A stretch of DNA of 64,000 nucleotides from Ignavibacteriota bacterium (GTDB lineage: Bacteria; Bacteroidota; Ignavibacteria; UBA10030; SZUA-254): NCBI GenBank assembly GCA_963727845.1, contig CAVSHI010000006.1, positions 3,935-67,934 of the forward strand. Reading direction: 5' to 3'. Positions 1 through 64,000 of this stretch are shown piece by piece. The notes below the pieces were generated by a model, which had not been told where the DNA came from, made no database searches, and saw nothing but the letters and a program-made list of their open reading frames with translations. Positions within the stretch are counted from its first letter, which is position 1. Every line of letters begins with the position of its first letter. A program made the translations under genes and the position numbers.

Positions 1-2243
1 CTTCGCTGGGGCTCTATGAGGTCAGACTCAATGGGGTGAAAGTCGGCGATCATGTCCTGGCGCCCGAATGGACCGATTATCAAAAACGCGTCCAGTATCA
101 AACATACGACGTCACCGGTTTGATCAATGAAGGAGAAAATGTTGTCTCGGCAATGCTTGCCGACGGATGGTACATCGGACCTGTTGGCACATTCGATGAC
201 ATCGTGACGGGACGCGGAAAAAACTACGGTTCAGTTGACCGAAAACTGCTTGTGCAATTAGAGATGGAAACAGCCGACGGTCGCGCGGAACAAGTGGTCT
301 CGGATAAAGGATGGCGCGTGTCTCCTGATAGTCCGGTACAGTCGGCCGATATCTACCTTGGCGAGATATTCGACAGCAGAAAGACGCCGCGCGGCTGGGA
401 GATGCCCGGTTATGATGATTCACGGTGGGAGCAGGCCGTAGTGTATCCGGCGCTATCGGCGCGCCGGGTTGCACAGTTGTATGAACCTATCCGTGTGGTG
501 GAAGAATTAAAACCGATCGCAATGACAGAACCCGCGAAGGGGACGTTCGTGTTTGATATGGGACAGAATATGGTCGGCTGGTGTGCGCTGAAGGTCGAGG
601 AACCACGCGGAAAAGAAATTACATTGCGGCACGGCGAAATGCTGGACGATACGGGCAAACTGTATACCGACAATCTCCGCCGGGCAAGCGCGACCGACCG
701 ATTTATCGCGGATGGCCGCGGCGTCCAGGTCTATGAGCCGCGTTTCACGTATCATGGTTTTCGGTACGTGGAGGTGACCGGTTTGAGCAAGAGACCGGAT
801 CTCAGCGCCCTCATCGGCAAGGAAGTCTCCTCCTCCGTCCGGGCCGCGGGCCATTTTGAATGCTCGAATCCGGGGCTCAATAAGCTCTGGAGCAATATTC
901 TCTGGACCCAGCGGAATAACCTCATCGGAATTCCGACCGATTGCCCGCAGAGGGATGAACGCCTCGGATGGATGGCCGATGCCCAGGTTTTTTCTCAGAC
1001 CGCAATATTCAATTGTAACATGCCGGCCTTCTTTACGAAATGGTCGCTGGATATCCGCGATGCTCAGAGCGACGAGGGTCAATATCCGGATGTTGCCCCT
1101 GAACCGCATGCGTTGAAATTCTTCGGCGCTCCGGCGTGGGCGGATGCCGGGGTCATCGTTCCGTGGAGGGTGTACGAGAATTACGGCGATGTCCGCATTC
1201 TCCAGGAGCATTATTCCTCCGCCAAACGATTCGTTGATTATCTTCATTCAAAAAATCCCGGCTTGATTCGCACGGAAGCAGTCGGCAACCAGTACGGCGA
1301 CTGGCTGAACGGGAATACGATCGTTTCGGAGGGCTACCCAAAAGACCACGGACAAGTCCCGCATGCCGTTTTCAATACAGTCTATTTCGCGGTTTCCGCC
1401 CGCCTCCTTTCGCAGATGGCAACGGTTTTGCACTACGATGATGACGCGAGGTTCTATGCGAAACTCACGGACGACATCCGGGATTCTCTTCTGAGCCATT
1501 TCGTCGGCAGCGACGGTGTTGTCACGGGCAACACCCAGGCCGGCTACGCGCTGATGCTGGGCTTCGACCTCCTCCCCGAGAATCTTCGTCCGAAGGCATT
1601 CGAGCATTTGTTGAAATGTGTCGAGGAGTACGACTCGCGCATGTCGACTGGATTTCTGTCGACAATCAAGATGATGGACGAGCTGGTGCGCGGGGGTCGC
1701 TCCGACGTCGCGTATCAGCTTCTGGAAAGCCATCGATTTCCTTCCTGGCTCTATCAGATTGACCAGGGTGCGACCACGATCTGGGAACGATGGGATGGGT
1801 ATGTGAAGGGACGTGGTTTCCAGGACCCGGGCATGAACTCATTCGACCATTATGCGATAGGGTCGGTCGGGGAATGGATGTATAAACACATCGCGGGGAT
1901 TCAATGGACTGACGAACACCCGGGGTACCGGGAATTCATCATCCATCCGCAAATCGGCGGCAGCCTGACGTGGGCGAACGGCGCCTACTCCTCGGTCAAC
2001 GGTGAGATCGTCAGTCGATGGAAACTCGAGGGCGGCGTATTGCATCTTCATGTTGAGATACCTCCGAATACCGTTGCCCGTATTTATGTACCGGCCAGGG
2101 AAGTAAGTTCCGTCAAAGAAAGTGGGAAGATACTCGAAAATGCTCCGGGCGTAAAATTCTTGAAAATGGAAGGACCGGCTGCTGTGTGTGAGGCCGGATC
2201 CGGAGTTTATGATTTCACGTCCGATTATGGGAAAGATAAGTAG
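1..2243 (+). CDS. alpha-L-rhamnosidase, GH78 family; the 5' end is cut by the window edge
   Basis: The reading frame stays open to position 1. The conserved GH78 catalytic-domain motif DCPQRDERLGWMADAQVF is present. The N-terminal region matches the rhamnosidase N-domain (LYEVRLNGVKVGDHVLAPEWTDY). Confidence 0.85.
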   Translation, partial: SLGLYEVRLNGVKVGDHVLAPEWTDYQKRVQYQTYDVTGLINEGENVVSAMLADGWYIGPVGTFDDIVTGRGKNYGSVDRKLLVQLEMETADGRAEQVVSDKGWRVSPDSPVQSADIYLGEIFDSRKTPRGWEMPGYDDSRWEQAVVYPALSARRVAQLYEPIRVVEELKPIAMTEPAKGTFVFDMGQNMVGWCALKVEEPRGKEITLRHGEMLDDTGKLYTDNLRRASATDRFIADGRGVQVYEPRFTYHGFRYVEVTGLSKRPDLSALIGKEVSSSVRAAGHFECSNPGLNKLWSNILWTQRNNLIGIPTDCPQRDERLGWMADAQVFSQTAIFNCNMPAFFTKWSLDIRDAQSDEGQYPDVAPEPHALKFFGAPAWADAGVIVPWRVYENYGDVRILQEHYSSAKRFVDYLHSKNPGLIRTEAVGNQYGDWLNGNTIVSEGYPKDHGQVPHAVFNTVYFAVSARLLSQMATVLHYDDDARFYAKLTDDIRDSLLSHFVGSDGVVTGNTQAGYALMLGFDLLPENLRPKAFEHLLKCVEEYDSRMSTGFLSTIKMMDELVRGGRSDVAYQLLESHRFPSWLYQIDQGATTIWERWDGYVKGRGFQDPGMNSFDHYAIGSVGEWMYKHIAGIQWTDEHPGYREFIIHPQIGGSLTWANGAYSSVNGEIVSRWKLEGGVLHLHVEIPPNTVARIYVPAREVSSVKESGKILENAPGVKFLKMEGPAAVCEAGSGVYDFTSDYGKDK

Positions 2244-2256
2244 GAGGGAAATTCTC

Positions 2257-5200
2257 GTGGCTTCGGAAATGTTGGTGAAGCCGAAGAGGTGGCTCATCTT
2301 TGCGGCGATGATCTGCATTTCTGTTCGCATCGTCGTGGTGCAGAAATTGTTTGCGCAGGAGCTGAAATACACCGTCTCCGCGACGGGCTGGAATTCCGAT
2401 TCCCTCGGTAACCACCGGGCCGTCGTGCATGTCGATACTGCCGGTCGTGCGAATAGCGTGCTCATCCCGTGGAGAAGAAGGGATGGCAGGCCGGAGGATA
2501 AGAATATCATTGTGGAGGACGCGCGCACACATCGGCGGGTGATGAACGTGAAGAGGGATGTGGTCAACCGTGAATTCGGCAAACTTCTGTTCGAGCCGGC
2601 TTCCGGCGCCGGGGACTATTATGTTTACTACATGCCGTACAAATCCAACGGCAGGTCTAGTTATCCGAACAATACGTATCCGAAGCCGGAGCAAACCGCC
2701 GATTCAGCATGGCTTCAGACTGTGGAACGAACCCCGGTCATTCCGGAGGCTTCTGTTGTGGAGATTCAGTCCATCGATGAATTCAATACCTTCTATCCAA
2801 TGGAGGTGATTGCCACCGAGGCGGAAACGCGGGATATCATACAGAAAAATGCGGGTAAGACCTTTGTGGTCTTCCCGGAAGACCGGCTGCATCCCATCAA
2901 AATGACGGAGGATCTGCCACAGCGGTGGATTCCTGAGGGGAACAGAAATTCTTTTTCGGGAGAGGCGCATCGGGGTGAGTACTTTGCCTTTCAGCTTGGC
3001 GTGTATGCCATCCAGGGTCCATGCGATGTGAATATCGAATTTTCGGACCTTGTGTCTCCCTCGGGGAAATCAATTCCAGCGGATTCCATTTCTTGCATCA
3101 ATCTGCGAGGGATCAATTGGAACGGAGAGCCGGTGGCGATAACAATGAACATCCCTCAGAACCGTGTGCAAGCCCTCTGGTGCGGTATCGATGTCCCGCA
3201 GAATATGGAAGCCGGGGTGTACAATGGCATTGTAACCGTCGGCGCCAAAGACAGGGAACCGCAGCGTATCGATTTTACGCTCATAGTTAATGATACGTTG
3301 GCTGTCAACGGCGGCGTGGACGAGCCGTGGAAGCAGACCCGGTTGAAGTGGCTCAACTCGACACTCGCTCAAAAGAACGACGTGATTGCACCGTATACTC
3401 CGTTGATTCTCAAGAAAAGCGCTATCAGCTTGTTGGGAAGGGAAGTGCTCCTCAACAATGATGGATTCCCGAAGCAGATGCAGACCTTCTTCACTCCTGA
3501 GATGACCTCCATCTCGAAAAAACCGAAGAACATCCTCCGGAGGCCGATGGGAATCGTCATCGAAGATGAAAGCGGCATTCCCGTCAGATGGAAGATGGAA
3601 GGATTGAAATTCGTGCGGGTTGATTCCGGGACAATATCATGGACGGCGGTCAATACGTCGGCCGCGTTCCGGATGGACGTGCACGCCTCGTTGGAATTTG
3701 ACGGCTTTGTCTCGTACACTGTTGCGGTAACGGCTCTGAAGGATGTCGCAGTGAACGACATCCGGATGATCATCCCGATGAATCCGGACGCGGCGAAATA
3801 CATGATGGGATTAGGGCAAAAGGGTGGATTCCGCCCTGAAAGGTTCGAATGGGTGTGGGATGTCGCGCACAAGAATCAGGATGGCGCATGGATCGGGGGT
3901 GTCAATGCGGGTTTGCTCTATTCGCTTCGGGCTGAAAACTACTCCCGCCCGCTCAATACAAATTTCTATCTGCAGAAGCCGCTCAACCTCCCTCCTTCCT
4001 GGGGAAACGACGGTAGGGGTGGAATTCGTATTGCTCCGGAAGGAAACACGGTGACCGTCGACAATTATAGCGGTTCGCGTCAAATGAAGAAAGGTGAGAT
4101 ACTCCATTATGATTTCACTCTTCTCATCACTCCGTTCCATGCAATCAACACGGATTTCCAGTGGAGTAACCGCTTTTACCATAAGTACAGTCCGATCGAT
4201 ACCGTGATCGCGAATGGTGCGAATATCATCAACATCCACCATGCGACAAAAATCAATCCGTATATCAACTACCCGTTCATCGCCTACTGGGAGATGAAGG
4301 AGTACATCGATGAGGCGCACCGGAAGGGGCTGAAAGTAAAAATCTACAATACCGTCCGTGAATTGTCGAACAGAACGTACGAGCTGTTCCCTCTCCGCAG
4401 TCTAGGCCATGAAATTTATTCGTCCGGACGCGGCGGCGGTTTTTCATGGCTGCAGGAGCATCTTGGGGATGATTATATCCCGGCGTGGTTTGTGCCGGAG
4501 CTGAAGGACGCTGCCGTTGTCAACAGCGGCATGAGCCGGTGGCATAATTACTACGTCGAAGGCATGAACTGGCTGGTTCAGAACGTCGGCATCGACGGGC
4601 TGTACCTCGACGATGTGGCATTCGATCGCACCACGATGAAGCGCATTAAGAGAGTGCTCACCCGGGACGGACATCCCGGTATCATCGACCTTCATTCCGC
4701 GAACCAGTACAACAAGAACGACGGATTCATTAACAGCGCATGTCTCTACATGGAACATTTTCCGTATCTCAACCGGCTGTGGTTCGGCGAGTATTTCGAC
4801 TACGAGAACAATCCACCGGAATTTTTCCTGACTGAAGTGAGCGGCATCCCGTTCGGCCTTATGGGTGAGATGCTCCAAGGAGGCGGCAATCCGTGGCGCG
4901 GCATGGTGTACGGGATGACGAACCGCATGCCGTGGACCGAAAACAGCAATCCGCGGCCGATCTGGAAAGTATGGAATGATTTCGGCATGACGAATTCGCA
5001 GATGATCGGCTACTGGGTGGAGAACAATCCGGTTACGACGGATAGCAGGGACGTGCCGGTGACAGTCTACAAAAAGAAAGGCAAGGTGTTGATAGCGCTG
5101 GCGAGCTGGGCGAACCAAGACGTTGTCGTGAAATTGCGGATCAACTGGAAAGCCCTTGGCCTGCACTCCAATCGCGCGAAATTGTCCGCGCCGGCGGTGG

Positions 5201-5292
5201 AATCATTCCAACCGGCGTTTACGATAGCACCGACGGACACGTTCACTGTTCCCAAAGGAAAAGGATTCCTCCTGATACTGAGTGAATTATGA
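2257..5292 (+). CDS. secreted hypothetical protein of about 1010 aa with a TIM-barrel glycoside-hydrolase-like C-terminal half; family unassigned, possibly DUF4091/GH123-related
   Basis: It is the long ORF 2188-5292. An AGGAGG sequence lies 10 nt upstream of GTG 2257, and ATG 2269 is an alternative start. The N-terminus is hydrophobic and signal-like (WLIFAAMICISV). The C-terminal half has GH-like segments (GIDGLYLDDVAFDRTTMKRIKRVL). It sits between GH78 and GH27 genes. Confidence 0.5.
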   Translation: MASEMLVKPKRWLIFAAMICISVRIVVVQKLFAQELKYTVSATGWNSDSLGNHRAVVHVDTAGRANSVLIPWRRRDGRPEDKNIIVEDARTHRRVMNVKRDVVNREFGKLLFEPASGAGDYYVYYMPYKSNGRSSYPNNTYPKPEQTADSAWLQTVERTPVIPEASVVEIQSIDEFNTFYPMEVIATEAETRDIIQKNAGKTFVVFPEDRLHPIKMTEDLPQRWIPEGNRNSFSGEAHRGEYFAFQLGVYAIQGPCDVNIEFSDLVSPSGKSIPADSISCINLRGINWNGEPVAITMNIPQNRVQALWCGIDVPQNMEAGVYNGIVTVGAKDREPQRIDFTLIVNDTLAVNGGVDEPWKQTRLKWLNSTLAQKNDVIAPYTPLILKKSAISLLGREVLLNNDGFPKQMQTFFTPEMTSISKKPKNILRRPMGIVIEDESGIPVRWKMEGLKFVRVDSGTISWTAVNTSAAFRMDVHASLEFDGFVSYTVAVTALKDVAVNDIRMIIPMNPDAAKYMMGLGQKGGFRPERFEWVWDVAHKNQDGAWIGGVNAGLLYSLRAENYSRPLNTNFYLQKPLNLPPSWGNDGRGGIRIAPEGNTVTVDNYSGSRQMKKGEILHYDFTLLITPFHAINTDFQWSNRFYHKYSPIDTVIANGANIINIHHATKINPYINYPFIAYWEMKEYIDEAHRKGLKVKIYNTVRELSNRTYELFPLRSLGHEIYSSGRGGGFSWLQEHLGDDYIPAWFVPELKDAAVVNSGMSRWHNYYVEGMNWLVQNVGIDGLYLDDVAFDRTTMKRIKRVLTRDGHPGIIDLHSANQYNKNDGFINSACLYMEHFPYLNRLWFGEYFDYENNPPEFFLTEVSGIPFGLMGEMLQGGGNPWRGMVYGMTNRMPWTENSNPRPIWKVWNDFGMTNSQMIGYWVENNPVTTDSRDVPVTVYKKKGKVLIALASWANQDVVVKLRINWKALGLHSNRAKLSAPAVESFQPAFTIAPTDTFTVPKGKGFLLILSEL

Positions 5293-8200
5293 CAAAAAGA
5301 ACCAGGTTGTTCGCATCGTTTCTTCTCGCTGTTCCATTACTATCATTCTCCCAGAACAATCCCGCCACTGTCAGAGAATACACGAAGACGTTTGTCACCT
5401 ATCCTTTCTCCGACCCTGATCCGGTTCCGGTTGTGGGACTGATTTATCCGTACTACCGGTTCGACATGTTTACCGACAAGCCGTTGAACAAGGAATGGAA
5501 GGTGGTGGAACTTGAAAACGACTATCTCAAAGTGATGATCCTGCCGGAAATCGGCGGGAAAATCTGGGCAGCCATCGAGAAGACCACCGGGAAATCGTTC
5601 ATCTATTACAATCATGTCGTCAAGTTCAGAGATATCGCCATGCGGGGACCGTGGACGAGCGGAGGCATCGAACCGAATTACGGAATCATCGGCCATACGC
5701 CGAACTGCGCGACCCCGGTTGATTACATCACGATAAAGAACGACGACGGAAGCGTGAGCTGCGTTATCGGAGCGCTGGACTTATTGACGAGGACGCCGTG
5801 GAGGCTGGAGATTAATTTGCCGAAAGACAAGGCGTATTTCACCACAACGTCATTCTGGTTCAACGCCACGCCCCTGGAGCAACCGTATTATACGTGGATG
5901 AACGCCGGAATCAAGGCAAAAGGAAATCTGCAGCTTGTCTATCCGGGCACGCATTACCTCGGACACGGAGGCGAATTCAAAGAGTGGAACATCAACAAAG
6001 AGAACGGCAAGGATATCTCATTCTATGAAAACAATGACTTCGGTGGACCAAAATCGTACCACGTGTTCGGCACGTACACCGATTTCTACGGGGCGTACTG
6101 GCATGATGATGATTTCGGGATGGGCCGGTATGCCGCCCACGATGAGAAGCCCGGGAAAAAGATCTGGATCTGGGGGCTTTCGCAACAGGGGATGATCTGG
6201 GAAAAATTACTCACGGACGATGACGGCCAGTATGTGGAAGTCCAGTCGGGAAGATTGTTCAACCAGTCGGCCGGCAGCAGTACCTTTACGCCATTCAAGC
6301 ACCGGGAGTTTGGCCCCTTCGCGACCGAGCGGTGGACTGAATACTGGTTTCCGGTGAAGGAGACCAAAGGATACGTGAAGGCAAACCCCTACGGAGCGCT
6401 GAACGTCCGGCGGGATTCCGGTATCGTCAAAATCGCTTTCTGTCCGCTGCAATACATCGAGGATTCGTTGACCGTTTTTGATAATGACAAAATCGTCTAT
6501 TCGAAGTTGCTGCGGTTGCATCCGCTGGAAACATTTGCCGACGAGGTTCATCAGGATGTGACACCGGAACGGTTAAGAATTACTCTGGGCGATAATAAAC
6601 TTATGTATAATGGCGACCCAAACGCGGATACTCTGGCGCGTCCCCTTGAGACGCCGAAAGACTTTGACTGGAACTCCGCTTACGGGCTATACATACAGGG
6701 AAAAGAGTACGCCAGGCAAAGGTTGTACGCAGAAGCCCGGGAAAAACTTGACGCCTGTCTGCAGAAAGACCGGAACTACCTTCCTGCACTGACGGAAATG
6801 TCGATGCTTCTGTACCGGGACATGGAGTATGCGGGAGCGCTGGATTACGCGCGAAGGGCCTTAAGGATCGACACATACGACGGCGCGGCAAACTACTGTT
6901 ATGGGCTGTCCAATCTGAAACTCGGAAATGTGACCGACGCGAAGGACGGCTTTGACATCGCATCTGCCTCGGTGGAATATCGCAGCGCTGCGTACACCGA
7001 ACTGAGCAAGATCTATCTTAAGGAAAAAAATCTTGAACGAGCGATCCACTACGCCGATAGGAGCCTGGAATATAGCTCCAACAACCTCGATGCCTTGCAG
7101 GTGCTGGCGGTTGTCTACCGGATGCAGAATAATCATGATAAAGCGACGGAGACCTTGAGCAAGATGCTGTCGCTCGACCCCCTTAATCACTTTGCGCACT
7201 GCGAAAAGTATTTGTGGACAGAGCAAGAAACCGACCGGAATGCCTTCACGTCGCTTGTCAGGAATGAAATGCCGGATGAAACATTCCTGGAGCTTGCCAT
7301 CTGGTACTATGACGTTGACTGCCTGAGAGAATGTGAAAAAGTCCTCGCGCTTGACGCACATAACCCCGAGATGCTGTACTGGATGGCGTTCGTGTTGAAT
7401 AAACTCCATGATCCATCGTATGCTGTCCAGCTAAAGAATGCAGATGATGCGTCTCCGGATCTCGTCTTTCCATTTCGTCCCGAAACAGCGGATGTGCTAC
7501 GGTGGGCCGTCGGAAACGACGATCGTTGGCAACCTAAATACTATCTCGGGCTGATTTACTGGAGCATGAATAATAAAGAGAAGACAAAACTACTGTTCTC
7601 GCAGTGCGGGATGTCGCCCGGATACGCGCCATTTTACGCCGCCAGAGCAGAAGTCTTCAAAGGTGAAGAACAGTATATTTTAGATTTGCGGCACGCAGCG
7701 AAATTGGACGGCAAACAGTGGCGCTACGGGCGCATGCTGGCAAATTACAGCATTGAAAGAAAACACTTCGACGAAGCATTGAAGATCGCAGACCAGTATT
7801 ACCATATGTCTCCCGACAACTATATCATGGGGATGCTGTACGCAAAGGCGCTTCTGCTCAACGGGAAATATGAACAGTGCGTCCGGCTCCTCGGCAAGCT
7901 GGACATCCTGCCATACGAGGGTGCGATCGATGGACGGCTCCTGTACAGAGAATCGAAATTGATGCTCGCGCTCCAGCGCATGCAATCAAAGAGTTTTCGG
8001 GAAGCGCTGCACGAGGTTGATGACGCCCGGCTCTGGCCGGAGAATCTGGGTGTTGGGAAACCGTATCCGCAGGACGTTGATGAACGATTGGAAGATTGGC
8101 TCGCGCTGAAGTGTTACGAACGGCAGAACGCGTCCAGTGAAAGCGACAGTCTTATGAAGAAAATAATTTCGACGGGGAATAACGGATATGGGACGGGGAC

Positions 8201-8405
8201 CCTTGTTTCTGCCTGGGCGCTTCAGTGGGCCGGCCGGCAAACGGACGCTGAAAATCTCTTCAAAGCATGGCTGGCCGCAGAACCGGAGAGCGGGTTGGCA
8301 AAGTGGTGCCTGGCTGCGTTCAAAGGAGACAGCGGGCAATTCTCGGGTGACGTGTCCGGCGATGAGGGTTTCAGAGTCCTGAAGGAATTGCTGTCAATTC
8401 ATTGA
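5289..8405 (+). CDS. secreted DUF5107-like protein with C-terminal TPR repeats
   Basis: Its ATGA start overlaps the stop of the upstream gene. It has a signal peptide (MTKRTRLFASFLLAVPLLSFSQN). The C-terminal third has TPR-like 34-residue repeats (YARQRLYAEAREKLDACLQKD...). Size and context match the DUF5107 proteins found in glycan-utilisation loci. Confidence 0.55.
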   Translation: MTKRTRLFASFLLAVPLLSFSQNNPATVREYTKTFVTYPFSDPDPVPVVGLIYPYYRFDMFTDKPLNKEWKVVELENDYLKVMILPEIGGKIWAAIEKTTGKSFIYYNHVVKFRDIAMRGPWTSGGIEPNYGIIGHTPNCATPVDYITIKNDDGSVSCVIGALDLLTRTPWRLEINLPKDKAYFTTTSFWFNATPLEQPYYTWMNAGIKAKGNLQLVYPGTHYLGHGGEFKEWNINKENGKDISFYENNDFGGPKSYHVFGTYTDFYGAYWHDDDFGMGRYAAHDEKPGKKIWIWGLSQQGMIWEKLLTDDDGQYVEVQSGRLFNQSAGSSTFTPFKHREFGPFATERWTEYWFPVKETKGYVKANPYGALNVRRDSGIVKIAFCPLQYIEDSLTVFDNDKIVYSKLLRLHPLETFADEVHQDVTPERLRITLGDNKLMYNGDPNADTLARPLETPKDFDWNSAYGLYIQGKEYARQRLYAEAREKLDACLQKDRNYLPALTEMSMLLYRDMEYAGALDYARRALRIDTYDGAANYCYGLSNLKLGNVTDAKDGFDIASASVEYRSAAYTELSKIYLKEKNLERAIHYADRSLEYSSNNLDALQVLAVVYRMQNNHDKATETLSKMLSLDPLNHFAHCEKYLWTEQETDRNAFTSLVRNEMPDETFLELAIWYYDVDCLRECEKVLALDAHNPEMLYWMAFVLNKLHDPSYAVQLKNADDASPDLVFPFRPETADVLRWAVGNDDRWQPKYYLGLIYWSMNNKEKTKLLFSQCGMSPGYAPFYAARAEVFKGEEQYILDLRHAAKLDGKQWRYGRMLANYSIERKHFDEALKIADQYYHMSPDNYIMGMLYAKALLLNGKYEQCVRLLGKLDILPYEGAIDGRLLYRESKLMLALQRMQSKSFREALHEVDDARLWPENLGVGKPYPQDVDERLEDWLALKCYERQNASSESDSLMKKIISTGNNGYGTGTLVSAWALQWAGRQTDAENLFKAWLAAEPESGLAKWCLAAFKGDSGQFSGDVSGDEGFRVLKELLSIH

Positions 8406-8630
8406 GTCAGGTGACGCAGAAGCATCATTCTTAGTGAAAAATTCCAAATCGGAATTCCTAAGACCCAAACAAATCTCAAATCCGAATATCGAAATCCTAA
8501 TCCAACATGTTACCCAGCATAACAAGCCTTTTGGCGCAGGATTTTGGAGATCTAACATCGTTTTGCGTAACGTCAGTCAATTAAATCTTCCAAAGAATTA
8601 GTTCATCGCTTGTTTGATGGAAAGTTGCTC

Positions 8631-10320
8631 ATGAAACGCATCGTTTTGATCGCCCTGATGTGTTGTGTTCTCTTCGGTTGTCTCGAAGCCCGGATTCGCC
8701 GTGAGGGAGAAATCAAGGCTGGATTGTTCGACGAACTGACGGAGCTGTATCCCGATACACGAATGCAGCAACCCGTAAAATCCCTTTCCGTTGACGCAGC
8801 CCGGGGAACAATCGCGGGAGTCCATCTCTTGATTACGGGGCTGAGCCGGAAAGCAACTGTGAGTTTCCGGGTGACCGACAGCAGCGGAACGCCGATGCAC
8901 GATGCCCGGTGGTACCGGATGATCGATGTTTTTGTGGGAGAGAACACTGGTCTCGACCTGGGCCACTGAAAAATTCAGCGGAATGATAAATCCTTACGTG
9001 ATCCGCCGGGCGCCTTTCAGAATTTATGACGCTCTCGATCCGATCGTGCCGCCTCTGGAGGTCGATTCCGGGACGACCGCCATACGACTGGAAGTGCCCG
9101 TCGATTCAACTCTCAAACCGGGAGAGTATTCCTACAAAATCCGGGTTGACGTGGGCAGCGAGACCGAAATGTTTGATTTCAACGTGCATGTCCATCGGGC
9201 TACGGTTCCGCCGGTTAGCCGGTCGACAATTTCCTACATAAACTGGATGAACCTGGACAACGTTTGCAAAGATCATGCAGTGGAAAAGTGGAGCGAACCG
9301 TTCTGGAATATGATGAGAAAGTATGCCGGTCTGATGGCCCGGGGACGCCAGAACACTTTCTGGTTCTTATGGCAGGATTTTTTTACATTTGACACATCGG
9401 GGACAATCGCCGAGTTCCGCAGGGACCGGCTGGAGAGGTTCATCCGCACGTTTCTTGATGCCGGATTCCGAACAATTCATGGCGCGCCGATTGCCCGACG
9501 GAAGGATTGGTTGTCGAATGATATGTTGTTGACGGTGAACCTCCCCGACGGAAAAGAAATTCCGGCCGTTTCAGACAAAGGCAAACGCATGATACTGGAA
9601 ATGGCCGGACGTATTGTCGCCATGATGAAAGAGAATCAATGGGATAACCGCTGGCTGCAGGGGATCTTTGATGAACCGACTGACGAGTTTGTGGATCGCT
9701 ACAAAGAAATAGTGGCGCTTCTGCGAGGAGCAAAACCGGACCTCGCCATCCTTGAGGCCACGATGACTGTCAAATTGAGCGGCTCAATTAATGTGTGGTG
9801 TCCCCAGGTGCAGGAATACCAGGCGCAACGCGAGTTCTTTGACCGGCGCAAAGCATCCGGAGACAGGGTGTGGGTATACACGTGCCTTGCGCCGGGCGGA
9901 CCCTGGCTCAACCGTTTATGCGACGAGGAACGTCTGCGGCAGGTGTACATCGGATGGGCGTGCGCAAAATTTGACCTGCAGGGATTCCTCCATTGGGGAC
10001 TCAATTTCCACGGCGACAAACCTTTCGAGGAACTCGTGAGATTTCATGCAGCGCCAAATACATTCCTGCCGGCAGGGGATTCCCACATCCTGTACCCCGG
10101 GAAAGACGGGCCGCTGTCGAGTCAGAGGTTCGAGGCGCATCGGATCGGGATGGAGGACTATGAACTCCTTGCCCAGCTGAAAGCTCGTGACACAGCGAAA
10201 GCACTCCTGATAATTGATAAGATTTTCCAGTCCTTTGACCGGTACAACAAGAATGTTGACGAATACCGGAGAGCAAAGGCTGTCCTGCTCGAATCGGTTG
10301 ATGCTTTTTCAGCCGAATAG
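8631..10320 (+). CDS. DUF4091/GH123-like lipoprotein, interrupted by an apparent +1 frameshift; it is spread across ORFs 8610-8969 and 8926-10320
   Basis: ATG 8631 starts a lipoprotein signal (MKRIVLIALMCCVLFGC). The two ORFs overlap by 44 nt in adjacent frames at a T5 run (8929-8933). The downstream frame carries a DUF4091-like C-terminus (TCLAPGGPWLNRLCDEERLRQVYIGWACAKFDLQGFLHWGLNFHGD). Confidence 0.5.
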
Positions 10321-10435
10321 GTTCGCGTCGTTGATAACCGCGCGCCGACCGATGGAGGTATCGCCGGATCGAGGGAAAAAGAAACATTAGTGTTTGGATA
10401 TTCGAAATTATGACATCGGAAAAATATAGAGGCTT

Positions 10436-10506
10436 GTCATTCTGAGGAGCGAAGCGACGAAGAATCTCATCCCGGTTTTGTCAGATCCTTCGCTCCGCTC
10501 AGGATG
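10436..10506. repeat. palindromic hairpin-pair repeat, family A copy 1 (unit GTCATnnTGAG..GAGCGAAG..AnnATCTC); its second arm is cut by the IS insertion and resumes at 11594
   Basis: The two arms are gtcattctgaggagcgaagcgacgaagaatctc and, inverted, gatccttcgctccgctcaggatg(ac). The same unit recurs at 15841-15911. Confidence 0.7.
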
Positions 10507-11586
10507 GGTATAATGTCCAAATTGTGTTGCTGTTTTTAGTGTGTGCATAATGACAAATACCACTGAAAGTATGCTGGACGGTGACGCTGTGCGAGACCTC
10601 GATGCTGACGATAGCGTTGTTTGAGTCGTGAGAAATACCCTTCCAAGGCATTGGTGGAACTTGCGATGAGTGGATTGTTCAGGTAATGAAACATGTTTGG
10701 AAGAGCTGCCAGTAACATGCTGCGGGCTCGTTTTAGATCGCTAAAGACGTATCCGTGCTCAGGAGTTACGGCGATATGGACGCCGTAGGTATGTTCCCAG
10801 GCATCTACACGCTTAAGAAAGTTTTTTCGATCCAATGATGAATGGATCGTTGTTACATCAAGGAAGATCTGGCGTAGATGTTTTGCGTCCGTGCGCTTGG
10901 GCATTCGTCGACACCAACTTAAGCCTTGACGCTGGATATGAACCAGGCAGCGCTGTAAAACGATTGTGGGCCATTGTCGACGTAATGCTTGGCTTAACGC
11001 CGGATTGCCATCAATAGTGGCATATTCTAGGGATAATCCCTGCTGTGCAAGGCACTGGAACAGTACACCCAAGTCTTGTGGTTGTTCCGAGACATTGTAC
11101 GCACCATGGAGCATTGTATGATTGGTCGCGTTCATGACGGCAAGGATCCCTTTGCGACGATTGATGAATGTCCCATCAACAATTGCGTAAACAGATTGAC
11201 CCAAGGATGGATGTGGTCCCGGCGGCGGTTGTTGCAGCCAGTACTCGATAATACGACGGATGGTTGATACACTGTGTACACTTTGTCTGGCAAGTTGACG
11301 TAGCGTGTATCCTTCAACCAGCCATCGTTGGAACCACACAAAGCTTCGTAGGCGTTTATTCGTTTTGTTTTGCCAGACGAAGGAGTGTTGACATGAATGA
11401 CACAACCATCGTTGACGCTGTGGGCGCAGTGTTCCATTACGTTTAACATGGACTGAGCCGCAATGAGGACAATGTTTTTTTCATAAATAATGGTCAATCA
11501 TTGAACCGTTTTAACCTTAGTATCCGTAAACGAATACAGGAACACAAATTACAGTCATCCGAGCAACACTTTTTGAGCATTATACC
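10507..11586 (-). mobile_element. IS1595-family insertion sequence, 1080 bp, with 9-bp perfect terminal inverted repeats (GGTATAATG / CATTATACC) and a 7-bp target-site duplication CAGGATG
   Basis: The terminal inverted repeats are at 10507-10515 and 11578-11586. The direct repeat CAGGATG flanks them at 10500-10506 and 11587-11593; it extends to 8 bp with one mismatch. The element carries a DDE transposase gene and has lower GC than its flanks. Confidence 0.75.
10536..11484 (-). CDS. IS1595-family DDE transposase (Zn-ribbon CPHC..CHSC, HTH, DDE domain); frameshifted in an A7 run right after the start codon
   Basis: ORF 10536-11405 has an HTH (GYTLRQLARQSVHSVSTIRRI) and the IS1595-type C-terminal motif TNALEGYFSRLKQRYRQHRG. 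The same frame continues upstream as KKHCPHCGSVHVKRNG...WLCHSCQ with no start codon. ATG 11484 lies in the adjacent frame just before the A7 run (11475-11481 on the + strand). Confidence 0.7.
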
Positions 11587-11649
11587 CAGGATGACAACTC
11601 CCTTAATAACTCCACGGAACTCCACTAATAATATAAGGAAACATCTCCC

Positions 11650-13668
11650 ATGACGATATGGATGTCAATTCGAAAGATTACCGTAGTGGTGGCTTATCTT
11701 CTTGCCGCGGTCGCAAACTCCGGATTTGCCGGGCAGAAAGTCACATGGCCTGATACGGTCTGGCTCACTTCATTAGATTTGACCAAAATGCATCAAGGGT
11801 GGGGGCAGCCGCAAAAGGACAAATCTGTTACTGAAAGACCATTGTCCATTGCAGGTCACAAGTTTCAGCGCGGAGTCGGCACGCACGCAGTAAGCCGGTT
11901 GTGGGTTGACCTGGGTGGAAATGCGGAGATGTTTCTTGCTTCCGTGGGGGTCGACGACGATGCATTGAATAATCCGGGTTCCGTCGTCTTCAAAGTTGTG
12001 GGAGACGGTAAGAAGCTCTGGGAGTCAGAAATCAAGAGGCCGGGCGATGCGGCAAAAAAAGTGAGCATCGACATCCATGGGATCAAATATCTCGTGCTTC
12101 TGGTCGGGGACGCCGGCGACGGAGTCAGCTATGACCACGCTGATTGGGCGGACGCGATGTTTGTCATGCATCGCGGGAAACCGGAAGCCATTGAACCACC
12201 CGGAGAAGAAAAAGTTATCTTGACTCCCCGACCGGGGGCAAGACCGCGCATTAATGGCGCTAAGATCTTCGGTGTTCATCCGGGCGCACCTTTTCTCTTT
12301 ACGATACCCGCAACGGGTATGCAGCCGATGAAGTATGCGGTGAAAAATCTGCCGACCGGCCTGGCCGTAAATTCTGAAACCGGGCAGATTACAGGGTCTC
12401 TCGACAAACCCGGTAAGTATTTCGTGAAGTTCGTGGTATCGAATGACTCGGGCGTTGCCGAGAGAGAATTCAGAATTGTTTGCGGCGACACGCTGGCCCT
12501 CACGCCTCATATGGGATGGAATAGCTGGTACGTTTGGGAGAACCACGTCACCGATGGAATCATGCGCGCCGCCGCCGATGCAATGGTGAAAACGGGCATG
12601 ATTAATCACGGTTACATGTACGTCAATGTTGATGATTGCTGGGCAGTGAAACCCGGATCCGACGATTCCGCTCTCGGGGGGCCGCCGAGAGACTCCCGCG
12701 GGATGGTTAATTCCAACAAGCGTTTTCCCGATATGAGAGCGCTGACCGCGTACATACATTCGAAAGGTCTGAAGGCGGGGATCTACACGTCGCCGGGACC
12801 GACGACCTGCGCCGGCCATGTCGGTGCGTACCAGCATGAGGAGCTTGATGTGCAACGCTTTGTCGAATGGGGATTCGATTTTTTGAAATACGATTGGTGT
12901 TCGTACGACGACGTTGCCCGCAGCCACAACCGCGAGGAATTGCAAAAGCCCTATCGGCTCATCGGAGGGATCCTGAAAAAGCAGAATCGCGACATCGTGT
13001 TAAACCTCTGTCAGTACGGCATGGGGAATGTCTGGGAGTGGGGCAGGGACGTGGGTGGAAACAGCTGGCGTACGGCAGGCGACCTCGGCGGCTCGTTCGA
13101 GGGAATCGCTGCCGCGCTGTTCCGCGATGGATTCGATGTCTATGCCAGGAACGACCTCCACCGGTATTCGGGTCCCGGCGGATGGAATGATCCGGATTAT
13201 CTCCTGCTGGGCTATCTGAGCAACTGGCATGGAGAGACGGTCCCCACACCGCTGACGCCGAATGAACAATACACTCATGTTTCACTCTGGTGTTTGCTCT
13301 CCGCTCCGCTCATCTTCAGCGGTGATATTACGCGGCTGGATGAATTCACTTTGAGTCTGCTGACCAATGACGAGGTCATTGAGGTCGACCAGGATCCGAT
13401 GGGAAAAGCGGGGAGACGCATCTGGCAGGATGAAGACGTTGAGGTCTGGGCAAAGGACCTGGAGGACGGTTCGAAGGCGGTCGGCTTATTCAACCGCGGC
13501 GAATTCGAGTCGACCGTGACTGCCAAGTGGAACGATCTGACTCTCGCCGGCGACCAGCGCGTCCGTGACCTCTGGCGGCAAAAAGACCTTGGAGTTTTCA
13601 AAAGCGAATTCTCTTCAGCGGTTCCCCGGCATGGAGTAGTTCTCCTGAGGATCTGGCCGGCGAACTAG
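11650..13668 (+). CDS. GH27 alpha-galactosidase / alpha-N-acetylgalactosaminidase with an N-terminal NPCBM (NEW2) carbohydrate-binding domain
   Basis: It has a signal peptide and an NPCBM-like N-terminal domain (GHKFQRGVGTHAVSRLWVDLGG...DHADWADAMF). The GH27 signature LTPHMGWNSWYVWENHV...VNVDDCW is present. Confidence 0.85.
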   Translation: MTIWMSIRKITVVVAYLLAAVANSGFAGQKVTWPDTVWLTSLDLTKMHQGWGQPQKDKSVTERPLSIAGHKFQRGVGTHAVSRLWVDLGGNAEMFLASVGVDDDALNNPGSVVFKVVGDGKKLWESEIKRPGDAAKKVSIDIHGIKYLVLLVGDAGDGVSYDHADWADAMFVMHRGKPEAIEPPGEEKVILTPRPGARPRINGAKIFGVHPGAPFLFTIPATGMQPMKYAVKNLPTGLAVNSETGQITGSLDKPGKYFVKFVVSNDSGVAEREFRIVCGDTLALTPHMGWNSWYVWENHVTDGIMRAAADAMVKTGMINHGYMYVNVDDCWAVKPGSDDSALGGPPRDSRGMVNSNKRFPDMRALTAYIHSKGLKAGIYTSPGPTTCAGHVGAYQHEELDVQRFVEWGFDFLKYDWCSYDDVARSHNREELQKPYRLIGGILKKQNRDIVLNLCQYGMGNVWEWGRDVGGNSWRTAGDLGGSFEGIAAALFRDGFDVYARNDLHRYSGPGGWNDPDYLLLGYLSNWHGETVPTPLTPNEQYTHVSLWCLLSAPLIFSGDITRLDEFTLSLLTNDEVIEVDQDPMGKAGRRIWQDEDVEVWAKDLEDGSKAVGLFNRGEFESTVTAKWNDLTLAGDQRVRDLWRQKDLGVFKSEFSSAVPRHGVVLLRIWPAN

Positions 13669-13689
13669 TAGGATCTGTGCAAACAGGGA

Positions 13690-13924
13690 TGTAGAGTCCG
13701 GTTCGAAACCGGACAACGGTAACGAAGAAGGATTTTCTGCTCTGTCCGATTACGAATCGGACTCTACCAAGCATAACTGGGGCTCGTTCCCAAATTCCAT
13801 TTGGGAAGACGGCGGACAGGTGTGCTCCCGACGTGCGTAGAGTCCGGTCCCCCGACCGGACATCCAATGTTGTCTTCTTGCGAGCGCGAATGTGCAACGC
13901 CGTCCGTTTACGAAACGAACTCTA
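13690..13924. repeat. cluster of four hairpin repeats of about 24 nt (family D, GTAGAGTC-CGnTT-loop-AAnCG-GAC) in alternating orientation
   Basis: Units lie at 13690-13713 (+), 13743-13766 (-), 13835-13860 (+) and 13901-13924 (-). The stems differ between units by compensatory changes: CGGTT/AACCG, CGATT/AATCG, CGGTC/GACCG, CGTTT/AAACG. Confidence 0.65.
13781..13806. repeat. 26-nt palindromic element, family C copy 1: GCTCGTTCCCAAATTCCATTTGGGAA
   Basis: It is a perfect 9-bp inverted repeat TTCCCAAAT-N3-ATTTGGGAA. The identical 26-mer occurs in reverse orientation at 61554-61579. Confidence 0.7.
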
Positions 13925-14278
13925 CGGCAAACTCGCTGGGAGGGAGCTTTGCTCCCGACCTGCCCCGGAAACGTCCATTTTCTGCAATGGTGGCGAGTGC
14001 GCTTGCTGGCCATCTCTGTGGGAGAACTCCGACCCACGACCAGCTCGCCGGAGTGGGCAAATGGGCAAAGAGTTCCGCTAGAACTCACGTGTGTGGTTCG
14101 GGCATGCTCTGGCATCCCGGAATTAAAATTTTCCCAGCATCTTCATTTTCGATTAAACCTTTCGAATCGGTGTGGGTCTGATAACATAGAAGCAAACTCA
14201 TAATGAGGGTTGTCAGTACTCCATAAACAATTGAAAGAGGTTCTGCAAAACATCGCGAATTTCAAGAAATTCTGAATA

Positions 14279-14345
14279 AAATCCCGTTTTTGAGATCCTC
14301 CAGTGTTCGCACTGTCCCCCTCCCAGTGCAGCACGAATCAAAAGC
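14279..14345 (+). other. long imperfect hairpin (16-bp stem AAAATCCCGTTTTTGA / TCAAAAGCGGGATTTT with a loop of about 44 nt) followed by a T-rich tract, upstream of the ArsR-family gene
   Basis: The inverted repeat is visible in the sequence. The loop has internal complementarity (CAGTG..CACTG). The element is not a canonical terminator. Confidence 0.4.
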
Positions 14346-14455
14346 GGGATTTTTATTTTTCCGAGGCCGACCTTAGTTCCTTCCTTGCTCACTGATCCCA
14401 ATTTGCATATTTGTCGATTTATTTCGATATTGATAGAAATAGATTTGGAAAAGCA

Positions 14456-15037
14456 ATGTCAGAGAATGAAATAACCACTGAACTTCTAACTCTCCTCAAA
14501 GGCCTGGCCGACAAGAACCGCCTCAAGATCATCGGCCTTCTGTCCCAGCGGCCGCGTGCGGTAGAGGAACTCTCCGCGTCTCTCAAACTGGGCGCCTCCA
14601 CAGTGTCCCATCATCTTTCCGTTCTGGGGAAAGCGGGACTCGTCGCGGGAAGGGTGCAGGGATACTATAGCATTTATTCCCTCCAGTCGGGCCCGCTGGA
14701 GGTAATGGCGAAACGGTTCTTGAAACGCGAAGAGCTGAAGGGATTAGCCGAGGATGTGCCCGGGGATGCGTACGACAAGAAAGTGCTCGCTGCATTTACG
14801 ACGCCGGAAGGCCGGATCAAAACCTTTCCGATGCAGGAGAAGAAATTTCTGGTCCTTGTTCGATACGTTCTTCGTGCGTTCGAGCCGGGTGTCCGGTATG
14901 CCGAGAAGCGCGTCAACGAAATTCTTTCCCGATTCAGCGAGGATACCGCGCGGCTCCGGCGGGCGCTTGTAGAGCATCGCTTCATGGCCCGGGAGGGCGG
15001 CGGCGGCGAGTATTGGCGTATCGATGTGGATAATTGA
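14456..15037 (+). CDS. ArsR-family transcriptional regulator fused to a DUF2087-like C-terminal domain
   Basis: The ArsR HTH is LKGLADKNRLKIIGLLSQRPRAVEELSASLKLGASTVSHHLSVLGKAGLV. The C-terminus matches the DUF2087 pattern (FPMQEKKFLVLVRYVLRAFEPGVRYAEKRVNEILS...LRRALVEHRFMAR). ATG 14456 is preferred over the TTG at 14411. TAGATTTG at 14440-14447 resembles an FCB -7 box. Confidence 0.75.
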   Translation: MSENEITTELLTLLKGLADKNRLKIIGLLSQRPRAVEELSASLKLGASTVSHHLSVLGKAGLVAGRVQGYYSIYSLQSGPLEVMAKRFLKREELKGLAEDVPGDAYDKKVLAAFTTPEGRIKTFPMQEKKFLVLVRYVLRAFEPGVRYAEKRVNEILSRFSEDTARLRRALVEHRFMAREGGGGEYWRIDVDN

Positions 15038-15306
15038 ACATTTTGAAGGAGAAAAAATCCGTGGACAAATATGTGAAAGTGATTGAATTCGAGAACGTGG
15101 CGGAAGCGACGTTGATTCAATCCATACTGGAAAATGAGGACATTCCATTCATCATACGGTCGTACCGCGATTCAGCGTACGATGGGTTGTTCCAATTTCA
15201 AAAAGGATGGGGTCGCCTGGAAGCCCCGGAAGAGTTCAAGGAACGGATTCTACTGTTGTACAAGGATATGAATCAGCAGGGTGGAAAGGAAATTCCCGGA
15301 GTATGA
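15034..15306 (+). CDS. DUF2007-like small protein (putative signal-transducing domain)
   Basis: It is 90 aa and matches the DUF2007 pattern (VKVIEFENVAEATLIQSILENEDIPFIIRS). Its ATGA start overlaps the stop of the previous gene. Confidence 0.5.
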   Translation: MNILKEKKSVDKYVKVIEFENVAEATLIQSILENEDIPFIIRSYRDSAYDGLFQFQKGWGRLEAPEEFKERILLLYKDMNQQGGKEIPGV

Positions 15307-15716
15307 CAATTAACTCTTCCCTGGAACGATTCGAGCTTCCTATCCAGGTCGTGCCTTCGGATATCGATCAACTCGGCCATGTGAACAACGTCGTCTACCT
15401 GCGATGGGTGCAGGATGCGGCTGTCGCCCATTGGCAGTCGGCCGCAACGGCGGCACAACAGGCGGCGGTTTACTGGGTCATCGTGCGCCACGAAATCGAC
15501 TACAAGCACCCCGCCCGGATGGGAGATTCGATCATTGCGCGCACCTGGGTTGGGAAAGGTGCACTCCACACCTTTGAACGCTATACTGAAATTCTGCGGG
15601 CACGTGACCGCCGCTTGCTGGCGCGTGCCTTGACATTATGGTGCCCCATTGATGCTCGAACGGGCAAGCCTGCCCAGGTGGGCGCCGACATCCGCGAACG
15701 GTTTTCCATTCCCTAA
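15303..15716 (+). CDS. acyl-CoA thioesterase, hotdog fold, 4-hydroxybenzoyl-CoA thioesterase/YbgC-like
   Basis: The start overlaps the upstream stop (ATGA). Hotdog thioesterase motifs are present (PSDIDQLGHVNNVVYLRWVQDA ... WVIVRHEIDYKHPARMGDSI). Confidence 0.7.
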   Translation: MTINSSLERFELPIQVVPSDIDQLGHVNNVVYLRWVQDAAVAHWQSAATAAQQAAVYWVIVRHEIDYKHPARMGDSIIARTWVGKGALHTFERYTEILRARDRRLLARALTLWCPIDARTGKPAQVGADIRERFSIP

Positions 15717-15751
15717 GAGATATTGTCCGACCATCTCAGGATTTGACGAAG

Positions 15752-15770
15752 AGGGGTTTGCCCCTTTTTG
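15752..15770 (+). terminator. candidate rho-independent terminator (AGGGG-TTTG-CCCCT followed by TTTT) after the thioesterase gene
   Basis: A 5-bp GC-rich stem, a tetraloop and a T-run lie 36 nt past the stop codon. Confidence 0.45.
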
Positions 15771-15840
15771 TCATAGTGACTTGTAACGTCCTGATTCCAC
15801 CACCCCTTTTGTCGAGGCTGTCCAAAAAGTCTCTTGTCTT

Positions 15841-15911
15841 GTCATGTTGAGCGAAGCGAAACATCTCTATGCACGAAAACGAGTGAGATTCTTCACTCCG
15901 TTCAGAATGAC
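15841..15911. repeat. palindromic hairpin-pair repeat, family A copy 2
   Basis: The two arms are gtcatgttgagcgaagcgaaacatctc and, inverted, gagattcttcactccgttcagaatgac. The unit is the same as at 10436-10506, with covarying stem dinucleotides. Confidence 0.7.
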
Positions 15912-16015
15912 AATTCCTTTTTCTTACTTTTTGGACGGCCCCTGTATAGACTTGGGAGATGGGGATAGAGGGGAGGTTTTACTTCTTGCGATGTCAATGT
16001 GATTCAAGTTCCATA

Positions 16016-16096
16016 ATCCGCAACCCTCACCCTGTCACTCCGTGACATCCCTCTCCCACTGGGAGAGGGAGCGAGGGTGAGGGTTGAAATGCGGAT
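16016..16096. repeat. nested palindromic repeat, family B copy 1 (CCCTCACCC ... TCCCTCTCCC-N4-GGGAGAGGGA ... GGGTGAGGGTT)
   Basis: The inner perfect palindrome is at 16048-16070. It is bracketed by the outer pair CCCTCACCC (16024-16032) and GGGTGAGGG (16075-16083). The element lies between convergent genes. Confidence 0.65.
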
Positions 16097-16153
16097 GACA
16101 TAACGACCCAAGGACTTATCAAAACCACTGGCGTGACACGATAGCGACTTCAC

Positions 16154-18412
16154 TCAGCTCCTGATCAGGTACTGAAGCTTCAAGAAGTATTGCCGGGCGG
16201 TCTTCGTTATACCGTACGGCTCCCCAAAATCTGAAAAAGTGTAGGTCGACCCCGCGTAAAATATTGTGTACGGGTTGAGTTTGTAGCTCACGAGCGGATA
16301 GAAGTCGATTTCCCCCGAGAATTCATCATACTGCCCGATCACGCGCAGGAACACTCTATTGGTAAACTGATAAATGCCGGTTGCCCTCGCGATATACCCG
16401 TCATAGAAAAGGTCTCCGGTCGTGATGCTCGCCAGCCGCGCCCGCGAGTAGGAAAGGTCGGCCTCCAGTTGTGATGTGAGCTTGACCTGTGCCGTCGTGG
16501 TGATCGTATGGCCTCGTCCCACGTCAGCTTCGTCAACGCGCTTGATGAATTGCCCGAACGAGCCGTCGAAATAAAGCGTGAGAACACTTGAGGGACGGGA
16601 GTTGACGGTTATCTCTGTCCGGTTGACCGCGGTGAACCAGACACCTTTGTATAGCTCATCATTTACAGCGAGGTAGTTGATACTAATATTCGTCTGACCC
16701 TTGAACTGAGCGTACAAACTGGGAACGGCCCAGAGCTCCTTGCGAACTCCATCGTAATTATAGTGGAGACCATTGTTGAGTGAGATCGACCATTGGTCGA
16801 GCCATGCATTGTTGGGATACCACGAATACTGCTGCTGGAGATAGGTCGTGCGGAGATTATTGTTCGGTATGAAACCGTCCTGCGCCTGGAACGTCGGGCC
16901 GCGATCCTGGTATTGGATGCCAAAGCTATAGTCGCGTGCGTTGCGTTGGAGGCTGAGCATCGTCGACGATCCCGAGTAGTGCTCTCCATTGAATGCAGCA
17001 TCATTACCGGTGCTGCCGAAGCTTCGCGTATCCGAAAAGACGGAGGTGTCATTCACTTCCTTCGTATCCGCATAAAATACCTCTCCGCTGAAATAGTAGT
17101 TTTCCCAGAATTTGTATTTCCAGTCGACTCCGCCCAGGTAGTTGTGGGCAGCCCCGGTGTTGCGTGTCGTAACCATTCCTCCGAGAAAGTCTTCCTTACC
17201 AAAATCATAGCGCGCCCGGGCCACATTTGAATATGACTGAAGGTCCGTCGCGATGTAATCGCTCGTTTCTTCGCCGGGGATGATGAAGGGGGTATTCCGG
17301 TCGGATGCTGCCAGGTATGCAAACGAGAACGAGCCTGATTTCCCGATCACACGTGCCGCGCCGAGCGGGTTGTTGATGGTGCGGGAGTAATACGTCTGTG
17401 TCTGATTTTGAAACATATCGGCTCCCACGAGAAAAAAGGGTCGCTTCTCGGGATAGAACAGCGCGAAGTTGGAGTTGACGCTAATTTGCGTCGCATCCGA
17501 CTCAACCTGACTGAAGTCCGGATTGTATACTCCTTCAACTGCAAAATCGGGAGTCGGGGCATAACGGACGCCGCCTCCCGCCCGTCCCGCTGACCTGCCA
17601 TTCTCAAACCCTGAAGCGGGATTGGAAGCGTCGTTGAGCGCTCCGCTCTGCTGGCCGACAACGTAGGGGAGAAGCTCGACGGAAGTGGATCCCTCCACAT
17701 CCCTGATCCCCACGATCGTGCCTGCCTGACACGGGAGGCATGGGTTGTTGCGGTCGATTGGAACCCACGATATCTTTACCTGGCTTGCTCTCGGGTAATT
17801 CCTGATGAACTCAGCGACCCAACGTTGAACGGACTTCGACGGGAACCTCAAGCTCTTGAAAGGGAAAGCCATTACTGCCGTCCAGCCGGAGTCGTCGATC
17901 GCCGCAGCGGATTCCCACACCGCGTCGAAGCTTGCGTCCTCGTTGCTTCCCGTTCGAAGTAGGTCCCCCTGAATTCCATAAGGGTTTACCGCCATTTCGT
18001 ACGATCGCTGGTAGTCCCCATACGTGTCCAGGATGACCATGACCCAATCATCATCAAAGAGCTTGTCCCGGTCGGTGATGTGAGCCCGGATATCCGACGG
18101 ATGACTGTCTTTGCATTCGAAACCGAAATAAATGTAGCGCGCGTTGTACATCACGCGGACGGTCGTCTGCTGGGTGGCCGGTGTATTTTCCCCGGGCGTC
18201 ACTTCATAGCTGATCTCCGACGGTCGTGACAGATTCCAGCGCGGGTCGTCCAGCTTGCCCGAAAGTTTGATGTCCTCGTTTATCCTTATGGCCTCAATAT
18301 GTATCCTGGAAGAATCCATCACCTCGGCCGCGACTCTTTCCGCCTGAAAGAAGATGGAGACAAGGAACAGCGCTACAAGGAATCGTTGATATGTCGACGA
18401 TTGTGACATCAT
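16154..18412 (-). CDS. DUF5916-family secreted protein (CBM9-like N-terminal domain plus beta-rich C-terminal region)
   Basis: It has a signal peptide. The N-terminus matches DUF5916 family members (DDPRWNLSRPSEISYEVTPGEN ... DDDWVMVILDTYGDYQRSYEMAVNPYGIQGD). ATG 18412 (MMSQSS) is preferred over 18451. Confidence 0.7.
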   Translation of the reverse strand: MMSQSSTYQRFLVALFLVSIFFQAERVAAEVMDSSRIHIEAIRINEDIKLSGKLDDPRWNLSRPSEISYEVTPGENTPATQQTTVRVMYNARYIYFGFECKDSHPSDIRAHITDRDKLFDDDWVMVILDTYGDYQRSYEMAVNPYGIQGDLLRTGSNEDASFDAVWESAAAIDDSGWTAVMAFPFKSLRFPSKSVQRWVAEFIRNYPRASQVKISWVPIDRNNPCLPCQAGTIVGIRDVEGSTSVELLPYVVGQQSGALNDASNPASGFENGRSAGRAGGGVRYAPTPDFAVEGVYNPDFSQVESDATQISVNSNFALFYPEKRPFFLVGADMFQNQTQTYYSRTINNPLGAARVIGKSGSFSFAYLAASDRNTPFIIPGEETSDYIATDLQSYSNVARARYDFGKEDFLGGMVTTRNTGAAHNYLGGVDWKYKFWENYYFSGEVFYADTKEVNDTSVFSDTRSFGSTGNDAAFNGEHYSGSSTMLSLQRNARDYSFGIQYQDRGPTFQAQDGFIPNNNLRTTYLQQQYSWYPNNAWLDQWSISLNNGLHYNYDGVRKELWAVPSLYAQFKGQTNISINYLAVNDELYKGVWFTAVNRTEITVNSRPSSVLTLYFDGSFGQFIKRVDEADVGRGHTITTTAQVKLTSQLEADLSYSRARLASITTGDLFYDGYIARATGIYQFTNRVFLRVIGQYDEFSGEIDFYPLVSYKLNPYTIFYAGSTYTFSDFGEPYGITKTARQYFLKLQYLIRS

Positions 18413-18646
18413 CCTGATTGAAGTGGCATGTAGCTGAAGTACGCAAAACATCCGAACTTTGTTGCAGTGATAGATAGCGGATACCGTTCGTTCTCGCGGA
18501 ATACGAACCGAACCGGATCTATTCTCAATGAACCATCAATAGGATTCGCCTTCAATTTGGTCTTTGCCTGAGGATTTGCTAAGTTTGTATGGCAATCGGC
18601 AGGGGGCGACGCGTATGTCTCTTTAAATGGCCGTTTTCTCAGCAAA

Positions 18647-18678
18647 TTTGATCGTTCACCTCCACCACTGTAACTTTA
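18647..18678 (+). promoter_or_regulatory. FCB-group-type promoter-like motif TTTG-N20-TAACTTTA immediately upstream of the DUF2723 gene
   Basis: TTTG lies at 18647-18650 and TAACTTTA at 18671-18678. The start codon is at 18688. This matches the Bacteroidota -33/-7 consensus (TTTG / TAnnTTTG) for spacing and sequence. Confidence 0.3.
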
Positions 18679-18687
18679 AAGGATAGT

Positions 18688-21582
18688 ATGAGCAATAAGT
18701 TTTTCCACCGTTTCATTGCGGCTTCAGTCTTTCTGATCTCGCTGATTCAATTCTTCATGACTGCCCAGCCATCGGTCTCCTTCTGGGACCCGGGTGAGCT
18801 CTCTGCTGCCGCGTACGCTCTGGAGGTGCCGCATCCTCCCGGTGGTCCGCTGTTCTCGCTCGTCGGACATGTATTCTACTTGTTACCGCTTCCGGGTAAT
18901 ATCGGATTCAGGATGAATACCCTTTCTGTCGTTGCCAGCGCATTCTCAGTGTTGTTGCTGTATCTCATTGCAGTCCGTCTCATGAAACTTTATAAAGGTG
19001 CGGAACCTCAGAATGTGCTCTCCGCGTGCGGCACATATTTTTCTGCGGCAATAGGCGCCCTGGCGTTTTCATTCTGTGATTCGGTTTGGTTCAACGGTGT
19101 CGAGAGCAACTACTTTGCGGCGAGCACACTGTTGTTCTCGCTCATCGTGTGGTTGACGCTCGTGTGGTATGAAAAGTCGGACGAACGCAAAAGCGGGAGA
19201 TACCTGTTGTTGATCGCCTACCTCATCGGACTTTCCACGGGTGTGCATCTCATGAGTGTCCTCTCGATTTTCGCAGTTGTCATGATTGTAGTTTTCAAAC
19301 GCTACGTTGCCGACGATCGTCATTGCAAGACAACCGCCTTTATTTTTCTCGGGCACATCATCGTGTTAGTCGCAATTGCACTTGCGATGTGGAATAATGA
19401 GACGTCGCAACAGCCGCCGAACCCCGACGAATACAAAGCATACGACATGAACTTCATTTTGATCATGGGCGCGGTGAGCGCCGTCATCGTCGGCCTCTTC
19501 TGGAAAAAGGTTCTCAAGAAGGATTCTTTTTATTCGCCCATCATATTCGGCGCGATTGCTCTTGCTTTCACTTTCGGCGGCATCTTCAAGTTGTTGCCGG
19601 ATCTGCTGCGCCTCCTCGCAGATGACAGCAGTTTGAAAGGGATTGTCGTCCTTGCCATTTTCCTGGCTGTGCTCTCCTACATCGTCTACTGGTCAATTAA
19701 GAACAAGAAAACACTTCTGGCCATCGTCGTATTTTCCGTCATCCTGAACATAGTTGGGTTTACGACCTTCACAACGACAATCATCAGGGCAAACCAGCAT
19801 CCTGCCATGAATGAGAATGCACCGGTGAGCTTCTCACGCCTGGTCGAATACCTCAACCGCGAACAGTACGGTGATTGGCCGATATTTAAGCGGCGATGGT
19901 CCGGTGAACCTCAGCATCAGCGCACGTGGGCGAATTACAAAAGCGATCTTGATTTCTTTTTGCGCTACCAGATCGACCATATGTACAATCGCTACCTGCT
20001 GTGGAATTTCGCCGGGCGGGAGTCGACAATCCAGGACACGGGGGTAAACTGGAAACAGTTATACGGTATACCACTCCTGGTGGGATTGTTGGGGTTGTAT
20101 TTCCATTTTCGGAAGGACTGGAAAATTGCGTCCTCATTTCTTGTGCTATTCATTTTCATGGGATACGGTATTCTCTTCTATCCTAATGCGCAGGAAATGC
20201 AGCCCCGGGAGAGGGATTATTTTTATGCAGGTTCTTTCTTTGTGTTCGCGCTCTGGATCTCGCTGGGCATCCGGGGCTTACTTGATGAAATCGAGAATAA
20301 ATCCCTTACCACGGGTAAAGCAACGTCGTTGTTTGCCGGCATCCTTGTTCTTGGAACGATCCTCATTCCCGGGAGGATGCTGCAGACGAACTACTTCACG
20401 CATGACCGGTCGAGGAACTGGGTCCCGTGGGACTATGCCTACAACCTCCTGCAAACCTGTGCCCCGAATGCAATCCTGTTTACGGGCGGTGACAACGATA
20501 CATTCCCTCTATGGTATCTGCAGGACGTTGAAGGGATCAGGCGCGATGTCCGGATCGTCAACCTGAGCCTCGTCAATACCGGATGGTATGCCAAGCAGTT
20601 GAAACACGAGACTCCGTACGGCACCGCGGCGGTCAAAGTCAACTTGAGCGATGATGTCCTTGACAGACTCCAGCCGATGCAATGGACGGCGCAGCAAGTG
20701 AAGCTTCCCGTGCCCCGCGAGGTCATCGATCAGTATCAGGTTACTGATACGGCGGTCATCAGAACGGGTGCGATCACATTTACCATGTCGCCCACATTAA
20801 ACTACGGAAGCGTCGGCGCGATCAGGATGCAGGATATCATGGTGCGTGAGATCGTCCTGGCGAATGCGTGGCAGAGACCCATATATTTTGCGAGCACCAG
20901 CGGGGAGGATGTTAAGATCGGTTTGGGTGACTATCTGAAGATAGAAGGACTTGCGAGCCGGCTCGTTCCTGTAAAGAGGAACCTCGCGAGCACGATGCGT
21001 TACTCCATCGATGAACCGAGGATGCATAAGAATCTTCTGGAGGAGGCTCCGAATGTGAGTAAGACATTCCAGCCGGGTTTTCTCTTCAGAGGGTTGAATG
21101 ACAGCACGATCTTCTACGACGAAAATGAGGAGCGGATGGTGCTCAATTATAGAGGTTCGTTCTTGATGCTCGCGTCGTACTACATTTCCGAAGCGCATGA
21201 TAAAGATATGTGCCTTAAGACCCTGGATCGCATGGAACAGGTCTCTCCGGAAAATGTAGTGAAGATGGATTACATGCAGGAATACTACACGGCATCCATG
21301 TATTATGCCTCCGGAGCTACCGCGAAATATCGGGTGATCGCTGACAAGGTTGCAGAGTCCGTACTCGCGAGGCTCGGTGACAATCCCACGGATGTGAACG
21401 AGGTCAACAGTCTTTACCAGATTCTCCTTGAGACATACGACAAGACCGCCCAGTACTCGAAAGCCGAGGAAATGCTCGAGCGACTTCTTCCCAGTTATCC
21501 CCAGGATGCAGGTTTGAAGCAGCAAATCGAACGATACAAAGGGCTGGCAGCACAACAGAAGAGCGGGAAATTGCCCCAGTGA
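18688..21582 (+). CDS. DUF2723 (PMT/GT39-like) integral membrane protein with a C-terminal TPR-like soluble domain
   Basis: The DUF2723 signature sits at the N-terminus (SFWDPGELSAAAYALEVPHPPGGPLFSLVGHVF). There are about ten hydrophobic segments in the first 550 aa. Confidence 0.75.
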   Translation: MSNKFFHRFIAASVFLISLIQFFMTAQPSVSFWDPGELSAAAYALEVPHPPGGPLFSLVGHVFYLLPLPGNIGFRMNTLSVVASAFSVLLLYLIAVRLMKLYKGAEPQNVLSACGTYFSAAIGALAFSFCDSVWFNGVESNYFAASTLLFSLIVWLTLVWYEKSDERKSGRYLLLIAYLIGLSTGVHLMSVLSIFAVVMIVVFKRYVADDRHCKTTAFIFLGHIIVLVAIALAMWNNETSQQPPNPDEYKAYDMNFILIMGAVSAVIVGLFWKKVLKKDSFYSPIIFGAIALAFTFGGIFKLLPDLLRLLADDSSLKGIVVLAIFLAVLSYIVYWSIKNKKTLLAIVVFSVILNIVGFTTFTTTIIRANQHPAMNENAPVSFSRLVEYLNREQYGDWPIFKRRWSGEPQHQRTWANYKSDLDFFLRYQIDHMYNRYLLWNFAGRESTIQDTGVNWKQLYGIPLLVGLLGLYFHFRKDWKIASSFLVLFIFMGYGILFYPNAQEMQPRERDYFYAGSFFVFALWISLGIRGLLDEIENKSLTTGKATSLFAGILVLGTILIPGRMLQTNYFTHDRSRNWVPWDYAYNLLQTCAPNAILFTGGDNDTFPLWYLQDVEGIRRDVRIVNLSLVNTGWYAKQLKHETPYGTAAVKVNLSDDVLDRLQPMQWTAQQVKLPVPREVIDQYQVTDTAVIRTGAITFTMSPTLNYGSVGAIRMQDIMVREIVLANAWQRPIYFASTSGEDVKIGLGDYLKIEGLASRLVPVKRNLASTMRYSIDEPRMHKNLLEEAPNVSKTFQPGFLFRGLNDSTIFYDENEERMVLNYRGSFLMLASYYISEAHDKDMCLKTLDRMEQVSPENVVKMDYMQEYYTASMYYASGATAKYRVIADKVAESVLARLGDNPTDVNEVNSLYQILLETYDKTAQYSKAEEMLERLLPSYPQDAGLKQQIERYKGLAAQQKSGKLPQ

Positions 21583-21640
21583 GGAGTTTTCACTCAAGGT
21601 GAATTGACAGGCATCGCGGTCATACTAAACAGATATTTCC

Positions 21641-22174
21641 ATGAAAAGAACAGCAGCCTTGCTGGTGATGATCTCCCTGGTGACGTTGGGTTGCGGGGAC
21701 AAATCGGAGAAGCTTGTGAAAGCACAGCCTCCGGTTAACCCGTACTATTCTCGCACAGACACAACCGTTCTTGACCTCCCGGATTCCGCCTGGAAGGCCA
21801 TCCTGCCCGACAGCGTTTACCAGGTCGCCCGCAGTAAGGCCACCGAGGAAGCCTTCACGGGCAAGTACTATAAGTATACGGGCATCGGCACATACTATTG
21901 TGCGGCCTGCGGGAATGCGTTGTTCCGCTCAGATGCAAAGTTCGCCAGCACATGCGGCTGGCCGAGTTTCTTCGAGACTATTCGAAAGAACAGCGTCAGA
22001 TATCAGCCGGATACTTCGTACGGTATGAACAGGATGGAGGTACTCTGCGGTCGATGCGGTGCCCACCTCGGGCATTTGTTCGATGACGGCCCGCCGCCGA
22101 CGGGGAAGCGGTATTGCATGAATTCCATCGTGCTTGACTTCTCGCCGGACAACAAGGACACGCCCGGACATTAG
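21641..22174 (+). CDS. msrB: peptide-methionine (R)-S-oxide reductase MsrB, lipoprotein
   Basis: A lipobox is present (LVTLGCG). The SelR motifs are GWPSFFE ... CGRCGAHLGHLFDDGPPPTGKRYCMNS. Confidence 0.9.
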   Translation: MKRTAALLVMISLVTLGCGDKSEKLVKAQPPVNPYYSRTDTTVLDLPDSAWKAILPDSVYQVARSKATEEAFTGKYYKYTGIGTYYCAACGNALFRSDAKFASTCGWPSFFETIRKNSVRYQPDTSYGMNRMEVLCGRCGAHLGHLFDDGPPPTGKRYCMNSIVLDFSPDNKDTPGH

Positions 22175-22198
22175 CGGAGCACACCAGAACTCAATCGG

Positions 22199-23503
22199 TC
22201 AGCAAGCGATGCGGGCCAGTACTTCGGGTCCCCGCTGTTGGATTGACCGCCCTGAAATCATTTCTATTTTTCTCTGCACCGAACGCAAGTAATCGAAGCT
22301 GAACGGGCTGTGCGGCTCAAGTTCGTCGATGTACGAACGCGTGAAGAATTTTCCCCCCCGGGCTACGGCTTCGAATATGAGCACCCTGCAACACGACAAA
22401 CTGAAATCGGACAACGTCCCGGCGTCCGGGCCTGAGAACACATCCTTCGCGCAAAAAATTTGTTGAGTGAAATTGAATAATCGATTTGTGGTTTGCTCAA
22501 TCGACCGCTGCCCGGGATGCTTCGAGAAAATTGTGATGTGGGCGTTACCAAGATCCTGCTCTATGTCCTGCAGGTCGTCGATGAATTGCAGGGCAACGCC
22601 GTATCCGAACATAAATTCGGCAACATTTTCGGGAAGGTTTCCGGCGGTCAGGTAGGCATCTGCTAGAACGGAGGCGCCCCCTTTTCCCATGCTCACACCG
22701 AGAATCTCGCCTGTCGTCGGGGATATGCCATAATCTTGTTGTTCCAGGCTTTGCCTTTGAGCCCGATGAATCGCCAGGAGACTCTCGTACACCATCGCGT
22801 GCGATGCCCGTGGAAACTCCGTCTCAATGTATTCGAGCAAGCGCTGGATCTTCTTCAACCGGGGGGATGTGAGGTGCACTTCTGTGCCTGCGAGGAGTTC
22901 TTCCACCGTGGAGAGGAATCTCCGCTTGTCCGGGCGGGTTACATTTGGGTCGTCCAGCAAATTGTCGGTGTACGGGTACAAAAGGCTGTAGGCAAACGCC
23001 GACGGTGTCAGCGTCGCCTTTTTGCCCAGGTATGTCTGGATGCTGTTGACGATCAAAACATTTCTCAGGGCTTGATAAAGGTCCTCCTGAGAGAGTTGGG
23101 GATCAAACGCCGTCGCCCGGCGGACGAATTCGACTGCAGATGAAAAGTAACTGTCCAGAATATCCGCGGGCAGTCCGTGGCGCCCCGCGTGGGATGACCC
23201 CGACATGAACGGAACCACAAGTTCTTTTATCCGCTCCGGATGGATCTGTTCAGCGCCGTTCCATGCCTGTATTTCAGAGCGGGCTCTCGCGAGGAGCCTA
23301 TCGAGATCGTTTTGGTGTATCTTCTGCTCTTCTGAGGAGTAACGCTTCTCAAGACAAGGTTTCTGGGAGGGAGTGTTTTCCCAAAGTTCCGAGAATTTCT
23401 TCTTCAGATCACGAATCGTGGTCGTGGTGCCGTCGCCGGGGACAGCCACGGTGCTTTTTCGTGTCGTCGTGAGTTCTCTCTCGTGTTGTCTGAGCTCAAA
23501 CAT
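22199..23503 (-). CDS. terpene-synthase/isoprenoid-synthase-fold protein; candidate YtpB-like large terpene synthase (DUF2600-like)
   Basis: It has two Asp-rich motifs about 140 aa apart: PYTDNLLDD...RPDKRRF and GVALQFIDDLQDIEQD. The first resembles the DYLDNLxD motif that replaces DDxxD in large terpene synthases. The second resembles a second Asp-rich motif (G-AFQ--DDxxD). Confidence 0.4.
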   Translation of the reverse strand: MFELRQHERELTTTRKSTVAVPGDGTTTTIRDLKKKFSELWENTPSQKPCLEKRYSSEEQKIHQNDLDRLLARARSEIQAWNGAEQIHPERIKELVVPFMSGSSHAGRHGLPADILDSYFSSAVEFVRRATAFDPQLSQEDLYQALRNVLIVNSIQTYLGKKATLTPSAFAYSLLYPYTDNLLDDPNVTRPDKRRFLSTVEELLAGTEVHLTSPRLKKIQRLLEYIETEFPRASHAMVYESLLAIHRAQRQSLEQQDYGISPTTGEILGVSMGKGGASVLADAYLTAGNLPENVAEFMFGYGVALQFIDDLQDIEQDLGNAHITIFSKHPGQRSIEQTTNRLFNFTQQIFCAKDVFSGPDAGTLSDFSLSCCRVLIFEAVARGGKFFTRSYIDELEPHSPFSFDYLRSVQRKIEMISGRSIQQRGPEVLARIAC

Positions 23504-23651
23504 GCATTGATAAGGGGATGTCTCCGTGAATATACGACGGGGCGTTGATAAAGATTCATTGACAGGCCAGAGCGTGGGAGTCCGATGGACTTCTCCCGGG
23601 TAAGTTGCAGGGGCATGAGGGAATTACGACGAGCTCGCGTCCCTACAACTA

Positions 23652-23708
23652 CCCTCTCCCCTTCAATTCCCCTCTCCCGCAAGCGGGAGAGGGGAAAGGG
23701 GTGAGGGT
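23652..23708. repeat. nested palindromic repeat, family B copy 2 (CCCTCTCCC ... CCCTCTCCC-GCAAGC-GGGAGAGGG ... GGGTGAGGGTT)
   Basis: The inner palindrome is at 23670-23693. The same GGGTGAGGGTT tail occurs at 16075-16085. Confidence 0.65.
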
Positions 23709-23797
23709 TAAAGGCCAGAAGAATTAATCAATCCGTTTCTGAGGCAGGGCGCTAGAAGATACGGTTTCCTGACTCACAATCATTTGTTGGGACGGCA

Positions 23798-25897
23798 TTA
23801 CTTCTGGAGGTTTTTCCCCTGCAGCTCATCCGCCAGCGGACCCGCGTCGTACAATTTGCGCAACGCTTCGATCATTGCCTGGCTGTGTACGGCTACCGTC
23901 CGGTTTTTTTCTTCGTCATAAACGTACGTTCCGACAAGGCTTTCGATATTCCCGTCGAACACCAGTCCGACGAGCTCGCCTTTTCTATTGATAACGGGAG
24001 AGCCTGAATTTCCGCCGACGACATCGAGCGACGCGACGAAGTTCAGCGGCGTGGAAAGATCCAGCTTGTTCTTTCCATCGATATAGCGTTGTGCGAGGTC
24101 GAACGGGGGCTGCATGTTGAAACTATTCGCACGGTCGTACAAACCGTAAAACGTTGTTTTTGGGGGAGCGACTGTCCCGTTCATCGGGTAACCGCTCACT
24201 TTTCCGTACGTCAGCCGTAGCGTGAAATTAGCGTCGGGGTACGTTGATTTTCCGTACACGGCAAAGCCCGCTTTTCCGACTTTTTCACCCGCAACCGTTT
24301 CGTTGGCCTCAACGTCCTTCTCGTAGGTTTTCCTCATCTCCCGGACCATCGGGTCGACGGCGCGGGCCGCGACGATCATTGGATCTGCCGACTTCTGGAC
24401 GGTCTTCACGCCGCCTTCGACCAGCGATTTCCGGAACTCCGGATCTGCCATCTTTGTGCCCGCGAACAGTTCTTTTGCAAAATCTTCCGGACTCTTGCCG
24501 TTCAACACGGCTTTCACAAAGGGATCGTCGCTCCCGAGCTCGTCGAGCGTCTCGTGCAGTCCGTCAGTTAATCGGAATTCCTCGAGTTTCGGATACACGG
24601 GTGCCGGTGAAAAGAGGCTGAACTTGAAGGACTCGAGCTGTGCATCGTGGAATCCTTCGAGCCGCTCTCCATCGGGTTTCTTAATTTCGGACACATACTG
24701 GACAATGAGGAGCGCCATCTGTGCCATCCTCGACCCGCGAAGTCCTCTGAAGAACATGGGCTTGACCAGGTCGGCGTGTTTCTTCTTTGCCGCAGCAATC
24801 ACGTCCCAGGCATCTCCGAAATCTTTCTGCCACTGCGGGTTGGCATTGATCTTCGCGCGGAAATCAGTTTCTTCCTGTTGCTTCTTGGCCATGATATTTT
24901 TGTCGAGCAGGCCCTCGTATTCGCCCTGGCTGGCCTTCAGGGAGTTCTCGAGTCCGAAGATCAAGGAGGCGGCCTGGCGTGTTTCCTCTTTCCCTTGTTT
25001 GGAATACTGTTCCAGACCATCGATGCGGCTTTTGAGCGCCTTGATTACTGTGGGGAAATTATAGTCCCGCATGAATTCCAGTTGCGCCATGGTGCTCGAC
25101 CGCTGGGTGGAACCGGGATTGCCTGATACGAATACGAGCTCGCCGTCATCCGCGCCTTTTTCACTCCACTGCAAGTAGTTTTCCGGGCGAATGGGCTTAT
25201 CGTTTTCGTAAACACGGAAGAGCGCCATGTCCAGGTCGTAGCGCGGATACGTAAAGTTATCCGGATCGCCGCCGTAGAAAGCAGCGCCTGCCTCGGGAGC
25301 AAAAACCAGTCGCACATCCGTGTATTTCTTGTACCGGTATAACCAGTATTCACCGCCGTTGTAAAGCGTAATGACATCTGAGCGCAAGCCCGTTTTCTTG
25401 AGGCTCTCCTTTTCGATCTTCGCCGATTCGGCTTTCCGCATTTCGAGGGCTTCGTTATCGGTCTTGGCCTTTGAAACGGCTTTCATGATGCGGTCCGTCA
25501 CGTTATCGAGCGACTGGAGCACGTTGAGCTCGAGATCCGGACACTTGATTTCTTCCGATGGAGTCCGGGCGTAGAAGCCATCCTTCACGTAGTCTTTCTC
25601 CTGGGTCGACATTTTTTGGAGCTGTCCCCGGGCGACATGGTGGTTTGTGAGCGCAAGTCCATCCGCGCTGACGAAGGAACCGGAACCGCCGTCGTTGAAC
25701 CGGACGCTTGCGAGGCGAATATGGTCGAGCCATTGCTGTGTCGGCTCGAAACCGTACCTCTCTTTGAGCAATTTCAGCGGGGGGTTGTCAAAAGTCCACA
25801 TTCCTTCATCCGGACGCGGAGGTGAAGCATTCAGGAAGAGCAAGCAAATGAAGCCGGCGAGCGCCGCTCCAACAAAATGACGATTTAAGTGTTTCAT
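23798..25897 (-). CDS. S46-family serine peptidase (dipeptidyl-peptidase 7/11-like)
   Basis: It has a signal peptide and the motif GMWTFDNPP...ALTNHHVARG. The C-terminal catalytic Ser region is GGNSGSPVINRKGELVGLVFDGN. ATG 25897 (MKHLNRHF) is preferred. Confidence 0.85.
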   Translation of the reverse strand: MKHLNRHFVGAALAGFICLLFLNASPPRPDEGMWTFDNPPLKLLKERYGFEPTQQWLDHIRLASVRFNDGGSGSFVSADGLALTNHHVARGQLQKMSTQEKDYVKDGFYARTPSEEIKCPDLELNVLQSLDNVTDRIMKAVSKAKTDNEALEMRKAESAKIEKESLKKTGLRSDVITLYNGGEYWLYRYKKYTDVRLVFAPEAGAAFYGGDPDNFTYPRYDLDMALFRVYENDKPIRPENYLQWSEKGADDGELVFVSGNPGSTQRSSTMAQLEFMRDYNFPTVIKALKSRIDGLEQYSKQGKEETRQAASLIFGLENSLKASQGEYEGLLDKNIMAKKQQEETDFRAKINANPQWQKDFGDAWDVIAAAKKKHADLVKPMFFRGLRGSRMAQMALLIVQYVSEIKKPDGERLEGFHDAQLESFKFSLFSPAPVYPKLEEFRLTDGLHETLDELGSDDPFVKAVLNGKSPEDFAKELFAGTKMADPEFRKSLVEGGVKTVQKSADPMIVAARAVDPMVREMRKTYEKDVEANETVAGEKVGKAGFAVYGKSTYPDANFTLRLTYGKVSGYPMNGTVAPPKTTFYGLYDRANSFNMQPPFDLAQRYIDGKNKLDLSTPLNFVASLDVVGGNSGSPVINRKGELVGLVFDGNIESLVGTYVYDEEKNRTVAVHSQAMIEALRKLYDAGPLADELQGKNLQK

Positions 25898-26302
25898 AGC
25901 TGAATACCTTGTTTGTGTAAGTTTGAGTGGGATAATGACAAGTTTGGGTATTGTACGAAAATGAATTCTTGTTTGCAAAAGACTGATCACCGGCAAGCCG
26001 GGTTCGAGGACAAAGCATAAGGCTTGGGCATCAGCTTTAGCATGTTGGCTCGTGCGAAAAGTCCGCGAAATGTGTCCTCCGTGACCATAATTCTGCGAAC
26101 CCTGATTCTGCCGCCGATGCGATTTGACATTAGATCAAAAATCCTTATCTTATCAAAATTCGTCACAGGCGGCCGACATGCCTTGATTCCATTGTTGTCG
26201 GGCCACAGGTCTCCAAAAAAACAACTGCAGAGTTATCTTTGAAAAATGCATGATTCTTGTTAATGTCTCCCAGTTTTTTCAGAGATCGAAGAGCGTCAAC
26301 GT

Positions 26303-29146
26303 ATGAAACAAACCCGCAACGTTGATTCCTCTTGTTGTGCTGTTTTCCTCCGGAGGATTTCCCTCGGTATATTTATCCTTCTGGCCGGATATGTCTCTTT
26401 TGTGTTCGCAGGCAACACCGGCAAGATTGCCGGCAAAGTGACAGACGCGAAGACGAAAGAGGCGCTGGTTGGAGTGAATGTGATTGTTCAAGGAACGACA
26501 CTGGGCGCCGTGACGAATCTTGACGGTGATTACACAATTCTCAATATTCCTCCCGGCGCGTATACGTTAAAGGCGTCGATCCTGGGATATGACCTCGTGA
26601 CGGTCAATGAGGTCCGGATTTCCATCGACCTGACTACTCGTCAGGACTTTGCGCTGACTGAAACGGTTATGGAACAAAAGGAAGTTGTGATAACAGCACA
26701 GCATCCTCTTGTTCAGAAAGACCTTACTGCGACCACCGCGGTCATCGGGAAGGAGGAGATTGCGGCGCTCCCTGTGACAGAAGTGTCTCAGCTGTTGAAT
26801 CTCAAGGCGGGGTACGTCTCGGGTAGCCTCCGTGGAGGACGTACGGGTGAAGTCGCCTACTGGATCGATGGGGTACCGGTAACGAACGCCTACGACGGAA
26901 GCCAGGTGGTTGAAGTAAACAAGAATATGGTTCAGGAAATGCAGGTCGTTTCCGGCGCGTTCAATGCCGAGTACGGTCAGGCGATGTCGGGTATCGTCAA
27001 CATAGCGACGAAAGAGGGCGAGAGTAAATTTCACGGAGGACTGAGCGGGTATGGCGGGCAATATGCCACGTCATCCGATGCCAATTATGATCAGGAGGGT
27101 CACGAGATTTCAGAGCTCTTCCCGGGGCTCAACCGTTTTCAGCCTACCGCGATCCATGACATCGAGGGCAACCTCAGCGGTCCACTGATTGGAGATGCAT
27201 TGACGTTCTTCGCAAACGCCCGCTATATTTATTTCGGCGGTGATTTTTACGGAATCCGCCGTTTCAATCCTCAAAACGTCGCTTACTTCGACAGCAGCAA
27301 TAATTATCACCTCTATAGAGATCCATCGGGCAAAGGAGACAGCTCATTTGTCCCGATGAACTGGAGCGAACGGTCGTACGCACAGGGCAAGTTGACCTGG
27401 CATATCAATCCTACGCTGAAGCTCACCGGCAATTTCATCTACGACGACGACGTGGCGAAGGCCTACGACCGGACCTATTTTCTCGACCCGGACGGAAAGG
27501 GCAATAACTACAATGTAAGCAATACGTTTATCTTCCAGCTCACGGACATGCTCAGTCCAAGCACGTTTTGCACGCTCGGTGGGTCGTACTTCGACAAGGA
27601 CTTCCAGTACTACCTCTATCAGGATCCGCACGACCCGCGGTATGTGAATCCCGGCGTGGCTATTTCCACGGAGCCGTACAGCTTCCTGACGGGCGGCACG
27701 GATCTCGGGAGGTCTCACCAGGTGACGATCACGAAACTTTTGAAGTTCGACCTCTCGAGCCAGGTCAATCAGAACAATCTCATAAAAGGCGGAGTGGAGT
27801 TTCGCCTGCATCATATCTATGATGAGAATATGACTCTCATCCCGGTGCAATCCGAGGTGGCCTTCAACCGGGTGACGAGCAACCCGTACATCCAGACGGA
27901 AATTCCGGATCTCGGGACGGTAAATCATGATATGTACAATCACAGTCCCGTGGAACTCTCCGGATACATTCAGGACAAGCTTGAGTTCAGTAGTTTCATT
28001 CTGAACATTGGTATCCGGTATGATTATTTTGATCCCAATGCCCTGGTACTCAACGATGCCCATCCGGATCCGAACGACCCTCTTCACCATATGTATACGG
28101 TCGATGACCCGGACATCTATTCCCCTATAACTCCCCAGCACCTGGCGGACAATCTAAGCATGAGGGAGACGTATTGGTATAAGAAAGCCTCGGTCAAGAC
28201 TCAGTTGAGTCCGAGGATAGGCGCATCGTTTCCGATCACGTCCACGGGTGTCGTACACTTTTCGTATGGTCATTTCTTCCAGATCCCCAACTTCCAACGG
28301 CTATATGAAAACCCGCAGTTCGTTCTGGGTCAGGGTACCGGAAACCAGGGCTTGTTTGGGAATGCCGACCTGGCAGCCGAACAAACGACCAACGGTGAGC
28401 TTGGCATACAGGAGCAGGTGGCGGAGGGCCTCTCGATGGACCTGACTGCCTATATTCGCGACATCCGGAATCTTACGAGCTCCAACAGCCAAACGGTCAT
28501 CTACGGTGGCTCCGCGATGTATACGCAGTATCAGAACAGTGATTTCGGGTATGTCAAGGGAGTTGTCCTGACGATGAAGAAAAGGTTCAGCGAAAAATTA
28601 TCGGCCACTTTGGATTACACATACCAGATAGCACGGGGCACGGCCTCCGACCCGACGCAGGCTCGCACGGCCCTTATTGGCGGTGCGCTGCCGGAGGTCC
28701 AGATTGCACCGTTGAACTGGGACCAGCGGCACACCGCGAATGCAACATTGTCCTACGATTCGCATCCGTGGGGGTTCGGTCTTATCGGGCAATACGGCAG
28801 CGGTACTCCATACACGCCGCAAACCATCGCCAGCGACATCAGTACGATCCTGACAAACAGCGAATCGAAGCCGACGTTCTTCGACCTGGACGCACAGGCG
28901 TATTATGAATTCCAGACGCACCCCGTAAAGGTTGTCCTTTTCGCGCGCGTCATCAACCTCCTCGACATACGCAATGAAACCGGCGTGTTCCCCCTGACGG
29001 GAAGGGCGGATTTCACTCCCGAGGAGCAATTAGCGTACTCGACCAATCCCGCCCAGGATGTGAATACTGTCGATCAATACTATCGGTATCCCGACCATTT
29101 TTCCGAGCCAAGACGTATTGAAGTCGGTTTGAATTTTGATTTCTAA
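26303..29146 (+). CDS. TonB-dependent outer-membrane receptor with an N-terminal carboxypeptidase-regulatory-like domain
   Basis: The CarbopepD_reg-like segment is GKIAGKVTDAKTKEALVGVNVIVQGTTLGAVTNLDGDYTI. It is followed by a plug region and a long beta-barrel. TATCTTTG at 26234-26241 is a possible -7 box. Confidence 0.75.
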   Translation: MKQTRNVDSSCCAVFLRRISLGIFILLAGYVSFVFAGNTGKIAGKVTDAKTKEALVGVNVIVQGTTLGAVTNLDGDYTILNIPPGAYTLKASILGYDLVTVNEVRISIDLTTRQDFALTETVMEQKEVVITAQHPLVQKDLTATTAVIGKEEIAALPVTEVSQLLNLKAGYVSGSLRGGRTGEVAYWIDGVPVTNAYDGSQVVEVNKNMVQEMQVVSGAFNAEYGQAMSGIVNIATKEGESKFHGGLSGYGGQYATSSDANYDQEGHEISELFPGLNRFQPTAIHDIEGNLSGPLIGDALTFFANARYIYFGGDFYGIRRFNPQNVAYFDSSNNYHLYRDPSGKGDSSFVPMNWSERSYAQGKLTWHINPTLKLTGNFIYDDDVAKAYDRTYFLDPDGKGNNYNVSNTFIFQLTDMLSPSTFCTLGGSYFDKDFQYYLYQDPHDPRYVNPGVAISTEPYSFLTGGTDLGRSHQVTITKLLKFDLSSQVNQNNLIKGGVEFRLHHIYDENMTLIPVQSEVAFNRVTSNPYIQTEIPDLGTVNHDMYNHSPVELSGYIQDKLEFSSFILNIGIRYDYFDPNALVLNDAHPDPNDPLHHMYTVDDPDIYSPITPQHLADNLSMRETYWYKKASVKTQLSPRIGASFPITSTGVVHFSYGHFFQIPNFQRLYENPQFVLGQGTGNQGLFGNADLAAEQTTNGELGIQEQVAEGLSMDLTAYIRDIRNLTSSNSQTVIYGGSAMYTQYQNSDFGYVKGVVLTMKKRFSEKLSATLDYTYQIARGTASDPTQARTALIGGALPEVQIAPLNWDQRHTANATLSYDSHPWGFGLIGQYGSGTPYTPQTIASDISTILTNSESKPTFFDLDAQAYYEFQTHPVKVVLFARVINLLDIRNETGVFPLTGRADFTPEEQLAYSTNPAQDVNTVDQYYRYPDHFSEPRRIEVGLNFDF

Positions 29147-29152
29147 ATAGAA

Positions 29153-32100
29153 ATGATCAACAGCAAAATACAAATAGTTGCAGCCGCACTTGCCATAGCG
29201 CTCCTGTCGACGCCGGCGTGGACTCAGCAGGGCCAGAGTGGCGCCTCCTATCGAAAAATCAATATTCATAATGCCAACCAGGTCCGAACCGTTTTCGGAA
29301 ACTGGGGTGTTATTGGTCAGCCCTGTAGCGGTGGACCGCGCGGCGCCTGGAGATATGATAATGACGGTTATCTCGGTGATGTGAGTCCGCTTGTAGGCGC
29401 CGAAATCACTTCACAGGGAACGACATTCCATTGTGTTGAGGGCTCTCCTGTCGACCGGCCCACGACGGCGACGGATACGGATCCGCGCACCGGTAAGTAC
29501 TGGACGTTCGAGCCGGTGAATGGTTACAATAATCCGAACGGACAGGTCCTTGCAATGAGCACCGACCCGACCTCCTGGCCGCCCTCTTGGCCCGATAAGG
29601 CCGCCGATCCCCTCGATCCAGGATGGCGAGGAGAGTGGAACGGCTACTTCGGAAAGAACGTCATGAACGCCGACCAGGAAAGCTATTTCGTGATGGACGA
29701 TAACAACAATGACCGTTTCAATTATAGCGTGAACAACTCGTTTAATGTCGCCTTTAAACCGGATTCAACTGACTCTACCAGGAATGGACTGGGGCTGGTC
29801 ATGAGCGTTCGCGGGCTCCAATGGGCGCAGTTCCTTGCAAAGGATAATATTTTCTGGCTGTACGAGATCGACAACACTGGAACGACAAATTACACGAAGG
29901 TCGTTTTCGGGCTGCTTGTGGGTACGTATGTCGGCGTCACGGGGTGCAACGACGCGCCGATGGAGTACGATAACGATTGGTCATTTTATGATGTTCAAAC
30001 CAACCTGACGTACACCGGGAATTATCCGCCCACGCAGATGAAAAATCCCCTCTGGATCGGCAACGTTGGGTTGGTCGGATATGCCTTTCTCGAGAGCCCC
30101 GGGAATCCCTACGACGGCATCGATAACGATGGAGATGCCGACTCAAGTATCACGGGCAAGGCAGCTCCACAATTTCAGGAAAGCGATTTCAGCGACTCAA
30201 CGTTGGTCGTACCGGGCACAAAGCTCATCCTCATCGATACGAACTATGTCCGGAGCATCTATACGGTGCCGAACGTGGATTCGGTTCTCGTCCACACGCG
30301 CGGATTCTCCATGATGCTTTACCCCCATGCCATTCCTTCTCAGTACATCAAACCGGAGGGGAACGTCCTGTACGACGCGGCCCACAATCCATACGTCAAT
30401 CCTAATGCGTATGATGGAGTCGACAACAATTTCAACGGACTCATCGATGAGAATTACTACCTGCATTATCATCAGATCAAGAAAGATCCCAAAACAGGTC
30501 ACGTCCTCATCGATATTCTGCGACCCCTTCGGCACATCAATTACCTTACGGGTGCCGGGAGCGATCCCTATAGTATGATCGACGAACGGCGGGATGACCT
30601 GATCGACAACAACCTCAACTGGAACATTAAGTTCGACGACGTCGGGATCGATGGTGTACCGAATACCGGGGACTACGGGGAAGGGGATGGTCTGCCCACG
30701 TCGGGATATGCACGGCCGCTGTTAAATGAACCGGGTGAGCCGCATGTCGACAAGACGGATGTGGATGAATCGGACCAGATCGGTCTGACGAGTTTCTATT
30801 ACTTTACTCCTGCCAACAATCTTTCCCTTGCCGACAAGGAAGGTCTGTGGAAAGATGTGGCTCCCGGTTATTTCGACGTTCCCACATCGATCGTGAACAA
30901 TAGGCCGCAGGGGGGCGAGGACGGAGACTTCATGTATTCTTCCGGCTATTTCCCGCTCCTGGCCGGCAAGACGGAGCGCTTTTCCCTCGCGCTTGTCTAT
31001 GGAGGACTCACCGATGACATCGATGCAAACCTTGCAGATCTGCTGAAGCACAAAATAACCGTCCAGAACATTTATAATGCAAACTATCAATTTCCGAAAC
31101 CCCCGGACAAGCCCACTGTGACGGCGGTCGCCGGTGACGGACAGGTAACGCTTTATTGGGACAGGAAAGCCGAGCAGACAATCGATGCCGTGCTTCATGT
31201 CAAAACGTTTGAAGGATACAAGATCTATCGCTCGACGGAATCGAACTTCGCCGACATCTTTACGATCACCGATGCGAGCGGGGATCCGGTGGGCTACAAG
31301 CCTCTGGCACAATTCGACCTGAAGGATGGGATCACCGGTTACTTCATCGCTCCGCCGGACCTCTTCCAGGATAACGCCGGGTATACGTACTATCTGGGGA
31401 ACGATACGGGCATTGTCCATACGTATGTCGACAAAACTGTTGAAAACGGTCTAAGATATTTCTACGCTGTGGTTGCATACTCCCGCGGCGACAACACGCT
31501 CGGAATTTTTCCGGCCGAGAATGACAAGTTCGTGAGCATAAACTCTTCCGGAGTGATCACTCATGGCATTAATGTGGCGGTGGTGACTCCCTCGGCCCCT
31601 GTCGCAGGGTATGTGCCCCCGACAACCGCCGTTCCGGTTACACATATAGCCCGCTACGGCACCGGCGAAGTCTATTACAACGTTGTGAATCCATCCACAA
31701 TCATGGGTCATACGTACAGAGTCGAATTTTTCGACACTGAAATTGACAGTGTTGATGCGGCCGGAAACCCGGTCGTGAACACGACCGATTCTACCACATG
31801 GACGCGCCTCACGACGCTGTATTCTGTGAGGGACCTTGCGACAATTTCGGAGAATTTCGTAAGCCTGGACACGGTACTGGTCTATCTCAGCAACCAGAAT
31901 CTGGTCGCCTCGACGGTTGTCGTGAGTGACAGCAGGGGCAACGTCGTGTCCCCTTCGAAATATCACCTCGATGTAACGCGGGGAACGATAAAATCTGCAA
32001 CTCCCGGGAGTCTCCCTGTGGGGAACTACCATGTGTCGTACCAGCATTATCCGGTCTACCGAAGTGCGAACATTCTCGGTTCACCTTTTGTGAACGAAGC

Positions 32101-32974
32101 CAAGGATGCGGATATTTTTGACGGTCTCAAGTTAGGCTTCAACAACGCCTGGAACATCACTGAGATTGATAGTTTGTCGCGTTGGATAGGGCTCAATCCG
32201 TATGTGTTCAGTTTCACTCCGTTGAATATTTCGAACCCCTCGATGCTTGGATACCGGCGGCCGGCGGACTACGAATTTCGGTTCTCCGACCATATTGTAG
32301 ACACATCTGTGGCGAGTACGGCCCTTTTTCTTGGCGCCACTCCGACCAATTTCAGGGTTTATAACTTGACGGAAAGCACCTATGTGAAGTTCTATTTATC
32401 CCAAACTCGTTTCTTCAATAACCAGCTATCCCCCGGGGATGATGTTGTTTTCCTCGAAAAGAGTCCAAGGGGTGACTACGTTCCGACATGGGATGTCCCT
32501 TTTGACAGAAAAGCCAGTGACAAGAACGACTCCGTATACAATTTAACGGTGGGCGATACGCTTCGAATCAGAACAACCAAGCCGTTCCATTACGGCGACA
32601 TCATGGAGTTTACACCGATTTTGCAACGGGTCAGTCAGGATACGGCCAAGAATACTCTTTCCCGCATCAAAGTCGTTCCCAACCCGTACGTGACTGCTTC
32701 CTCCCATGAACTGCCGTTGCCGCCGGGAATTACGAGCGGCCGCGGGGATCGGAGGGTCGAATTTATCCACGTCCCGGCCAGCGCAAAAATACAGATATTT
32801 ACATCCCGGGGAATCCTCGTGCGTACGCTGTACCAGGATGGGAATATTGAAGACGGAACGGTCGTATGGAATCTCAAGACGGATGAGAACCTGGATATCG
32901 CGTTCGGTGTATATTTTTATGTTGTGCAATCCAGCGTGGGATCCAAGACCGGGAAAATCGCGATCATCAAATGA
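29153..32974 (+). CDS. large secreted surface protein (1273 aa) with Ca-binding DxDxDG-type repeats, an Fn3-like domain and a T9SS C-terminal sorting domain
   Basis: It has a signal peptide. The repeats are GIDNDGDAD, DGVDNNFNGLIDEN and DVGIDGVPNTGDYGEGDG. The Fn3-like segment is KPTVTAVAGDGQVTLYWD...GYKIYRST. The C-terminal 100 aa match the T9SS sorting-domain pattern (VVPNPYV...GVYFYVVQ...KIAIIK). Confidence 0.65.
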   Translation: MINSKIQIVAAALAIALLSTPAWTQQGQSGASYRKINIHNANQVRTVFGNWGVIGQPCSGGPRGAWRYDNDGYLGDVSPLVGAEITSQGTTFHCVEGSPVDRPTTATDTDPRTGKYWTFEPVNGYNNPNGQVLAMSTDPTSWPPSWPDKAADPLDPGWRGEWNGYFGKNVMNADQESYFVMDDNNNDRFNYSVNNSFNVAFKPDSTDSTRNGLGLVMSVRGLQWAQFLAKDNIFWLYEIDNTGTTNYTKVVFGLLVGTYVGVTGCNDAPMEYDNDWSFYDVQTNLTYTGNYPPTQMKNPLWIGNVGLVGYAFLESPGNPYDGIDNDGDADSSITGKAAPQFQESDFSDSTLVVPGTKLILIDTNYVRSIYTVPNVDSVLVHTRGFSMMLYPHAIPSQYIKPEGNVLYDAAHNPYVNPNAYDGVDNNFNGLIDENYYLHYHQIKKDPKTGHVLIDILRPLRHINYLTGAGSDPYSMIDERRDDLIDNNLNWNIKFDDVGIDGVPNTGDYGEGDGLPTSGYARPLLNEPGEPHVDKTDVDESDQIGLTSFYYFTPANNLSLADKEGLWKDVAPGYFDVPTSIVNNRPQGGEDGDFMYSSGYFPLLAGKTERFSLALVYGGLTDDIDANLADLLKHKITVQNIYNANYQFPKPPDKPTVTAVAGDGQVTLYWDRKAEQTIDAVLHVKTFEGYKIYRSTESNFADIFTITDASGDPVGYKPLAQFDLKDGITGYFIAPPDLFQDNAGYTYYLGNDTGIVHTYVDKTVENGLRYFYAVVAYSRGDNTLGIFPAENDKFVSINSSGVITHGINVAVVTPSAPVAGYVPPTTAVPVTHIARYGTGEVYYNVVNPSTIMGHTYRVEFFDTEIDSVDAAGNPVVNTTDSTTWTRLTTLYSVRDLATISENFVSLDTVLVYLSNQNLVASTVVVSDSRGNVVSPSKYHLDVTRGTIKSATPGSLPVGNYHVSYQHYPVYRSANILGSPFVNEAKDADIFDGLKLGFNNAWNITEIDSLSRWIGLNPYVFSFTPLNISNPSMLGYRRPADYEFRFSDHIVDTSVASTALFLGATPTNFRVYNLTESTYVKFYLSQTRFFNNQLSPGDDVVFLEKSPRGDYVPTWDVPFDRKASDKNDSVYNLTVGDTLRIRTTKPFHYGDIMEFTPILQRVSQDTAKNTLSRIKVVPNPYVTASSHELPLPPGITSGRGDRRVEFIHVPASAKIQIFTSRGILVRTLYQDGNIEDGTVVWNLKTDENLDIAFGVYFYVVQSSVGSKTGKIAIIK

Positions 32975-32981
32975 TGCCGCT

Positions 32982-34016
32982 ATGAATTCGTTCAGACGAG
33001 AAATTGTGCGCATTGCGTTGTTTGCCATGACCCTCTGGATCATTCTGGCAGGAGCGGCGTCCGGCCAATCAAAAGTTGGTACGACGGCGGCACAATTTCT
33101 GGGGATTGCCGTCGGCCCGCGCGCGATAGCCATGGGCGGCGCGAGCGTGGCTTCGGCGGAGGACGTGTCTTCGCTGTACTGGAATCCGGGAGCATTCGCG
33201 CAGGCGGGGAGATCCGAGGTGATGTTCACGAACTGTGAATGGTTGGCAGGCACAAAATTCCGATGGCTGGGATTGATGTACAACCTTGACGGGACCAACG
33301 CAGTGGGGGTGAGTCTCACGCAGCTCGATTACGGCGACGATGAGGTAACGACGACGACGAGCCCGGAAGGAACAGGACTGCGCTGGTCTGCAGAGGATGT
33401 CGCCATAGCCCTTTCCTACTCCCGCCGATTGACGGATATGTTCTCGCTGGGGGGCACAGTCAAGTATGTCGACCAGTCAATCTATAACGAATCGGCGAGC
33501 AGCTTCACATTCGATTTGGGACTTCTGTACGTTACGGACTTCAACGGGTTGCGCCTGGGAATGTCGATGTCGAATTTTGGCGGCGATCTCACGTTGGACG
33601 GTCAGGATTTGTACCAGCCCGTGGACATTGACCCTAACGATCCCGGTGGGAATAAGACCCTCGTCGCCAAGCTGAAAACTGATGCGTTTCCACTGCCGCT
33701 TCTCTTCCGCGTCGGAGTTGCAATGGACGTTGTGAAAACCTCCGATGTAAGGATGACCTTGGCCGCCGACGCGGAACACCCGATTGATGATGTTGAATCG
33801 GTCAATCTGGGCGGCGAGATTGGATGGCATGACATGCTGTTCCTGCGTGGCGGGTATATGTCGCTTTTTGACGTGAATTCACAAGAAGGTCTTACGCTGG
33901 GAGCCGGTGTGAAGTATTCGATGGAGGGCGGCGGTTCGCTTGAAGTGAACTACGCATTCAACAAATTCGGGGTTTTCGATAATCTCAATACGATCGGGCT
34001 TGCAATTGGTTTTTGA
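32982..34016 (+). CDS. PorV/PorQ-family outer-membrane beta-barrel protein (T9SS-associated, FadL-like)
   Basis: It has a signal peptide. The family signature is TTAAQFLGIAVGPRAIAMGGASVASAEDVSSLYWNPGAF. ATG 32982 lies 8 nt past the upstream stop. The upstream 92 codons of ORF 32706-34016 overlap the previous gene and are not coding. Confidence 0.65.
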   Translation: MNSFRREIVRIALFAMTLWIILAGAASGQSKVGTTAAQFLGIAVGPRAIAMGGASVASAEDVSSLYWNPGAFAQAGRSEVMFTNCEWLAGTKFRWLGLMYNLDGTNAVGVSLTQLDYGDDEVTTTTSPEGTGLRWSAEDVAIALSYSRRLTDMFSLGGTVKYVDQSIYNESASSFTFDLGLLYVTDFNGLRLGMSMSNFGGDLTLDGQDLYQPVDIDPNDPGGNKTLVAKLKTDAFPLPLLFRVGVAMDVVKTSDVRMTLAADAEHPIDDVESVNLGGEIGWHDMLFLRGGYMSLFDVNSQEGLTLGAGVKYSMEGGGSLEVNYAFNKFGVFDNLNTIGLAIGF

Positions 34017-34138
34017 TTCGGGGAATTGATATATTGATAGATTACGGGTGCCGCAGAGAGATGAGGTGCTTTCAAGCTTGGATTCGCTGTTTTCCTAATT
34101 TCTTAACTCACAAAACACAACTCATTCAAGGAGATATC

Positions 34139-36166
34139 ATGAAAAGATTGCTTCCATTGCTGCTGGTGGTCTTGGCCGCAGGCCTGGTACCGCTATCAGT
34201 TGCGTTTGCACAAACGACGAGCGTGACATTCATGCTGAATACGTCGACAGTGCCGGACACGTTGACTCCGATCTCGAGTATCGTCGTTATTGGTGCCGGG
34301 GATTCCCTCACCAACTGGTCGACGGGTAGACCATTGACCAATCTCGGCGGCGACTATTGGTCGGGAACGGTTAAAATCCCAACAGGGGATACTCTTCAAT
34401 ACAAGTTCCGGGTCGGCAGCGGCGGCTGGGAAGAAAATATCAACGGACCTTTTAGCGATCATACGACACGCAACATCATTGTCGGGGCAACCGATACTGT
34501 TTTGCCTGTGGCGTACTGGAACAATGGGCATTTTGCCAGTGGTAAGAACCCTGGGGAGTACGATGCACCGTGGCCTGTTGCCGCTGATACCTTCTTCAAC
34601 GTGTATTTTCGTGTGGATATGCAGGGTGTTTCTGACGCAGGCTCGTTTGGTTTCGACAAGACCAAGGATACCGTGGCGGTCCGCGGTGGTGGGAATTCCG
34701 ACCTCACGTGGGGTGCCAACCTCTGGTTGAAGCAAGAATCTTCACCCACCAGCAACGCTGGCGCGTTCGCTGTCGATCCTACGAATTTTTGGTCGGGTCG
34801 CGCGAGGATATCCAAGAACCAGGCACATCCCGGAGATACGATCCAATACAAATTTCTCATCGGCTACACTTGGGGCCACGATGAACAATTAGCATCAAAC
34901 CGCTTCTTCGTGGTTCCCACGAACTACAAGGACACAACTCTGTACTACGCTTACTATAACAACCAGAGACCTATCGTTCGTTCAAATGCGGATACGGTGG
35001 TTGTTACATACCTTGTCGACATGGCAAGTGCCATCCAGAACCGAGGCTTTGCGATCGGGGATACCCTTCAGATAACATCGGGCTACTTCGTCACTGCTCA
35101 GGCCCAGACTACAAGCACTCTGAATCGTATTGGCCTTTCAACTAAGTACACGGCAAAGGACACTGTTATCACTTCGCTGTCGAAAACGTTTGACTACCAG
35201 TTCTACATAGTGAAGAATGGCACGTCGTACCGAGAGGTCTATTATAATTTCAATTATGCGGGCGGCACTGCCAGTGAAGCGGAACGTCGCCAGGTCGTCA
35301 TTTCATCGAAGACCCAGACAATTGCTGACACCGTGAGTAGCATCTCAAGCTCGCGTCGTCAACCCTCGTTCCAGAACCAAACACTTGTCGCCCAAAATCT
35401 GACGGTGAAGTTTACTGTCGACATCCGACCTGCGATTTACGCAGTGAAAGCAGGCAAGACATTGGTCGACGGGCAGGGGCCATGGACAGTTGTATATGCT
35501 GACAGCATCTTTAAGTGGGGTGTCGCAATCAACGGACCGGCCACGGATACCACCAATGGGTGGGCATCATGGGGCGCTTCCCTCATTAACGACACTACGC
35601 ATCGGATGTACGATGACGGCACACACGGCGATGCAGTGGCTCATGATTCGATCTTCACGCGCATTTACACATACAGAGCCGGTAAGGATATCGTTGGTCA
35701 GGAATTCAAATTTGGTATCGGCGGTGGCGACAACGAAGGCGGGTACGGGAATAACCACATCCAAAATCTCGATGACAGCCAGCCCACCTCCACACTTGCA
35801 TCGCAGTTCGGCAGCATCGACCCGATTTTCTATTCGGCCTGGAATTACGACTGCGGTTGTCCGGCAAGTCCCAATGCTGTGGATGTACCGAAAATCAAAC
35901 CGGTGACATTTGCCTTGCACCAGAATTATCCGAATCCATTCAACCCGTCGACGAAGATTGAATACACTATCCCGAACGATGCGGTTGTGATGCTGAAGGT
36001 GTACAATATTCTGGGTCAGGAAATCGCAACGGTTGTGAATGAGAAACAATTCGCCGGCGCCCACTCGGCCGTCTTTGACGCGTCGAAGCTGAACAGCGGC
36101 GTCTACTTCTACAGGATCACTGCTGGTACATACTCAAGTACCAAGAAGATGTTGCTCATTAAGTAA
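34139..36166 (+). CDS. secreted protein with several CBM-like beta-sandwich repeats and a T9SS C-terminal sorting domain; candidate surface alpha-glucan-binding protein
   Basis: ATG 34139 starts a signal peptide (MKRLLPLLLVVLAAGLVPLSVAFAQ). Three or four CBM-like modules with W/Y-rich sites repeat along it (GGDYWSGTVKIPTGDTLQYKF; TIQYKFLIGYTW; DYQFYIVKNGTSY). The T9SS C-terminal domain is LHQNYPNPFNPSTKIEY...GVYFYRI...KKMLLIK. Confidence 0.65.
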   Translation: MKRLLPLLLVVLAAGLVPLSVAFAQTTSVTFMLNTSTVPDTLTPISSIVVIGAGDSLTNWSTGRPLTNLGGDYWSGTVKIPTGDTLQYKFRVGSGGWEENINGPFSDHTTRNIIVGATDTVLPVAYWNNGHFASGKNPGEYDAPWPVAADTFFNVYFRVDMQGVSDAGSFGFDKTKDTVAVRGGGNSDLTWGANLWLKQESSPTSNAGAFAVDPTNFWSGRARISKNQAHPGDTIQYKFLIGYTWGHDEQLASNRFFVVPTNYKDTTLYYAYYNNQRPIVRSNADTVVVTYLVDMASAIQNRGFAIGDTLQITSGYFVTAQAQTTSTLNRIGLSTKYTAKDTVITSLSKTFDYQFYIVKNGTSYREVYYNFNYAGGTASEAERRQVVISSKTQTIADTVSSISSSRRQPSFQNQTLVAQNLTVKFTVDIRPAIYAVKAGKTLVDGQGPWTVVYADSIFKWGVAINGPATDTTNGWASWGASLINDTTHRMYDDGTHGDAVAHDSIFTRIYTYRAGKDIVGQEFKFGIGGGDNEGGYGNNHIQNLDDSQPTSTLASQFGSIDPIFYSAWNYDCGCPASPNAVDVPKIKPVTFALHQNYPNPFNPSTKIEYTIPNDAVVMLKVYNILGQEIATVVNEKQFAGAHSAVFDASKLNSGVYFYRITAGTYSSTKKMLLIK

Positions 36167-36184
36167 CATGTAGTTTACCAATGA

Positions 36185-36224
36185 AAGCAAGGCGGGAATC
36201 GTTTCTCGCCTTGCTTTTTTATTC
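36185..36224 (+). terminator. rho-independent terminator (10-bp stem AAGCAAGGCG/CGCCTTGCTT followed by TTTTTT)
   Basis: A perfect inverted repeat and a T-run lie 19 nt after the stop at 36166. Confidence 0.7.
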
Positions 36225-36273
36225 TCCGAGGCCTAACCGGCCATGAGAGAATTTGCCGGGATTCTTTGAGTAC

Positions 36274-38089
36274 ATGATGGTACTGGTTCTCATTATCTGG
36301 TCCATGTTCGCATCCTTGCCCTTCCCGGGGCGGGAGAAATCCGATGATGTTCTCGCGCGGGCGGGCAATGTCTTTATCGGCAAGCAGGAATTTCTCGAGC
36401 GATATGAATTGTTGCCGGGACTCTACCGCCATCGCAAGCCTCAACTGGAGGGTTCGAAACTTGAATTGTTGTATTCCATGATCGCCGAGAAATTGCTCAG
36501 CCGGGAGGCGCAGGCTCGGGCATTGGATCGCGATTCGATGTACATATTTGCAATGGATGCTGTGCGGAAAGCTCTCGGCAGAGACGAACTCTACCGGGAA
36601 GAAATCGCGCAAAAAGTCCACGTTTCCGAACGTGAAATCTCACGCGGCATCGCCAAAGCTCAGCGGCAACTACTCGTCGCCTACTTGTACTCGGAACGCA
36701 GAAGCGATGCCGATTTCCTGCGCATGCAAATGCGCAACGGGGATGACTTTGACAGGTCGGTGGTGGATTCGTCTGCCGGGGTTACGCGGGACACGGCAAC
36801 CGTCATCTGGGGTGATGCAGAGCCCGCCGTAGAAGACGCGGCTTATGGACTGCGCCGGGGCGGGGTATCGCCGGTTATCCAGGCGGGGGACGGATACTAT
36901 ATCCTGAAAGTTGAAGGTGCGAAGCGCAGTGATTATTTTTGCTCACTGCCACCCGACGCGCTGCACGATCGTGTTGAGTCGATTCTTAGGACGAGGAAGG
37001 AAAAAGCCCGGTTGAATGAATTTCTCGAAAAGGCTCTCAAGAATAAGACCGGCTATGCTTTGCCTCGAACGTTTCTCGTCCTCGGGAGGGCGATTGATGA
37101 AGTTTACCGGGGAAGGAAAACGCAGGCGAAGCTTTCAATGGACCGGTCAATGTATGAAGAAATCAGAAACAGATGCGCCGCTTCACTTCTCGACACTCTT
37201 GCGATAGCGGGCCGAATTCCCTGGACCGTCAATGATGTTCTTGCCCGCCTCTACGAATCCGGATTTGAAATTGACAGCGGGGATATGAAGCATCTCCCGG
37301 CACGCTTAAATACTCAACTGAAGGTTTGGGTTCAGCAAGAAGTGCTGGCCCAGGAAGCCCTGCGGCGGTCACTGGATAAGAAACCCGGGTTGCGGAAACA
37401 ACTTGAGATGTGGTCGCATTATTATCTTGCAGGACTCATGAAAGATTACCTCAATGAGCATGTCGCAGTTTCCGACTCGGAAGCATGGTCGTTTCTTCAA
37501 TCAAAGGAGAAGAAAGACATAATCCCGCAAGTGAGGATTCGGGAACTTCGGACCGCCACAGCGGATGAAATGAAAGAGGCTGTGTCCGACCTTCAGAATG
37601 GGATGTCGTTTGAGAATGCGGTGGAGAAGTATTCAAACGACCTCAAAGCGAAATTGTCCAAGGGCGTTTCGGACTTCTTCCCGGTCACGGAACATCCCCC
37701 GATAGGTGAGATTGCTTCGCAAATGGAAATCGGCCAGCGGTATGGTCCTGATTATCGTCAAAGGGGGGATCGATTTCTTCGAATTACTGGACAGGAAGAT
37801 ACCGGCGATCATTGACACGCTGCCTCTGGCGAAGAGGAAACAGGCCGCCGGCAATGAATTGCTGGCAATGAAACGGAAGAGAACTCTCACATTGTTTCTT
37901 GCTCAGGTTGCAAAGGAGCGGGGATACGAAATCGACCAGGACAAATTGCAGGCAACAGAGGTCACCACGATACCAATGATGACGTACAGGATCCTCGGGT
38001 TCGGCGGTCGAATGTGGGCAGTTCCGTTTGTCGATAAACAACTGGACTGGATAAATGTTGAACCTCCGTCCACACCGATCATACCATAA
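36274..38089 (+). CDS. SurA-like periplasmic chaperone / PpiC-type peptidyl-prolyl isomerase; apparent +1 frameshift near 37706-37745 (ORFs 36253-37815 and 37706-38089)
   Basis: The N-terminus is hydrophobic. The PpiC-like domain is split across frames: frame A ends ...MSFENAVEKYSNDLKAKLSKGVSDFFPVTEHPPIGEIASQMEIGQ, and frame B continues SGMVLIIVKGGIDFFELL, which is GYHIIKV-like. Confidence 0.5.
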
Positions 38090-38101
38090 GGAACCGGTCC
38101 C

Positions 38102-39580
38102 ATGCGCAGAATCGTGAGCAAAACGCTGCTTGTGCTGAGTGTATGTTGGTGGACACATGCTTTCGGGCAATCCGCCGATAGCACAGTACACGTTCCTGCC
38201 TGGGTGAAGGATGCTGTTTTCTATCAGATATTCCCCGAACGATTTGCGAATGGGGATACAACCAACGACCCGCCGGACGTCCAGCCATGGGGTGGAGCTC
38301 CAACGTCAACAAATTATTTCGGCGGCGACCTCAAGGGAATTATCGACCATCTTGACTATCTCCGGCGGCTCGGTGTCAATGCGCTCTATCTGAACCCTAT
38401 CTTTGAATCGCCCTCGAATCATAAGTACCATACCTCCGACTACATGAAGGTCGATCACAATTTTGGCGATGAAAAGACGTTCAAGAAGCTCCTTGACGAG
38501 TGTCATGCGCGCGGGATGCATGTCGTCATCGATGCGGTGTTCAATCATACCGGCGTCCATTTCTGGGCGTTTGAAGATGTCAAGAAGAACGAGGCAAAAT
38601 CGAAGTATCTTCATTGGTATAATATCCATGGCTTTCCGGTCGGGCCGCCGGATAAACCGAATTATGAGGCCTGGTGGGGAATGGGAGATCTGCCAAAGCT
38701 CATGACCGACTCGCCGGAGGTCCGCCAATATCTGTTTGATGCAACATCGCATTGGATGAAACTCGGCCTCGATGGCTGGCGGCTGGACGTGCCCAACGAG
38801 ATGTCGCATAATTTCTGGATTGAATGGAGAAAACTGGTCAAGGCCGAAAATCCCGATGCCTATATTGTTGGAGAGATTTGGGATGACGCCACGCCGTGGC
38901 TCAAGGGCGACCAGTTTGATGCCGTCATGAACTACCGGTTCCGGGGAGCCTGTGTGGGTTTCATCGCACTTGAGAATTTGAACGCGTTCCAGTTCGATTC
39001 CATTCTGCAGGTGCAGCGTTCTCAGTATCCGCCGGAAGTGAACTTCGTTCTTCAGAACCTCATCGGCAGTCATGACACCGAACGGTTCCTCACCCTCTGC
39101 AAGGGGGATATCAATAAGCTCAAGCTCGCCGTGCTGATGCAGATGACATACGTCGGCGCTCCGATGGTGTACTATGGCGACGAAATTGGGATGGTGGGCG
39201 GGAAAGACCCCGATTGCCGCCATACAATGATCTGGGATTCAACGAAGTGGAAGGGAAACCTGCTGGCATGGTATCGAACCATGTGCAGGTTGCGGGATGA
39301 ACATCCCGTCTTCAGACGGGGAACGTTCAAAACTATTCTGGTCGATACGACAAATAAACTCTTTGGCTTTGTCCGCGAGGACGGGAGTTCGAAGGCAATA
39401 GTGATTCTCAATAACAGCATTACTGCACATTCGGTCACCGTTCCGCTGGAACCGGGAAGGAAATGGTATGATGCTATGGATCAAAAGAAAATGACGTTAG
39501 GCAGGGAAACGTCGGGTGCCATGAGTGTCCCGGCCCGTTCCGGGCGTGTGATTATTTCCGACGAAAGCGGGGAAAAATGA
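38102..39580 (+). CDS. GH13 alpha-amylase-family enzyme (neopullulanase/cyclomaltodextrinase-like), secreted
   Basis: It has a signal peptide. GH13 motifs are present: VFYQIFPERFANGD; GGDLKGIIDHLDYLRRLGVNALYLNPIF; region I DAVFNHTG; region II GWRLDVPNE; region III EIWDD. Confidence 0.85.
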   Translation: MRRIVSKTLLVLSVCWWTHAFGQSADSTVHVPAWVKDAVFYQIFPERFANGDTTNDPPDVQPWGGAPTSTNYFGGDLKGIIDHLDYLRRLGVNALYLNPIFESPSNHKYHTSDYMKVDHNFGDEKTFKKLLDECHARGMHVVIDAVFNHTGVHFWAFEDVKKNEAKSKYLHWYNIHGFPVGPPDKPNYEAWWGMGDLPKLMTDSPEVRQYLFDATSHWMKLGLDGWRLDVPNEMSHNFWIEWRKLVKAENPDAYIVGEIWDDATPWLKGDQFDAVMNYRFRGACVGFIALENLNAFQFDSILQVQRSQYPPEVNFVLQNLIGSHDTERFLTLCKGDINKLKLAVLMQMTYVGAPMVYYGDEIGMVGGKDPDCRHTMIWDSTKWKGNLLAWYRTMCRLRDEHPVFRRGTFKTILVDTTNKLFGFVREDGSSKAIVILNNSITAHSVTVPLEPGRKWYDAMDQKKMTLGRETSGAMSVPARSGRVIISDESGEK

Positions 39581-42500
39581 AAAACTTTGCTCTGCTTATG
39601 ATGTGCCTGGGACTCCAGGTTGCTTATTCCCAGGACAGCGTTGACGTGTATTTCATGTACAAATCTCCATCAAATCCGAGTATCGTGTATCTCCCAGGCG
39701 AATTTAATAACTGGGCGGACAATAACAGCGGGGTAATATATCCCAGTTCACAATGGGACATGACAAAAGATAGTGTTTCGGGGATGTGGTACAAATGGTT
39801 GCGGTTGAAGGTTGGAGGTGGTCCCACGAGTCAGGTTGCCGGCGCCTATCAGTACAAGTTCAATGAGAATGGTTGCTCTACATGCTGGCTGAATGACCCG
39901 CTGAATCAGCATGTCAACAACTCGGACAACAGTAATTCACTTATCTATGTCAAGGATCCTACGATCTTTCACTTCCTTCCGAACCAGCGCCAGCCCATTG
40001 TGAACACCGCAATGCCGGAGATATCGGCGTACATTTTCCCAAAGGTCGGGACATCGGTAGACACGGCATCCATCTCGCTGACGATTGACACGTCCACCTT
40101 CACGAATATGGGATCGGACTATAACTTCAGCACACATCGACTCATTTTCACACTTTCTTCCGCGCTTACGAACGGAAGTCATACGGCGATCCTGTATGCC
40201 CGGTCGCTGGCAGGAGGGGCGAATGCCGATACAGTCGTGTTTTACGTTGAAAGTGGATTTGTGCAGCTGCTCAATCAATCTCCACTCTCGACATGGGAAT
40301 CCAAATGGACGCTTTATGGAAGCGTGAACGACAGTACCATCACATCGGTGAACATAATTCACAACAGCACCGATACGTTCCTGGTCCCGGTAGCCGGAAA
40401 ATCGTTCACATATTCTGCATCCCTTCTGGAGGGTGCGAACGTTTTCTCCGCCGTAACGGACTCAGCTGGATCGCCAAGGGTTTCGGCGCCCGTAACGATT
40501 ATCCGTGAGGTGAATCACTCACCCTGGGCCACCATATCGCTTTCGGATTCAAGCGGCGGAATCCAGTTGAGTGCTCTCTCGAGCAGTGACCCGGATTCAG
40601 GTCAGTCGACGTTGCTCACGTACTCCTGGTCGGTCGACGCTGCAAACCCCTCTGTCATTGCCGGCGTCTCCGGTTCGACCGCGGGTCAGATTTTAGTCTC
40701 CAAACCCTCAATTCCCGGAGAATACTACTTTGGTCTCATAGCCACCGACCCTAACGGCAATAAGGATACGACGAGGAACTACTTCACTGTCAACGGCGAC
40801 GGAACTGTGTCCTATCCAACGCTGGCCAGTAATCCTTCCTGGTTGAATCGGGGCCGGATGTACCTGCTCTTTTTTAAATCGGCCACGGCAGCGGGAACGA
40901 TCAATGCCGCGTTGCCATTGCTCGACTATATCAAGGCCATGGGATACAATATCATCTGGATCATGCCTGTCATGAAGAATGCCTCTCCCATGGATAACCT
41001 GTACGGGACGGGATACAACATCGTTGATTTTTACAACGTCGCTCCGGAATACGGTTCAAATGTAGATTTCCAGAACTTTGTAGCAAGAGCGCACCAGCTG
41101 GGCATTCGAGTGATTCAGGATATCACTCCGAATCATACCAGCTCGATGCATCCGTTCGCCGGCGACATCCAGAACTTTCGGAAGAGCTCGAGGTACTGGA
41201 ATTTCTATGAGCATCAGCTCATCACGAATCCGAACTACCACCCCGACCTTACGGAGGGGTACACGGATGACAGCCTGTTCGTAGTATACTCTGCCTTCGG
41301 CGACATGCTGTTAAACTACAACTGGTCCGACCTCGATGCCCGCAAGTACATGATCGGTGTGTACAAGTGGTGGGTGAAAGAAATGGGCGTCGACGGCTTT
41401 CGCTTCGACGTTTATTGGGGACCGCACAGCCGGGCAGACGGCGGCAATGGCGGTGAGGATGAAATGGGACAGCCGGTGCGCGCGGCACTCAAGCACATCA
41501 AGCCCGACATATTTATCCTCGGAGAAACGGACGGTACCGGCATTGGCACGGAGGTCAATTATGGCGACCGGAACGGCGGTATCGACGCGGGCTATGACTG
41601 GAATCTGTTCCATAATGGCATTCAAAATTTCTATTCATCCGGTCCTCAGATCAGTGCGCTGAATTTCTACCTTCTCAACGGCGGCTCGACAACCATGGGT
41701 TTTGAGCCGGGGCCGAATGCATACTTCATGCGATTCCTGGAAGACCAGGATGAAGACCGTATCGCTTACGTCTACGGCTCACTTGCGAAGACGATGCCGG
41801 TGTCGACCATTGTGCTGACCTCTGTGGGGATTCCCCTGGTCTATTCGGGGCAGGAGCTCGGTTGGGGGCTCGGAATACCGGGCGCGAAAGAGGCGCGCAG
41901 CCGCAGCGTGATCGACTGGAACTACAGCGGGAAATCGACTCTCCAGCCGCATTATCAGAAGCTCGCCCAGATACGATCCCTGTTTTCTCCGCTCTGGACG
42001 CAACAGCAAATCAGCGTGAGTACGGGCAACGGTTTTGTCATGGGCTATACACGGCCCTTGAATGACCTGAACTGCATCGTACTTGCGAATTTTGATGCCA
42101 GTTCGCACATGTCGAGCGTTGCTCTCACGGTGGGTGGAACACCGAACGTGTTCTTCTCTCATGGCGTGGTGAACGGCCGCACGTACTACGCCAGCGACCT
42201 TTACAATGACACTGTGTACGATGTCACGTTCAACGCGGGGTCGGCGACGCTTTCCGTGAACCTTCAGGCATACGGCTCGGCCGTCATCGTACTTGACGAA
42301 ACGACGCACACACTGCTTCTTCCACCAATCACAGATGTGAAAACATCGGGGGTCGGCGTTCCCCGGCAATTTGCACTGTACCAGAATTATCCCAATCCGT
42401 TCAATCCGACGACAACAGTGTCATTTGCGATTAGTCATTCGTCATTTGTGACACTCAAGGTGTATGATGTATTGGGGCGGGAAGTCACCGCACTTGTGAA

Positions 42501-42627
42501 TGAGGTAAAGCAACCCGGCGAATACACTGTTAGGTGGAATGCGGAAGGGGTCGCAAGCGGCGTGTACTTCTACCAGCTCACATCGGACAATGCCCGGCTC
42601 ATGCGGAAAATGCTGCTTATCCGTTAA
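39577..42627 (+). CDS. GH13 alpha-amylase with an N-terminal Ig/CBM-like region and a T9SS C-terminal sorting domain
   Basis: Its ATGA start overlaps the upstream stop, and it has a signal peptide. The GH13 core is YNIIWIMPV ... region I DITPNHTS ... GVDGFRFDV ... ILGETDG. The C-terminus is FALYQNYPNPFNPTTTVSF...GVYFYQL...RKMLLIR. Confidence 0.85.
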   Translation: MKNFALLMMCLGLQVAYSQDSVDVYFMYKSPSNPSIVYLPGEFNNWADNNSGVIYPSSQWDMTKDSVSGMWYKWLRLKVGGGPTSQVAGAYQYKFNENGCSTCWLNDPLNQHVNNSDNSNSLIYVKDPTIFHFLPNQRQPIVNTAMPEISAYIFPKVGTSVDTASISLTIDTSTFTNMGSDYNFSTHRLIFTLSSALTNGSHTAILYARSLAGGANADTVVFYVESGFVQLLNQSPLSTWESKWTLYGSVNDSTITSVNIIHNSTDTFLVPVAGKSFTYSASLLEGANVFSAVTDSAGSPRVSAPVTIIREVNHSPWATISLSDSSGGIQLSALSSSDPDSGQSTLLTYSWSVDAANPSVIAGVSGSTAGQILVSKPSIPGEYYFGLIATDPNGNKDTTRNYFTVNGDGTVSYPTLASNPSWLNRGRMYLLFFKSATAAGTINAALPLLDYIKAMGYNIIWIMPVMKNASPMDNLYGTGYNIVDFYNVAPEYGSNVDFQNFVARAHQLGIRVIQDITPNHTSSMHPFAGDIQNFRKSSRYWNFYEHQLITNPNYHPDLTEGYTDDSLFVVYSAFGDMLLNYNWSDLDARKYMIGVYKWWVKEMGVDGFRFDVYWGPHSRADGGNGGEDEMGQPVRAALKHIKPDIFILGETDGTGIGTEVNYGDRNGGIDAGYDWNLFHNGIQNFYSSGPQISALNFYLLNGGSTTMGFEPGPNAYFMRFLEDQDEDRIAYVYGSLAKTMPVSTIVLTSVGIPLVYSGQELGWGLGIPGAKEARSRSVIDWNYSGKSTLQPHYQKLAQIRSLFSPLWTQQQISVSTGNGFVMGYTRPLNDLNCIVLANFDASSHMSSVALTVGGTPNVFFSHGVVNGRTYYASDLYNDTVYDVTFNAGSATLSVNLQAYGSAVIVLDETTHTLLLPPITDVKTSGVGVPRQFALYQNYPNPFNPTTTVSFAISHSSFVTLKVYDVLGREVTALVNEVKQPGEYTVRWNAEGVASGVYFYQLTSDNARLMRKMLLIR

Positions 42628-42644
42628 TCGTCCGACGCTTTCAC

Positions 42645-43898
42645 TTGTCTGCGAAGATTACATCTTGCCACGTTTCCGGACCCCTCAAGGGACTTCTCTT
42701 TCTCCTTGTGATAGTTTCGCTGAACGCCTGCACGCGCCACGTTGACCCGCATCGGATTGTCATCTGGCATCAGATGCGCGTGGACGAGCGCGAGATTCTC
42801 GAAGACCAGATGAACCAATTCATGAAACTCCACCCCGATGTCCGAGTTGAGGCCGTCTACAAGGAGACCGAAGAATTGCGTTCCGGCTTCATTGTTGCCG
42901 CGATTGCAGGCCAGGGCCCCGATTTGGTGTACGGTCCATCCGACCAGGTCGGCCCGTTCCAGGTAATGAACATCATCGTTCCTCTGGACACTCTTTTTGA
43001 AAAAGCGTGGCTGGATTCATTTAATCCCAAGGCGCTGACGTGGTACAAGGGACATCTCTACCAGATTGCCGATAAGCTGGGGAATCATCTTACGCTTGTG
43101 TACAACAGGAAAATTGTCCAGAAACCGCCCGAGACGGATGTCGAGCTGATCGATCTGTGCAAGAAGCTCATGGTGTATAAAGACGGCAAGGTTGAGCGGT
43201 ACGGTTTGGTCTGGAATTACACCGAGCCCTACTTCTACATACCGTTCCTGAGCGGTTTCGGGGGATGGGTGATGAATGACAGCGGCGTCCCGACGCTTAA
43301 CTCTGAGAGCAATATCGAAGGATTACAGTTTATCAAGGATCTCCGCGACAAGTACCAGATCATTCCTGCCGAAGCCGATTACAACGTCGCGGATGCGCTT
43401 TTCAAAGACGGGAAAGCGGCAATGATCATCAACGGTGATTGGTCCTGGTCGGGATACCGGAAATCGGGAATCGACATCGGGGTCGCGCCGCTTCCGAAAA
43501 TCAGCAAGACCGGTCTGTGGTGTGCGCCGATGATTTCTCCGAAGGGATATTCGATCAACATCAATGTCCCCAGGGAAAAACTCCCGTTGATTGTGGAGTT
43601 CCTGAAATTCATGATGCAACCGGAGATTCAATTGCAGACGGCGAAGGCGCTCACAACAATGCCGACGCGGACGTCGCTCTACGACGATCCGTTCATCAAA
43701 AACGACGACATTCTCATCAATTCGGAGAAACAAATCGAGCGGGGCAGACCGATGCCGGTTGTGCCTGAATTGCGCGCAATCTGGGATGCGATGAGGCCCA
43801 GTTACCAGGCCGTCCTTGGCGGTGCGATAACGCCGCGGCAGGCCGCTTATGACATGCAGATCACGGCAATACGAAAGATCGCGGAGATGAATGAGTAG
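42645..43898 (+). CDS. malE: maltose/maltodextrin-type ABC transporter substrate-binding lipoprotein (MalE-like, SBP family 1)
   Basis: It has a lipoprotein signal (LLFLLVIVSLNAC). The fold is family-1 SBP-like across the protein. The likely start is TTG 42645 in frame; the earlier part of ORF 42534-43898 overlaps the previous gene. Confidence 0.7.
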   Translation: MSAKITSCHVSGPLKGLLFLLVIVSLNACTRHVDPHRIVIWHQMRVDEREILEDQMNQFMKLHPDVRVEAVYKETEELRSGFIVAAIAGQGPDLVYGPSDQVGPFQVMNIIVPLDTLFEKAWLDSFNPKALTWYKGHLYQIADKLGNHLTLVYNRKIVQKPPETDVELIDLCKKLMVYKDGKVERYGLVWNYTEPYFYIPFLSGFGGWVMNDSGVPTLNSESNIEGLQFIKDLRDKYQIIPAEADYNVADALFKDGKAAMIINGDWSWSGYRKSGIDIGVAPLPKISKTGLWCAPMISPKGYSININVPREKLPLIVEFLKFMMQPEIQLQTAKALTTMPTRTSLYDDPFIKNDDILINSEKQIERGRPMPVVPELRAIWDAMRPSYQAVLGGAITPRQAAYDMQITAIRKIAEMNE

Positions 43899-44118
43899 TT
43901 AGGTCGTTGAATAGTTGGGTAGTTAAGTAGTTGAGATAAAGAGATGCCAGAACATTTTTTAATTTTTCATTTTTAATTTTGAATTGTTAGCAAAAAGCTC
44001 AAGGCCAGAACCAGGAACTAATGACCTATGAATAATGAGCAACGAGTAAAGCCAAATGACTAATGACCGATAACGAAGAACCAAGAACCAATAACCAAGA
44101 ACGCTTCTTCACAATGAC
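43899..44118. repeat. AT-rich low-complexity spacer between malE and malF, with a 15-bp tandem direct repeat (CATTTTTTAATTTTT / CATTTTTAATTTTGA) and reiterated TAGTT and AACCAAGAAC motifs
   Basis: The repeats are visible in the sequence. The composition contrasts with the flanking GC-rich DNA. Confidence 0.5.
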
Positions 44119-45012
44119 ATGAACAGAGTGTACCGAAATATTTTCATAGTGTTGTTTGTCGCGCCGGCGTTCCTTATCCTTTTCGGGGTCGTGTTCTATC
44201 CGTTTCTGTACAACGTCGTTATCTCCTTTTCCAATATGAACCTGAGCCATATCAAGGATTGGCATCTCATCGGGTTCAAACAATACGCCAAGGTGTTTAC
44301 GGAGACCACGGAACCGAATTTTTATCAAATTTTCGTCAAGACGATCATCTGGACGGTGGTGAATGTTTTGTTCCATGTCGTGTTCGGCGTTTTCCTTGCG
44401 CTGCTGCTGAATCAGAAGATCCGAGGCCGATCGGTGTACCGGACGCTCCTAATCCTGCCATGGGCGATTCCACAGTACATTGTTGCATTGACGTGGCGCG
44501 GAATGTTCAATTATGAGTACGGTTCCATTAATCTCGTCATCACAAAATATCTTCATTTGCCTGCGGTAGAATGGCTCAAGAGTCCGACCGAGGCATTTCT
44601 CGCCTGCATTTTCACAAATGTCTGGCTCGGCTTTCCGTTTATGATGGTTGTTGCGCTCGGGGCGCTCCAGAGTATCCCGCATGAATTGTATGAGGCCGCG
44701 GATATTGACGGGGCTTCCTGGTATCACAAATTGCGCAACATAACGCTTCCTCTCATTCGGCCTGTCATGGTCCCGGCAATCACGCTGGGGATCGTGTGGA
44801 CGTTCAATAATCTGAATATCGTTTGGCTGGTCAGCAATGCCGGCGAACCGTCCGACAAGACGCACATTCTCGTCTCATTTGTGTACAAAGCCGCATTCAA
44901 TCTGTACCGGTACGGGTATGCAGCGGCAATGTCGATGGTTATATTCTTCATTCTCCTGATCTTCAGTGTGGCATTCATGCGAAAAGCACGGGCCACGGAG
45001 GCGGCGTACTGA
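44119..45012 (+). CDS. malF: carbohydrate ABC transporter permease (MalF-like)
   Basis: It has six TM segments. The ABC permease EAA-like loop is ALQSIPHELYEAADIDGASWYHKLRNITLPLIRP. Confidence 0.8.
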   Translation: MNRVYRNIFIVLFVAPAFLILFGVVFYPFLYNVVISFSNMNLSHIKDWHLIGFKQYAKVFTETTEPNFYQIFVKTIIWTVVNVLFHVVFGVFLALLLNQKIRGRSVYRTLLILPWAIPQYIVALTWRGMFNYEYGSINLVITKYLHLPAVEWLKSPTEAFLACIFTNVWLGFPFMMVVALGALQSIPHELYEAADIDGASWYHKLRNITLPLIRPVMVPAITLGIVWTFNNLNIVWLVSNAGEPSDKTHILVSFVYKAAFNLYRYGYAAAMSMVIFFILLIFSVAFMRKARATEAAY

Positions 45013-45061
45013 TGATCTCGGATTGTGGAATGAGGATTGTGGATTACAAGAACTGACGAAG

Positions 45062-45904
45062 ATGAAAGCGAGAAAAATAAAAAGGCTCTCTGTCAGGATA
45101 CTGACGCACATTATCCTTCTTGTGTTTGTTGTTATCGCGGTCTATCCCGTGCTTCAGGTCGTGACGATTTCTTTGCGCCCTACGGATAAACTCCTCTCGA
45201 CCTCCCTGGAGATCATTCCCCGCGGGGCGACACTGAGATCCTACGTGTCGCTCTTTACCGAACGGCCGTTCCTTCTCTGGGTAAGCAACAGCGCGCTCGT
45301 ATCCGTTACCGTCACGCTCACCGGAGTCATCTTGGCGGCGATGGCCGGCTACGCATTTTCCCGGTTCAGCTTCATCGGCAAGAGGGCGGGATTGTTGAGC
45401 CTGCTCGTCACACAGATGTTTCCTGCCACGATGCTGCTGCTGCCGCTGTACATTATGTTGATTTACTTCGGGTTGATCAACACCTATTTCGGCTTAATCG
45501 TCACGTACACGGCGACGGCGCTTCCATTTTGCATCTGGACGATGAAGGGATACTACGATACGATTCCAACAAGCCTCGAAGAAGCCGCCCGCATTGACGG
45601 GTGCAATCAATTCCAGGCATTCTACAAGATCATTTTGCCGCTCGCGGCCCCGGCACTGGTGATCACCGGGTTGTTTTCGTTCATGACGGCGTGGTCGGAG
45701 TACATCGTTGCAGCTCAGATATTGCAGGATTCGGCGTTGTGGACTCTTCCGCTCGGGCTGAAGTCGTTTGAGTCCAACATGTCGACCGAGTGGGGATTGT
45801 ACGGTGCGGCATCCCTCGTTGTGATGGTTCCGGTGGTTGTTCTGTTTCTTGTCCTGAGCCGGTGGCTGGTTTCCGGACTCACGCTCGGGAGCGTAAAGGG
45901 GTAG
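45062..45904 (+). CDS. malG: carbohydrate ABC transporter permease (MalG-like)
   Basis: ATG 45062 (MKARKIKRLS) is preferred. The EAA motif is LEEAARIDGCNQFQAFYKIILPLAAP. Confidence 0.8.
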   Translation: MKARKIKRLSVRILTHIILLVFVVIAVYPVLQVVTISLRPTDKLLSTSLEIIPRGATLRSYVSLFTERPFLLWVSNSALVSVTVTLTGVILAAMAGYAFSRFSFIGKRAGLLSLLVTQMFPATMLLLPLYIMLIYFGLINTYFGLIVTYTATALPFCIWTMKGYYDTIPTSLEEAARIDGCNQFQAFYKIILPLAAPALVITGLFSFMTAWSEYIVAAQILQDSALWTLPLGLKSFESNMSTEWGLYGAASLVVMVPVVVLFLVLSRWLVSGLTLGSVKG

Positions 45905-45907
45905 GCC

Positions 45908-47101
45908 TCAACGGGCCGGAAAGAAGTACTCCAGAATCTCTCTGATTTTTGCCCGCCAGTTTGTCCAGTTATGCCCTTCGGGGAATTCCGCGTAGTGCAC
46001 GCGGGCGCCTCTCCGCTCCAGCAAGTTGCTGACAAGCCTCGCTTCAATTTCGGTGTCGTGAATTGTTCCTGTTCCGATGTAGGCGTTGATATCGGCTTTT
46101 GAAATTGTCCGAAGGAGCTTGATGACCGCGCTATCGGCCTGGAAGTACGCCGGAGATTGCGCGGCAAAGTTAACGAATTGTTCCGGCTGTTTTAGCGCGA
46201 TGTACGTTGCCATCAGACCTCCCATCGACGCCCCCATGATCGCGCGCTTGCCTGCCGAATCCAGTGCCAGGTAGTTCTTGTTGATGAACGGAATAAGCTC
46301 CTGTGACAGGAAAAGCAGGAATGTGTCGCTCGCCCCGTAATCCGACATGCGATAGTTCGTGGTGCTGTTGTGCAGGTCGGTTCGAGGGTCGACGAATATG
46401 CCGAGAACTGGCTCAATCTTATGCGCGGAGATCAGATTGTCGAGGACAATGTTCATCCTGCCCAGCGAGAGATATTCGCCTCCGTCAAGGACGTAGACTG
46501 CCGGGAGTCCTTTCCTTCCGGATTCGCCCGGGGGGACATAGACGAAGACCGGATGGGTCCGGTTCAAAATCTTGCTGACAAACCAGATCGTATCGATTCT
46601 TCCGTGGGGGACATTCTGGCTCTCCTCAATGTCTTTCGCCGGAATATACTCGGGCATCCACAGGTCCGAATTTTCTCCGAGTCCGCCAACTGACCGCAGC
46701 GGGTTCAGGGGATCAAGGATCCAGGTGCTGTCGACCCACAACTTGTACTCCACTCTGCCGTCGATCGGAATTTTTTCCTTACGCAAAAAGAGATCGGTCT
46801 CCTCGACGCGGTGCATCATCGCAGCGGAAGGATTCCAGTGGTTCAATTCACCCGGGACTGCCACGGCGTGGCCGTGCCCGCGGTAGAGAAAATACGCAGT
46901 GTTGCCCTCAACGACCGGAACTTTCGCATTGGCAAGATACTCTGTAATGAGTTGGGACCTTGAGACACTGTCGTGGGCTTCATGAAGTTTGGCGAGAAAC
47001 GATTCGAACGATTGACCCGCCCCGCCGGGGGGGGCTTGCAGGTTGGAACCTTGAGCGATAGCGAGAAGCGATACGAACATCGCGAAAAGCCCTCTTATCA
47101 T
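45908..47101 (-). CDS. secreted esterase (esterase-D/enterochelin-esterase-type alpha/beta hydrolase) with an N-terminal glycogen-binding-like beta-sandwich
   Basis: It has a signal peptide. The N-domain is AYFLYRGHGHAVAVPGELNHWNP ... VEYKLWVD. The catalytic region is AIMGASMGGLMATYIAL. Confidence 0.7.
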   Translation of the reverse strand: MIRGLFAMFVSLLAIAQGSNLQAPPGGAGQSFESFLAKLHEAHDSVSRSQLITEYLANAKVPVVEGNTAYFLYRGHGHAVAVPGELNHWNPSAAMMHRVEETDLFLRKEKIPIDGRVEYKLWVDSTWILDPLNPLRSVGGLGENSDLWMPEYIPAKDIEESQNVPHGRIDTIWFVSKILNRTHPVFVYVPPGESGRKGLPAVYVLDGGEYLSLGRMNIVLDNLISAHKIEPVLGIFVDPRTDLHNSTTNYRMSDYGASDTFLLFLSQELIPFINKNYLALDSAGKRAIMGASMGGLMATYIALKQPEQFVNFAAQSPAYFQADSAVIKLLRTISKADINAYIGTGTIHDTEIEARLVSNLLERRGARVHYAEFPEGHNWTNWRAKIREILEYFFPAR

Positions 47102-47292
47102 GGTTGGGTAATTATAGCAACTTCAGGATAGAAATGCAAGTGGTTCAGAATGCGTCGAGCGGGAAATCGCTGTTTTCACTTCCGTGCTGGAAGTCTCGGG
47201 ACCCATCGTGGAACGGTTTCGCGATAATCCTCGTACAACTGAGAACCTTCATCCCGTCCGGTCTCCATGTGGGTTAACGGGAGCTCGCAGTA

Positions 47293-48450
47293 CTAGTAGA
47301 GGAACATCGGCTTTCCGAGCAGGTGGACGACTCTCGGACGGTAATGATCTTTGTCGTACAGCTCGTCCACGTCGACCCGCTTTTTGCCTTCTGTGATGAT
47401 GTTCGCGGAGACGGTCGTGTATTTCCCGTCGCGTAACGCTACCATCCGGCCCGATTGCTTTTTCAGCAGGAGGTCGGTCGCAAGATATCCGTAGCTTGTC
47501 GAAACCATCCGGTCGAGTGCGTCGGGTTCGCCGCTGCGCATCAGGTACGCAAGCTGCTGGAAGATTGTCCTGACGCCCGATCGCGCTTCAATTTCCTTGC
47601 TTACGTAATCTCCGATGCCGCCGAGTTTTTTATGTCCGTAAGCGTCTGCCTCGCCCGACATGACCATCTCTCCGCCCACCGGCTTCGCGCCTTCTGAAAT
47701 TGTCATGATGGCGTAGTGGCTGGGATTGTTCGCCCGGTCATCGAGGAGGAATTTCACGAGCCTGTCGACATCAAATTCCACCTCTGAAATAATCGCGCGG
47801 TCGACACCGGCCAGGTAGGCTGAAATGAGCGACGTCTCGCCGGAATATCGCCCGAAGAGCTCGATGACTGCGATGCGCTCGTGCGAGCCGGTGGGAGTGC
47901 GAAGGGAGTGGATGAAATCCACGCTTCGCGTTACCGCGGTCGAGAATCCGAGGCAGTAGTCTGTCCCGTATACATCGTTGTCCATCGTTTTTGGAATGCA
48001 CACGACCGGAAAGCCTTCTTTGTGTAGCCGGACAGCGTAGCTCAGGGTATCGTCTCCGCCGATGGCGATCAGAGCGTCGAGCTTCAGATGTTCGAGCACC
48101 CGGAGTGCATGCTTTGTGCAATCGATGGGGCTGTCTTTGTCTGTCCCCCCAAATGTGGCTTTCAAGAACTCCGGCAGCTCCTTGGGTTTCACTTTCCCCG
48201 GGTTGGTACGCGACGTGTGAAGATAGGTGCCCCCGGTTCTGTCGATCGTTCTCGTATTTGATTTCGTCAAGGGTATGATATGTTGTTCCTGGGATTGTGG
48301 ATCGTCGGGATCGAAATGCAGCAACCCGGCCCAGCCGCGCCTGAATCCGAACATCAGATGATCTTCATCCGTGGCACGATAAACAGCCGCTTTGATACAC
48401 GGGTTAAGCCCCGGTACGTCACCGCCGCCTGTTAATATTCCAATACGCAT
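47293..48450 (-). CDS. pfk: 6-phosphofructokinase (PFK family; the GGDD motif suggests a PPi-dependent type)
   Basis: PFK motifs are present: [19 protein letters not shown]; IGGDDTL; PKTMDNDV. Confidence 0.85.
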
Positions 48451-48570
48451 AAATTTCCTCTGTTAGTTAGTACTTTGTTTTCAAAAGATAGTGGATACTC
48501 GATGCAAAAGTGTGTGAACACGGTACCGAATAGAGGTTACCAACTGTAATTTAGCTTAAAATCGAGACTT

Positions 48571-49101
48571 CTACAAATTGCCCGGTGAGTCGATCTTGAG
48601 TGCCAGCCTTCTGGCGAGATACCACACGATTGCGATATTCACAATTAATAGAACTGTCCTGGGTATTCTTAGATGAATTGATACTTCATAGATTTCCGAT
48701 GGTATAAGGAGAGCCGTCGTAGCCACGGTGAGGTATTCCGCCCACCGTTTTTTCATCAGCAACCCGATGCCCTCGACGGTGAAGATCGTCGCGTAGACGA
48801 ACGACCCGGCGCCGATCGCTTCGAGGTTCCGCGGGTCGAGCAGGGTGAGTTTCGTCATTAGCTTCTGAAGGTATCGATTCCCGGGGTCGACATGGATGAA
48901 CGCCACCCATTTCCCGACCTCTTCTGCGATATCCCTGTTTACCAGACTCAGAGCTCCCACGGCCACGATAGCCAACAGCACGGCTTTGAAAAGTTTGAAA
49001 AGCGCGATGAGGAAAATTACTCTGAAACTTTTGGCTGAAGATGGGTGAGAGTGAGATTCAATCCGTTGCTGGATCACGTTCATCCATTCGGCATCATTCA
49101 A
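48571..49101 (-). CDS. DUF2127-like small membrane protein
   Basis: It has four hydrophobic segments. A conserved C-terminal segment (AEYLTVATTALLIPSEIYEV) is typical of the family. Confidence 0.5.
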   Translation of the reverse strand: MNDAEWMNVIQQRIESHSHPSSAKSFRVIFLIALFKLFKAVLLAIVAVGALSLVNRDIAEEVGKWVAFIHVDPGNRYLQKLMTKLTLLDPRNLEAIGAGSFVYATIFTVEGIGLLMKKRWAEYLTVATTALLIPSEIYEVSIHLRIPRTVLLIVNIAIVWYLARRLALKIDSPGNL

Positions 49102-49112
49102 ATCATTCCTTT

Positions 49113-49150
49113 ATCAGCGTGATCAGCGGTCATCAGCGGTCTCAGCGGTC
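49113..49150. repeat. four tandem copies of a 10-bp repeat (ATCAGCGGTC) in the divergent promoter region between the DUF2127-like and aldo/keto-reductase genes
   Basis: The copies read atcagcgtg, atcagcggtc, atcagcggtc, tcagcggtc. Confidence 0.7.
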
Positions 49151-49288
49151 AAATATACGGAAACATTCTTTCGTTATCAATTTGACGGGAATTTGGCGGG
49201 ATACCGGCGTGAGGGTTGTAATTAAACCCAAAGTTCAGTACATTTTCTAGGGCATTGTGTCTCGACCGTTCATCGGAAGGAATATGAA

Positions 49289-50302
49289 ATGAAAATGAGG
49301 TTTCTCGGCAAAACGGGAATAAAGGTCTCGGAGTTGTGCTTCGGCACGATGACCTTCGGCGGCAGCGGCTACTGGAAGGTGATAGGGGAGCTCGGGCAAA
49401 AAGAAGCAGACAAACTTGTCGGAATGGCGCTGGATGGAGGAATAAACTTCTTTGACACGGCCGATGTTTACTCGGACGGAGTCTCCGAAGAATTGCTTGG
49501 CAAAGCCCTGGGGGTGAGGCGCAAAGATATCGTTCTGGCAACGAAGGTCCGGGGACGAACCGGTCCCGGTCCGAACGACATAGGCCTTTCCCGCCATCAT
49601 ATCATTGAGGGATGCCATGCCAGTCTGAAAAGACTCGGAACAGACCACATCGACCTTTATCAGGTGCACAGCTTCGACCCGTCCACTCCACTGGAAGAGA
49701 CGCTTGGAGCGCTGGATGACCTGGTGCGACAGGGAAAAGTACGCTACATTGGCTGCTCGAATTACAGCGGCTGGCAGTTGATGAAAGCTCTCGCACTGTC
49801 CGAGAAGCGCAACCTCGAGCGCTTTGTTACTCTTCAGGCTTACTATTCACTCATTGCACGCGAGCTGGAGCATGAGCTGGTTCCCCTTTGCCTCGATCAG
49901 GGACTGGGGATCCTGCCGTGGAGTCCGCTGGGGGGTGGTTTTCTCACCGGCAAGTACCGCCGCGGACAGCCGAGGCCCCAGGGTTCCCGCCGGAGCGACC
50001 CCGAACATCAGTTTCTCAGGTTCGATGAAGAAAAAGGATTTGATATCGTCGATGAACTCGACAGAATATCAAAAGCGCACGGCGCCACGGTGACGCAGGC
50101 AGCTCTCAACTATCTCCTTCGGAAGCCCGCAGTTACCTCGATCGTTATCGGCGCACGCACGCCGGAGCAGCTCGCCGATGAGCTCAAAACTTCCGATTGG
50201 GACATGACGGCGGAGGAAGTTGCCCGGCTCGACGAGATGAGCAAGCCGCCCCGGGTCTATCCGTACTGGATGCTGGAATTTGGCCGCCAGGAGCGCATGT
50301 GA
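49289..50302 (+). CDS. aldo/keto reductase
   Basis: AKR signatures span the protein (MKMRFLGKTGIKVSELCFGTMTFGG ... IDLYQVHSFDPSTPLEETL ... IGCSNYSGWQ). Confidence 0.85.
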   Translation: MKMRFLGKTGIKVSELCFGTMTFGGSGYWKVIGELGQKEADKLVGMALDGGINFFDTADVYSDGVSEELLGKALGVRRKDIVLATKVRGRTGPGPNDIGLSRHHIIEGCHASLKRLGTDHIDLYQVHSFDPSTPLEETLGALDDLVRQGKVRYIGCSNYSGWQLMKALALSEKRNLERFVTLQAYYSLIARELEHELVPLCLDQGLGILPWSPLGGGFLTGKYRRGQPRPQGSRRSDPEHQFLRFDEEKGFDIVDELDRISKAHGATVTQAALNYLLRKPAVTSIVIGARTPEQLADELKTSDWDMTAEEVARLDEMSKPPRVYPYWMLEFGRQERM

Positions 50303-51240
50303 AACAGTACGATCTGGCAATCGCATGGAACTGGGAGTACGATGAAGACTACATCGGCGGCATTCAGCGGGAATGCGAACAACGGAGAGTATCAGTGTTG
50401 CAAATCAAGCCCGGGAACCTCAACGAAATATTGGAGAATCTTCGGAACGGAACCGTGGGCTTCCGCGCGCTTTATGACCGCGCCTCGGATGCCGACGAGG
50501 CATTCGTACCCCTTGTAACATTGCTTGGGCAGGATTCCGTTCGCGTTATTAACCCGCACGAACGGGTGCGGCCCGCGATCGATAAGGCAACGATGCACCT
50601 GGAATTCTTCGCCCACGGCCTTCATGTTCCCCAAACGATCATCCTCCCGCCGTACAACAAGAAAATGCAGATTGAGATTGTGTTGTCGGAATTGGATGGT
50701 CTCGGAAAGCCATTCGTCATCAAGCCGGCCAATACAACCGGCGGAGGGACGGGCGTTGTGCTCAACGCCCGGACAGTTCAGGATATTGTCGACGCTCGCC
50801 AGCATCACAAAGACGACAAGTACCTGCTCCAGAAAAAGATCGAGCCGGCAAACCTCGATGGGAAACGAGCTTGGTTCCGCGTTTACTATGCCTTCGGAGA
50901 GATCATCCCATGCTGGTGGGACGATATCACGCACATGTACAGCCAGCTCGTTCAGACCGACGAGGAACGATTCGGCCTCGGCCCTCTGCGCGATAGCATG
51001 CGGACCATCGAACAAATTTGTAAGCTCGATTTCTTTTCATCTGAAATCGCGATGACGACAGACAGGACGTTCATCGTGGTCGATTACGTCAACGAGATTT
51101 GCGACATGCGCCTGCAATCGAAATTTCATAATGGCGCCCCCGATGCCGTGGTGAATCGCATCCAGATGCTTCTCGCACTCGCGGTAGAACGACATGTACA
51201 TAGTGAAACGCATCAGGAATTCATCGGACACAGCGGGTAG
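50299..51240 (+). CDS. ATP-grasp-fold protein (RimK/glutathione-synthetase-like) of unknown substrate
   Basis: GTG 50299 overlaps the AKR stop (GTGA). The ATP-grasp core is [20 protein letters not shown] ... [10 protein letters not shown] ... [12 protein letters not shown]. Confidence 0.55.
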
Positions 51241-51245
51241 CCGTC

Positions 51246-52535
51246 ATGGATAACGTGCTTTCCATCATCCTTGGAGGAGGGCGCGGAGCGCGGCTGTACC
51301 CGCTCACGAAGTACCGCGCAAAGCCGGCGCTGCCCCTGGCCGGAAAGTACCGCCTTATCGACATTCCCGTCAGCAATTGCATCAACTCGGGCATCGAAAA
51401 GATGTTCGTTCTTACGCAGTTCAATTCCGCCTCGCTGAATCAACACGTCTCCAATACCTATCGCTTTTCTCAGTTTTCCAGAGGGTTCGTCGAGGTCCTT
51501 GCAGCCCAGCAAACCGAGATCAGTCCGGACTGGTTCCAGGGCACCGCCGATGCTGTCCGGAAGGCTCTGTGGGTCATCGAGCCGTGGAAGGTATCGGAGT
51601 ATCTGATCCTGTCCGGAGATCACCTGTACCGGATGGATTATCGGTCGTTCATCGAGAACCATCGCGCTACCAAAGCGGATATTTCCGTTTCCGTGATTCC
51701 GATGGATGAGGAGACAGCGTCCAGCTTCGGGTTGGTAAAGACCGACAGCTCGGGCCGGATCGTTGATTTCAGGGAAAAGCCGACGGGCGAGGCGCTCAAT
51801 GCCATGCGCGTTAACCCCAGGGAATTAAGTCCCAAGGCTCCGCCGCCGACGGAGGCGCCGTTCATTGCCTCCATGGGCATCTATGTCTTTTCGAGGGAAG
51901 TGCTCGTCGAGCTGCTCAAGCGCTGTCCCGAACATACCGACTTTGGCAAGGATGTGATTCCGTTTGCCATCAAGGATTACCGAGTGCAGGCATACCTGTT
52001 CCAGGGTTACTGGGAAGATGTCGGTACCGTCGAGTCATTTTATAACGCAAACTTGCGGCTGGTCGAGCAACCCAACCCTCCGTTCAGTTTTTTTGACGCC
52101 CGTTTTCCCATCTATACGCGCCCCCGCTCATTGCCTCCGACGAAAGTCCTCCGCAGCTCGGTGAGAGAGTCCATGATCAGTGACGGGTGCATCATCAAGG
52201 CGTCGAGGATTCGGAATTCGATCGTCGGAGTGCGCTCACGTATTGAAGAAGGATCGGTGATCGAGAACTCTTTGCTCATGGGGGCGGATTATTACCAATC
52301 GATGGAACAGCATGATGCCGATATCTCTTCGGGGATCCCGCCTGTCGGTATCGGGACGAATAGTACGATACGAAACGCGATCATCGATAAGAATGCCCGT
52401 ATCGGGAACAATGTAAAAATTATCAATGCGGGCAAAGTGGAAAATGCCGAACGGGAGAAGGATGGATACTGGATATGCAACGGGATTGTTGTCATCATCA
52501 AAGGAGCGATAATTCCGGATAACACGGTAATCTGA
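51246..52535 (+). CDS. glgC: glucose-1-phosphate adenylyltransferase
   Basis: The N-terminal motif [42 protein letters not shown] is present. Confidence 0.9.
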
Positions 52536-52559
52536 CGAACAGACAGCGAGGAGTGAGCT

Positions 52560-54119
52560 ATGAACGACGAGCGACATCACGTTGTGATGGTGGCGTCGGA
52601 AAACGATGCCCTCATCGGAGGCAAGGCCGGCGGCGTTGGCGACGTCATCAAAGGTTTGCCGAATGCGCTGGCAGCGTTGGGCTGGCAGGTCACGGTCATT
52701 ACTCCTGCGTACGGTTTCCTTCATAAGAACAATCCATCGAAACTGCACTCGACCGTGCGTTTTCCGTTCTACGGCAGAACATATGAGGGTGAAATCTGGA
52801 GCGCCAGCGCCCAGCAGCCCGTCGACGGCGTCTCTCACCTCGTTTTCGAGCATGCCGACATCCGGGGAGAACCTATCTATGTGAACGATCCACCCGAGAC
52901 CCCCTTCCGGCGGGACGCGACGAAATACGCTCTCTTCTGTTCCGCCGTCGGTGTTTTCCTGAAGTCCATCAAGACTCCCTACATCCTTCATCTCCACGAT
53001 TGGCATGCCGCGACGCTGTTGTTACTCAGAGAACTCCATGAAGATTTCTATCACATGAGGGGCGTCAAGACCATTTTCACGATTCACAATCTTGCAATTC
53101 AAGGGACCAGGCCTATGCAGGGCGATGAGTCGTCCGTGGAGAGCTGGTTCCCCGAATTGTTCAGGAATCAATCATGGATGGCAACCTGGAAGGACCACCG
53201 GTACGAGGTGCCATGTTACACGCCAATGGCGGTCGGCATCCTCCACTCCGACGCGATTAACACGGTCTCGCCGAATTACGCAGAAGAAATTCTGAGGCCG
53301 GGCGATCCCGCCATCGGCTTTCACGGAGGCGATGGTCTTGAAGAACTGCTACAGGGTGTCAACAACCGGCAACGCCTGTTCGGGATCCTGAATGGATGCG
53401 ATTATGAAAATTCCGATCCGCCCAAGAAATCATTCGGTGAGTTATGCGACCTCATCAAGCGTGAATTCACAGAGCAGAACGAAAAAGTACCAAACCCATC
53501 GTTGGCCGAAGTACTGCGCCGGATCGACCGCTTCGAGGCCGATGTGCCAAAGATCGTCCTGACCAGCGTCACGCGCATTGTGGAACAAAAGGTGCGCTTG
53601 ATGCTGGCAAAGGCCGGAAGGTCCGGGACGGCGCTGGACAGAATTCTCGACAAGCTTGAGGAATACGGCGGGGTCTATATCGTTCTGGGGACGGGAACTC
53701 CGGATTTTGGACATAAGCTCTCCGAGGTATTCAAACGCCATGAGCGATTCATTTTCATCAACGGCTATTCCAGCTCGGTTGCTGAGGCGCTGTATGCAAA
53801 CGGAACACTCTTCCTCATGCCAAGCATCTTTGAACCCTGTGGAATCAGTCAGATGCTGGCAATGCGCGAGGGGCAGCCCTGCGTTGTCCACCGTGTCGGA
53901 GGTTTGCGCGATACCGTCATTGACAACATGAACGGTTTCAGTTTTTCCGGGAGAACAGTGAAGGAGAAAGCCGAAAATTTCGTTCAGACGGTTGAACGCG
54001 CAATCAAAATATGCGTCGGTGACCCGCAACTATGGAAAAGCTTTCAGGAGGAAGCCGCGCGCGCGCGATTTACATGGAAGGCTAGCGCCAAGAAGTACGT
54101 TGGATTGATGTACTGCTGA
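52560..54119 (+). CDS. glgA: glycogen (starch) synthase, GT5
   Basis: An AGGAG sequence lies 8 nt upstream. The N-terminal motif SENDALIGGKAGGVGDV is present, with a GT-B fold and a C-terminal GT1-like domain. Confidence 0.8.
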   Translation: MNDERHHVVMVASENDALIGGKAGGVGDVIKGLPNALAALGWQVTVITPAYGFLHKNNPSKLHSTVRFPFYGRTYEGEIWSASAQQPVDGVSHLVFEHADIRGEPIYVNDPPETPFRRDATKYALFCSAVGVFLKSIKTPYILHLHDWHAATLLLLRELHEDFYHMRGVKTIFTIHNLAIQGTRPMQGDESSVESWFPELFRNQSWMATWKDHRYEVPCYTPMAVGILHSDAINTVSPNYAEEILRPGDPAIGFHGGDGLEELLQGVNNRQRLFGILNGCDYENSDPPKKSFGELCDLIKREFTEQNEKVPNPSLAEVLRRIDRFEADVPKIVLTSVTRIVEQKVRLMLAKAGRSGTALDRILDKLEEYGGVYIVLGTGTPDFGHKLSEVFKRHERFIFINGYSSSVAEALYANGTLFLMPSIFEPCGISQMLAMREGQPCVVHRVGGLRDTVIDNMNGFSFSGRTVKEKAENFVQTVERAIKICVGDPQLWKSFQEEAARARFTWKASAKKYVGLMYC

Positions 54120-54124
54120 AGCTC

Positions 54125-56191
54125 CTACTCTTCCATCAGAATCGCACCCGACGTCGCAGGGATGACAGTTTTTCCGGAGGCGGTTCCAAGCCTGCCGTCC
54201 AACGCGACACCCTTCGCGTTCGCTACAATGGTCCACCGTCCGTCGGGGAGGGCGAAATCAAAAGGTTGCTTCGGGTTGCCGTTAAGAATCACAATAAAAC
54301 TCTTCTGTTCCTTCAATGATTTGTCCGGGCCCAATCTGAAGGCGATAAGAAATTCGTCTTTCGTTTCCAGGAACTTCAGAGTCCTCTTTGGCGCACTCCC
54401 GAAAACGGAGTGGTGCCGCCTCAGTTCGATTAATCCTTTGTAATAGTCGTATAACTCCCGGTTGATTCCCCGGTGCGCGTAGTTCAAATAATTCGTTGCG
54501 TTGTCTTTTTCATAACTATTGTGATCCAGCATTCCTACCTTCGGATCCGGCGACGGTGTGGGGGAGATGACTTTGCTGCGCGCGAATTCCTGCCCCTCGT
54601 GTATCATGACGGGTCCCTGGGATGCGAGGAGAAAAAGCGCGGCGAGCTTGTGGAGAGCAAGTTGTTGTGGCGTCAGGCGCACGAAGGAATCGACATCGGT
54701 TATGACCTGATTTTCACGCGCGTCGCCGAGTCCTATCCGGACAAAATCGCCTAACGTGTAGTTGTCATGCGATTCAAGGTAGTTGATGGAGTGCTCTTTT
54801 TTCAGAAACATCCCGCCATCCTCCCGCAGGGTTCCGGTCAAAGCGCTCATGAGGGATTTTCTTGTGTTTTTCCCCTGGAATTTTCCGAAAATAAAACCGA
54901 GGTCCGTCCTGGGGTTTTGTCCTTTCACGCCGTTGCGGAACCAGTCGTTCCACGCCGCCCAACCGATGTCGCTGAACCCCGGCGGGTCCCATTTCCCCCC
55001 TCCCCACGGCTCGGCTATGAGCGCGACGGCGGGATTGATTATTCTTGCTTCGGCCGCGATCTCCTTGCACGTTTCACGGTCGATCATCGTTGCAATATCG
55101 AACCTGAATCCGTCAATATGATACTCCGTCATCCAGTATTTGATGCAATCGACGATCATCCGTCGTGACATCGGCCTGTCGGTCCGGAAATCATTTCCGC
55201 ACCCCGAGGTCTTTATGAACCTACCCGAAGAATCAATATGGAAATAGTAGAATTTGTCGATGTACTTGAACGGATTGTAGTCGTACTGGGAGGCGTGATT
55301 GAACACAACATCCAGTATCACCGCGATACCCTCGCGGTGAAATGCCTTCACCATATCTTTGAATTCTCTGACGGCCCGGCCGTCGCCGCCGTTATACTTG
55401 TCCGGTTCCATCGTCCCGCCGGTGGCGTAATAGGTTTCGGGAGCGAAATAGTAACTCGTCATATATCCCCAGTGGTTCCGGCCGTACGGATTCCACGTAT
55501 TGTATTCACCCTCTTCGGTGCGGGTGGCGCTGTCGGCGAAGGGAATCTCGATGTTGCCGAATTTCTGCATCGGCAGGAGCTCGATCGCGTTAATGCCGAG
55601 GTCCTTCAGATACGACATGCCGCCGGTCTGGCCCTGCTTCGTCAGCCCGAGATACGTCCCCCGTGCGGAAATTCCCGACGAAGGGTGGGCGGTCAAATCG
55701 CGCACATGGGCTTCGTAGATAATGAGCTTGTTATGGTCGGGTGGAATAACGTACGTATCGCCCTCCCAGTCGTACGAGGTATCAAGGATGAGCGTTTTCG
55801 CAGGATGGTGGTAGTTGTTTTTGGTGACAACAGCTTTCGAGTACGGGTCGCCGATAACAACGCGGTTGTCGAACATTTCTCCTTTGCCCGCGGGACCGCT
55901 GACGCGGTAACCGTAGAACCTGCCCGTAAGGTTTTTTGGAATAACGTGGCTCCAAACCCCGTTTCGGTCACGCTTCATGGTGAATTCCTCACCCTTCTCC
56001 TGATCGTATTTCTGAAATAAGACCAGTTGAACTCCCGTGGCCCTGGGAGCGAAAACGTGGAATGTCGTTCGTCTCTTTTCGACAATGCAGCCGAGCTTTT
56101 TGCTCGAAGCAAGGGAATCAAAAACTCTGGAGTGGGAGCTTTCGTGCGAAGTTGGCTGCGAAGATGCTGATTCGGTGACGATGGTACTCAT
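54125..56191 (-). CDS. cytoplasmic pullulanase-type debranching enzyme (GH13 with a CBM48-like N-terminus)
   Basis: There is no signal peptide. CBM48-like and GH13 motifs are present: NPYGRNHWGYMTSYYFAPE ... region I LDVVFNHAS ... GFRFDIA ... EPWGGG. Confidence 0.75.
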   Translation of the reverse strand: MSTIVTESASSQPTSHESSHSRVFDSLASSKKLGCIVEKRRTTFHVFAPRATGVQLVLFQKYDQEKGEEFTMKRDRNGVWSHVIPKNLTGRFYGYRVSGPAGKGEMFDNRVVIGDPYSKAVVTKNNYHHPAKTLILDTSYDWEGDTYVIPPDHNKLIIYEAHVRDLTAHPSSGISARGTYLGLTKQGQTGGMSYLKDLGINAIELLPMQKFGNIEIPFADSATRTEEGEYNTWNPYGRNHWGYMTSYYFAPETYYATGGTMEPDKYNGGDGRAVREFKDMVKAFHREGIAVILDVVFNHASQYDYNPFKYIDKFYYFHIDSSGRFIKTSGCGNDFRTDRPMSRRMIVDCIKYWMTEYHIDGFRFDIATMIDRETCKEIAAEARIINPAVALIAEPWGGGKWDPPGFSDIGWAAWNDWFRNGVKGQNPRTDLGFIFGKFQGKNTRKSLMSALTGTLREDGGMFLKKEHSINYLESHDNYTLGDFVRIGLGDARENQVITDVDSFVRLTPQQLALHKLAALFLLASQGPVMIHEGQEFARSKVISPTPSPDPKVGMLDHNSYEKDNATNYLNYAHRGINRELYDYYKGLIELRRHHSVFGSAPKRTLKFLETKDEFLIAFRLGPDKSLKEQKSFIVILNGNPKQPFDFALPDGRWTIVANAKGVALDGRLGTASGKTVIPATSGAILMEE

Positions 56192-56230
56192 TGCCGGAGC
56201 GGTTGTGATGAGCGGAATGCCGGATTCGAT

Positions 56231-57760
56231 TCAAATTGAGATTTCCGGTGCCTGGGGCTTTGGGGGCCGGTCATACAACTCTGCCAGACTCCTCAGCTCA
56301 CCCGCGAGCGATTTGGAGGTTTGATCCCATGTGAATCGCCAGGTCCAATTGCCGCCGAGCTTCCCGGGGAAATTCATCCGCGCCTCCGTACCGAGATTCA
56401 AGACATCCTGCATCGGAATGATTACGGTATTCGCTACTGAAGCGTAGGCGGCCCGGATGAGCGCCATGCGTATGTCATCCCCCGCGTAGTTCAAATATCG
56501 TTGGGTTGATGCAAGAATATCGTTGTTGTCGTGCTTCGCCTTGTCAAAATACCCCCGCGTGGTGTCGTTATCGTGCGAACCGGTATACACCACGCAGTTT
56601 GCCTCAAGATTATGCGGCAGGAACCTTCGTTCCATGTTTTTCCCGAAAGCAAACTGGAGAATCTTCATCCCGGGGAAATCAAATTCATCTCTCAACGCCC
56701 TGACGGATTTCGTAATGAGTCCCAGATCTTCCGCGATGATCGGCAATTCACCCAGGTGTTTCTTGACTGTCGAAAAGAATTTCTTGCCGGGGGTTTTGAC
56801 CCACCGGCCTTTTTCGGCCGTCGGGGCGTCGCCGGGAATCTCCCAGTAGGCATCAAAACCACGAAAATGATCGATGCGAATAATATCCACGAGTTCAAGG
56901 AGTTTGGAAATTCTGCTTCGCCACCAGGGGAAATCTCCCTTTGACATCGCATCCCAACGATAGAGCGGATTGCCCCATAGCTGGCCCGTCGGACTGAAAT
57001 AGTCCGGCGGCACGCCAGCCTTTGTCAGGAGGATGCCGTTCTTGTCGATGTCGAAGAGTTCCTTGTTCGCCCAGACGTCGGCGCTGTCGTAGGCTACGAA
57101 AATCGGCAAATCGCCGACGATCTTGATGCCCTTGCCATTCGCGTACGTCTTCAGCTCATTCCATTGCTTGAAAAAGATGAACTGGACGAATTTGTAGAAC
57201 ATGATGTTATCTGAGAGTTTGCGTACAGCGTCGTGAAGGGCTGCTTCTCTCCGCGCAACGAGGGCCGGTTCCCACTGTGCCCAGTGACCTCCGCCATGCT
57301 GGTCCTTGAGTGCCATGAACGTAGAATAATCCTCAAGCCAGTCTTCATTAACCGCACAAAAGTTCTTGAAAGCGACAGTTCGTTCGCGAACAGTTCTTGT
57401 GCTGAAGTTCCGGGATGCCTTGTTCAGCAATCCCATTTTGTATCCGATAACCTTCCCGAAATCCACGCATTTTGGGTCGGAGTCCGGCACCTTTTCGCAG
57501 TCCTCATGGTCGAGAAGGCCGTCCCCCATCAATTTTTCAGGGCTTACGAGGAGTGGATTCCCGGCGAAGGCGGAGAACGTTTGATAGGGTGAATCGCCAA
57601 AACCCGTGGGGCCGAGGGGAAGAACCTGCCAGAGGTTCTGTCCCGCCGCTTCCAGGAAGTCGACAAATCTGAATGCGTCGCTCCCCAGGTCGCCGATCCC
57701 GAACTTTCCGGGAAGTGATGTGGGATGGAGGAGAATTCCGGCTGAGCGTTCAAATTTCAT
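56231..57760 (-). CDS. malQ: 4-alpha-glucanotransferase (amylomaltase, GH77)
   Basis: The N-terminal motif SAGILLHPTSLPGKFGIGDLG is present. The GH77 motif IVGDLPIFV is present. Confidence 0.9.
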   Translation of the reverse strand: MKFERSAGILLHPTSLPGKFGIGDLGSDAFRFVDFLEAAGQNLWQVLPLGPTGFGDSPYQTFSAFAGNPLLVSPEKLMGDGLLDHEDCEKVPDSDPKCVDFGKVIGYKMGLLNKASRNFSTRTVRERTVAFKNFCAVNEDWLEDYSTFMALKDQHGGGHWAQWEPALVARREAALHDAVRKLSDNIMFYKFVQFIFFKQWNELKTYANGKGIKIVGDLPIFVAYDSADVWANKELFDIDKNGILLTKAGVPPDYFSPTGQLWGNPLYRWDAMSKGDFPWWRSRISKLLELVDIIRIDHFRGFDAYWEIPGDAPTAEKGRWVKTPGKKFFSTVKKHLGELPIIAEDLGLITKSVRALRDEFDFPGMKILQFAFGKNMERRFLPHNLEANCVVYTGSHDNDTTRGYFDKAKHDNNDILASTQRYLNYAGDDIRMALIRAAYASVANTVIIPMQDVLNLGTEARMNFPGKLGGNWTWRFTWDQTSKSLAGELRSLAELYDRPPKPQAPEISI

Positions 57761-57817
57761 GGCAGATTGAATATAGGGAATTGCGTGGAGTTGAACAAGA
57801 AAAAACCTGGATGAGAC

Positions 57818-58675
57818 TTACGCTCGCGGACTGACGATAGGGTCGTCCGCATGTCGCGCTGCTATTCTCTCGAGGAATGTCTCAACCTGATACTTGCTTT
57901 GTTCAGCGTTTTCAAGGATTGAATTGAAGGATTCGAATTGAACTCCCGTTTTTTCCCTCGCATCCGTTATTGATAGATCGTTGGATTCAAAGGTCTGGAT
58001 GGCGGACACGATAAAAATCCAGCCAAGGATCTCCTCGAAACGTTCTTTGTTGAACCAGAGCACATTGTCCCACCGGTTTACCATGAGGAATTCTCTGACG
58101 TGCGGGTCGACCATCGCGAACGCTACCATTGAAACCAGCTCAGCACCATGAGGCTCATGGAATCTTTCCAGCGCCTTCAGAAGCCGAAATTCCCGATTGG
58201 CCTGGCCTTCGTCGATTCCGCTCCGGACGAATGAATAGATGAGCGGCTTTGCGAGCCTCCAGCGGTCGAAGAGGTCATCCTGCCAGTCGTTCTCTTCGAA
58301 TATCGACTCGCTCACATGACTCACAACTATCCAGGAGAGAATTGTTCGCCAGCCGTCCAGACGTTCCTCGTCGTGATTGGGGAACTTCTTTAGAATGAAT
58401 TCCTGCCAGATCTCCTTCTTCGAACCTTGTTCGGCGGACTGAATTAACTGCTGAAGTGAGATGAATTCCTTTCGAGCTTTCAGGGTCACATCAACGGATT
58501 TCAGCGGTTTGTGCTCAACTTCCGCGGTGGCTTGCGCGACCGAACGAATTGAATGGTCGAGTGAAGCAAGTACCCCGGAGGTGACGTGTCCGTCCTTCCA
58601 TCCCGACTTGAGAGATCGCAATCGTTCGGGCGACAGTGCTTCCCGGATAGCTGAGTGGAGTGGAGTCAACTGCAT
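57818..58675 (-). CDS. hypothetical protein (286 aa); possibly the displaced C-terminal region of the upstream 921-aa GH13 through a +1 frameshift
   Basis: ATG 58675 lies 2 nt after the GH13 stop. The same frame stays open and third-position GC is high for about 30 codons upstream (KSTKDAPYDVLATSLNGQGVPSVGEALLD). The last 25 codons in the GH13 frame are Arg-rich and low GC3, so they look out of frame. Confidence 0.45.
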   Translation of the reverse strand: MQLTPLHSAIREALSPERLRSLKSGWKDGHVTSGVLASLDHSIRSVAQATAEVEHKPLKSVDVTLKARKEFISLQQLIQSAEQGSKKEIWQEFILKKFPNHDEERLDGWRTILSWIVVSHVSESIFEENDWQDDLFDRWRLAKPLIYSFVRSGIDEGQANREFRLLKALERFHEPHGAELVSMVAFAMVDPHVREFLMVNRWDNVLWFNKERFEEILGWIFIVSAIQTFESNDLSITDAREKTGVQFESFNSILENAEQSKYQVETFLERIAARHADDPIVSPRA

Positions 58676-58676
58676 A

Positions 58677-61442
58677 TCAAGGAGAGCTTCTCCGACCGAC
58701 GGCACGCCCTGACCGTTGAGCGACGTTGCGAGCACGTCGTAGGGCGCATCCTTTGTGGACTTCGACTTCCCGGAAATCGAGGAATACGTGATACTTGAAA
58801 GCGTCCAATTCGATGTACAATCCCTGATGTCGCAGCTCGCGGTCGGAACGGATGTACTCGAGTCCGGAGATGGCATCGCGAAAGATAGAATACAACCGGG
58901 AATTGTCGTTGAGACCGAGTCCATCGGCGAGTTGCCGTTGGATGAGCCCCCCTCCGGGGCCCGCAAATGCGACCGAAGTCTTGATCCATCCGGACGTATG
59001 GGTGAATCTGTTGTTGTACACGATCAGAGAACGCTCGTTATTGTATCGATTGCTGTAAGCGAAGACATCTTCGTTCACGATTCCCTCTTTCGTAAAGAAA
59101 TCGTAGAGCAAAAAGTTATCGACGTTGGCGAAAAGATGCCGTTTCTTGACCAATGGGAATATTTCTCTTTCATGGCGGTCAACGAGATGCCGATTGGGCT
59201 GTTCATCGTAGTAAGCGCGACGGTATTCCATTCCATATTTTTCGCCGAAGCCCTCGATCTGTCCGTGACCGAACATCGGAAGCCCTGGGAGGGTTACCAT
59301 GAGGACGCATACGCCGAAGTACTTGTTGTCTTTTCCAAACTGTGCAACCGCGGTTTCTTCGTCCGGATTGTTCATGAAGTTCACAAACCGCTTGAGGATT
59401 TGCGGATTGAATTCGAGGACATTCTTCATCACAGAGCGGTAGTTCGCGTTTTCTTCCTTTTTCAACATGTTCATGAACGCGCTGTTGTACACGCGGTGCA
59501 TGCCGAGGGTTCTCACGAAATATCCCTCCATCAGCCAGAATGCTTCCGCGAGAAGGAGTGTGTCGGGGGCTTCCTGCTGCACACGGTCCACGACTTCCCG
59601 CCAGAATTCCTGCGGCATCAATGAGTCAAGTTGTGCCCTTGTCATCGCGTAGGACGCGCGGGAAGGGATTGCCCCACCGGTGCCGGGTTCAGGAAACCAG
59701 AGTCGCTGAAAATGTTTCTTCGCGAGGGTCATTGCTGCATCGAAGCGAATCACCGGAAACAACCTGGCAACATGGAGGATCGTTTGTATGACTGCCTCAC
59801 GGACATCGGACCTGAGGAAGTTCAACTGTGCCGTGTCATTCCAGGGCATATGTGTGCCGTCGTTGCCGTGATACAGGTATTTAACATCTCCGGTCCAGCG
59901 GTCGAGGCGCTTGAAAACTACCGCCGCATCCGTTTTCCGCCAATAGCCATCCTCGATGAAGATACCGACGCGGTCGTTATCGCTGAGATCCGGTCCCGCA
60001 AACGTGTAGTTCGGGAAGGGGGGATAATCGCTTTGAACAAACCAGTCCGGATGGTTGATCACCCACGACGAATCGATTCCCATGTGATTCGGGACCATGT
60101 CACTCGCAAGGCGTATGCCTCGCCGGAAAGCCCGATCGCGCAATCGTTGAAATGCTTGTTCGCCGCCGAATTCAGGGGCGATGTCATAATTCAGGAGAGA
60201 ATACGCGGAGGCGAGAGCTTCCGGATTTCCTGAAAACCTCTTGATGCGTTCTGAAGCGCGACTTCGCTGCCAGATGCCGATGAGCCAGAGCCCTGTGATG
60301 CCGCGCCGGGCCAGGGCGTCGAGTTCCTCGTCCGGGATTTCATCAAGGCGGGAAATGCGGCGCTGGTACTGTTTACTCAGTTGATCGAGCCAGACAAATA
60401 TGTTCTTTGCAATGAGCACAAGCCGGGGCATCCAGTCAAGGTCGGTGCTAAACCTCTCCGGTTCAAACTCGTAGAGCGGGCCTGTGAATGAGGGCACGAT
60501 GGCGGATTCTTTGTCGCCGGCACCGAACTTGTTGAGGCGACCGAGCACGGGTTTTCTCAAGCGGTCGGCTTCGGCCTGAGCGCGCATCAGCAGGTATTTC
60601 CCTTCCTCCCGTATGAAATCCATCGCTCCCAGGAGTTTCGTCAAAAGTTGAGAGCCTGCAAGTATCGAAATCCAGTGCGTCTTTATGAATTCCAGTTGTC
60701 CCATGATCGAGTCGGGCGATGAAGCCGCGGGCGCAAGGAGCATCTCGATCAGAGGTTGATTCGCGGGTCCGTAACCGGGTTGCGTTCTGAAGAATGCCTT
60801 CGCCTTGCTGATTGCATTGTCATAGACAGTTCTTTCCGCGAGTTCACGGTCGTCAACGAGCTCGATAACCGACTGGAACGCGGGGTTTCGATTTTGCAGC
60901 CACACGAGGAACATCTCTTCGAGAGAGATTTGACGGTTCGGAATGCTGCCACTCCTGCCACGGAGATACTCAGCGGGTGATTCATCCTTCTTGTAAACTG
61001 AAAGAGGTGGAAATTCAATGGTCAATGTCTTCAGGAGGTCATCGAAGGGCTGAGCGCCCAACCCGGTCTTGAGGTCAATATCACATTTTGGCAGGACATC
61101 AGGATTGCGTTCCTGTCTGTAGCGGTCAATAACAAAGTGAAGGATTTCGTGCCAGAGCCCCATCGCATAGATCTCAGACGGCAGCACAAGGTCATTTGCT
61201 TCAGCACCCTTCGTCCGTCGCTGCTGATTGATATATTCGGCGAACATCTGGGCAGCCCGGAAGTTGGAGAGGACGAGATCTCCCTGGATTGAAAAGAACG
61301 TGTCTTTGAACTGGAATTCATCACGCGCACGGCGCGAGATGTGAAACTCGAATCGTTGTGCGCCGTTGTGACTTCTGTTTCGGGCAATTCCGCAATAAAT
61401 GGTGCTCATACCATGAAGAAAGTACGCAAGAAATGAAACCAA
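58677..61442 (-). CDS. cytoplasmic GH13 alpha-amylase-family protein (921 aa, region I motif DMVPNHMG); subfamily undetermined
   Basis: There is no signal peptide. The GH13 regions are GITGLWLIGIW (beta2); DMVPNHMG (region I); RFDAAMTLAKKH (region II); LLLAEAFW (region III); FVNFMNNPDEE (region IV). Confidence 0.75.
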   Translation of the reverse strand: MVSFLAYFLHGMSTIYCGIARNRSHNGAQRFEFHISRRARDEFQFKDTFFSIQGDLVLSNFRAAQMFAEYINQQRRTKGAEANDLVLPSEIYAMGLWHEILHFVIDRYRQERNPDVLPKCDIDLKTGLGAQPFDDLLKTLTIEFPPLSVYKKDESPAEYLRGRSGSIPNRQISLEEMFLVWLQNRNPAFQSVIELVDDRELAERTVYDNAISKAKAFFRTQPGYGPANQPLIEMLLAPAASSPDSIMGQLEFIKTHWISILAGSQLLTKLLGAMDFIREEGKYLLMRAQAEADRLRKPVLGRLNKFGAGDKESAIVPSFTGPLYEFEPERFSTDLDWMPRLVLIAKNIFVWLDQLSKQYQRRISRLDEIPDEELDALARRGITGLWLIGIWQRSRASERIKRFSGNPEALASAYSLLNYDIAPEFGGEQAFQRLRDRAFRRGIRLASDMVPNHMGIDSSWVINHPDWFVQSDYPPFPNYTFAGPDLSDNDRVGIFIEDGYWRKTDAAVVFKRLDRWTGDVKYLYHGNDGTHMPWNDTAQLNFLRSDVREAVIQTILHVARLFPVIRFDAAMTLAKKHFQRLWFPEPGTGGAIPSRASYAMTRAQLDSLMPQEFWREVVDRVQQEAPDTLLLAEAFWLMEGYFVRTLGMHRVYNSAFMNMLKKEENANYRSVMKNVLEFNPQILKRFVNFMNNPDEETAVAQFGKDNKYFGVCVLMVTLPGLPMFGHGQIEGFGEKYGMEYRRAYYDEQPNRHLVDRHEREIFPLVKKRHLFANVDNFLLYDFFTKEGIVNEDVFAYSNRYNNERSLIVYNNRFTHTSGWIKTSVAFAGPGGGLIQRQLADGLGLNDNSRLYSIFRDAISGLEYIRSDRELRHQGLYIELDAFKYHVFLDFREVEVHKGCALRRARNVAQRSGRAVGRRSSP

Positions 61443-61470
61443 AGCAAATCAGAAAAAATCGGTGGGACAG

Positions 61471-61521
61471 AACCTTCACAAGGTTTTCGATGTTTGTCCC
61501 AGGCTGAACCTTGTGAAGGTT
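61471..61521. other. hairpin with a 15-16-bp stem (GAACCTTCACAAGGTT ... AACCTTGTGAAGGTT) and a 21-nt loop in the intergenic region
   Basis: The perfect inverted repeat is visible in the sequence. An A-run (T-run on the minus strand) lies 12 nt away. Confidence 0.5.
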
Positions 61522-61553
61522 TGGCGGCTTCCCCCGGCCCCCTGCTAAGAACA

Positions 61554-61579
61554 TTCCCAAATGGAATTTGGGAACGAGC
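61554..61579. repeat. 26-nt palindromic element, family C copy 2 (reverse orientation)
   Basis: The sequence ttcccaaatggaatttgggaacgagc is the exact reverse complement of 13781-13806. Confidence 0.7.
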
Positions 61580-61694
61580 ATGGCCACGCACCTCCTCGTA
61601 CCATCTCCAGCGCACGCCCGCCAATTTCAATGCTCGATACAGCTGTCCCTAGTAGCGGAGAAGGCGGGAGGAGAGTCAAGGAGACGATTCTGTA

Positions 61695-64000
61695 TCACTC
61701 CTCCCAGTAAAACGGCGCCCGTAGCCGGGGATGATTGCCGATTTCGTTCATCGTCGCGCCATCGTACAACCTTCCGTTCTTCATGACGTAATGGATTGAC
61801 TCGCTGTTGCGGATATTTTCGAGCGGATTCTTGTCCATGACGATGAGGTCGGCCAGTTTTCCCGCCTCGAGCGAACCGAGATCGTTGTCGAGGCCGATAT
61901 ATTGCGCTCCGTACAGCGTTGCGCATCTGATGGCTTCCATCGGGGTCATGCCGCCCTGCGCCAGCATCCATAATTCCCAATGTGCCCCGAGTCCCTGGAG
62001 CTGCCCGTGCGCGCCAAGCTGAACCTTTGTGCCGGCGTCGAGGGCAGCCTTCACAGATCGTGAGTTGTCGATGTAGTTGAAGTCATCTTCTTCTGCCATC
62101 AACCGTCTGCGGGATCGCGCGTCGATGAGTTCCCGCGGGAAGAACTTGAGCAAACGTTCATTCTCCCAGACTTTTGTCTTCATGAACCAGTAATTCTCTC
62201 CCCACAATCCGCCGTAGCTGACAATCAGCGTCGGAGTGTAACCGCTCTGGCTTTTGCCAAAGAGTGTGAGCACATCTTTGTAGAGAGGAGAGACTGGAAG
62301 CGAATGTTCGATTCCCGTATGGCCGTCGAGTATCATCGAGACGTTCCAGAAGAACGTCGAACCGCCTTCGGGCACGACCATCATTTTAAGGTTGCGGGCC
62401 GCCTCAATGATTTGCTGGCGTTCATCGCGCCGCGGCTGGTTATAGCTTTTTACGGAGAACGCGCCGACCGCTTTCATGCGCCGGAGGTGAGACATGGCAT
62501 CATCAAAGTTGTTGATGATCGCTTTGAACGGCGCTTCGGCCCCGTATATAATTGTGCCGGTCGAATAGAGTCGCGGTCCTACAAGCATTCCGGCTTTCAA
62601 CAGCTCGGAGTTCGAAAATACCATTTCGGTGTTGGACGAAGGGTCGTGGGCCGTCGTGACGCCGAACGCAAGGTTGACGTAGTACGGCCAATGGGTCTGG
62701 GGAACGATATTGCTGCTTCCGGTTGGAATGTGCGCATGGACGTTGATGATCCCCGGCATGATGTATTTCCCCGCGACATCGAGTTTGTAGGCGTTCGCCG
62801 GAACGTGAATGCTCGAAGAGGGTCCCACGGCTTTAATACGGTTTCGCTCAATGAGTATCGTTGCATCCGGGATGACCTCATCGCCTTTCATGGTGATCAC
62901 GTTGGCTCCGACCAGGGCGATTGATCCGGTCGGGTTATCTGTCAATGCCGGGAAACTGATGTTGAGTCCTGTCGTATCCGGTTTTTCCTGCACGCTGTCC
63001 AAAGCGCCTTCGACGAATTTGAACGTGTTGGTCAGATCGCGGGAATACAGCTCCGGGCCGAGCGACCAGTGAAGCGTTCTGCTGTCGGGCGACCAGTGGA
63101 GATACGTGCCGGCATCCCGGGTAACCCGTTTGACCGGGTAGTCCGAGGTGCCCGGACCAATCATGACCGCCTGTCCGGTCTTGGGAAAAACCGCGATGTA
63201 TGCGTTGAATCGTTCAACGAATGCGACCCACTGCTCGTCGGGCGAGGGGACAATTTCTTCGGCATTGTCGGAGAGAAGGTGGACGCGCCGTTGCTCTCCG
63301 CTGAGCCCGACACTCACGAGCGCTGTTTTGTCGTTTTCACCGGAAAGGAGAAAAATCCCGTCGCCATTTTTGTTGAACATCGGCCGGGAGCCTTCTTCTG
63401 TGACGAGGGTTGCTTTGCCGCCCGAGGCCGGCATCAGGTAAACGCCTTGTTCGTGGGTGTATTCTTCGCCCCGGAGATTATCTCCGCCTATCCTCCTGAA
63501 AACGATTTTTGAACCGTCACGCGAAAATGCCGGTTCGACATAGTGTCCTTTGCGGACAGTCAGTTTCGTCTGGGATGAACCATCGGTCTTGATCTTCCAG
63601 AGAGAACCCAGCTCCTCGTCGTTCCATGTCGCGTAGACGATCCATTTGCCGTCGGACGAGAATGCGGGAAATAGTTCAAACCGTTTTTCATCGTTGGTGA
63701 GGCGATGAGGAGTTCCCTCCGGGAGGGATCGTATCCACAATTTGCCGAGAGCGTTATAGATAACGGATTTCTGGTCAGGGGAGACAGTCACCCAGCGCAG
63801 CATTTTGACATCGAATTTCTCCGGGGCGACCTCCTGGGGAAAACGGACTGCGTTAGTGATCGTCTGCCTGACATGCACCTTGAAAGGAATTTGCGTCGCC
63901 TCCTTCGTGCGCACATCGATCATCCAGATGTGACCTTTGGCTGATATAACGATGCGCTTCCCGTCGGGCATCCAGGAAAAGCCCGGATGGACGCCGAACA
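61695..64000 (-). CDS. amidohydrolase-family protein with an N-terminal TolB-like beta-propeller; the 5' end runs beyond the window
   Basis: It has beta-propeller repeats (DGKWIVYATWNDE; SRDGSKIVFRR). The amidohydrolase metal-binding motif is PGIINVHAHIP. The frame stays open to the window end. Confidence 0.7.
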   Translation of the reverse strand, partial: FGVHPGFSWMPDGKRIVISAKGHIWMIDVRTKEATQIPFKVHVRQTITNAVRFPQEVAPEKFDVKMLRWVTVSPDQKSVIYNALGKLWIRSLPEGTPHRLTNDEKRFELFPAFSSDGKWIVYATWNDEELGSLWKIKTDGSSQTKLTVRKGHYVEPAFSRDGSKIVFRRIGGDNLRGEEYTHEQGVYLMPASGGKATLVTEEGSRPMFNKNGDGIFLLSGENDKTALVSVGLSGEQRRVHLLSDNAEEIVPSPDEQWVAFVERFNAYIAVFPKTGQAVMIGPGTSDYPVKRVTRDAGTYLHWSPDSRTLHWSLGPELYSRDLTNTFKFVEGALDSVQEKPDTTGLNISFPALTDNPTGSIALVGANVITMKGDEVIPDATILIERNRIKAVGPSSSIHVPANAYKLDVAGKYIMPGIINVHAHIPTGSSNIVPQTHWPYYVNLAFGVTTAHDPSSNTEMVFSNSELLKAGMLVGPRLYSTGTIIYGAEAPFKAIINNFDDAMSHLRRMKAVGAFSVKSYNQPRRDERQQIIEAARNLKMMVVPEGGSTFFWNVSMILDGHTGIEHSLPVSPLYKDVLTLFGKSQSGYTPTLIVSYGGLWGENYWFMKTKVWENERLLKFFPRELIDARSRRRLMAEEDDFNYIDNSRSVKAALDAGTKVQLGAHGQLQGLGAHWELWMLAQGGMTPMEAIRCATLYGAQYIGLDNDLGSLEAGKLADLIVMDKNPLENIRNSESIHYVMKNGRLYDGATMNEIGNHPRLRAPFYWEE

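Follow-up and report, generated by a model that had tools for sequence, protein, structure and literature searches.

Introduction

Several described systems are close to the locus reported here. The Sus system of Bacteroides thetaiotaomicron (SusCDEFG plus SusA/B) includes SusD, an alpha-helical TPR lipoprotein, and E. coli has a maltose system formed by LamB, MalE-MalFGK2 and MalS/MalZ. In the T9SS, cognate PorV-like barrels retain uncleaved C-terminal domains (CTDs), as in PorQ-PorZ, PorV-PorU and PorP/SprF with type-B cargo such as SprB, in such pairs the CTD being bound by the barrel and the genes usually clustered (PMC10202324). In a further pair, accessory to the BAM of Bacteroidota, the 14-stranded FadL/PorV-like barrel BamG anchors the large extracellular protein BamH through loops (PMC12578637).

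Here we describe a starch-utilisation gene cluster, real and conserved across phyla, at positions 26303-45904 of the window (the whole 64-kb stretch of DNA analysed). Its core seems to represent a general alternative to the Sus system of Bacteroides, one for which no description was found in the literature searched. We consider it reasonably probable that the locus constitutes an alpha-glucan utilisation system of an Ignavibacteriota-like FCB member, built on a conserved generic outer-membrane module other than SusC/SusD, in which a large surface protein that we call BIG is the partner of a TonB-dependent receptor (TBDR). The distinct, non-Sus alpha-glucan system put forward in a preliminary description of this DNA is thus supported, as SusD is not found adjacent, the gene order is kept and CTD matches are present.

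Gene content and transcription units

The locus is a co-directional block on the + strand with ten genes, instead of the twelve first described, and the ORFs number eleven only through the split of a PPIase gene at a G7 run. The gene order is TBDR, BIG, a PorV/PorQ-family barrel, a CBM20-CTD protein, the PPIase, a GH13, a GH13-CTD protein, MalE, MalF and MalG, and six of the predicted products have exact matches in databases. From 5' to 3' the intergenic gaps are 6, 7, 122, 86, 12, -4, 41, 220 and 49 bp, in such a way that two of them (122 and 220 bp) exceed the maximum of 100 bp previously given; the spacing of 6 and 7 bp within the core of three genes agrees with coupled expression. An intrinsic-terminator-like hairpin (36183-36218, + strand), with a 16-bp stem followed by a T run, separates the block of outer-membrane genes from the one downstream, and a near-identical hairpin is kept at the equivalent position (17025-17058) of an 85%-identical relative, L087. 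Therefore, the co-directional block stands as described, but the hairpin argues against a single operon, and the locus probably comprises two transcription units. No regulator gene was found within the locus, nor core T9SS genes within the 64-kb window; GH77, pullulanase and glycogen genes are located elsewhere in the window, near the locus.

The TonB-dependent receptor and the absence of SusD

The TBDR (947 aa; 26303-29146, + strand) comprises a signal peptide and an N-terminal carboxypeptidase-regulatory-like domain, followed by plug and barrel. Its early assignment was confirmed by matches to PF13715 and PF13620 at aa 42-130 and to PF07715 (Plug) at aa 138-230, and by NCBIfam TIGR01785 and FepA-type models over the barrel. 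Its score with the SusC/RagA model TIGR04056 is 71 bits (cutoff 368), the match being limited to aa 41-241, so the protein is below the curated threshold for that family, and no SusC structure appears among its PDB sequence matches.

As had been claimed, no SusD-like lipoprotein is encoded here: none of the locus proteins gives a Pfam or NCBIfam match to SusD, and the gaps are too small to house its gene. A SusD family match is also absent from the seven related loci that bear Pfam annotation (0/7). Moreover, TBDR and BIG are direct neighbours in 72 of 74 loci, as are BIG and the PorV-like gene in 68 of 69, leaving no space at the canonical SusD position; a SusD adjacent in other genomes was accordingly not found. 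The proposed replacement of SusC/SusD thus holds for SusD and for lipoprotein anchoring, but not for SusC, whose role would be kept by the TBDR as importer.

BIG, a large beta-rich putative surface protein

BIG (1273 aa; 29153-32974, + strand) starts 6 bp past the TBDR stop and is a secreted, beta-rich protein with a Sec signal peptide, not a lipoprotein. It showed no Pfam or NCBIfam match, its C-terminus reaching only CHU_C with E = 0.016, and no sequence relative in the PDB. More than 2000 homologues exist, every one of them named "hypothetical", and the family of the N-terminal half alone amounts to 721 clusters at 50% identity. AF2 models gave a pLDDT of 81.6 and a pTM of 0.83 for this half, and a pLDDT of 84.4 for the C-terminal one.

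The N-terminal half (aa 25-655; 29225-31117, + strand) consists of a galactose-mutarotase-like "supersandwich" domain followed by a DxDxDG-type motif region. Such domains occur N-terminally in GH15, GH65 and GH94 enzymes, and BIG might be read as a carbohydrate-active enzyme of the cell surface or a non-catalytic remnant of one, its supersandwich being the N-domain of a novel glycoside hydrolase/phosphorylase-like protein. We find this quite unlikely, since the BIG models contain no (alpha/alpha)6 or other catalytic domain, the remainder being beta-sandwiches and loops, and the invariant Asp/Asn residues sit in DxDxDG-type motifs (GIDNDGDAD, DGVDNNFNGLIDEN, DERRDDLIDNN and DDVGIDG), which are typical of Ca2+ sites and presumably bind Ca2+ here. 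In addition, the scaffold is conserved beside unrelated glycan specificities, which is unexpected for a single-substrate active site. Such strong conservation of the N-terminal half between paralogues serving different glycans is easier to reconcile with a structural part in a complex than with recognition of a specific glycan, a point against our preferred reading of BIG as a glycan-capturing partner of the TBDR.

The N-terminal half is followed by a Fn3-like domain (roughly aa 648-815; 31094-31600, + strand) and a variable beta-sandwich insert (roughly aa 890-1010; 31820-32182, + strand), the latter modelled with a pLDDT of ~95 over most of its length (C-half residues 251-330). The insert, the only clearly variable one, is found in most starch-locus BIGs and is largely missing from the paralogues at other CAZyme loci, with gap fractions of 0.62-0.82 in these paralogues, 0.70 in Kryptonia and 0.61 in loci L069 and L077. 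Its absence from the starch-locus BIGs of Kryptonia and of two divergent Marinimicrobia counts against our preferred reading.

The last domain (aa 1171-1273; 32663-32971, + strand) is a T9SS type-A-like CTD, although a divergent one. It contains two inserts that are conserved and specific to the family, namely a GRGxR loop following the PNP motif and 5 aa ahead of GVYFY. It lies below all curated HMM thresholds (Pfam, NCBIfam), and its homology to type-A CTDs was detected by hhalign (97.4%, E = 1.2e-11) and by motif alignment; a BIG sister subfamily of ~950 aa bears a canonical Por_Secre_tail. The conservation of this CTD equals that of the best-conserved parts of BIG, unlike a disposable signal. 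The initial view of BIG as T9SS-sorted is therefore sustained by these alignments and not by any Pfam or NCBIfam match. Likewise, of the CTDs assigned to every surface component, those of two proteins are above the TIGR04183 cutoff, and that of BIG emerges through profile-profile comparison only.

The PorV/PorQ-family barrel

The third core gene, 7 bp past the BIG stop, encodes a FadL-like outer-membrane beta-barrel of the PorV/PorQ family (344 aa; 32982-34016, + strand). The likeness to PorV/PorQ noticed at the outset was corroborated by NF033709 (203 bits, cutoff 90) and by F. johnsoniae PorV (PDB 6h3i_F, E = 1e-10), along with PF19572 PorV (E = 2e-11). The barrel missed the cutoffs of the equivalogue models for both PorQ (101 against 220 bits) and PorV (79 against 250 bits), the PorQ score being the highest among specific models. 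Its gene adjoins that of BIG also in 5/5 paralogous loci, and two copies occur within 12 kb in locus L013. We propose that this barrel is the cognate anchor of BIG.

Starch-binding protein, chaperone, enzymes and ABC transporter

The next gene encodes a surface starch-binding protein (675 aa; 34139-36166, + strand) with a signal peptide, three tandem CBM20-like modules, an unrelated fourth beta module and a T9SS type-A CTD, matching PF00686 CBM20 (E = 8e-7), PF18962 (E = 6.5e-11) and TIGR04183 (49 bits, cutoff 23). As for the several CBMs attributed to this T9SS-sorted protein, modules 1-3 are mutually homologous (hhalign 98.7, 94.4 and 89.5%), unlike module 4, and module 1 alone reaches the Pfam CBM20 threshold.

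The SurA-like chaperone already recognised is a SurA/PrsA-like parvulin PPIase, a periplasmic chaperone (36253-38089, + strand; PF00639, PF13145). Its gene is frameshifted in this assembly at the G7 run near 37760-37766, which gives ORFs 36253-37815 and 37706-38089; the latter holds the last ~105 aa and matches the C-termini of the orthologues, which are single ORFs of 603-630 aa.

Two GH13 proteins follow, both as anticipated. The periplasmic one (492 aa; 38102-39580, + strand) has a signal peptide, matches PF00128 with E = 7e-76 and resembles maltodextrin glucosidase, cyclomaltodextrinase and neopullulanase, with 361 bits for NF008051 MalZ and 345 bits for NF041090, both under the equivalogue cutoffs. 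The second is a surface alpha-amylase (1016 aa; 39577-42627, + strand) composed of N-terminal beta modules, a GH13 catalytic domain (PF00128, E = 8.5e-38) and a T9SS type-A CTD (PF18962, E = 5.9e-10; TIGR04183, 42.6 bits), its N-terminal modules being weakly CBM48-like (AMPK1_CBM, E = 0.021), Ig-like and PKD (27.6 bits). A flanking esterase shows a sub-threshold CBM48-like match (E = 8e-4). Glucan-binding modules had been assigned to four proteins, a count that found little support, as outside the CBM20 protein we detected only these two sub-threshold CBM48-like matches.

Finally, the locus encodes a MalE-like solute-binding protein (409 aa; 42669-43898, + strand; PF13416, PF01547) with a possible lipobox (LNAC) and 142 bits for NF007011 MalE (cutoff 291), a MalF-like permease (297 aa; 44119-45012, + strand; PF00528; NF008232, 184 bits, cutoff 392) and a MalG-like permease (280 aa; 45062-45904, + strand; PF00528; NF008231, 178 bits, cutoff 261). 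All three homologues of the MalE-F-G-like transporter are thus present at 42669-45904 as reported, but no ABC ATPase is encoded in the locus, the gene after MalG being a convergent esterase.

Conservation and reuse of the module

Synteny was analysed in a set of 80 loci/genomes from Ignavibacteriota, KSB1, Gemmatimonadota, Marinimicrobia, Calditrichota and Kryptonia. The TBDR gene lies directly upstream of BIG in the 72 of 74 loci already mentioned, a CBM20-CTD homologue is found downstream of the TBDR-BIG-PorV-like triad in 47/48, a GH13 within 10 kb in 27/39 and the PPIase downstream in 21/39. The gene order was not lost among relatives, as TBDR, BIG, PorV-like, CBM20-CTD, (PPIase), GH13 is kept in at least six phylum-level lineages, and L087 shows the identical order, its MalE-like gene following likewise. 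Next to the module, MalEFG was seen only in this close relative and in a single locus from Marinimicrobia, but the flanks were limited to 10 kb, which hides most cases.

These data bear on whether the adjacency lacks mechanistic meaning, ordinary starch genes merely having as neighbours a T9SS barrel and a conserved surface protein unrelated to them. The hairpin that divides the locus and the variable presence of PPIase, GH13 and MalEFG in the available flanks would fit such a picture, which is nevertheless strongly disfavoured by synteny and to us highly improbable: about 97-99% of loci, which represent at least six phylum-level lineages, keep the TBDR-BIG-PorV-like order, the CBM20 protein comes next in 47/48, and the whole module is duplicated and reused beside other sets of CAZymes and regulators.

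Five such paralogous TBDR+BIG+PorV-like modules were found, three of them with a SurA-like gene (E from 1e-23 to 1e-35). Their identities fall in similar ranges (TBDR 34-37%, BIG 36-40%, PorV-like 38-43%), indicating that the modules diverge in parallel. Their neighbours include GH43 together with rhamnose genes and AraC; GH97, CBM4_9 and a GH71/99-like CTD protein along with a hybrid two-component regulator; GH5 with a GH39-CTD protein, a Malectin-CTD protein and an ABC transporter; and LacI. CE2 also occurs among them. Since paralogous copies adjoin other CAZymes and regulators, the TBDR, BIG and PorV-like core, frequently joined by a SurA-like gene, is not specific to starch but constitutes a generic module of PUL-like type.

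CTD-bearing CAZymes are encoded at nearly all paralogous loci, the BIG scaffold is conserved whatever the neighbouring CAZymes, and PorQ is the best specific model for the barrel (101 bits), all of which would suit a locus-specific T9SS attachment device, PorZ/PorQ-like, in which BIG and the barrel anchor their own CTD enzymes and binding proteins near the TBDR, BIG not being the glycan-binding partner of the transporter. We regard this as rather unlikely, because BIG resembles PorZ only weakly (TM about 0.15), and only in the beta-sandwich and CTD parts, with no beta-propellers in BIG, and because the strict adjacency and tight spacing are with the TBDR and not with CTD cargo genes, which points to transport. 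Furthermore, the BIG-barrel pair is multi-copy, whereas a general attachment complex is normally single-copy.

Proposed mechanism

In our preferred reading, with BIG as partner of the TBDR, the 3xCBM20 protein would bind starch at the cell surface and the 1016-aa GH13 would cut it, these two proteins being presumably exported by the T9SS and attached through their canonical type-A CTDs. Maltooligosaccharides would pass to the TBDR, whose extracellular partner would be BIG, itself exported by the T9SS, with its divergent CTD retained, and anchored to the outer membrane through the PorV/PorQ-like barrel, much as PorZ is by PorQ and SprB by SprF. BIG would take the place of SusD as a glycan-capturing or lid component; from genomics and models we infer a BIG-barrel-TBDR complex, glycan binding by BIG and a function of BIG, with the TBDR, as counterpart of SusD. 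The SurA-like PPIase would chaperone components of the module in the periplasm, where the 492-aa GH13 may trim the imported dextrins, and MalEFG with an ATPase encoded elsewhere would import the products into the cytoplasm. Points against this reading are the hairpin that parts the outer-membrane genes from those for the enzymes and the ABC transporter, the PPIase frameshift, the lack of ATPase and regulator in the locus, the sub-threshold HMM scores of the BIG CTD, the absence of core T9SS genes from the window and the few loci with MalEFG next to the module within the 10-kb flanks.

Comparison with known systems

As Sus does, the locus combines surface starch-binding proteins, a surface GH13 amylase and a periplasmic GH13 with a TonB-dependent importer that has an N-terminal carboxypeptidase-regulatory-like domain and a partner gene immediately downstream, the 675-aa CBM20-CTD protein, the 492-aa GH13 and the 1016-aa GH13 being the counterparts of SusE/SusF, SusA and SusG, respectively. 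As in Sus-like PULs, paralogous modules are found next to other CAZymes and to regulators of the hybrid two-component, LacI or AraC type. Unlike in Sus, the gene at the SusD position encodes a 1273-aa all-beta protein and no SusD/RagB, the TBDR misses the SusC/RagA model (71 bits against 368), the surface proteins bear Sec signals together with T9SS CTDs in place of lipoprotein anchors, the core includes a PorV/PorQ-like barrel and a SurA-like chaperone, and the inner-membrane step corresponds to a MalEFG-type ABC transporter.

The E. coli maltose system shares the MalE/F/G homologues and a MalZ- or cyclomaltodextrinase-like GH13, but its outer-membrane step is the LamB porin, in contrast to an energised TBDR with surface accessory proteins here; besides, MalK is missing from the locus and all its Mal homologues are under the equivalogue cutoffs.

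With respect to the T9SS barrel pairs, the barrel gene similarly adjoins that of a large CTD-bearing surface protein, whose CTD is unusually well conserved, has family-specific inserts and is putatively retained. However, the known pairs take part in secretion, attachment or gliding and not in the import of nutrients, no TonB-dependent receptor is coupled to any of them, and the barrel described here is neither a PorV or PorQ equivalogue nor a PorP/SprF protein. BamG-BamH differs in belonging to an outer-membrane protein biogenesis machine and in the lack of a CTD in BamH, whereas the use of a FadL-like barrel as membrane anchor for an extracellular partner would be common to both.

Gene Content and Transcriptional Organization

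The alpha-glucan locus (26303-45904) consists of ten long genes, all on the + strand, and not of the twelve counted in the preliminary description; the starts chosen agree exactly with the database gene calls for six of the products. The first gene (26303-29146) encodes a TonB-dependent receptor (TBDR) of 947 aa, with CarboxypepD_reg and Plug domains and NCBIfam barrel matches. It is followed by the gene of a secreted protein of 1273 aa without any Pfam or NCBIfam match, here called BIG (29153-32974), and, 7 bp further on, by that of a PorV/PorQ-family barrel (32982-34016). The remaining genes code for a 675-aa protein with CBM20 (Pfam) and a type-A C-terminal domain (CTD) of a type IX secretion system (T9SS) (34139-36166), a SurA-like parvulin PPIase with a Pfam match (36253 onward), a 492-aa GH13 protein with a signal peptide, similar to MalZ and cyclomaltodextrinases (38102-39580; PF00128, E = 7.4e-76), a 1016-aa GH13 protein with a T9SS CTD (39577-42627; PF00128, E = 8.5e-38), and homologues of MalE, MalF and MalG with Pfam and NCBIfam matches (42669-45904). 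The co-localization of two GH13 genes with a protein bearing three CBM20-like modules is kept across phyla.

The successive genes are separated by 6, 7, 122, 86, 12, -4, 41, 220 and 49 bp, two of the gaps exceeding the 100 bp formerly given as their maximum. The reading of the locus as a single operon was also abandoned because a strong intrinsic-terminator-like hairpin, with a 16-bp stem and a T run, lies at 36183-36218 between the genes of the CBM20-CTD protein and the PPIase, and is kept nearly base for base in an 85%-identical relative (L087, 17025-17058). This conserved hairpin after the fourth gene makes two transcription units, or attenuation, more likely than one operon, as far as can be judged from the sequence. 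A scan for sigma-70 promoters was uninformative (24 sites for 17.7 expected, with a model that may not fit this lineage), and no match to a riboswitch or leader came from Rfam over the entire window. At a G7 run near 37760 (37755-37770) a frameshift divides the PPIase gene in two, and the ORF at 37706-38089 matches the C-termini of PPIase orthologues of 603-630 aa, all of them intact single genes; the interruption may reflect either faulty assembly or a true pseudogene.

The 675-aa protein had been credited with several CBMs. Its modules 1-3 are mutually homologous (hhalign 98.7, 94.4 and 89.5%), module 1 being the sole one that reaches the Pfam CBM20 threshold, and module 4 is unrelated to them. 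The broader proposal of glucan-binding modules in four proteins holds for this one, the CBM48-like signals in the N-terminus of the GH13-CTD protein and in a flanking esterase being sub-threshold. Its type-A CTD reaches 49.1 bits with TIGR04183 (cutoff of 23), and that of the 1016-aa GH13 protein, also above the cutoff, 42.6 bits. Judged by eye, BIG, the CBM20 protein and the GH13-CTD protein start with what look like Sec signals lacking the canonical lipobox Cys, and the latter two surface proteins carry T9SS CTDs instead of a lipobox. In agreement with the original claim that a SusD-like lipoprotein is missing, none of the proteins of the locus gave a SusD-family match in Pfam or NCBIfam, there is no room for such a gene, and seven Pfam-annotated related loci likewise gave no SusD-family match.

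The window as a whole, of even composition (around 52% GC), is an alpha-glucan neighbourhood. Directly after the MalG gene, a convergent gene (45908-47101, - strand) encodes a putative esterase (PF00756) with an N-terminus that resembles CBM48/AMPK glycogen-binding domains below threshold. Genes for PFK, GlgC (51246-52535) and GlgA (52560-54119) are found downstream of the locus, together with those of a CBM48+GH13 pullulanase (54125-56191), a GH77 MalQ (56231-57760) and a 921-aa GH13 protein (58677-61442), these three on the - strand; the block from 51246 to 61442 also holds a 382-aa protein without family match. Upstream, positions 36-13668 are occupied by an unrelated glycosidase cluster (a GH78 rhamnosidase, two proteins of GH123 type, a DUF5107/TPR protein and an NPCBM+GH27 alpha-galactosidase), interrupted by a fragment of a Mutator-family transposase (10536-11405, - strand). 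Between 16154 and 23503 are encoded a CBM9-containing 765-aa protein (- strand), a 964-aa TMEM260-like putative protein O-mannosyltransferase, MsrB and a 434-aa protein without family; the last three, and an S46 peptidase also located upstream of the locus, are syntenic in L087. No core T9SS gene (SprA/Sov, PorK/L/M/N, PorU, PorV) was found within the 64 kb of the window.

Family Assignment of the Receptor, the Barrel and the ABC Transporter

The TBDR reaches 71.3 bits with the SusC/RagA model TIGR04056, whose cutoff is 368, through a match confined to aa 41-241, and no SusC structure appeared among its PDB sequence matches. The barrel is a PorV/PorQ-family member by NF033709 (203.1 bits for a cutoff of 90) and PF19572 (E = 2.3e-11), and it matches PorV from F. 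johnsoniae (PDB 6h3i_F, E = 1.1e-10), with scores below the equivalogue cutoffs for PorV (NF033710, 78.6 of 250 bits), PorQ (NF033711, 100.8 of 220) and PorV2 (NF052325, 75.4 of 325). Its gene is multi-copy, and every copy adjoins a BIG paralogue. The MalE, MalF and MalG homologues also score below their equivalogue cutoffs (142 of 291, 184 of 392 and 178 of 261 bits, respectively), and the locus has no ABC ATPase gene. The evidence supports naming them a CUT1-type sugar ABC system.

The BIG Protein and Its C-Terminal Domain

More than 2000 homologues of BIG, with 55-62% identity over the full length, are all named "hypothetical" and have no Pfam domains, and its N-terminal half, compared with 1.84 billion representatives, defines 721 clusters at 50% identity, 247 of which have E <= 1e-30. 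A search for a cultured carrier through the homologues of an orthologue from a Caldithrix MAG returned matches that were all "hypothetical proteins" of MAGs; growth on starch is known for the cultured Caldithrix abyssi (PMC5317091). BIG, searched whole or as four sub-segments against Pfam and NCBIfam, gave no more than a sub-threshold match to CHU_C, and a PDB search with the family profile found no solved structure related by sequence.

AlphaFold2 models of the N-terminal half (pLDDT 81.6, pTM 0.83) and of the C-terminal half (pLDDT 84.4, pTM 0.79) are confident and both almost wholly beta. In the first, a supersandwich precedes loops that carry invariant motifs of DxDxDG type, which are putative Ca2+ sites; the second contains an Fn3 domain and further beta-sandwiches. 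An enzymatic role for BIG seems quite improbable; the model of the N-terminal half lacks an (alpha/alpha)6 catalytic domain.

It had been proposed that every surface component carries a T9SS CTD. This was verified with curated models for the CBM20 and GH13 proteins, and the last 100 aa or so of BIG remain below all such models (best match CHU_C, E = 0.016, 15.7 bits). Nevertheless, profiles built from the C-termini of 218 members of the BIG family and from 83 CTDs of type A encoded in the same loci match each other in hhalign with 97.4% probability (E = 1.2e-11), with PNP, GVYFY and K..IIK motifs common to both and two inserts specific to the BIG family, one of them a GRGxR loop. In two proteins of the family (P0459 and P0514) the precomputed Pfam annotation reaches PF13585 (CHU_C, a T9SS signal domain), so the divergent CTD is detectable by HMM in some lineages. 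Few parts of BIG are as well conserved as this CTD, which is at a level similar to that of the Fn3 core and clearly above that of the preceding beta-sandwich region; such conservation would be unexpected for a disposable signal. We infer that it could remain uncleaved and bound to the barrel.

A sister subfamily of around 950 aa (L088 1026-3884; L089 994-3837) combines the N-terminal domain of BIG with a canonical Por_Secre_tail; in these two contigs of around 4 kb each, no TBDR gene lies directly upstream, and the upstream gene is on the opposite strand. The one clearly variable insert of BIG (aa 890-1010, approximately) was considered as a starch-specificity module, an idea weakened by its absence from the starch loci of Kryptonia and from two of Marinimicrobia. 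Together with the conservation of the scaffold whatever the neighbouring CAZymes, this counts against a SusD-like reading of BIG; its specific recognition of glycans is only putative, and it may have a chiefly architectural role.

Synteny across Genomes

A scan of a genome collection yielded 80 loci, in Ignavibacteriota, KSB1, Gemmatimonadota, Neomarinimicrobiota/Fidelibacterota, Calditrichota and Kryptonia, the closest relatives being MAGs labelled as Ignavibacteriota or Bacteroidota. Genes were counted by tblastn with the ten window proteins, taking as denominator the loci whose contig extends far enough to test. The gene order is preserved among relatives: the PorV-like gene lies directly 3' of BIG in 68 of 69 loci, the TBDR gene directly 5' of it in 72 of 74, and a homologue of the CBM20-CTD protein is encoded downstream in 47 of 48. 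That the adjacency of these genes is meaningless is barely credible before such figures, with so few loci departing from the order. It is also unlikely that BIG and the barrel form just a locus-specific attachment device of the PorZ/PorQ kind; the almost constant presence of the receptor gene beside them points to transport. A GH13 gene was found inside the 10-kb flanks in 27/39 loci and the PPIase gene downstream in 21/39, and MalEFG inside the flank in 1/39, a low number attributable to the flank limit, since the MalE gene of the window begins 9.7 kb past the end of BIG. In L087, the gene order is the same as far as MalE, with an intact PPIase gene.

Paralogous Modules at Other Loci

A complete MAG chromosome (L013/L086) carries a second, divergent pair of BIG and PorV-like genes (L013 11-3027, equal to L086 1-3021), located around 4 kb 5' of the receptor gene of the starch module, with GH77 and a LacI regulator between them; a GH57+CBM20 gene is found after the starch module in L013. 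The family of this upstream BIG (around 1120-1150 aa) gave 522 matches, and in the five contigs examined TBDR, BIG paralogue and PorV-like genes appear in the same order. Their neighbours are GH43, AraC, rhamnose catabolism and CBM9-CTD and GDSL-CTD proteins in L081; a hybrid two-component regulator (Reg_prop/Y_Y_Y/HisKA/RR/AraC), GH97, CBM4_9 and a GH71/99-like CTD protein in L082; a complete ABC transporter, Malectin-CTD, GH39-CTD and GH5 in L083; LacI and a second TBDR variant in L084; and LacI, CE2 and a beta-helix CTD protein in L085. After the LacI gene of L084, the stretch 17519-23420 encodes a TBDR of 1064 aa and then proteins of 713 and 340 aa without Pfam match, which may be a smaller version of the same module.

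Identities to the window copies are 34-37% for the TBDR, 36-40% for BIG and 38-43% for the PorV-like barrel, a parallel divergence of the three core proteins that duplication of the entire module would be expected to produce. SurA-like genes missed by Pfam were further revealed, with a PPIase orthologue profile, in three of these five loci (1e-23 to 1e-35), so that the core is often a tetrad. On these sequence grounds, the TBDR, BIG and PorV-like core appears to be generic and not confined to starch.

Proposed Mechanism and Significance

We propose that the CBM20 and GH13 proteins with CTDs would be T9SS cargo that binds and cuts starch on the cell surface. BIG would also be exported by the T9SS, keeping its specialised CTD and docking through it on the adjacent PorV/PorQ-like barrel, and the pair would stand beside the TBDR with an extracellular capture or lid function, as SusD does for SusC. 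The SurA-like protein would act as chaperone of the module components, the periplasmic GH13 would trim dextrins, and MalEFG would import the products using an ATPase encoded elsewhere. Taken as a whole, we regard this mechanism as rather probable. Our confidence is high that the alpha-glucan locus is conserved and that its TBDR, BIG and PorV-like core is generic, and moderate in a complex of retained CTD, barrel and TBDR. What the sequences show is the gene content, the folds, the homology of the CTD, a gene order that is conserved with tight spacing, and the re-use of the module; we read the locus as one case of a PUL-like architecture that is widespread, unannotated, independent of SusD and tied to the T9SS. 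More tentatively, and with slightly less than even weight, the core, with or without the SurA-like chaperone, might be an undescribed and widespread outer-membrane glycan-import machine of Ignavibacteriota, KSB1, Calditrichota, Marinimicrobia/Fidelibacterota, Gemmatimonadota and Kryptonia, in which a T9SS-delivered protein, held by its own PorV-like barrel via a retained specialised CTD, takes the role of SusD.

The preliminary observation is thus confirmed in part, and its interpretation as a distinct alpha-glucan system that is not a Sus system is supported and extended, the SusD, gene-order and CTD-HMM checks having all come out in its favour. If the complex exists, type IX secretion would be physically coupled to TonB-dependent uptake, in a second, SusD-independent PUL paradigm and with a new structural answer for TonB-dependent polymer acquisition without SusD, and the barrel and BIG could be the first cognate pair of PorV-like barrel and CTD for nutrient import, not for secretion or gliding. 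The module also bears on the evolution of Sus-like systems in the FCB superphylum. It is present in hundreds of sequence clusters from several poorly studied phyla that abound in the ocean and in soils, sediments and aquifers, where its recognition would provide a marker for predicting glycan use, and its central protein of 1100-1300 aa is annotated as "hypothetical" everywhere. Even with a wrong model of the complex, a well-conserved alpha-glucan locus with a large uncharacterised protein family worth study would be left.

Comparison with Known Systems

No description of a module of TBDR, PorV-like barrel and large CTD protein was found in the literature searched (full text, with most subscription journals outside the coverage), and an earlier description elsewhere is possible. 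PUL prediction, in PULDB and similar resources, is keyed on the susC/susD tandem, which makes such loci invisible to it. Melioribacter is reported to have a canonical SusCDE operon (Mros0758-0764), and PULDB lists tandems of susC and susD for some of the Ignavibacteriae and Gemmatimonadetes, so that in these groups the architecture is a parallel system and not merely a stand-in for Sus.

The MalE, MalF and MalG homologues differ from the MalEFGK2 importer in their sub-cutoff scores and in the absence of MalK. As for the barrel, it shares a family with PorV and PorQ and is the equivalogue of neither. In known systems, the CTD of PorZ is retained and bound by PorQ, that of PorU is bound by PorV, and PorP/SprF proteins from neighbouring genes anchor cargo with type-B CTDs (PMC10202324), and in the BAM complex of Bacteroidota a FadL-like barrel anchors an extracellular partner (PMC12578637). 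These cases are precedents for the docking proposed for BIG. The clustering of a barrel gene with its CTD partner, as in PorQ-PorZ-type pairs, is found here in nearly all the orthologous loci and in 5/5 paralogous ones.

With Sus-type PULs the locus shares a functional likeness, with co-localised CAZymes and surface glycan-binding proteins, whereas its receptor misses the SusC model, SusD is lacking and the surface proteins do not look like lipoproteins. The slot directly after the transporter gene, where SusD would be encoded, is taken by BIG, all-beta in the AlphaFold2 models, and the probable counterparts of SusE/F and SusG would be the CTD protein with three CBM20-like modules and the GH13-CTD protein, respectively.

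Follow-up and report, generated by a model that had tools for sequence, protein, structure and literature searches.

A giant predicted surface protein and a PorV/PorQ-family barrel accompany a TonB-dependent receptor in an α-glucan locus

INTRODUCTION

Which protein partners a TonB-dependent receptor (TBDR) in a sugar-uptake locus when the position of SusD is filled by something else? This question is raised by a stretch of DNA of 64,000 nucleotides (the window) from an Ignavibacteriota bacterium, in which a receptor gene is followed by a large open reading frame (ORF). The features of this locus are given in Table 1.

Table 1. Coordinates of features in and around the gene for the 1273-amino-acid protein
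Feature	Position in window	Strand	Basis or remark
Promoter-like site TTGACA-16-TATCTT, 10 of 12	26124..26151	+	upstream of receptor gene
TonB-dependent receptor, 947 aa	26303..29146	+	CarboxypepD_reg N-terminal domain, Plug, and barrel matches
Big protein ("BIG" superfamily)	29153..32974	+	unannotated; predicted secreted T9SS-type surface protein
Sec signal peptide, MINSKIQIVAAALAIALLSTPAWT	29153..29224 (about aa 1-24)	+	read directly from sequence
Conserved N-terminal β module	29270..30142 (about aa 40-330)	+	AF2 N-half model, Foldseek, paralogue coverage
Asp-rich loop 1, DGIDNDGDADSS	30110..30145 (aa 320-331)	+	superfamily conservation
Variable insert 1	30155..30562 (about aa 335-470)	+	small β domain, including subfamily-specific loop DGVDNNFNGLIDEN
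Asp-rich loops 2-4	30581..30775 (aa 477-541)	+	superfamily conservation
Fn3-like β-sandwich	31106..31552 (about aa 652-800)	+	C-half model, weak FNIII matches
β-sandwich chain	31553..32659 (aa 801-1169)	+	contains variable insert 2 (about aa 880-1040)
Divergent T9SS C-terminal domain	32660..32971 (aa 1170-1273)	+	hhalign; weak PorZ/PorU CTD matches
PorV/PorQ-family 14-strand-type outer-membrane barrel, 344 aa	32982..34016	+	proposed cognate anchor
CBM20 + type-A T9SS CTD protein, operon gene 4	34139..36166	+	start read from sequence
Intrinsic-terminator-like hairpin, 16-bp stem + T tract	36183..36218	+	closes four-gene unit
Accessory α-glucan genes	36253..45904	+	SurA-like PPIase, GH13s, MalEFG-like ABC

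RESULTS

The large ORF is a gene of an unannotated family

The ORF runs uninterrupted from ATG to TGA and encodes 1273 amino acids. It is a real gene, because a public collection contains a protein identical to its product, and its full-length homologues, which number more than 2000, have a conserved length, with 55%–85% identity from end to end. The BIG superfamily comprises ∼1575 clusters at 50% identity. Searches of Pfam and NCBIfam families gave no match to the protein, and an earlier description of the protein or its gene trio was not found in the literature.

The start codon lies 6 nt past the receptor stop codon, as expected from the original prediction that the protein directly follows a TBDR. 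The same prediction held that the protein is not SusD-like, and this view is borne out: there is no TPR or SusD match, the models are almost wholly β, and inspection of the sequence reveals no lipobox Cys. Cysteines occur only at positions 58, 94, and 265, and none of them is invariant among orthologues.

The gene lies in an operon-like unit with a receptor and a barrel

The receptor is recognized by PF13715 (E = 2e-19) and by Plug (31 bits; cut-off 23.9), and in the PDB it matches only the plugs of PqqU and YncD. It does not match SusC/RagA in full, as the match to TIGR04056 spans model positions 2–208 only and scores 71 bits against a cut-off of 368.

Another gene begins 7 nt past the stop codon of the large ORF. 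Profile scores place its product in the PorV/PorQ family of barrels (NF033709, 203 bits, cut-off 90; PF19572, E = 1e-11), and its sole PDB relative is PorV (6h3i_F, E = 1e-10). PorQ is its best equivalog-level match, although the scores for PorQ (101 bits versus 220) and PorV (79 versus 250) are both below the equivalog cut-offs. This gene was overlooked in the original prediction.

With gaps of 6 and 7 nt, the packing of the receptor, big protein, and barrel genes is operon-like. The fourth gene, which probably begins with the ATG at 34139 (mechanical ORF start, 34013), encodes a protein that matches CBM_20 (E = 8e-7), Por_Secre_tail (E = 6.5e-11), and TIGR04183 (49 bits). These four genes are bracketed by a promoter-like site and a strong terminator-like hairpin. 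The promoter-like site, recognized purely by its match to the consensus, falls within the 306-nt intergenic stretch ahead of the receptor gene. Between 25900 and 45800 there is one other 10/12 site, at 27200 inside the receptor gene, which leaves the former as the sole such site upstream of the operon. No other terminator-like site in the same interval comes close to the hairpin in strength. Among the accessory genes are those for one maltodextrinase-like GH13 enzyme, one GH13 protein with a T9SS CTD, and a MalEFG-like binding protein with two permeases.

Gene order is conserved in orthologues and distant paralogues

The order TBDR, big protein, PorV-like barrel, and CBM20/T9SS protein recurs in every orthologous locus with enough flanking sequence, among MAGs of Ignavibacteriota, Marinimicrobia/Fidelibacterota, and Cloacimonetes. 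A receptor homologue is directly upstream of the big gene in 69 of 69 loci, a PorV-like homologue is directly downstream in 75 of 75, and the CBM20/T9SS homologue is found in 50 of 50. Many of these loci also carry PPIase and GH13 genes downstream, and 46 have a LacI-family regulator directly upstream. We also examined 13 divergent paralogues with 30%–45% identity from KSB1, WOR-3, Calditrichaeota, and other MAGs. A PorV-family gene follows all 13, either directly or past one intervening gene, and a TBDR is directly upstream in each of the nine for which the upstream gene could be identified. The pairing of receptor and sorted protein, whose frequency mattered to the original prediction, is therefore constant in the orthologous loci and extends to distant paralogues. 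We found no homologue without a TBDR.

The surrounding genes indicate several substrates. The contexts include α-glucan (the window and L093 from WOR-3), xylan (L092 from KSB1, with GH10/GH67/GH43), and β-glucan (L094 from Calditrichaeota, with GH94/GH2), and SusD is absent from all loci for which a gene list with Pfam families was compiled. The triad is not restricted to glycans, because the paralogous triads L086 and L087 have no CAZyme nearby. Several contigs carry tandem triads (L084, L087/L088) and at least one genome has two copies (L001), each tied to its own TBDR.

This conservation bears on the idea that the protein is a general surface-layer protein or adhesin that lies beside the receptor without functional significance. 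Such a role would suit a β protein that is large, Asp-rich, and possibly dependent on Ca2+, and an S-layer protein, adhesins, and pilins, all of them generic Ig-like chains, are among the top Foldseek matches of the C-terminal half. However, the gene order is perfectly kept across six phylum-level groups and in paralogues of low identity, the intergenic gaps are only 6–7 nt, and a LacI association and many CAZyme genes mark the loci. Furthermore, the searches detected no known family of adhesins or proteases to which the protein is homologous. We give this explanation hardly any credence.

The predicted architecture combines constant and variable blocks

The body of the protein is predicted to be all-β. 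Approximately 300 residues of the N-terminal half, modeled by AF2 with moderate confidence (pLDDT 69), match the N-domains of GH94, GH149, cyclic glucan synthase, PL26, GH116, and GH174 in Foldseek, and YidC P1 is matched as well. These fold matches are weak (best E = 1.6e-3, probability up to 1.0). The part that resembles a β-supersandwich is probably the module at about residues 40–330, a placement inferred from the strand pattern, the Foldseek table carrying no coordinates. This N-terminal module is found in 92%–100% of 88 paralogues. Modules of the β-supersandwich type are found in many carbohydrate-active enzymes.

The original prediction also described DxDxDG repeats of thrombospondin/dockerin type. 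Asp/Asn-rich loops do exist, but they are separate (residues 320–331, 421–434, 477–488, 495–513, and 533–542) rather than tandem, with a single instance of the strict D-x-[DN]-x-[DN]-G pattern, at residue 424. The likeness to thrombospondin type 3 and dockerin domains is one of appearance only, and this part of the prediction was upheld only in part: their models match neither the window protein (E ≤ 10) nor any of 42 paralogues (E ≤ 1). EF-hand models gave only insignificant matches, in at most two of the 42 (E 0.5–0.7).

Judged by sequence conservation, the Asp-rich loops are nevertheless a real hallmark of the superfamily, because their key residues are at least 90% conserved across 83 divergent members. 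In loop 1 these residues are D321, D324, N325, D326, and D328, which are invariant in orthologues. In loops 2–4 they are D477, E478, D485, W490, D495, D496, G498, D500, and G501, followed by E529, D536, E539, and D541. The loops may bind Ca2+, and the pLDDT below 50 in the region of loops 2–4 might be what is expected of metal-dependent loops.

An Fn3-like domain had been proposed, and we find it as a β-sandwich in the C-half model (pLDDT 83), with FNIII chains among the Foldseek matches and a weak profile match to the "Fn3-like protein" 3mpc. Its residues W669, Y689, Y769, and Y771 are conserved throughout the superfamily. Other blocks vary. Variable insert 1, modeled confidently as β strands (pLDDT 80–92), is gappy in the superfamily alignment and covered by only 49%–79% of paralogues. 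The β-sandwich chain after the Fn3-like domain is the least conserved part, with a mean pairwise identity of 0.40 in orthologues, and the region of variable insert 2 is gappy or absent in paralogues, some of which have Reg_prop β-propellers instead. This pattern of conserved and variable blocks fits a constant scaffold with variable inserts that would confer specificity.

If the protein were a new surface enzyme at the mouth of the transporter, either carbohydrate-active or a peptidase, then its many invariant Asp and Glu residues could be catalytic, and its N-terminal module would recall the supersandwich that accompanies the catalytic domains of GH94, GH149, GH116, PL26, and GH174. A divergent neighbor in the window encodes an S46 peptidase, but this gene recurs at only one other locus (L029). 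In GH94-type enzymes, the supersandwich is an accessory N-terminal domain and not the catalytic one. The predicted models consist of β-sandwiches and one long helix, with no (α/α)6 barrel, TIM barrel, or other catalytic fold, and the protein lacks an HExxH motif and any invariant Cys and has a single invariant His. Moreover, the same acidic residues are kept in paralogues from starch, xylan, β-glucan, and CAZyme-free loci, a pattern more in keeping with a role in structure or metal binding than with substrate-specific catalysis. An enzymatic function is thus very unlikely.

The C-terminal domain resembles those of PorZ and PorU

Profile–profile comparison indicates that the tail of the protein is homologous to T9SS CTDs, in agreement with the original prediction. 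With hhalign, it aligns with the type-A CTD of its neighbors at 89.7% (E = 1.9e-6), whereas two control domains gave 0.4% and 1.6%. The single-sequence scores of the window protein lie under the curated family cut-offs (CHU_C, E = 0.016; TIGR04183, 16.6 bits versus 23), and its closest relatives are, by weak matches, the CTDs of PorZ (E = 1.3e-4) and PorU. A conserved insertion of ∼20 amino acids follows the VPNPY strand. Among 42 paralogues, CHU_C is found in 13, Por_Secre_tail in eight, and FlgD_ig in eight. Conservation of the CTD (0.67) is the highest in the C-terminal half and equals that of the N-terminal core, compared with 0.40 in the region just before it and 0.52 in the cleavable-type CTD of the neighbor. 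The CTDs of PorU and PorZ are uncleaved, and PorZ is anchored via the PorQ barrel (PMC10947112). A review has proposed that cognate PorV-like barrels shield CTDs from cleavage (PMC10202324). By analogy, the CTD of the big protein may be retained and dock on its barrel.

The big protein and its barrel might instead form a local T9SS attachment or organizing module, similar to PorZ/PorQ or PorU/PorV, that does not itself bind glycans. Such a module would receive or tether cargo with type-A CTDs, namely the CBM20 protein and the secreted GH13, beside the transporter. The kinship of the CTDs points this way, as does the presence of PorZ (5m11, rank 2) and PorU among the Foldseek matches of the C-terminal half. 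PorZ also contains β-propeller domains, as do the paralogues with Reg_prop repeats. A gene with a type-A CTD lies within about 3 kb of the triad in seven of 10 distinct triad-bearing loci with listed genes, and the high conservation of the big protein suits a machine part. However, there is no sequence similarity to PorU or PorZ outside the CTD, and a PorU-type Cys/His peptidase site is lacking because no Cys is invariant. Duplicate and tandem triads would be unneeded for general sorting, and the strict adjacency to a TBDR is left unexplained. We therefore regard this alternative as unlikely.

DISCUSSION

A proposed surface partner of the transporter

With moderate confidence, we favor the reading that the protein is exported by the T9SS, has its own PorV/Q-type barrel as an anchor, and works with the TBDR as a protein for capture, a lid, or a scaffold. 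The Sec system would export the protein by means of its signal peptide, and the T9SS translocon would then move it across the outer membrane by means of the C-terminal β-sandwich domain. The uncleaved CTD would dock on the barrel, as PorZ does on PorQ and PorU on PorV, and thereby tether a large all-β ectodomain, probably stabilized by Ca2+, beside the transporter. The supersandwich-like module, Asp-rich loops, and Fn3-like domain, which are conserved in the superfamily, would contact conserved partners, and physical contact with the transporter may be among these interactions. The two variable inserts would recognize the substrate, which here may be α-glucan or maltooligosaccharides released by the T9SS-secreted CBM20 and GH13 proteins. 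Once the transporter had brought the oligosaccharides to the periplasm, a GH13 enzyme there and the MalEFG-type ABC importer would complete processing.

The core of the original prediction, that a T9SS-sorted surface protein unlike SusD fills the SusD position beside a TBDR in a glucan locus, gains strong support from the genomic context. Its proposed glycan capture is less secure: family searches, which covered 42 paralogues as well, gave no match of the protein to any CBM or lectin family, and capture could fall to the CBM20 protein of the same operon. Furthermore, an identity of 55%–60% across phyla exceeds what is usual for SusD- or SGBP-like binders and is closer to what machine components show. 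SusD-like proteins are expected to be far less conserved.

A dedicated barrel turns a "T9SS-sorted protein" into a specific anchoring mechanism, and the unit becomes a module of three or four genes rather than a pair. In several bacterial phyla that have been little studied, the trio of importer, giant secreted protein, and anchor barrel apparently stands in for SusC/SusD at sugar-uptake loci.

Comparison with known systems

The SusC/SusD pairs, or "utilisomes," of Bacteroidota PULs share with this module a surface protein encoded right after a CarboxypepD_reg-type TonB-dependent transporter, a regulator-associated locus that also encodes an inner-membrane importer and CAZymes both secreted and periplasmic, and the use of different paralogous pairs for different glycans. 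In contrast, the big protein has neither the TPR/SusD fold nor a lipid anchor, is more than twice the size of SusD, and is apparently sorted by the T9SS, with its own PorV/PorQ-type barrel. The window TBDR falls below the SusC/RagA family cut-off and matches no solved SusC structure by sequence. The big protein may functionally replace both SusD and the surface glycan-binding lipoproteins with an unrelated fold and a T9SS/barrel anchor.

The PorZ–PorQ and PorU–PorV pairs of the Porphyromonas gingivalis T9SS attachment complex likewise combine a large β-rich substrate with a FadL-like PorV/PorQ-family barrel, and their CTD is retained and serves as an anchor (PMC10947112, PMC10202324). It is these CTDs that the tail of the big protein most resembles, and PorQ to which the window barrel comes nearest, albeit under the equivalog cut-offs. 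Unlike PorZ and PorU, the big protein shows no homology outside the CTD and has no C25 peptidase site, and its family consists of paralogous TBDR-linked copies in nutrient loci and is not part of the T9SS core.

In systems with type-B CTDs and PorP/SprF-like barrels (SprB–SprF, PG1035–PorP), a big surface protein is also followed by its own outer-membrane barrel, on which its anchorage at the surface depends (PMC9143113). However, the window barrel is a PorV/PorQ-family member, the alignment of the CTD is to the type-A kind, CHU_C being matched only weakly, and the associated function is transport, not gliding.

In the BAM complex of Bacteroidota, the FadL-like 14-strand barrel BamG is a platform for the large surface protein BamH beside another outer-membrane barrel (PMC12578637). 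BamH is a lipoprotein in a complex that assembles outer-membrane proteins and has neither a T9SS CTD nor a TonB-dependent transporter. The arrangement proposed here is nevertheless similar, with a large surface-exposed protein on a FadL-like barrel beside another outer-membrane barrel, and the barrel of one paralogue gives a weak match to BamG.

Gene organization of the receptor locus

The gene for the big protein, the putative surface protein at the center of the original prediction, begins 6 nt after the stop codon of a TonB-dependent receptor gene. Its own stop codon is followed after 7 nt by the likely ATG start of a gene for a PorV/PorQ-family barrel, whose mechanical ORF spans 32706–34016. 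The original prediction had paired the big protein with the receptor, which stands, and had overlooked this third gene. We refer to the receptor, big protein and barrel genes together as the trio. A search of the 64-kb window detected no additional genes for any of the three proteins.

Positions of the trio and of other features in the window
Feature	Position	Strand	Length	Remarks
Carbohydrate genes	36–13668			GH78 rhamnosidase, two GH123-like proteins, DUF5107-TPR protein, GH27 alpha-galactosidase with NPCBM
Putative protein O-mannosyltransferase	18688–21582	+	964 aa	TMEM260-like; just upstream of the locus
ORF	22199–23503	−	434 aa	No Pfam or NCBIfam match; just upstream of the locus
S46 peptidase	23798–25996	−		DPP7-like; divergent from the receptor gene
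Intergenic stretch	25997–26302			Precedes the receptor gene
TonB-dependent receptor	26303–29146		947 aa	CarboxypepD_reg N-terminal domain, Plug, barrel matches
Big-protein ORF	29153–32974	+	1273 aa	Intact
CTD insertion	32690–32752		aa 1180–1200	ELPLPPGITSGRGDR; pLDDT <50
PorV/PorQ-family barrel	32982–34016		344 aa	NF033709, PF19572
Carbohydrate genes	47293–61442			PFK, GlgC, GlgA-like starch synthase, pullulanase-type GH13, GH77 enzyme, further GH13

The receptor carries the CarboxypepD_reg N-terminal domain and Plug that are shared with SusC, and it fails the SusC/RagA cut-off. Its score against TIGR04056 is 71 bits (cut-off 368) and covers model positions 2–208 only; the likeness to SusC/RagA is confined to the first ∼200 residues. 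No SusC structure matches the receptor at E ≤ 1e-3, and the only matches among solved structures are the plugs of PqqU and YncD.

The barrel scores 203 bits against NF033709 (cut-off 90) and matches PF19572 with E = 1e-11. At the equivalog level it is most similar to PorQ, but its scores are below the cut-offs of the PorQ, PorV and PorV2 equivalogs. Because all of these cut-offs are missed, we regard the barrel as a member of the PorV/PorQ family that is an orthologue of none of the three. Its only relative of solved structure is PorV in the SprA–PorV complex (6h3i_F, E = 1.1e-10).

The gene after the barrel gene encodes a CBM20 protein that ends in a typical type-A CTD, the C-terminal domain that marks type IX secretion system (T9SS) proteins. 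Genes for a SurA-like PPIase, a maltodextrinase-like GH13 protein, a GH13 protein with a T9SS CTD and a MalEFG-like ABC system come next. A promoter-like site upstream of the receptor gene is one of the two best in a 20-kb region and the only intergenic one of the two, and a terminator-like hairpin just past the CBM20 gene is by far the strongest in the same region. Since these elements bracket them, the receptor, big protein, barrel and CBM20 genes look like a single four-gene unit. Carbohydrate genes are also abundant in the rest of the window (see table).

Conservation of the trio in orthologous loci

When a single genome was scanned for each species, 231 genomes were found to encode a relative, and the best 80 loci were compared by using the window neighbors as tblastn queries; the denominators below count loci with enough flanking sequence. 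These 80 loci come from Ignavibacteriota or "Bacteroidota" MAGs, from Neomarinimicrobiota/Fidelibacterota, and from one Cloacimonetes genome. No cultured isolate could be recognized among the named matches, of which "Cloacimonetes bacterium TCS60" (L071) bears no MAG label. A receptor homologue is immediately upstream of the big protein in 69 of 69 loci, a PorV-like gene immediately downstream in 75 of 75, and a CBM20/T9SS homologue is next in order in 50 of 50. The SusD-type position claimed for the big protein, directly after a TonB-dependent receptor, is thus occupied both in the window and throughout the orthologous loci. It is very improbable that the protein is a generic adhesin or S-layer protein, a proposal that this synteny contradicts.

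Among the orthologous loci L001–L078, 46 have a gene for a LacI-family regulator directly upstream of the receptor gene. No such regulator is present in the whole 64-kb window, where the divergent S46 peptidase gene replaces it. One other locus, L029, shares the peptidase arrangement. We rejected a functional link to the peptidase because this neighbor recurs in that one locus only.

A large superfamily without annotation

A Sec-type signal peptide can be read at the N-terminus of the big protein. There is no lipobox, as the signal peptide contains no Cys, and the first Cys of the protein (aa 58) is not conserved. The whole protein has no match in Pfam or NCBIfam at E ≤ 0.01. When it was divided into six overlapping pieces and searched at E ≤ 10, the sole match was a marginal one at the C-terminus to CHU_C, a T9SS CTD family, such that scans of the whole protein and its pieces gave nothing beyond marginal CTD matches.

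More than 2000 homologous proteins were matched. The best 120 of these are 1242–1317 aa in length, align over 96–100% of the query with 54–100% identity, contain no Pfam domains and are unnamed or "hypothetical" throughout. When 48 orthologues are aligned, the N-terminal ∼650 residues show numerous invariant D, N, G and W positions and the last ∼100 residues are largely invariant; only one His and no Cys are invariant. Representatives at 50% identity were searched exhaustively; 1575 clusters match at E ≤ 1e-3, of which 413 reach E ≤ 1e-30, and most are 950–1600 aa in length. A profile of 42 divergent members matched >4362 clusters at 90% identity, including proteins from MAGs labeled KSB1, WOR-3, Calditrichaeota, "FCB group" and Neomarinimicrobiota, and the sole informative name among these matches is "T9SS type A sorting domain-containing protein." The superfamily is real, large and unannotated. 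A precomputed match of one paralogue to PF27730 (UCP028589) is rated "faint" and was disregarded.

Profile searches of the PDB with the orthologue alignment gave no matches at E ≤ 10. With the alignment of divergent paralogues, the CTDs of PorU and PorZ were matched, and the rest was noise (for instance, transthyretin-like proteins and an Fn3-like protein).

A conserved C-terminal tail related to those of PorZ and PorU

A profile of the tail (aa 1170–1273, 77 sequences) aligns to the last residue with the type-A CTDs of the CBM20 proteins (hhalign 89.7%, E = 1.9e-6), while the Fn3-like domain and the domain preceding the CTD, used as controls, gave 0.4% and 1.6%. Together with the Sec signal peptide and the C-terminal strands present in the AF2 model of the tail, this result confirms the predicted T9SS C-terminal domain in the broad sense of the term. 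The cut-off of the type-A families (TIGR04183 and PF18962) is not reached by this tail. The best NCBIfam match is the CTD of PorZ (E = 1.3e-4) and the second is that of PorU (E = 3.6e-3); TIGR04183 ranks after both with 16.6 bits (cut-off 23), the match to CHU_C is weak, and the window protein has no reported match to PF18962. In the 42 divergent paralogues, Pfam matches recur for CTD families alone; eight members match PF18962 (best E = 3.5e-10). The two best sequence matches of the superfamily profile in the PDB are likewise the PorU and PorZ CTDs. A PorU-type C25 peptidase was not found, in that NF033707 matches the CTD only (E = 3.6e-3) and the 48 orthologues have no invariant Cys.

A conserved insertion of ∼20 residues follows the VPNPY strand of the tail and is missing from the type-A CTDs of the neighbors. 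This segment, ELPLPPGITSGRGDR, is a candidate for the element that recognizes the barrel. Among orthologous loci, the mean pairwise identity of the tail is 0.67, on a par with the N-terminal core; the 375 residues before the tail reach 0.40, and the CTD of the neighboring protein reaches 0.52. Overall values are 0.55 for the big protein, 0.53 for the receptor, 0.52 for the barrel and 0.41 for the CBM20 protein. The similarity to PorZ and PorU, the adjacent barrel and the unusual conservation of the CTD are indirect signs that this domain may be retained and docked on the PorQ/PorV-type barrel.

Predicted folds and Asp-rich loops

AF2 models of the big protein are almost entirely beta. The original prediction held that the protein lacks a SusD-like fold, and indeed no SusD or TPR match was obtained from Pfam or NCBIfam, even with the pieces at E ≤ 10. 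The model of aa 645–1273 (pLDDT 83, pTM 0.78) is a chain of beta-sandwiches, for which Foldseek returns only generic Ig/Fn3-type chains with low TM-scores. PorZ is ranked second with the top probability in this list, and PorU is also present. Pfam fn3 does not match the big protein. The putative Fn3-like region (aa 652–800) is a beta-sandwich in the model; FNIII chains are among the weak Foldseek matches of the model, and a profile match to the "Fn3-like protein" 3mpc has E = 0.12.

The model of aa 25–670 is moderate (pLDDT 69), and the Asp-rich aa 477–551 are poorly modeled. Approximately 300 residues of this half weakly match the beta-supersandwich fold (Foldseek, best E = 1.6e-3) of GH94 and GH149 phosphorylases, cyclic glucan synthase, PL26, GH116, GH174 and the YidC P1 domain. 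Compared with 83–88 divergent paralogues, the conserved blocks are approximately aa 50–330, 480–870 and 1050–1273, and the regions at approximately aa 335–470 and 880–1040 are variable or gappy. In certain paralogues with lengths of 1476–1592 aa (P0224, P0229 and P0232; L085:3022–7800), Reg_prop beta-propellers replace the variable C-terminal beta-sandwich region. A BNR/PSII_BNR-like region is located toward the N-terminus of another paralogue, P0238.

The Asp-rich motifs reported as DxDxDG repeats are present, but they form separate loops rather than tandem repeats, and the strict DxDxDG-type pattern occurs once. Their proposed likeness to thrombospondin or dockerin repeats finds no support from Pfam, with no match on the pieces at E ≤ 10 and none in the 42 paralogues at E ≤ 1. 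EF-hand_5 and EF-hand_8 each match one of these paralogues, insignificantly (E 0.5–0.7). The loops comprising D321/D324/N325/D326/D328 and D477 through D541 are ≥90% conserved superfamily-wide. Conservation on this scale suggests a structural and probably metal-binding role rather than substrate-specific chemistry. We consider it unlikely that the big protein is a new enzyme, because no catalytic fold is predicted and because identical acidic residues are kept across loci for different substrates.

Paralogous trios near genes for other substrates

The set of paralogues consists of nine divergent members, the extra copies in the same loci, and a pair from L001, an Ignavibacteriota chromosome in which genes for a 1240-aa protein and a PorV/PorQ-family barrel lie just upstream of the orthologue of the big protein. 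All 13 of these genes have a PorV-family gene downstream, which is the very next gene in 11 cases, and all nine with an identifiable upstream gene directly follow a CarboxypepD_reg/Plug receptor. In L091, a small unrelated ORF (3470–3841) with a Pfam match to 23S_rRNA_IVP lies between the paralogue and the PorV-like gene. The order in L093, a WOR-3 contig (7190–17703), is receptor, 1099-aa big protein, a second big-protein paralogue of 949 aa, and a single PorV-family barrel. The two surface proteins in this locus may share one anchor.

Tandem triads occur in L083/L084 and L087/L088; in L084 and L087/L088, two complete trios are arranged in tandem on the same strand. This arrangement suggests that the entire module was duplicated and then diverged, as susCD pairs do.

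Neighboring genes indicate different substrates across the paralogous trios. On the WOR-3 contig, GH13/GH57, CBM20-T9SS and ABC transporter genes point to alpha-glucan. The neighbors on the KSB1 contig (GH10-T9SS, GH67, GH43 and CBM9-T9SS) point to xylan, and those on the Calditrichaeota contig (GH94, CBM30-glycoamylase-T9SS and GH2) point to beta-glucan. L085 has a GDSL esterase neighbor, and nothing obvious indicates a substrate around the L086 and L087 trios. The trio is general and not starch-specific.

A protein with a type-A CTD and FG-GAP or UnbV_ASPIC repeats adjoins the trio in L085, L086, L087/L088 and L092, where it occupies the place held by the CBM20/T9SS protein in starch loci. 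Because such a protein recurs beside the trio, the conserved unit may be four genes that encode a transporter, a big protein, a barrel and a T9SS cargo protein. This recurrence, the high conservation of the big protein and its PorZ/PorU-like tail would also be expected if the big protein and the barrel formed a local module that attaches or organizes the type-A cargo of the locus. We judge this explanation improbable, as it leaves the one-to-one pairing with receptors unexplained and the peptidase site is absent.

A proposed three-component uptake complex

Work on Porphyromonas gingivalis has shown that the T9SS substrates PorU and PorZ escape cleavage of their CTDs and that the PorQ barrel holds PorZ at the cell surface (PMC10947112). 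Cognate PorV-like barrels have been proposed to shield CTDs from cleavage (PMC10202324), and in the Bacteroidota BAM complex the FadL-like barrel BamG is a platform for a surface protein (PMC12578637). The window pair fits the logic of PorZ–PorQ and BamG and in addition is tied to a TonB-dependent transporter. This combination is the basis for the mechanism that we propose. The big protein would pass through Sec and then through the T9SS, keep its CTD and dock on its own barrel. Its ectodomain would be placed over or beside the transporter as a capture, lid or scaffold element, with conserved modules contacting the partners and variable inserts supplying specificity. For the trio, the order of the genes, the families to which they belong and the contexts of the loci are direct observations; docking, transporter contact and the binding of Ca2+ and of glycan are inferred.

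Our tentative reading, to which we give somewhat less than an even chance, is that the trio is a previously unrecognized outer-membrane uptake complex in which a TonB-dependent transporter is joined by a giant protein, delivered by the T9SS for capping or capture, and by a dedicated PorV/PorQ-type anchor barrel. This complex would replace the lipoprotein-based SusCD as the standard core of polysaccharide-utilization loci (PULs) across non-Bacteroidia FCB lineages (Ignavibacteriota, Marinimicrobia/Fidelibacterota, Cloacimonetes, KSB1, WOR-3 and Calditrichaeota), and import would be directly T9SS-dependent.

No prior description of the trio or of the big-protein family was found in the full text of the open-access literature, which is absence of evidence. 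What appears to be new here is a TonB-dependent glycan-uptake locus with a putatively T9SS-anchored partner from an entirely unannotated superfamily. The prediction of PULs, like much of the present understanding of how FCB-group bacteria forage for glycans, rests on the susC/susD tandem, and the reported rarity of susCD in Ignavibacteriales CAZyme clusters (PMC10576277) makes the uptake machinery there look undefined. If the trio is a functional equivalent, it offers a marker with which to find PUL-like loci in abundant, mostly uncultured phyla of soil, sediment and marine habitats, and it defines a large superfamily (∼1575 clusters at 50% identity) that now lacks annotation. The idea that a cognate PorV-like barrel retains the CTD would then reach nutrient import, beyond T9SS housekeeping and gliding adhesins, and a new architecture for TonB-dependent transporter complexes would be predicted.

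Comparison with known systems

In function, the closest systems are SusCD and the utilisome. The big protein differs from SusD in lacking both the SusD fold and the lipid anchor. Relative to a canonical PUL (CAZy/PULDB), the susC/susD tandem is missing from the locus, whereas the co-localization of a TonB-dependent receptor, CAZymes and a regulator is present. No SusD was found in the window locus, nor in any of 17 loci with homologues or paralogues for which Pfam families of the genes were listed. The explanation that these phyla simply lack SusD was rejected, since a canonical susCDE operon for starch is present in Melioribacter roseus (PMC3534657) and susCD tandems are among the PULDB predictions for Ignavibacteriae (PMC5753385). 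Because SusD is present in the phylum but scarce in the CAZyme clusters of Ignavibacteriales (PMC10576277), the trio is an alternative architecture and not a phylum-wide replacement of SusCD. For anchoring, the closest systems are PorZ–PorQ, PorU–PorV, and type-B CTD proteins with PorP. The window pair follows the same logic as PorZ–PorQ, PorU–PorV and BamG, and its new element is the tie to a TonB-dependent transporter in nutrient loci.

Follow-up and report, generated by a model that had tools for sequence, protein, structure and literature searches.

Glycan capture in the FCB superphylum is known mostly from the SusC/SusD systems found in Bacteroidia. Its large sister lineages, which are abundant in the environment and include the Ignavibacteria, Calditrichota, Marinimicrobia, and KSB1, are, to our knowledge, devoid of SusD, and we know of no description of how surface binding is coupled to TonB-dependent uptake in them. 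Barrels that keep exported proteins by their tails have been described in the T9SS (type IX secretion system), where the tail of PorZ is kept on PorQ and that of PorU on PorV; it has been proposed that cognate PorV-like barrels shield tails from cleavage (PMC10202324). SprF and PorP anchor neighboring type-B cargo (PMC9143113).

Here, we analyzed a 64,000-nucleotide stretch of the genome of an Ignavibacteriota bacterium (called the window below), in which the genes for a TonB-dependent receptor, a 1273-aa secreted protein (BIG), and an outer membrane barrel follow one another (the triad; Table 1). A preliminary description of this DNA had proposed the barrel as a PorV/PorQ-like shuttle or anchor specific for the T9SS-sorted protein encoded upstream. 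Within the part of the literature that we covered, no description of the receptor-BIG-barrel arrangement was found, and the genome paper of Caldithrix abyssi does not mention it.

TABLE 1 Features of the triad and of the surrounding starch locus (positions are those of the window)
Feature	Position	Strand	Remarks
Promoter-like site	26124..26151	+	TTGACA-16-TATCTT; 10/12 consensus matches; ~150 nt upstream of receptor; pattern only
TonB-dependent receptor, first triad gene	26303..29146	+	947 aa; N-terminal CarboxypepD_reg, Plug, barrel
BIG, second triad gene	29153..32974	+	1273 aa; secreted, uncharacterized family
BIG C-terminal domain, variant T9SS sorting domain	32660..32971	+	Residues 1170-1273; from alignment of 83 BIG tails
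Barrel ORF, third triad gene	32982..34016	+	ATG at 32982 to stop ending at 34016; 344 aa
N-terminal PorV-family signature (plug/hatch)	33087..33197	+	Residues 36-72, AAQFLGIAVGPRAIAMGGA...YWNPGAF, from translation
Conserved long acidic barrel loop	33600..33701	+	Residues ~207-240, GQDLYQPVDIDPNDPGGNK...; subfamily-specific; predicted extracellular loop 4
CBM20 starch-binding protein	34139..36166	+	675 aa; canonical type-A sorting domain
Terminator-like hairpin	36183..36218	+	16-bp stem and T-run; 17 nt past the CBM20 gene; pattern only
SurA/PrsA-like peptidyl-prolyl isomerase	36277..38089	+	Rotamase matches; frameshifted in the window near 37751-37785
Two GH13 alpha-amylase-family genes	38102-39580, 39577-42627	+	Alpha-amylase 256.6 and 131.2 bits
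ABC sugar importer, inner membrane	42534..45904	+	SBP_bac_8, SBP_bac_1, BPD_transp_1

A nonequivalog member of the PorV/PorQ family

The barrel gene opens 8 nt past the last base of the BIG stop codon (TGA, 32972 to 32974), with 7 intergenic bases, as the preliminary description had it. Its product carries a signal peptide (...AASG/QSK) and ends in ...LAIGF. It matched the NCBIfam profile NF033709 ("PorV/PorQ family") from the first to the last position (1 to 326 of 326) with 203.1 bits (E value of 8.1e-60; cutoff, 90 bits), as well as the Pfam PorV profile (PF19572) with 45.1 bits (cutoff, 27), and all 42 of its triad-verified relatives also matched the PorV/PorQ family profile, so that the proposed identity as a PorV/PorQ-like barrel is borne out. 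Scores against the equivalog models were much lower, reaching 100.8 bits for PorQ (NF033711; cutoff, 220; N-terminal 190 positions only), 78.6 bits for PorV (NF033710; cutoff, 250; N-terminal half only), and 75.4 bits for PorV2 (NF052325; cutoff, 325). Among these models, PorQ gave the top score for the triad barrels (n = 42), each below the cutoff, and the best of the 42 relatives had an E value of 1.7e-38 (about 133 bits by extrapolation) against PorQ and of 9.7e-30 against PorV. The barrel, the only PorV-family ORF within the window, is thus a member of the PorV/PorQ family and not a PorV, PorQ, or PorV2 equivalog. The expectation that a housekeeping PorV would not be found here proved correct, and the relatives have tandem paralogues.

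Among the matches of the barrel there was no PorP/SprF family (Pfam at E ≤ 10; NCBIfam at E ≤ 0.01), and a sequence search of the PDB retrieved the PorV of Flavobacterium johnsoniae as the sole match, with no FadL chain. We also considered an identity as FadL/OmpP1/TodX. The Toluene_X profile (PF03349) gave 14.6 bits over 34 residues (E value of 0.012; cutoff, 29.7), and this assignment was rejected.

The AF2 model of the barrel was of moderate confidence (pLDDT, 72.7) and contained 15 DSSP strand elements, which we read as 14 strands. Its top folds in the PDB were those of PorV (8gl6_F and 6h3i_F; E value of 4e-11; TM score of 0.62 to 0.64), while FadL, TodX, and TbuX gave TM scores of 0.46 to 0.53 with E values of about 1e-8. 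A better match to FadL than to the PorV family, which would have spoken against the preliminary assignment, was therefore not seen in the profile scores (14.6 versus 203 bits) or in the TM scores (0.46 to 0.52 versus 0.62 to 0.64). The model predicts a 14-stranded FadL-fold outer membrane protein with an N-terminal plug, the plug itself being modeled at low confidence. The PorV-family signature noticed earlier is present, with AAQFLGIAVGPRAIAMGGA at residues 36 to 54 and YWNPGAF at residues 66 to 72, and this segment aligns to the N terminus of PorV; F39, L40, G52, W67, N68, and P69 are invariant in the triad barrels. Similarity to the F. johnsoniae PorV (PDB 6H3I/8GL6) extends over this signature and the first eight strands or so, but the barrel is only 18 to 19% identical and some 50 residues shorter, and its region from 211 to 275 is unaligned. 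The acidic loop, for which no alignment to PorV was found, is flanked in the model by strands at 191 to 206 and 241 to 252 and is partly of low confidence. Across the 42 triad barrels, it has two invariant residues (G207 and P239) and three nearly invariant ones (D215, G222, and N224). The model would place this loop on the extracellular side.

BIG and its C-terminal domain

BIG starts 6 nt past the receptor stop codon and has a type I signal peptide without a lipobox; the N termini end in A-Q-S-G. The whole protein gave no match in Pfam or NCBIfam, SusD included. Homologues number 2,065, and the 120 of them that were listed are all unnamed or "hypothetical" and without a Pfam domain. Members of the family are roughly 950 to 1,600 aa long, with a conserved core (residues 51 to 330, 500 to 860, and 1050 to 1273 in BIG) and variable stretches at about 340 to 480 and 870 to 1000. 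The AF2 model of residues 25 to 650 was of low confidence (pLDDT, 59.9) and had no significant fold match in the PDB (best E value of 2.9e-3; TM score of 0.27). The weak fold matches of this part were to the sandwich domains of phosphorylases (GH94 and GH149), from which we draw no conclusion.

The tail of BIG contains VVPNPY, followed by some 15 inserted residues that include E...SGRG(D/E)R and then by the pattern F.H.P...I.IFT..G.LV.TL...W.L....L..AFGVYFY...GK.AIIK. It ranks among the most conserved parts of BIG, its conservation equaling or exceeding that of the remainder; one tandem paralogue, in locus L040, is without the SGRGER motif. Aligned with hhalign to the type-A tails of neighboring genes, the BIG tails gave a probability of 96% (E value of 3e-9), the insertion being unaligned. 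Against TIGR04183, the tail in the window scored 16 to 17.5 bits (cutoff, 23), BIG had no match to PF18962 (cutoff, 27 bits), and its last 207 aa had no match to a type-B domain at E ≤ 1. By profile comparison, the tail appears to be a homologous, noncanonical variant of the type-A domain that falls under the curated membership threshold. The earlier view of the upstream protein as sorted by the T9SS consequently holds in part: its tail is homologous to type-A domains, but no curated model reaches its cutoff.

Among 41 BIG tails, 35 matched the PorZ model and 29 the PorU model, in both cases at its C-terminal end, compared to only 12 for TIGR04183. Likewise, a profile of the BIG tails compared to the PDB had the C-terminal domains of PorU and PorZ as its top two matches, although the E values were marginal (0.007 and 0.013). 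The likeness is weak (the best single E value was 4e-9, and scores were far under the full-length cutoffs), and it suggests that the tail is closer to the tails that PorZ and PorU retain than to the generic type-A model.

The pair formed by BIG and the barrel thus resembles PorQ-PorZ and PorV-PorU of Porphyromonas gingivalis in several ways. It combines a 14-stranded barrel of the PorV/PorQ family with a putative T9SS cargo whose C-terminal domain would remain uncleaved, and the triad barrels score best on the PorQ equivalog as the BIG tails do on the PorZ/PorU tails. However, the triad barrels are not orthologues of PorQ (101 to 133 bits, with the cutoff at 220), each lineage has many paralogues instead of one, BIG is of an uncharacterized family distinct from PorZ and PorU and has a tail with the conserved SGRGER insertion, and the pair is always in an operon with a TonB-dependent receptor and in nutrient utilization loci. 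As in SprB-SprF of F. johnsoniae and PG1035-PorP, the cargo gene adjoins that of its own FadL-fold barrel, and multiple cognate pairs per genome and a barrel proposed as cargo anchor are also features of the PorP/SprF systems (PMC9143113). In contrast to these, the triad barrel is of a different family, the BIG tail is derived from type A and not type B, there is no PorE-like gene, and the TonB-dependent receptor is always there. The PorP/SprF parallel drawn in the preliminary description can therefore be kept as far as a cognate cargo-barrel pair is concerned but not as to family, neither PorP/SprF nor type-B matches having been found.

Conservation of the triad across phyla

To recover related loci, we searched with a 20-sequence alignment of the barrel, and the resulting sample comprised 79 genome loci from at least six phylum-level groups, including Ignavibacteriota, Calditrichota, Neomarinimicrobiota, and KSB1. 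Locus L083 belongs to a MAG of C. abyssi. The gene order receptor, BIG homologue, barrel was maintained throughout the testable triad loci. BIG lay directly upstream of the barrel in 76 of 76 testable cases, and the barrel came directly after BIG in 79 of 79, at a median distance of about 7 nt, so that the adjacency reported for the window is conserved both ways. The receptor was directly upstream of BIG in all 57 testable loci (56 of them outright, with the one exception resolved as a masked gap). The preliminary description had overlooked this receptor, the recurrence of the arrangement outside starch loci, and its spread over several phyla.

Similarity to the window copies correlated among the three triad proteins (Spearman, 0.73 to 0.86), although a mirror-tree style correlation of this kind shows joint inheritance and not which proteins touch. 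Complete tandem triads were found in L040, L057, and L060, with barrels only 43 to 49% identical, and other loci contained a second, partly cut triad (L040 even a third). The triad was also located beside GH2/CBM4_9, GH3, and phosphoesterase/LTD gene sets. The receptor, BIG, and the barrel are a co-inherited obligate module that is reused with different enzyme sets. One relative of the barrel (L068; 39% identity) lacks an upstream BIG and has a canonical type-A protein encoded after it, indicating that related barrels can serve other partners.

The starch locus

In the window, the triad is embedded in a starch locus. The receptor matched CarbopepD_reg_2 (69.7 bits) and Plug (31.2 bits) in Pfam; against the SusC/RagA model TIGR04056 it scored 71 bits (cutoff, 368) in a match confined to the N-terminal 200 positions, and no close solved homologue was found. 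The CBM20 gene that follows the barrel is probably the last of the transcription unit. Its product matched Por_Secre_tail (41.9 bits), CBM_20 (29.5 bits), and TIGR04183 (49.1 bits) and had no match to the PorZ and PorU models. This protein had been put forward as a further candidate partner of the barrel, but such a partnership is not conserved, as only 33 of 70 genes adjoining the barrel ended in a type-A tail; type-A cargo was present somewhere in the locus in 49 of 81. Farther downstream, the frameshift in the isomerase gene is evident from the 603-aa orthologue of L004, which aligns across two frames; homologues of this SurA/PrsA-like isomerase were found in 25 of 81 triad loci. The second GH13 protein has a type-A T9SS sorting domain (Por_Secre_tail, 39.7 bits), and the ABC importer is made up of a solute-binding protein, the start of whose gene is uncertain, and two permeases. 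The 40 window ORFs scanned included no member of the SusD family. There were no T9SS core genes within the 64-kb window, and the presence of the system in this organism is deduced solely from the two canonical type-A domains in the locus.

This organization is reminiscent of SusC/SusD loci in that the receptor has an N-terminal carboxypeptidase-regulatory-like domain and the gene for a surface protein comes directly after it, and in the tandem repeats found among substrate-specific glycoside hydrolases and binding proteins. On the other hand, the triad has no SusD homologue and its receptor is not a SusC/RagA member, and BIG, unlike SusD, is not a lipoprotein but an apparent T9SS cargo that would need a barrel to remain at the surface.

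Possible roles of the barrel

A barrel of the PorV/PorQ family that is not a housekeeping form and whose adjacency to BIG is conserved supports the view that cargo and barrel form a cognate pair along the lines of SprB/SprF, and the resemblance of the BIG tail to the tails retained in PorZ and PorU makes PorZ-PorQ and PorU-PorV, rather than PorP/SprF, the closest precedent. On balance, we lean toward the barrel being the dedicated partner of BIG, which would be retained on it, near the receptor, by an uncleaved tail, and we consider this slightly more probable than all other readings combined. One of these is a transient, BIG-specific shuttle replacing PorV at the SprA translocon and perhaps also carrying the type-A proteins of the locus, in which case the BIG tail would be cleaved and BIG would end up on lipopolysaccharide or released. 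PorV has been described in such a role, and PorP-like proteins have been proposed to fetch their own cargo at the translocon (PMC10202324; PMC9143113); the homology of the BIG tail to type-A domains and the type-A cargo in many of the loci are consistent with it. Nevertheless, a shuttle seems unlikely, since the tail is more like retained tails than the generic cleaved type and is no less conserved than the rest of BIG, the strict one-to-one pairing with old tandem paralogues is more in keeping with a stoichiometric partner than with a catalytic shuttle, and the downstream type-A gene is missing in about half of the cases.

A little less probable still is a platform role, comparable to that of BamG for BAM, in which the barrel would support the structure or assembly of the receptor or the whole complex independently of the BIG tail; BamG, a FadL-fold barrel, provides surface proteins with a platform (PMC12578637). 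The receptor linkage is as strict as that of BIG, the similarity of the barrel correlates best with that of the receptor (Spearman, 0.83), 21 of 42 barrels had weak BamG matches, and the isomerase gene recurs in the loci. Yet the BamG matches are very weak (1.3e-7 at best, compared to 1e-60 to 1e-72 for the PorV family), the barrel gene always comes directly after BIG and not after the receptor, and the special tail of BIG would be left unexplained. The FadL superfamily fold, with the TM scores to FadL, TodX, and TbuX given above, might also point to a diffusion channel for a small substrate or product across the outer membrane. We find this very improbable, as the Toluene_X score is below its cutoff and PorV matches better in sequence as well as in structure, the barrel has been conserved beside loci for chemically unrelated substrates, and uptake is already provided by the TonB-dependent receptor. 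Finally, that a housekeeping PorV or PorQ was placed here by chance agrees with the family membership but is hardly credible given the scores below the PorV, PorQ, and PorV2 equivalog cutoffs, the two or three tandem copies in single contigs, and the constant triad context.

If the barrel is the dedicated partner of BIG, the receptor, BIG, and barrel genes would be cotranscribed as one module. BIG, with its signal peptide and no lipid anchor, would pass the inner membrane via Sec and the outer membrane via the type IX system. Its PorZ/PorU-like tail would then escape the sortase and stay noncovalently on the cognate PorQ-like barrel, a contact in which the acidic surface loop of the barrel may bind the basic SGRGER insertion of the tail. 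The docked tail would keep BIG at the cell surface beside the receptor, with which it may form a functional complex. Secreted CBM20 and GH13 proteins would bind starch and cleave it, BIG and the receptor would capture and import maltooligosaccharides, and the ABC system and cytoplasmic enzymes would complete starch use. The triad may thus act in this locus as a SusD-less starch uptake complex, and it is probably the counterpart, in Ignavibacteria and their relatives, of SusC/SusD in Bacteroides. More tentatively, and with somewhat less than even confidence, we propose that the triad is a hitherto undescribed multiphylum nutrient capture machine of the outer membrane, equivalent to SusC/SusD in Ignavibacteriota, Calditrichota, Neomarinimicrobiota, KSB1, and their relatives, in which the surface partner of the receptor is no lipoprotein but a giant protein, exported by the T9SS, that sits permanently on its own PorQ-like barrel through a retained tail of the PorZ/PorU type.

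The triad is a concrete candidate answer to how glycans are captured in the SusD-less sister lineages, and it could be used as a marker for utilization loci in these phyla, while the large BIG family would be given a context. In T9SS research, tail protection by PorV-like barrels would reach beyond PorZ-PorQ and PorU-PorV to a large family of substrate-linked paralogues with a recognizable tail variant. If this reading is true, the docking of a tail on its cognate barrel would be a general modular route to surface complexes, and type IX secretion would be tied directly to TonB-dependent import.

Barrel identity

Translation confirmed a 344-aa open reading frame (ORF) for the barrel, the PorV/PorQ-family protein under study, whose ATG lies 8 nt past the last stop base of the gene for a 1273-aa protein directly upstream (BIG). 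Both the PorV-family signature and this spacing had been put forward in the preliminary description and were recovered here, the signature as AAQFLGIAVGPRAIAMGGA (residues 36 to 54) and YWNPGAF (residues 66 to 72). The NCBIfam model NF033709 (PorV/PorQ family protein) matched over the full length with 203 bits (cutoff of 90, E = 8e-60), while the scores fell under the equivalog cutoffs for PorQ (100.8 bits versus 220), PorV (78.6 versus 250) and PorV2 (75.4 versus 325). In Pfam, the barrel scored 45 bits with PorV and 14.6 bits (E = 0.012) with FadL/Toluene_X, and PorP/SprF was absent among its matches even at E ≤ 10. A profile of 34 homologues, searched against all PDB sequences, matched only F. 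johnsoniae PorV. The AlphaFold2 model (pLDDT 72.7, pTM 0.67), which we read as 14 strands, was closest to the PorV chains 8gl6_F and 6h3i_F (E = 4e-11, TM 0.62 to 0.64), followed by FadL, TodX and TbuX (TM 0.46 to 0.53). A long conserved acidic loop (residues 207 to 240) does not align to PorV and, by strand parity in the model, should be extracellular.

The barrel is therefore a member of the PorV/PorQ family, yet none of its named housekeeping components, and belongs only to the broad family. A better match to FadL than to PorV had been named beforehand as the result that would speak against a cognate shuttle or anchor; FadL scored lower by profile and fold, so this objection falls away, and we regard a FadL-type channel as very unlikely. 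Still less credible is a housekeeping PorV or PorQ, already doubted for PorV in the preliminary description. Among the equivalog models, PorQ gave the top score for all 42 barrels verified to lie in the three-gene unit described below.

A conserved three-gene unit

Homologues of the barrel comprised 9913 cluster representatives (E ≤ 1e-3, 50%-identity library); among the matches listed, at least 120 were close (62 to 85% identity), and the few named ones were Ignavibacteriales or "Bacteroidota" metagenome-assembled genomes (MAGs). Scanning one genome per species gave 79 loci with barrels 39 to 65% identical to that of the window. By record title, they came from Ignavibacteriota (23), Neomarinimicrobiota (9), Calditrichota (8) and KSB1 (2), with one each from Kryptonium, Stahlbacteria, Rhodothermaceae and the "FCB group" and the remainder unclassified or vaguely labelled.

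When six-frame ORFs of all loci were searched with the proteins of the window, the barrel proved to be part of an obligate triad of TonB-dependent receptor, BIG and barrel, in that order. A BIG homologue lay directly 5' of all 76 barrels for which 1.5 kb or more of upstream DNA was available, and a barrel followed all 79 BIG genes with downstream DNA (77 within 400 nt, estimated median gap of 7 nt). The receptor preceded 56 of 57 BIG genes with at least 3 kb upstream; in the single exception (L025), a 100-N gap masked its gene. In the window, BIG starts 6 nt past the receptor stop, and gene order was the same in two close relatives. Similarity to the window copies was correlated among the three proteins across loci (Spearman 0.73 to 0.86). 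The gene after the barrel carried a type IX secretion system (T9SS) tail of type A in just 33 of 70 cases.

More than one triad was present in L024, L032, L038, L040 (three), L057, L060, L069 and L073, although contig ends truncate some of the additional copies. Paralogues in the complete tandem sets (L040, L057 and L060) shared 43 to 49% identity for barrels, 32 to 36% for BIG and 33 to 43% for receptors; these are old duplications of the entire unit. A more divergent second triad in L024 (13845 to 20183) has a short BIG of ~710 aa (56.7 bits with the BIG-tail HMM), and its barrel reaches no more than 106 bits when compared with that of the window. The module probably reaches well past the 39% identity limit of our sample.

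The triad is independent of starch, since other enzymes neighbor it elsewhere: CBM4_9 is found next to it in both L048 and L039, accompanied by GH2 in the former and by a GDE_C-like gene in the latter, and GH3 is its neighbor in L062. The setting in L083, a MAG of Caldithrix abyssi (394 to 18815), is a non-glycan one, where two Lamin-tail-domain (LTD) proteins with type-A tails accompany a glycerol-3-phosphate-oxidase-like gene and a metallophosphoesterase; this is a hint that the substrates taken up there are phosphorylated or derived from nucleic acids. One Neomarinimicrobiota barrel breaks the rule (L068, 872 to 1903, 39% identity), with an isomerase-like gene before it and a 1074-aa canonical type-A protein after it; other kinds of cargo may thus have related barrels as partners.

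BIG and its C-terminal tail

BIG had no Pfam or NCBIfam match over the whole protein. A search recovered 2065 homologues, and the 120 listed all lacked a Pfam domain and were unnamed or "hypothetical." BIG proteins range from ~950 to 1620 aa in length. Because the N terminus has a type I signal peptide, in most cases with A-Q-S-G at its end, and no lipobox, a lipoprotein route to the surface is closed to BIG. Residues 51 to 330, 500 to 860 and 1050 to 1273 are conserved in all homologues, while the regions ~340 to 480 and ~870 to 1000, absent or unalignable in most of the distant ones, are candidates for insertions that are specific to the substrate. Repeats rich in aspartate and resembling DxDxDG (residues ~320 to 330, 420 to 435 and 480 to 545) look like calcium-binding sites. 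The N-terminal half gave a low-confidence model with no significant fold match.

The last ~100 residues are highly conserved (consensus VVPNPYv..s.E.....SGRGER.I.F..LP..c.I.IyT..G.LV.tL...dG...W.L....l..AyGVYfY.V.a...g...GK.AiIK) and are a variant of the type-A domain. The protein had been described as T9SS sorted; curated type-A models miss its tail (16 to 17.5 bits versus a cutoff of 23), but a profile of 83 BIG tails is homologous to one built on the type-A tails, 79 in all, of the window and related loci (96% probability, E = 3e-9). Unaligned between them was a conserved ~15-aa insertion, E...SGRGER, between the first two strands. Of 41 BIG tails scanned singly, 35 matched the PorZ model at its C-terminal end (best E = 4e-9) and 29 matched the model for the PorU sortase, again at the C-terminal end (best E = 4e-6), compared with only 12 for the generic type-A model; the canonical type-A (CBM20) protein of the locus matched neither PorZ nor PorU. 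Searched against PDB, the tail profile matched best to PorU (6za2) and PorZ (5m11), in each case to the C-terminal domain, with marginal E values (0.007 and 0.013, respectively).

Genomic setting

The genes surrounding the barrel are a starch-utilization locus. Two pattern matches, a promoter-like site and a terminator-like hairpin, suggest a four-gene unit.

Selected features of the window
Feature	Position	Strand	Remarks
GH123_N protein	2188-5292	+	All 969 positions of Pfam GH123_N, 1506 bits; followed by DUF5107-TPR protein
Second GH123 ORF	8926-10320		GH123 catalytic domain; after DUF5107-TPR protein
Mutator-family transposase	10536-11405	-	Truncated, 289 aa; profile positions 214-298 of 379
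TMEM260-like protein	18688-21582	+	964 aa; strong protein O-mannosyltransferase domain, 180 bits
Promoter-like site			Upstream of receptor gene
TonB-dependent receptor	26303-29146	+	CarboxypepD_reg plus Plug
BIG	29153-32974	+	1273 aa
Barrel	32982-34016	+	344 aa
CBM20 protein			3' of barrel; canonical type-A tail
Terminator-like hairpin			After CBM20 gene; 16-bp stem
SurA/PrsA-like peptidyl-prolyl isomerase	36277-38089		Downstream of triad; frameshifted near 37751-37785
Two GH13 enzymes			One with type-A tail
ABC sugar importer genes			
ORF overlap	42534-42627		94 nt; ABC solute-binding protein and end of GH13/type-A gene
Glycogen and alpha-glucan genes	47293-61442	both	Phosphofructokinase, GlgC, GlgA-like starch synthase, pullulanase-type GH13 with CBM48, GH77 4-alpha-glucanotransferase, another GH13

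An intact 603-aa isomerase orthologue (L004) aligned with the split window gene in one frame for residues 1 to 503 and in another for residues 492 to 603, so that the split points either to an indel introduced by assembly or to loss of a functional gene (a pseudogene). Isomerase homologues accompany the triad in 25 of 81 loci, which makes the isomerase a possible accessory factor. The ABC solute-binding protein is 454 aa long in the window and 403 aa in L004, and its true start is therefore probably farther downstream than that of the longest ORF. With the second alpha-glucan block at 47 to 61 kb, uptake and storage genes are clustered over ~35 kb.

Elsewhere in the window, the transposase separates the GH123-like and DUF5107/TPR block, with a rhamnosidase gene farther upstream, from an NPCBM alpha-galactosidase gene. 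The TMEM260-like domain is unusual enough in bacteria to merit attention.

Proposed function of the triad

PorU and PorZ are the only two T9SS cargo proteins known to keep their tails and stay bound to PorV and PorQ, and a review has proposed that cognate PorV-like barrels shield such tails from cleavage (PMC10202324). PorQ-PorZ and PorV-PorU are closest to the BIG-barrel arrangement in their way of working. The parallel with PorP/SprF drawn in the preliminary description extends to gene adjacency and many cognate pairs, as in SprF-SprB and PorP-PG1035 (PMC9143113), but not to the barrel, which fails that profile. The triad fills the same genomic role as SusC/SusD but differs in that its receptor, for which no close solved homologue was found, fails the SusC/RagA model (71 bits versus a cutoff of 368) and no SusD homologue was detected among 40 window ORFs scanned.

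We slightly favor a reading in which BIG, exported through the T9SS, is docked by a retained tail on its cognate barrel near the receptor. That the barrel acts only as a transient cargo-specific shuttle seems improbable to us beside the PorZ- and PorU-like character of the tail. A receptor or assembly platform is a shade less probable again; it has a precedent in BamG (PMC12578637), to which 21 of 42 barrels gave weak matches.

As single components, the PorV-family barrel, the T9SS tail and the TonB-dependent receptor are all familiar. No description of this gene arrangement was found in the literature searched, and what appears undescribed so far is the constant association of the three, together with the variant of the tail and the uncharacterized BIG family. 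Gene context, sequence and structure prediction are the basis of all functional statements; they show the family, the fold class, the obligate triad and the character of the tail, while the route by which BIG is secreted, the keeping of its tail and the contacts within the docked complex are inferred. BIG would pass first through Sec and next through the T9SS and would stay on its own PorQ-like barrel through the uncleaved tail; we speculate that its basic SGRGER insertion could meet the acidic loop of the barrel. Sitting beside the co-encoded receptor, it would complete a surface capture-and-import unit whose substrate specificity would come from neighboring type-A enzymes and binding proteins, in the window CBM20 and GH13 for starch.
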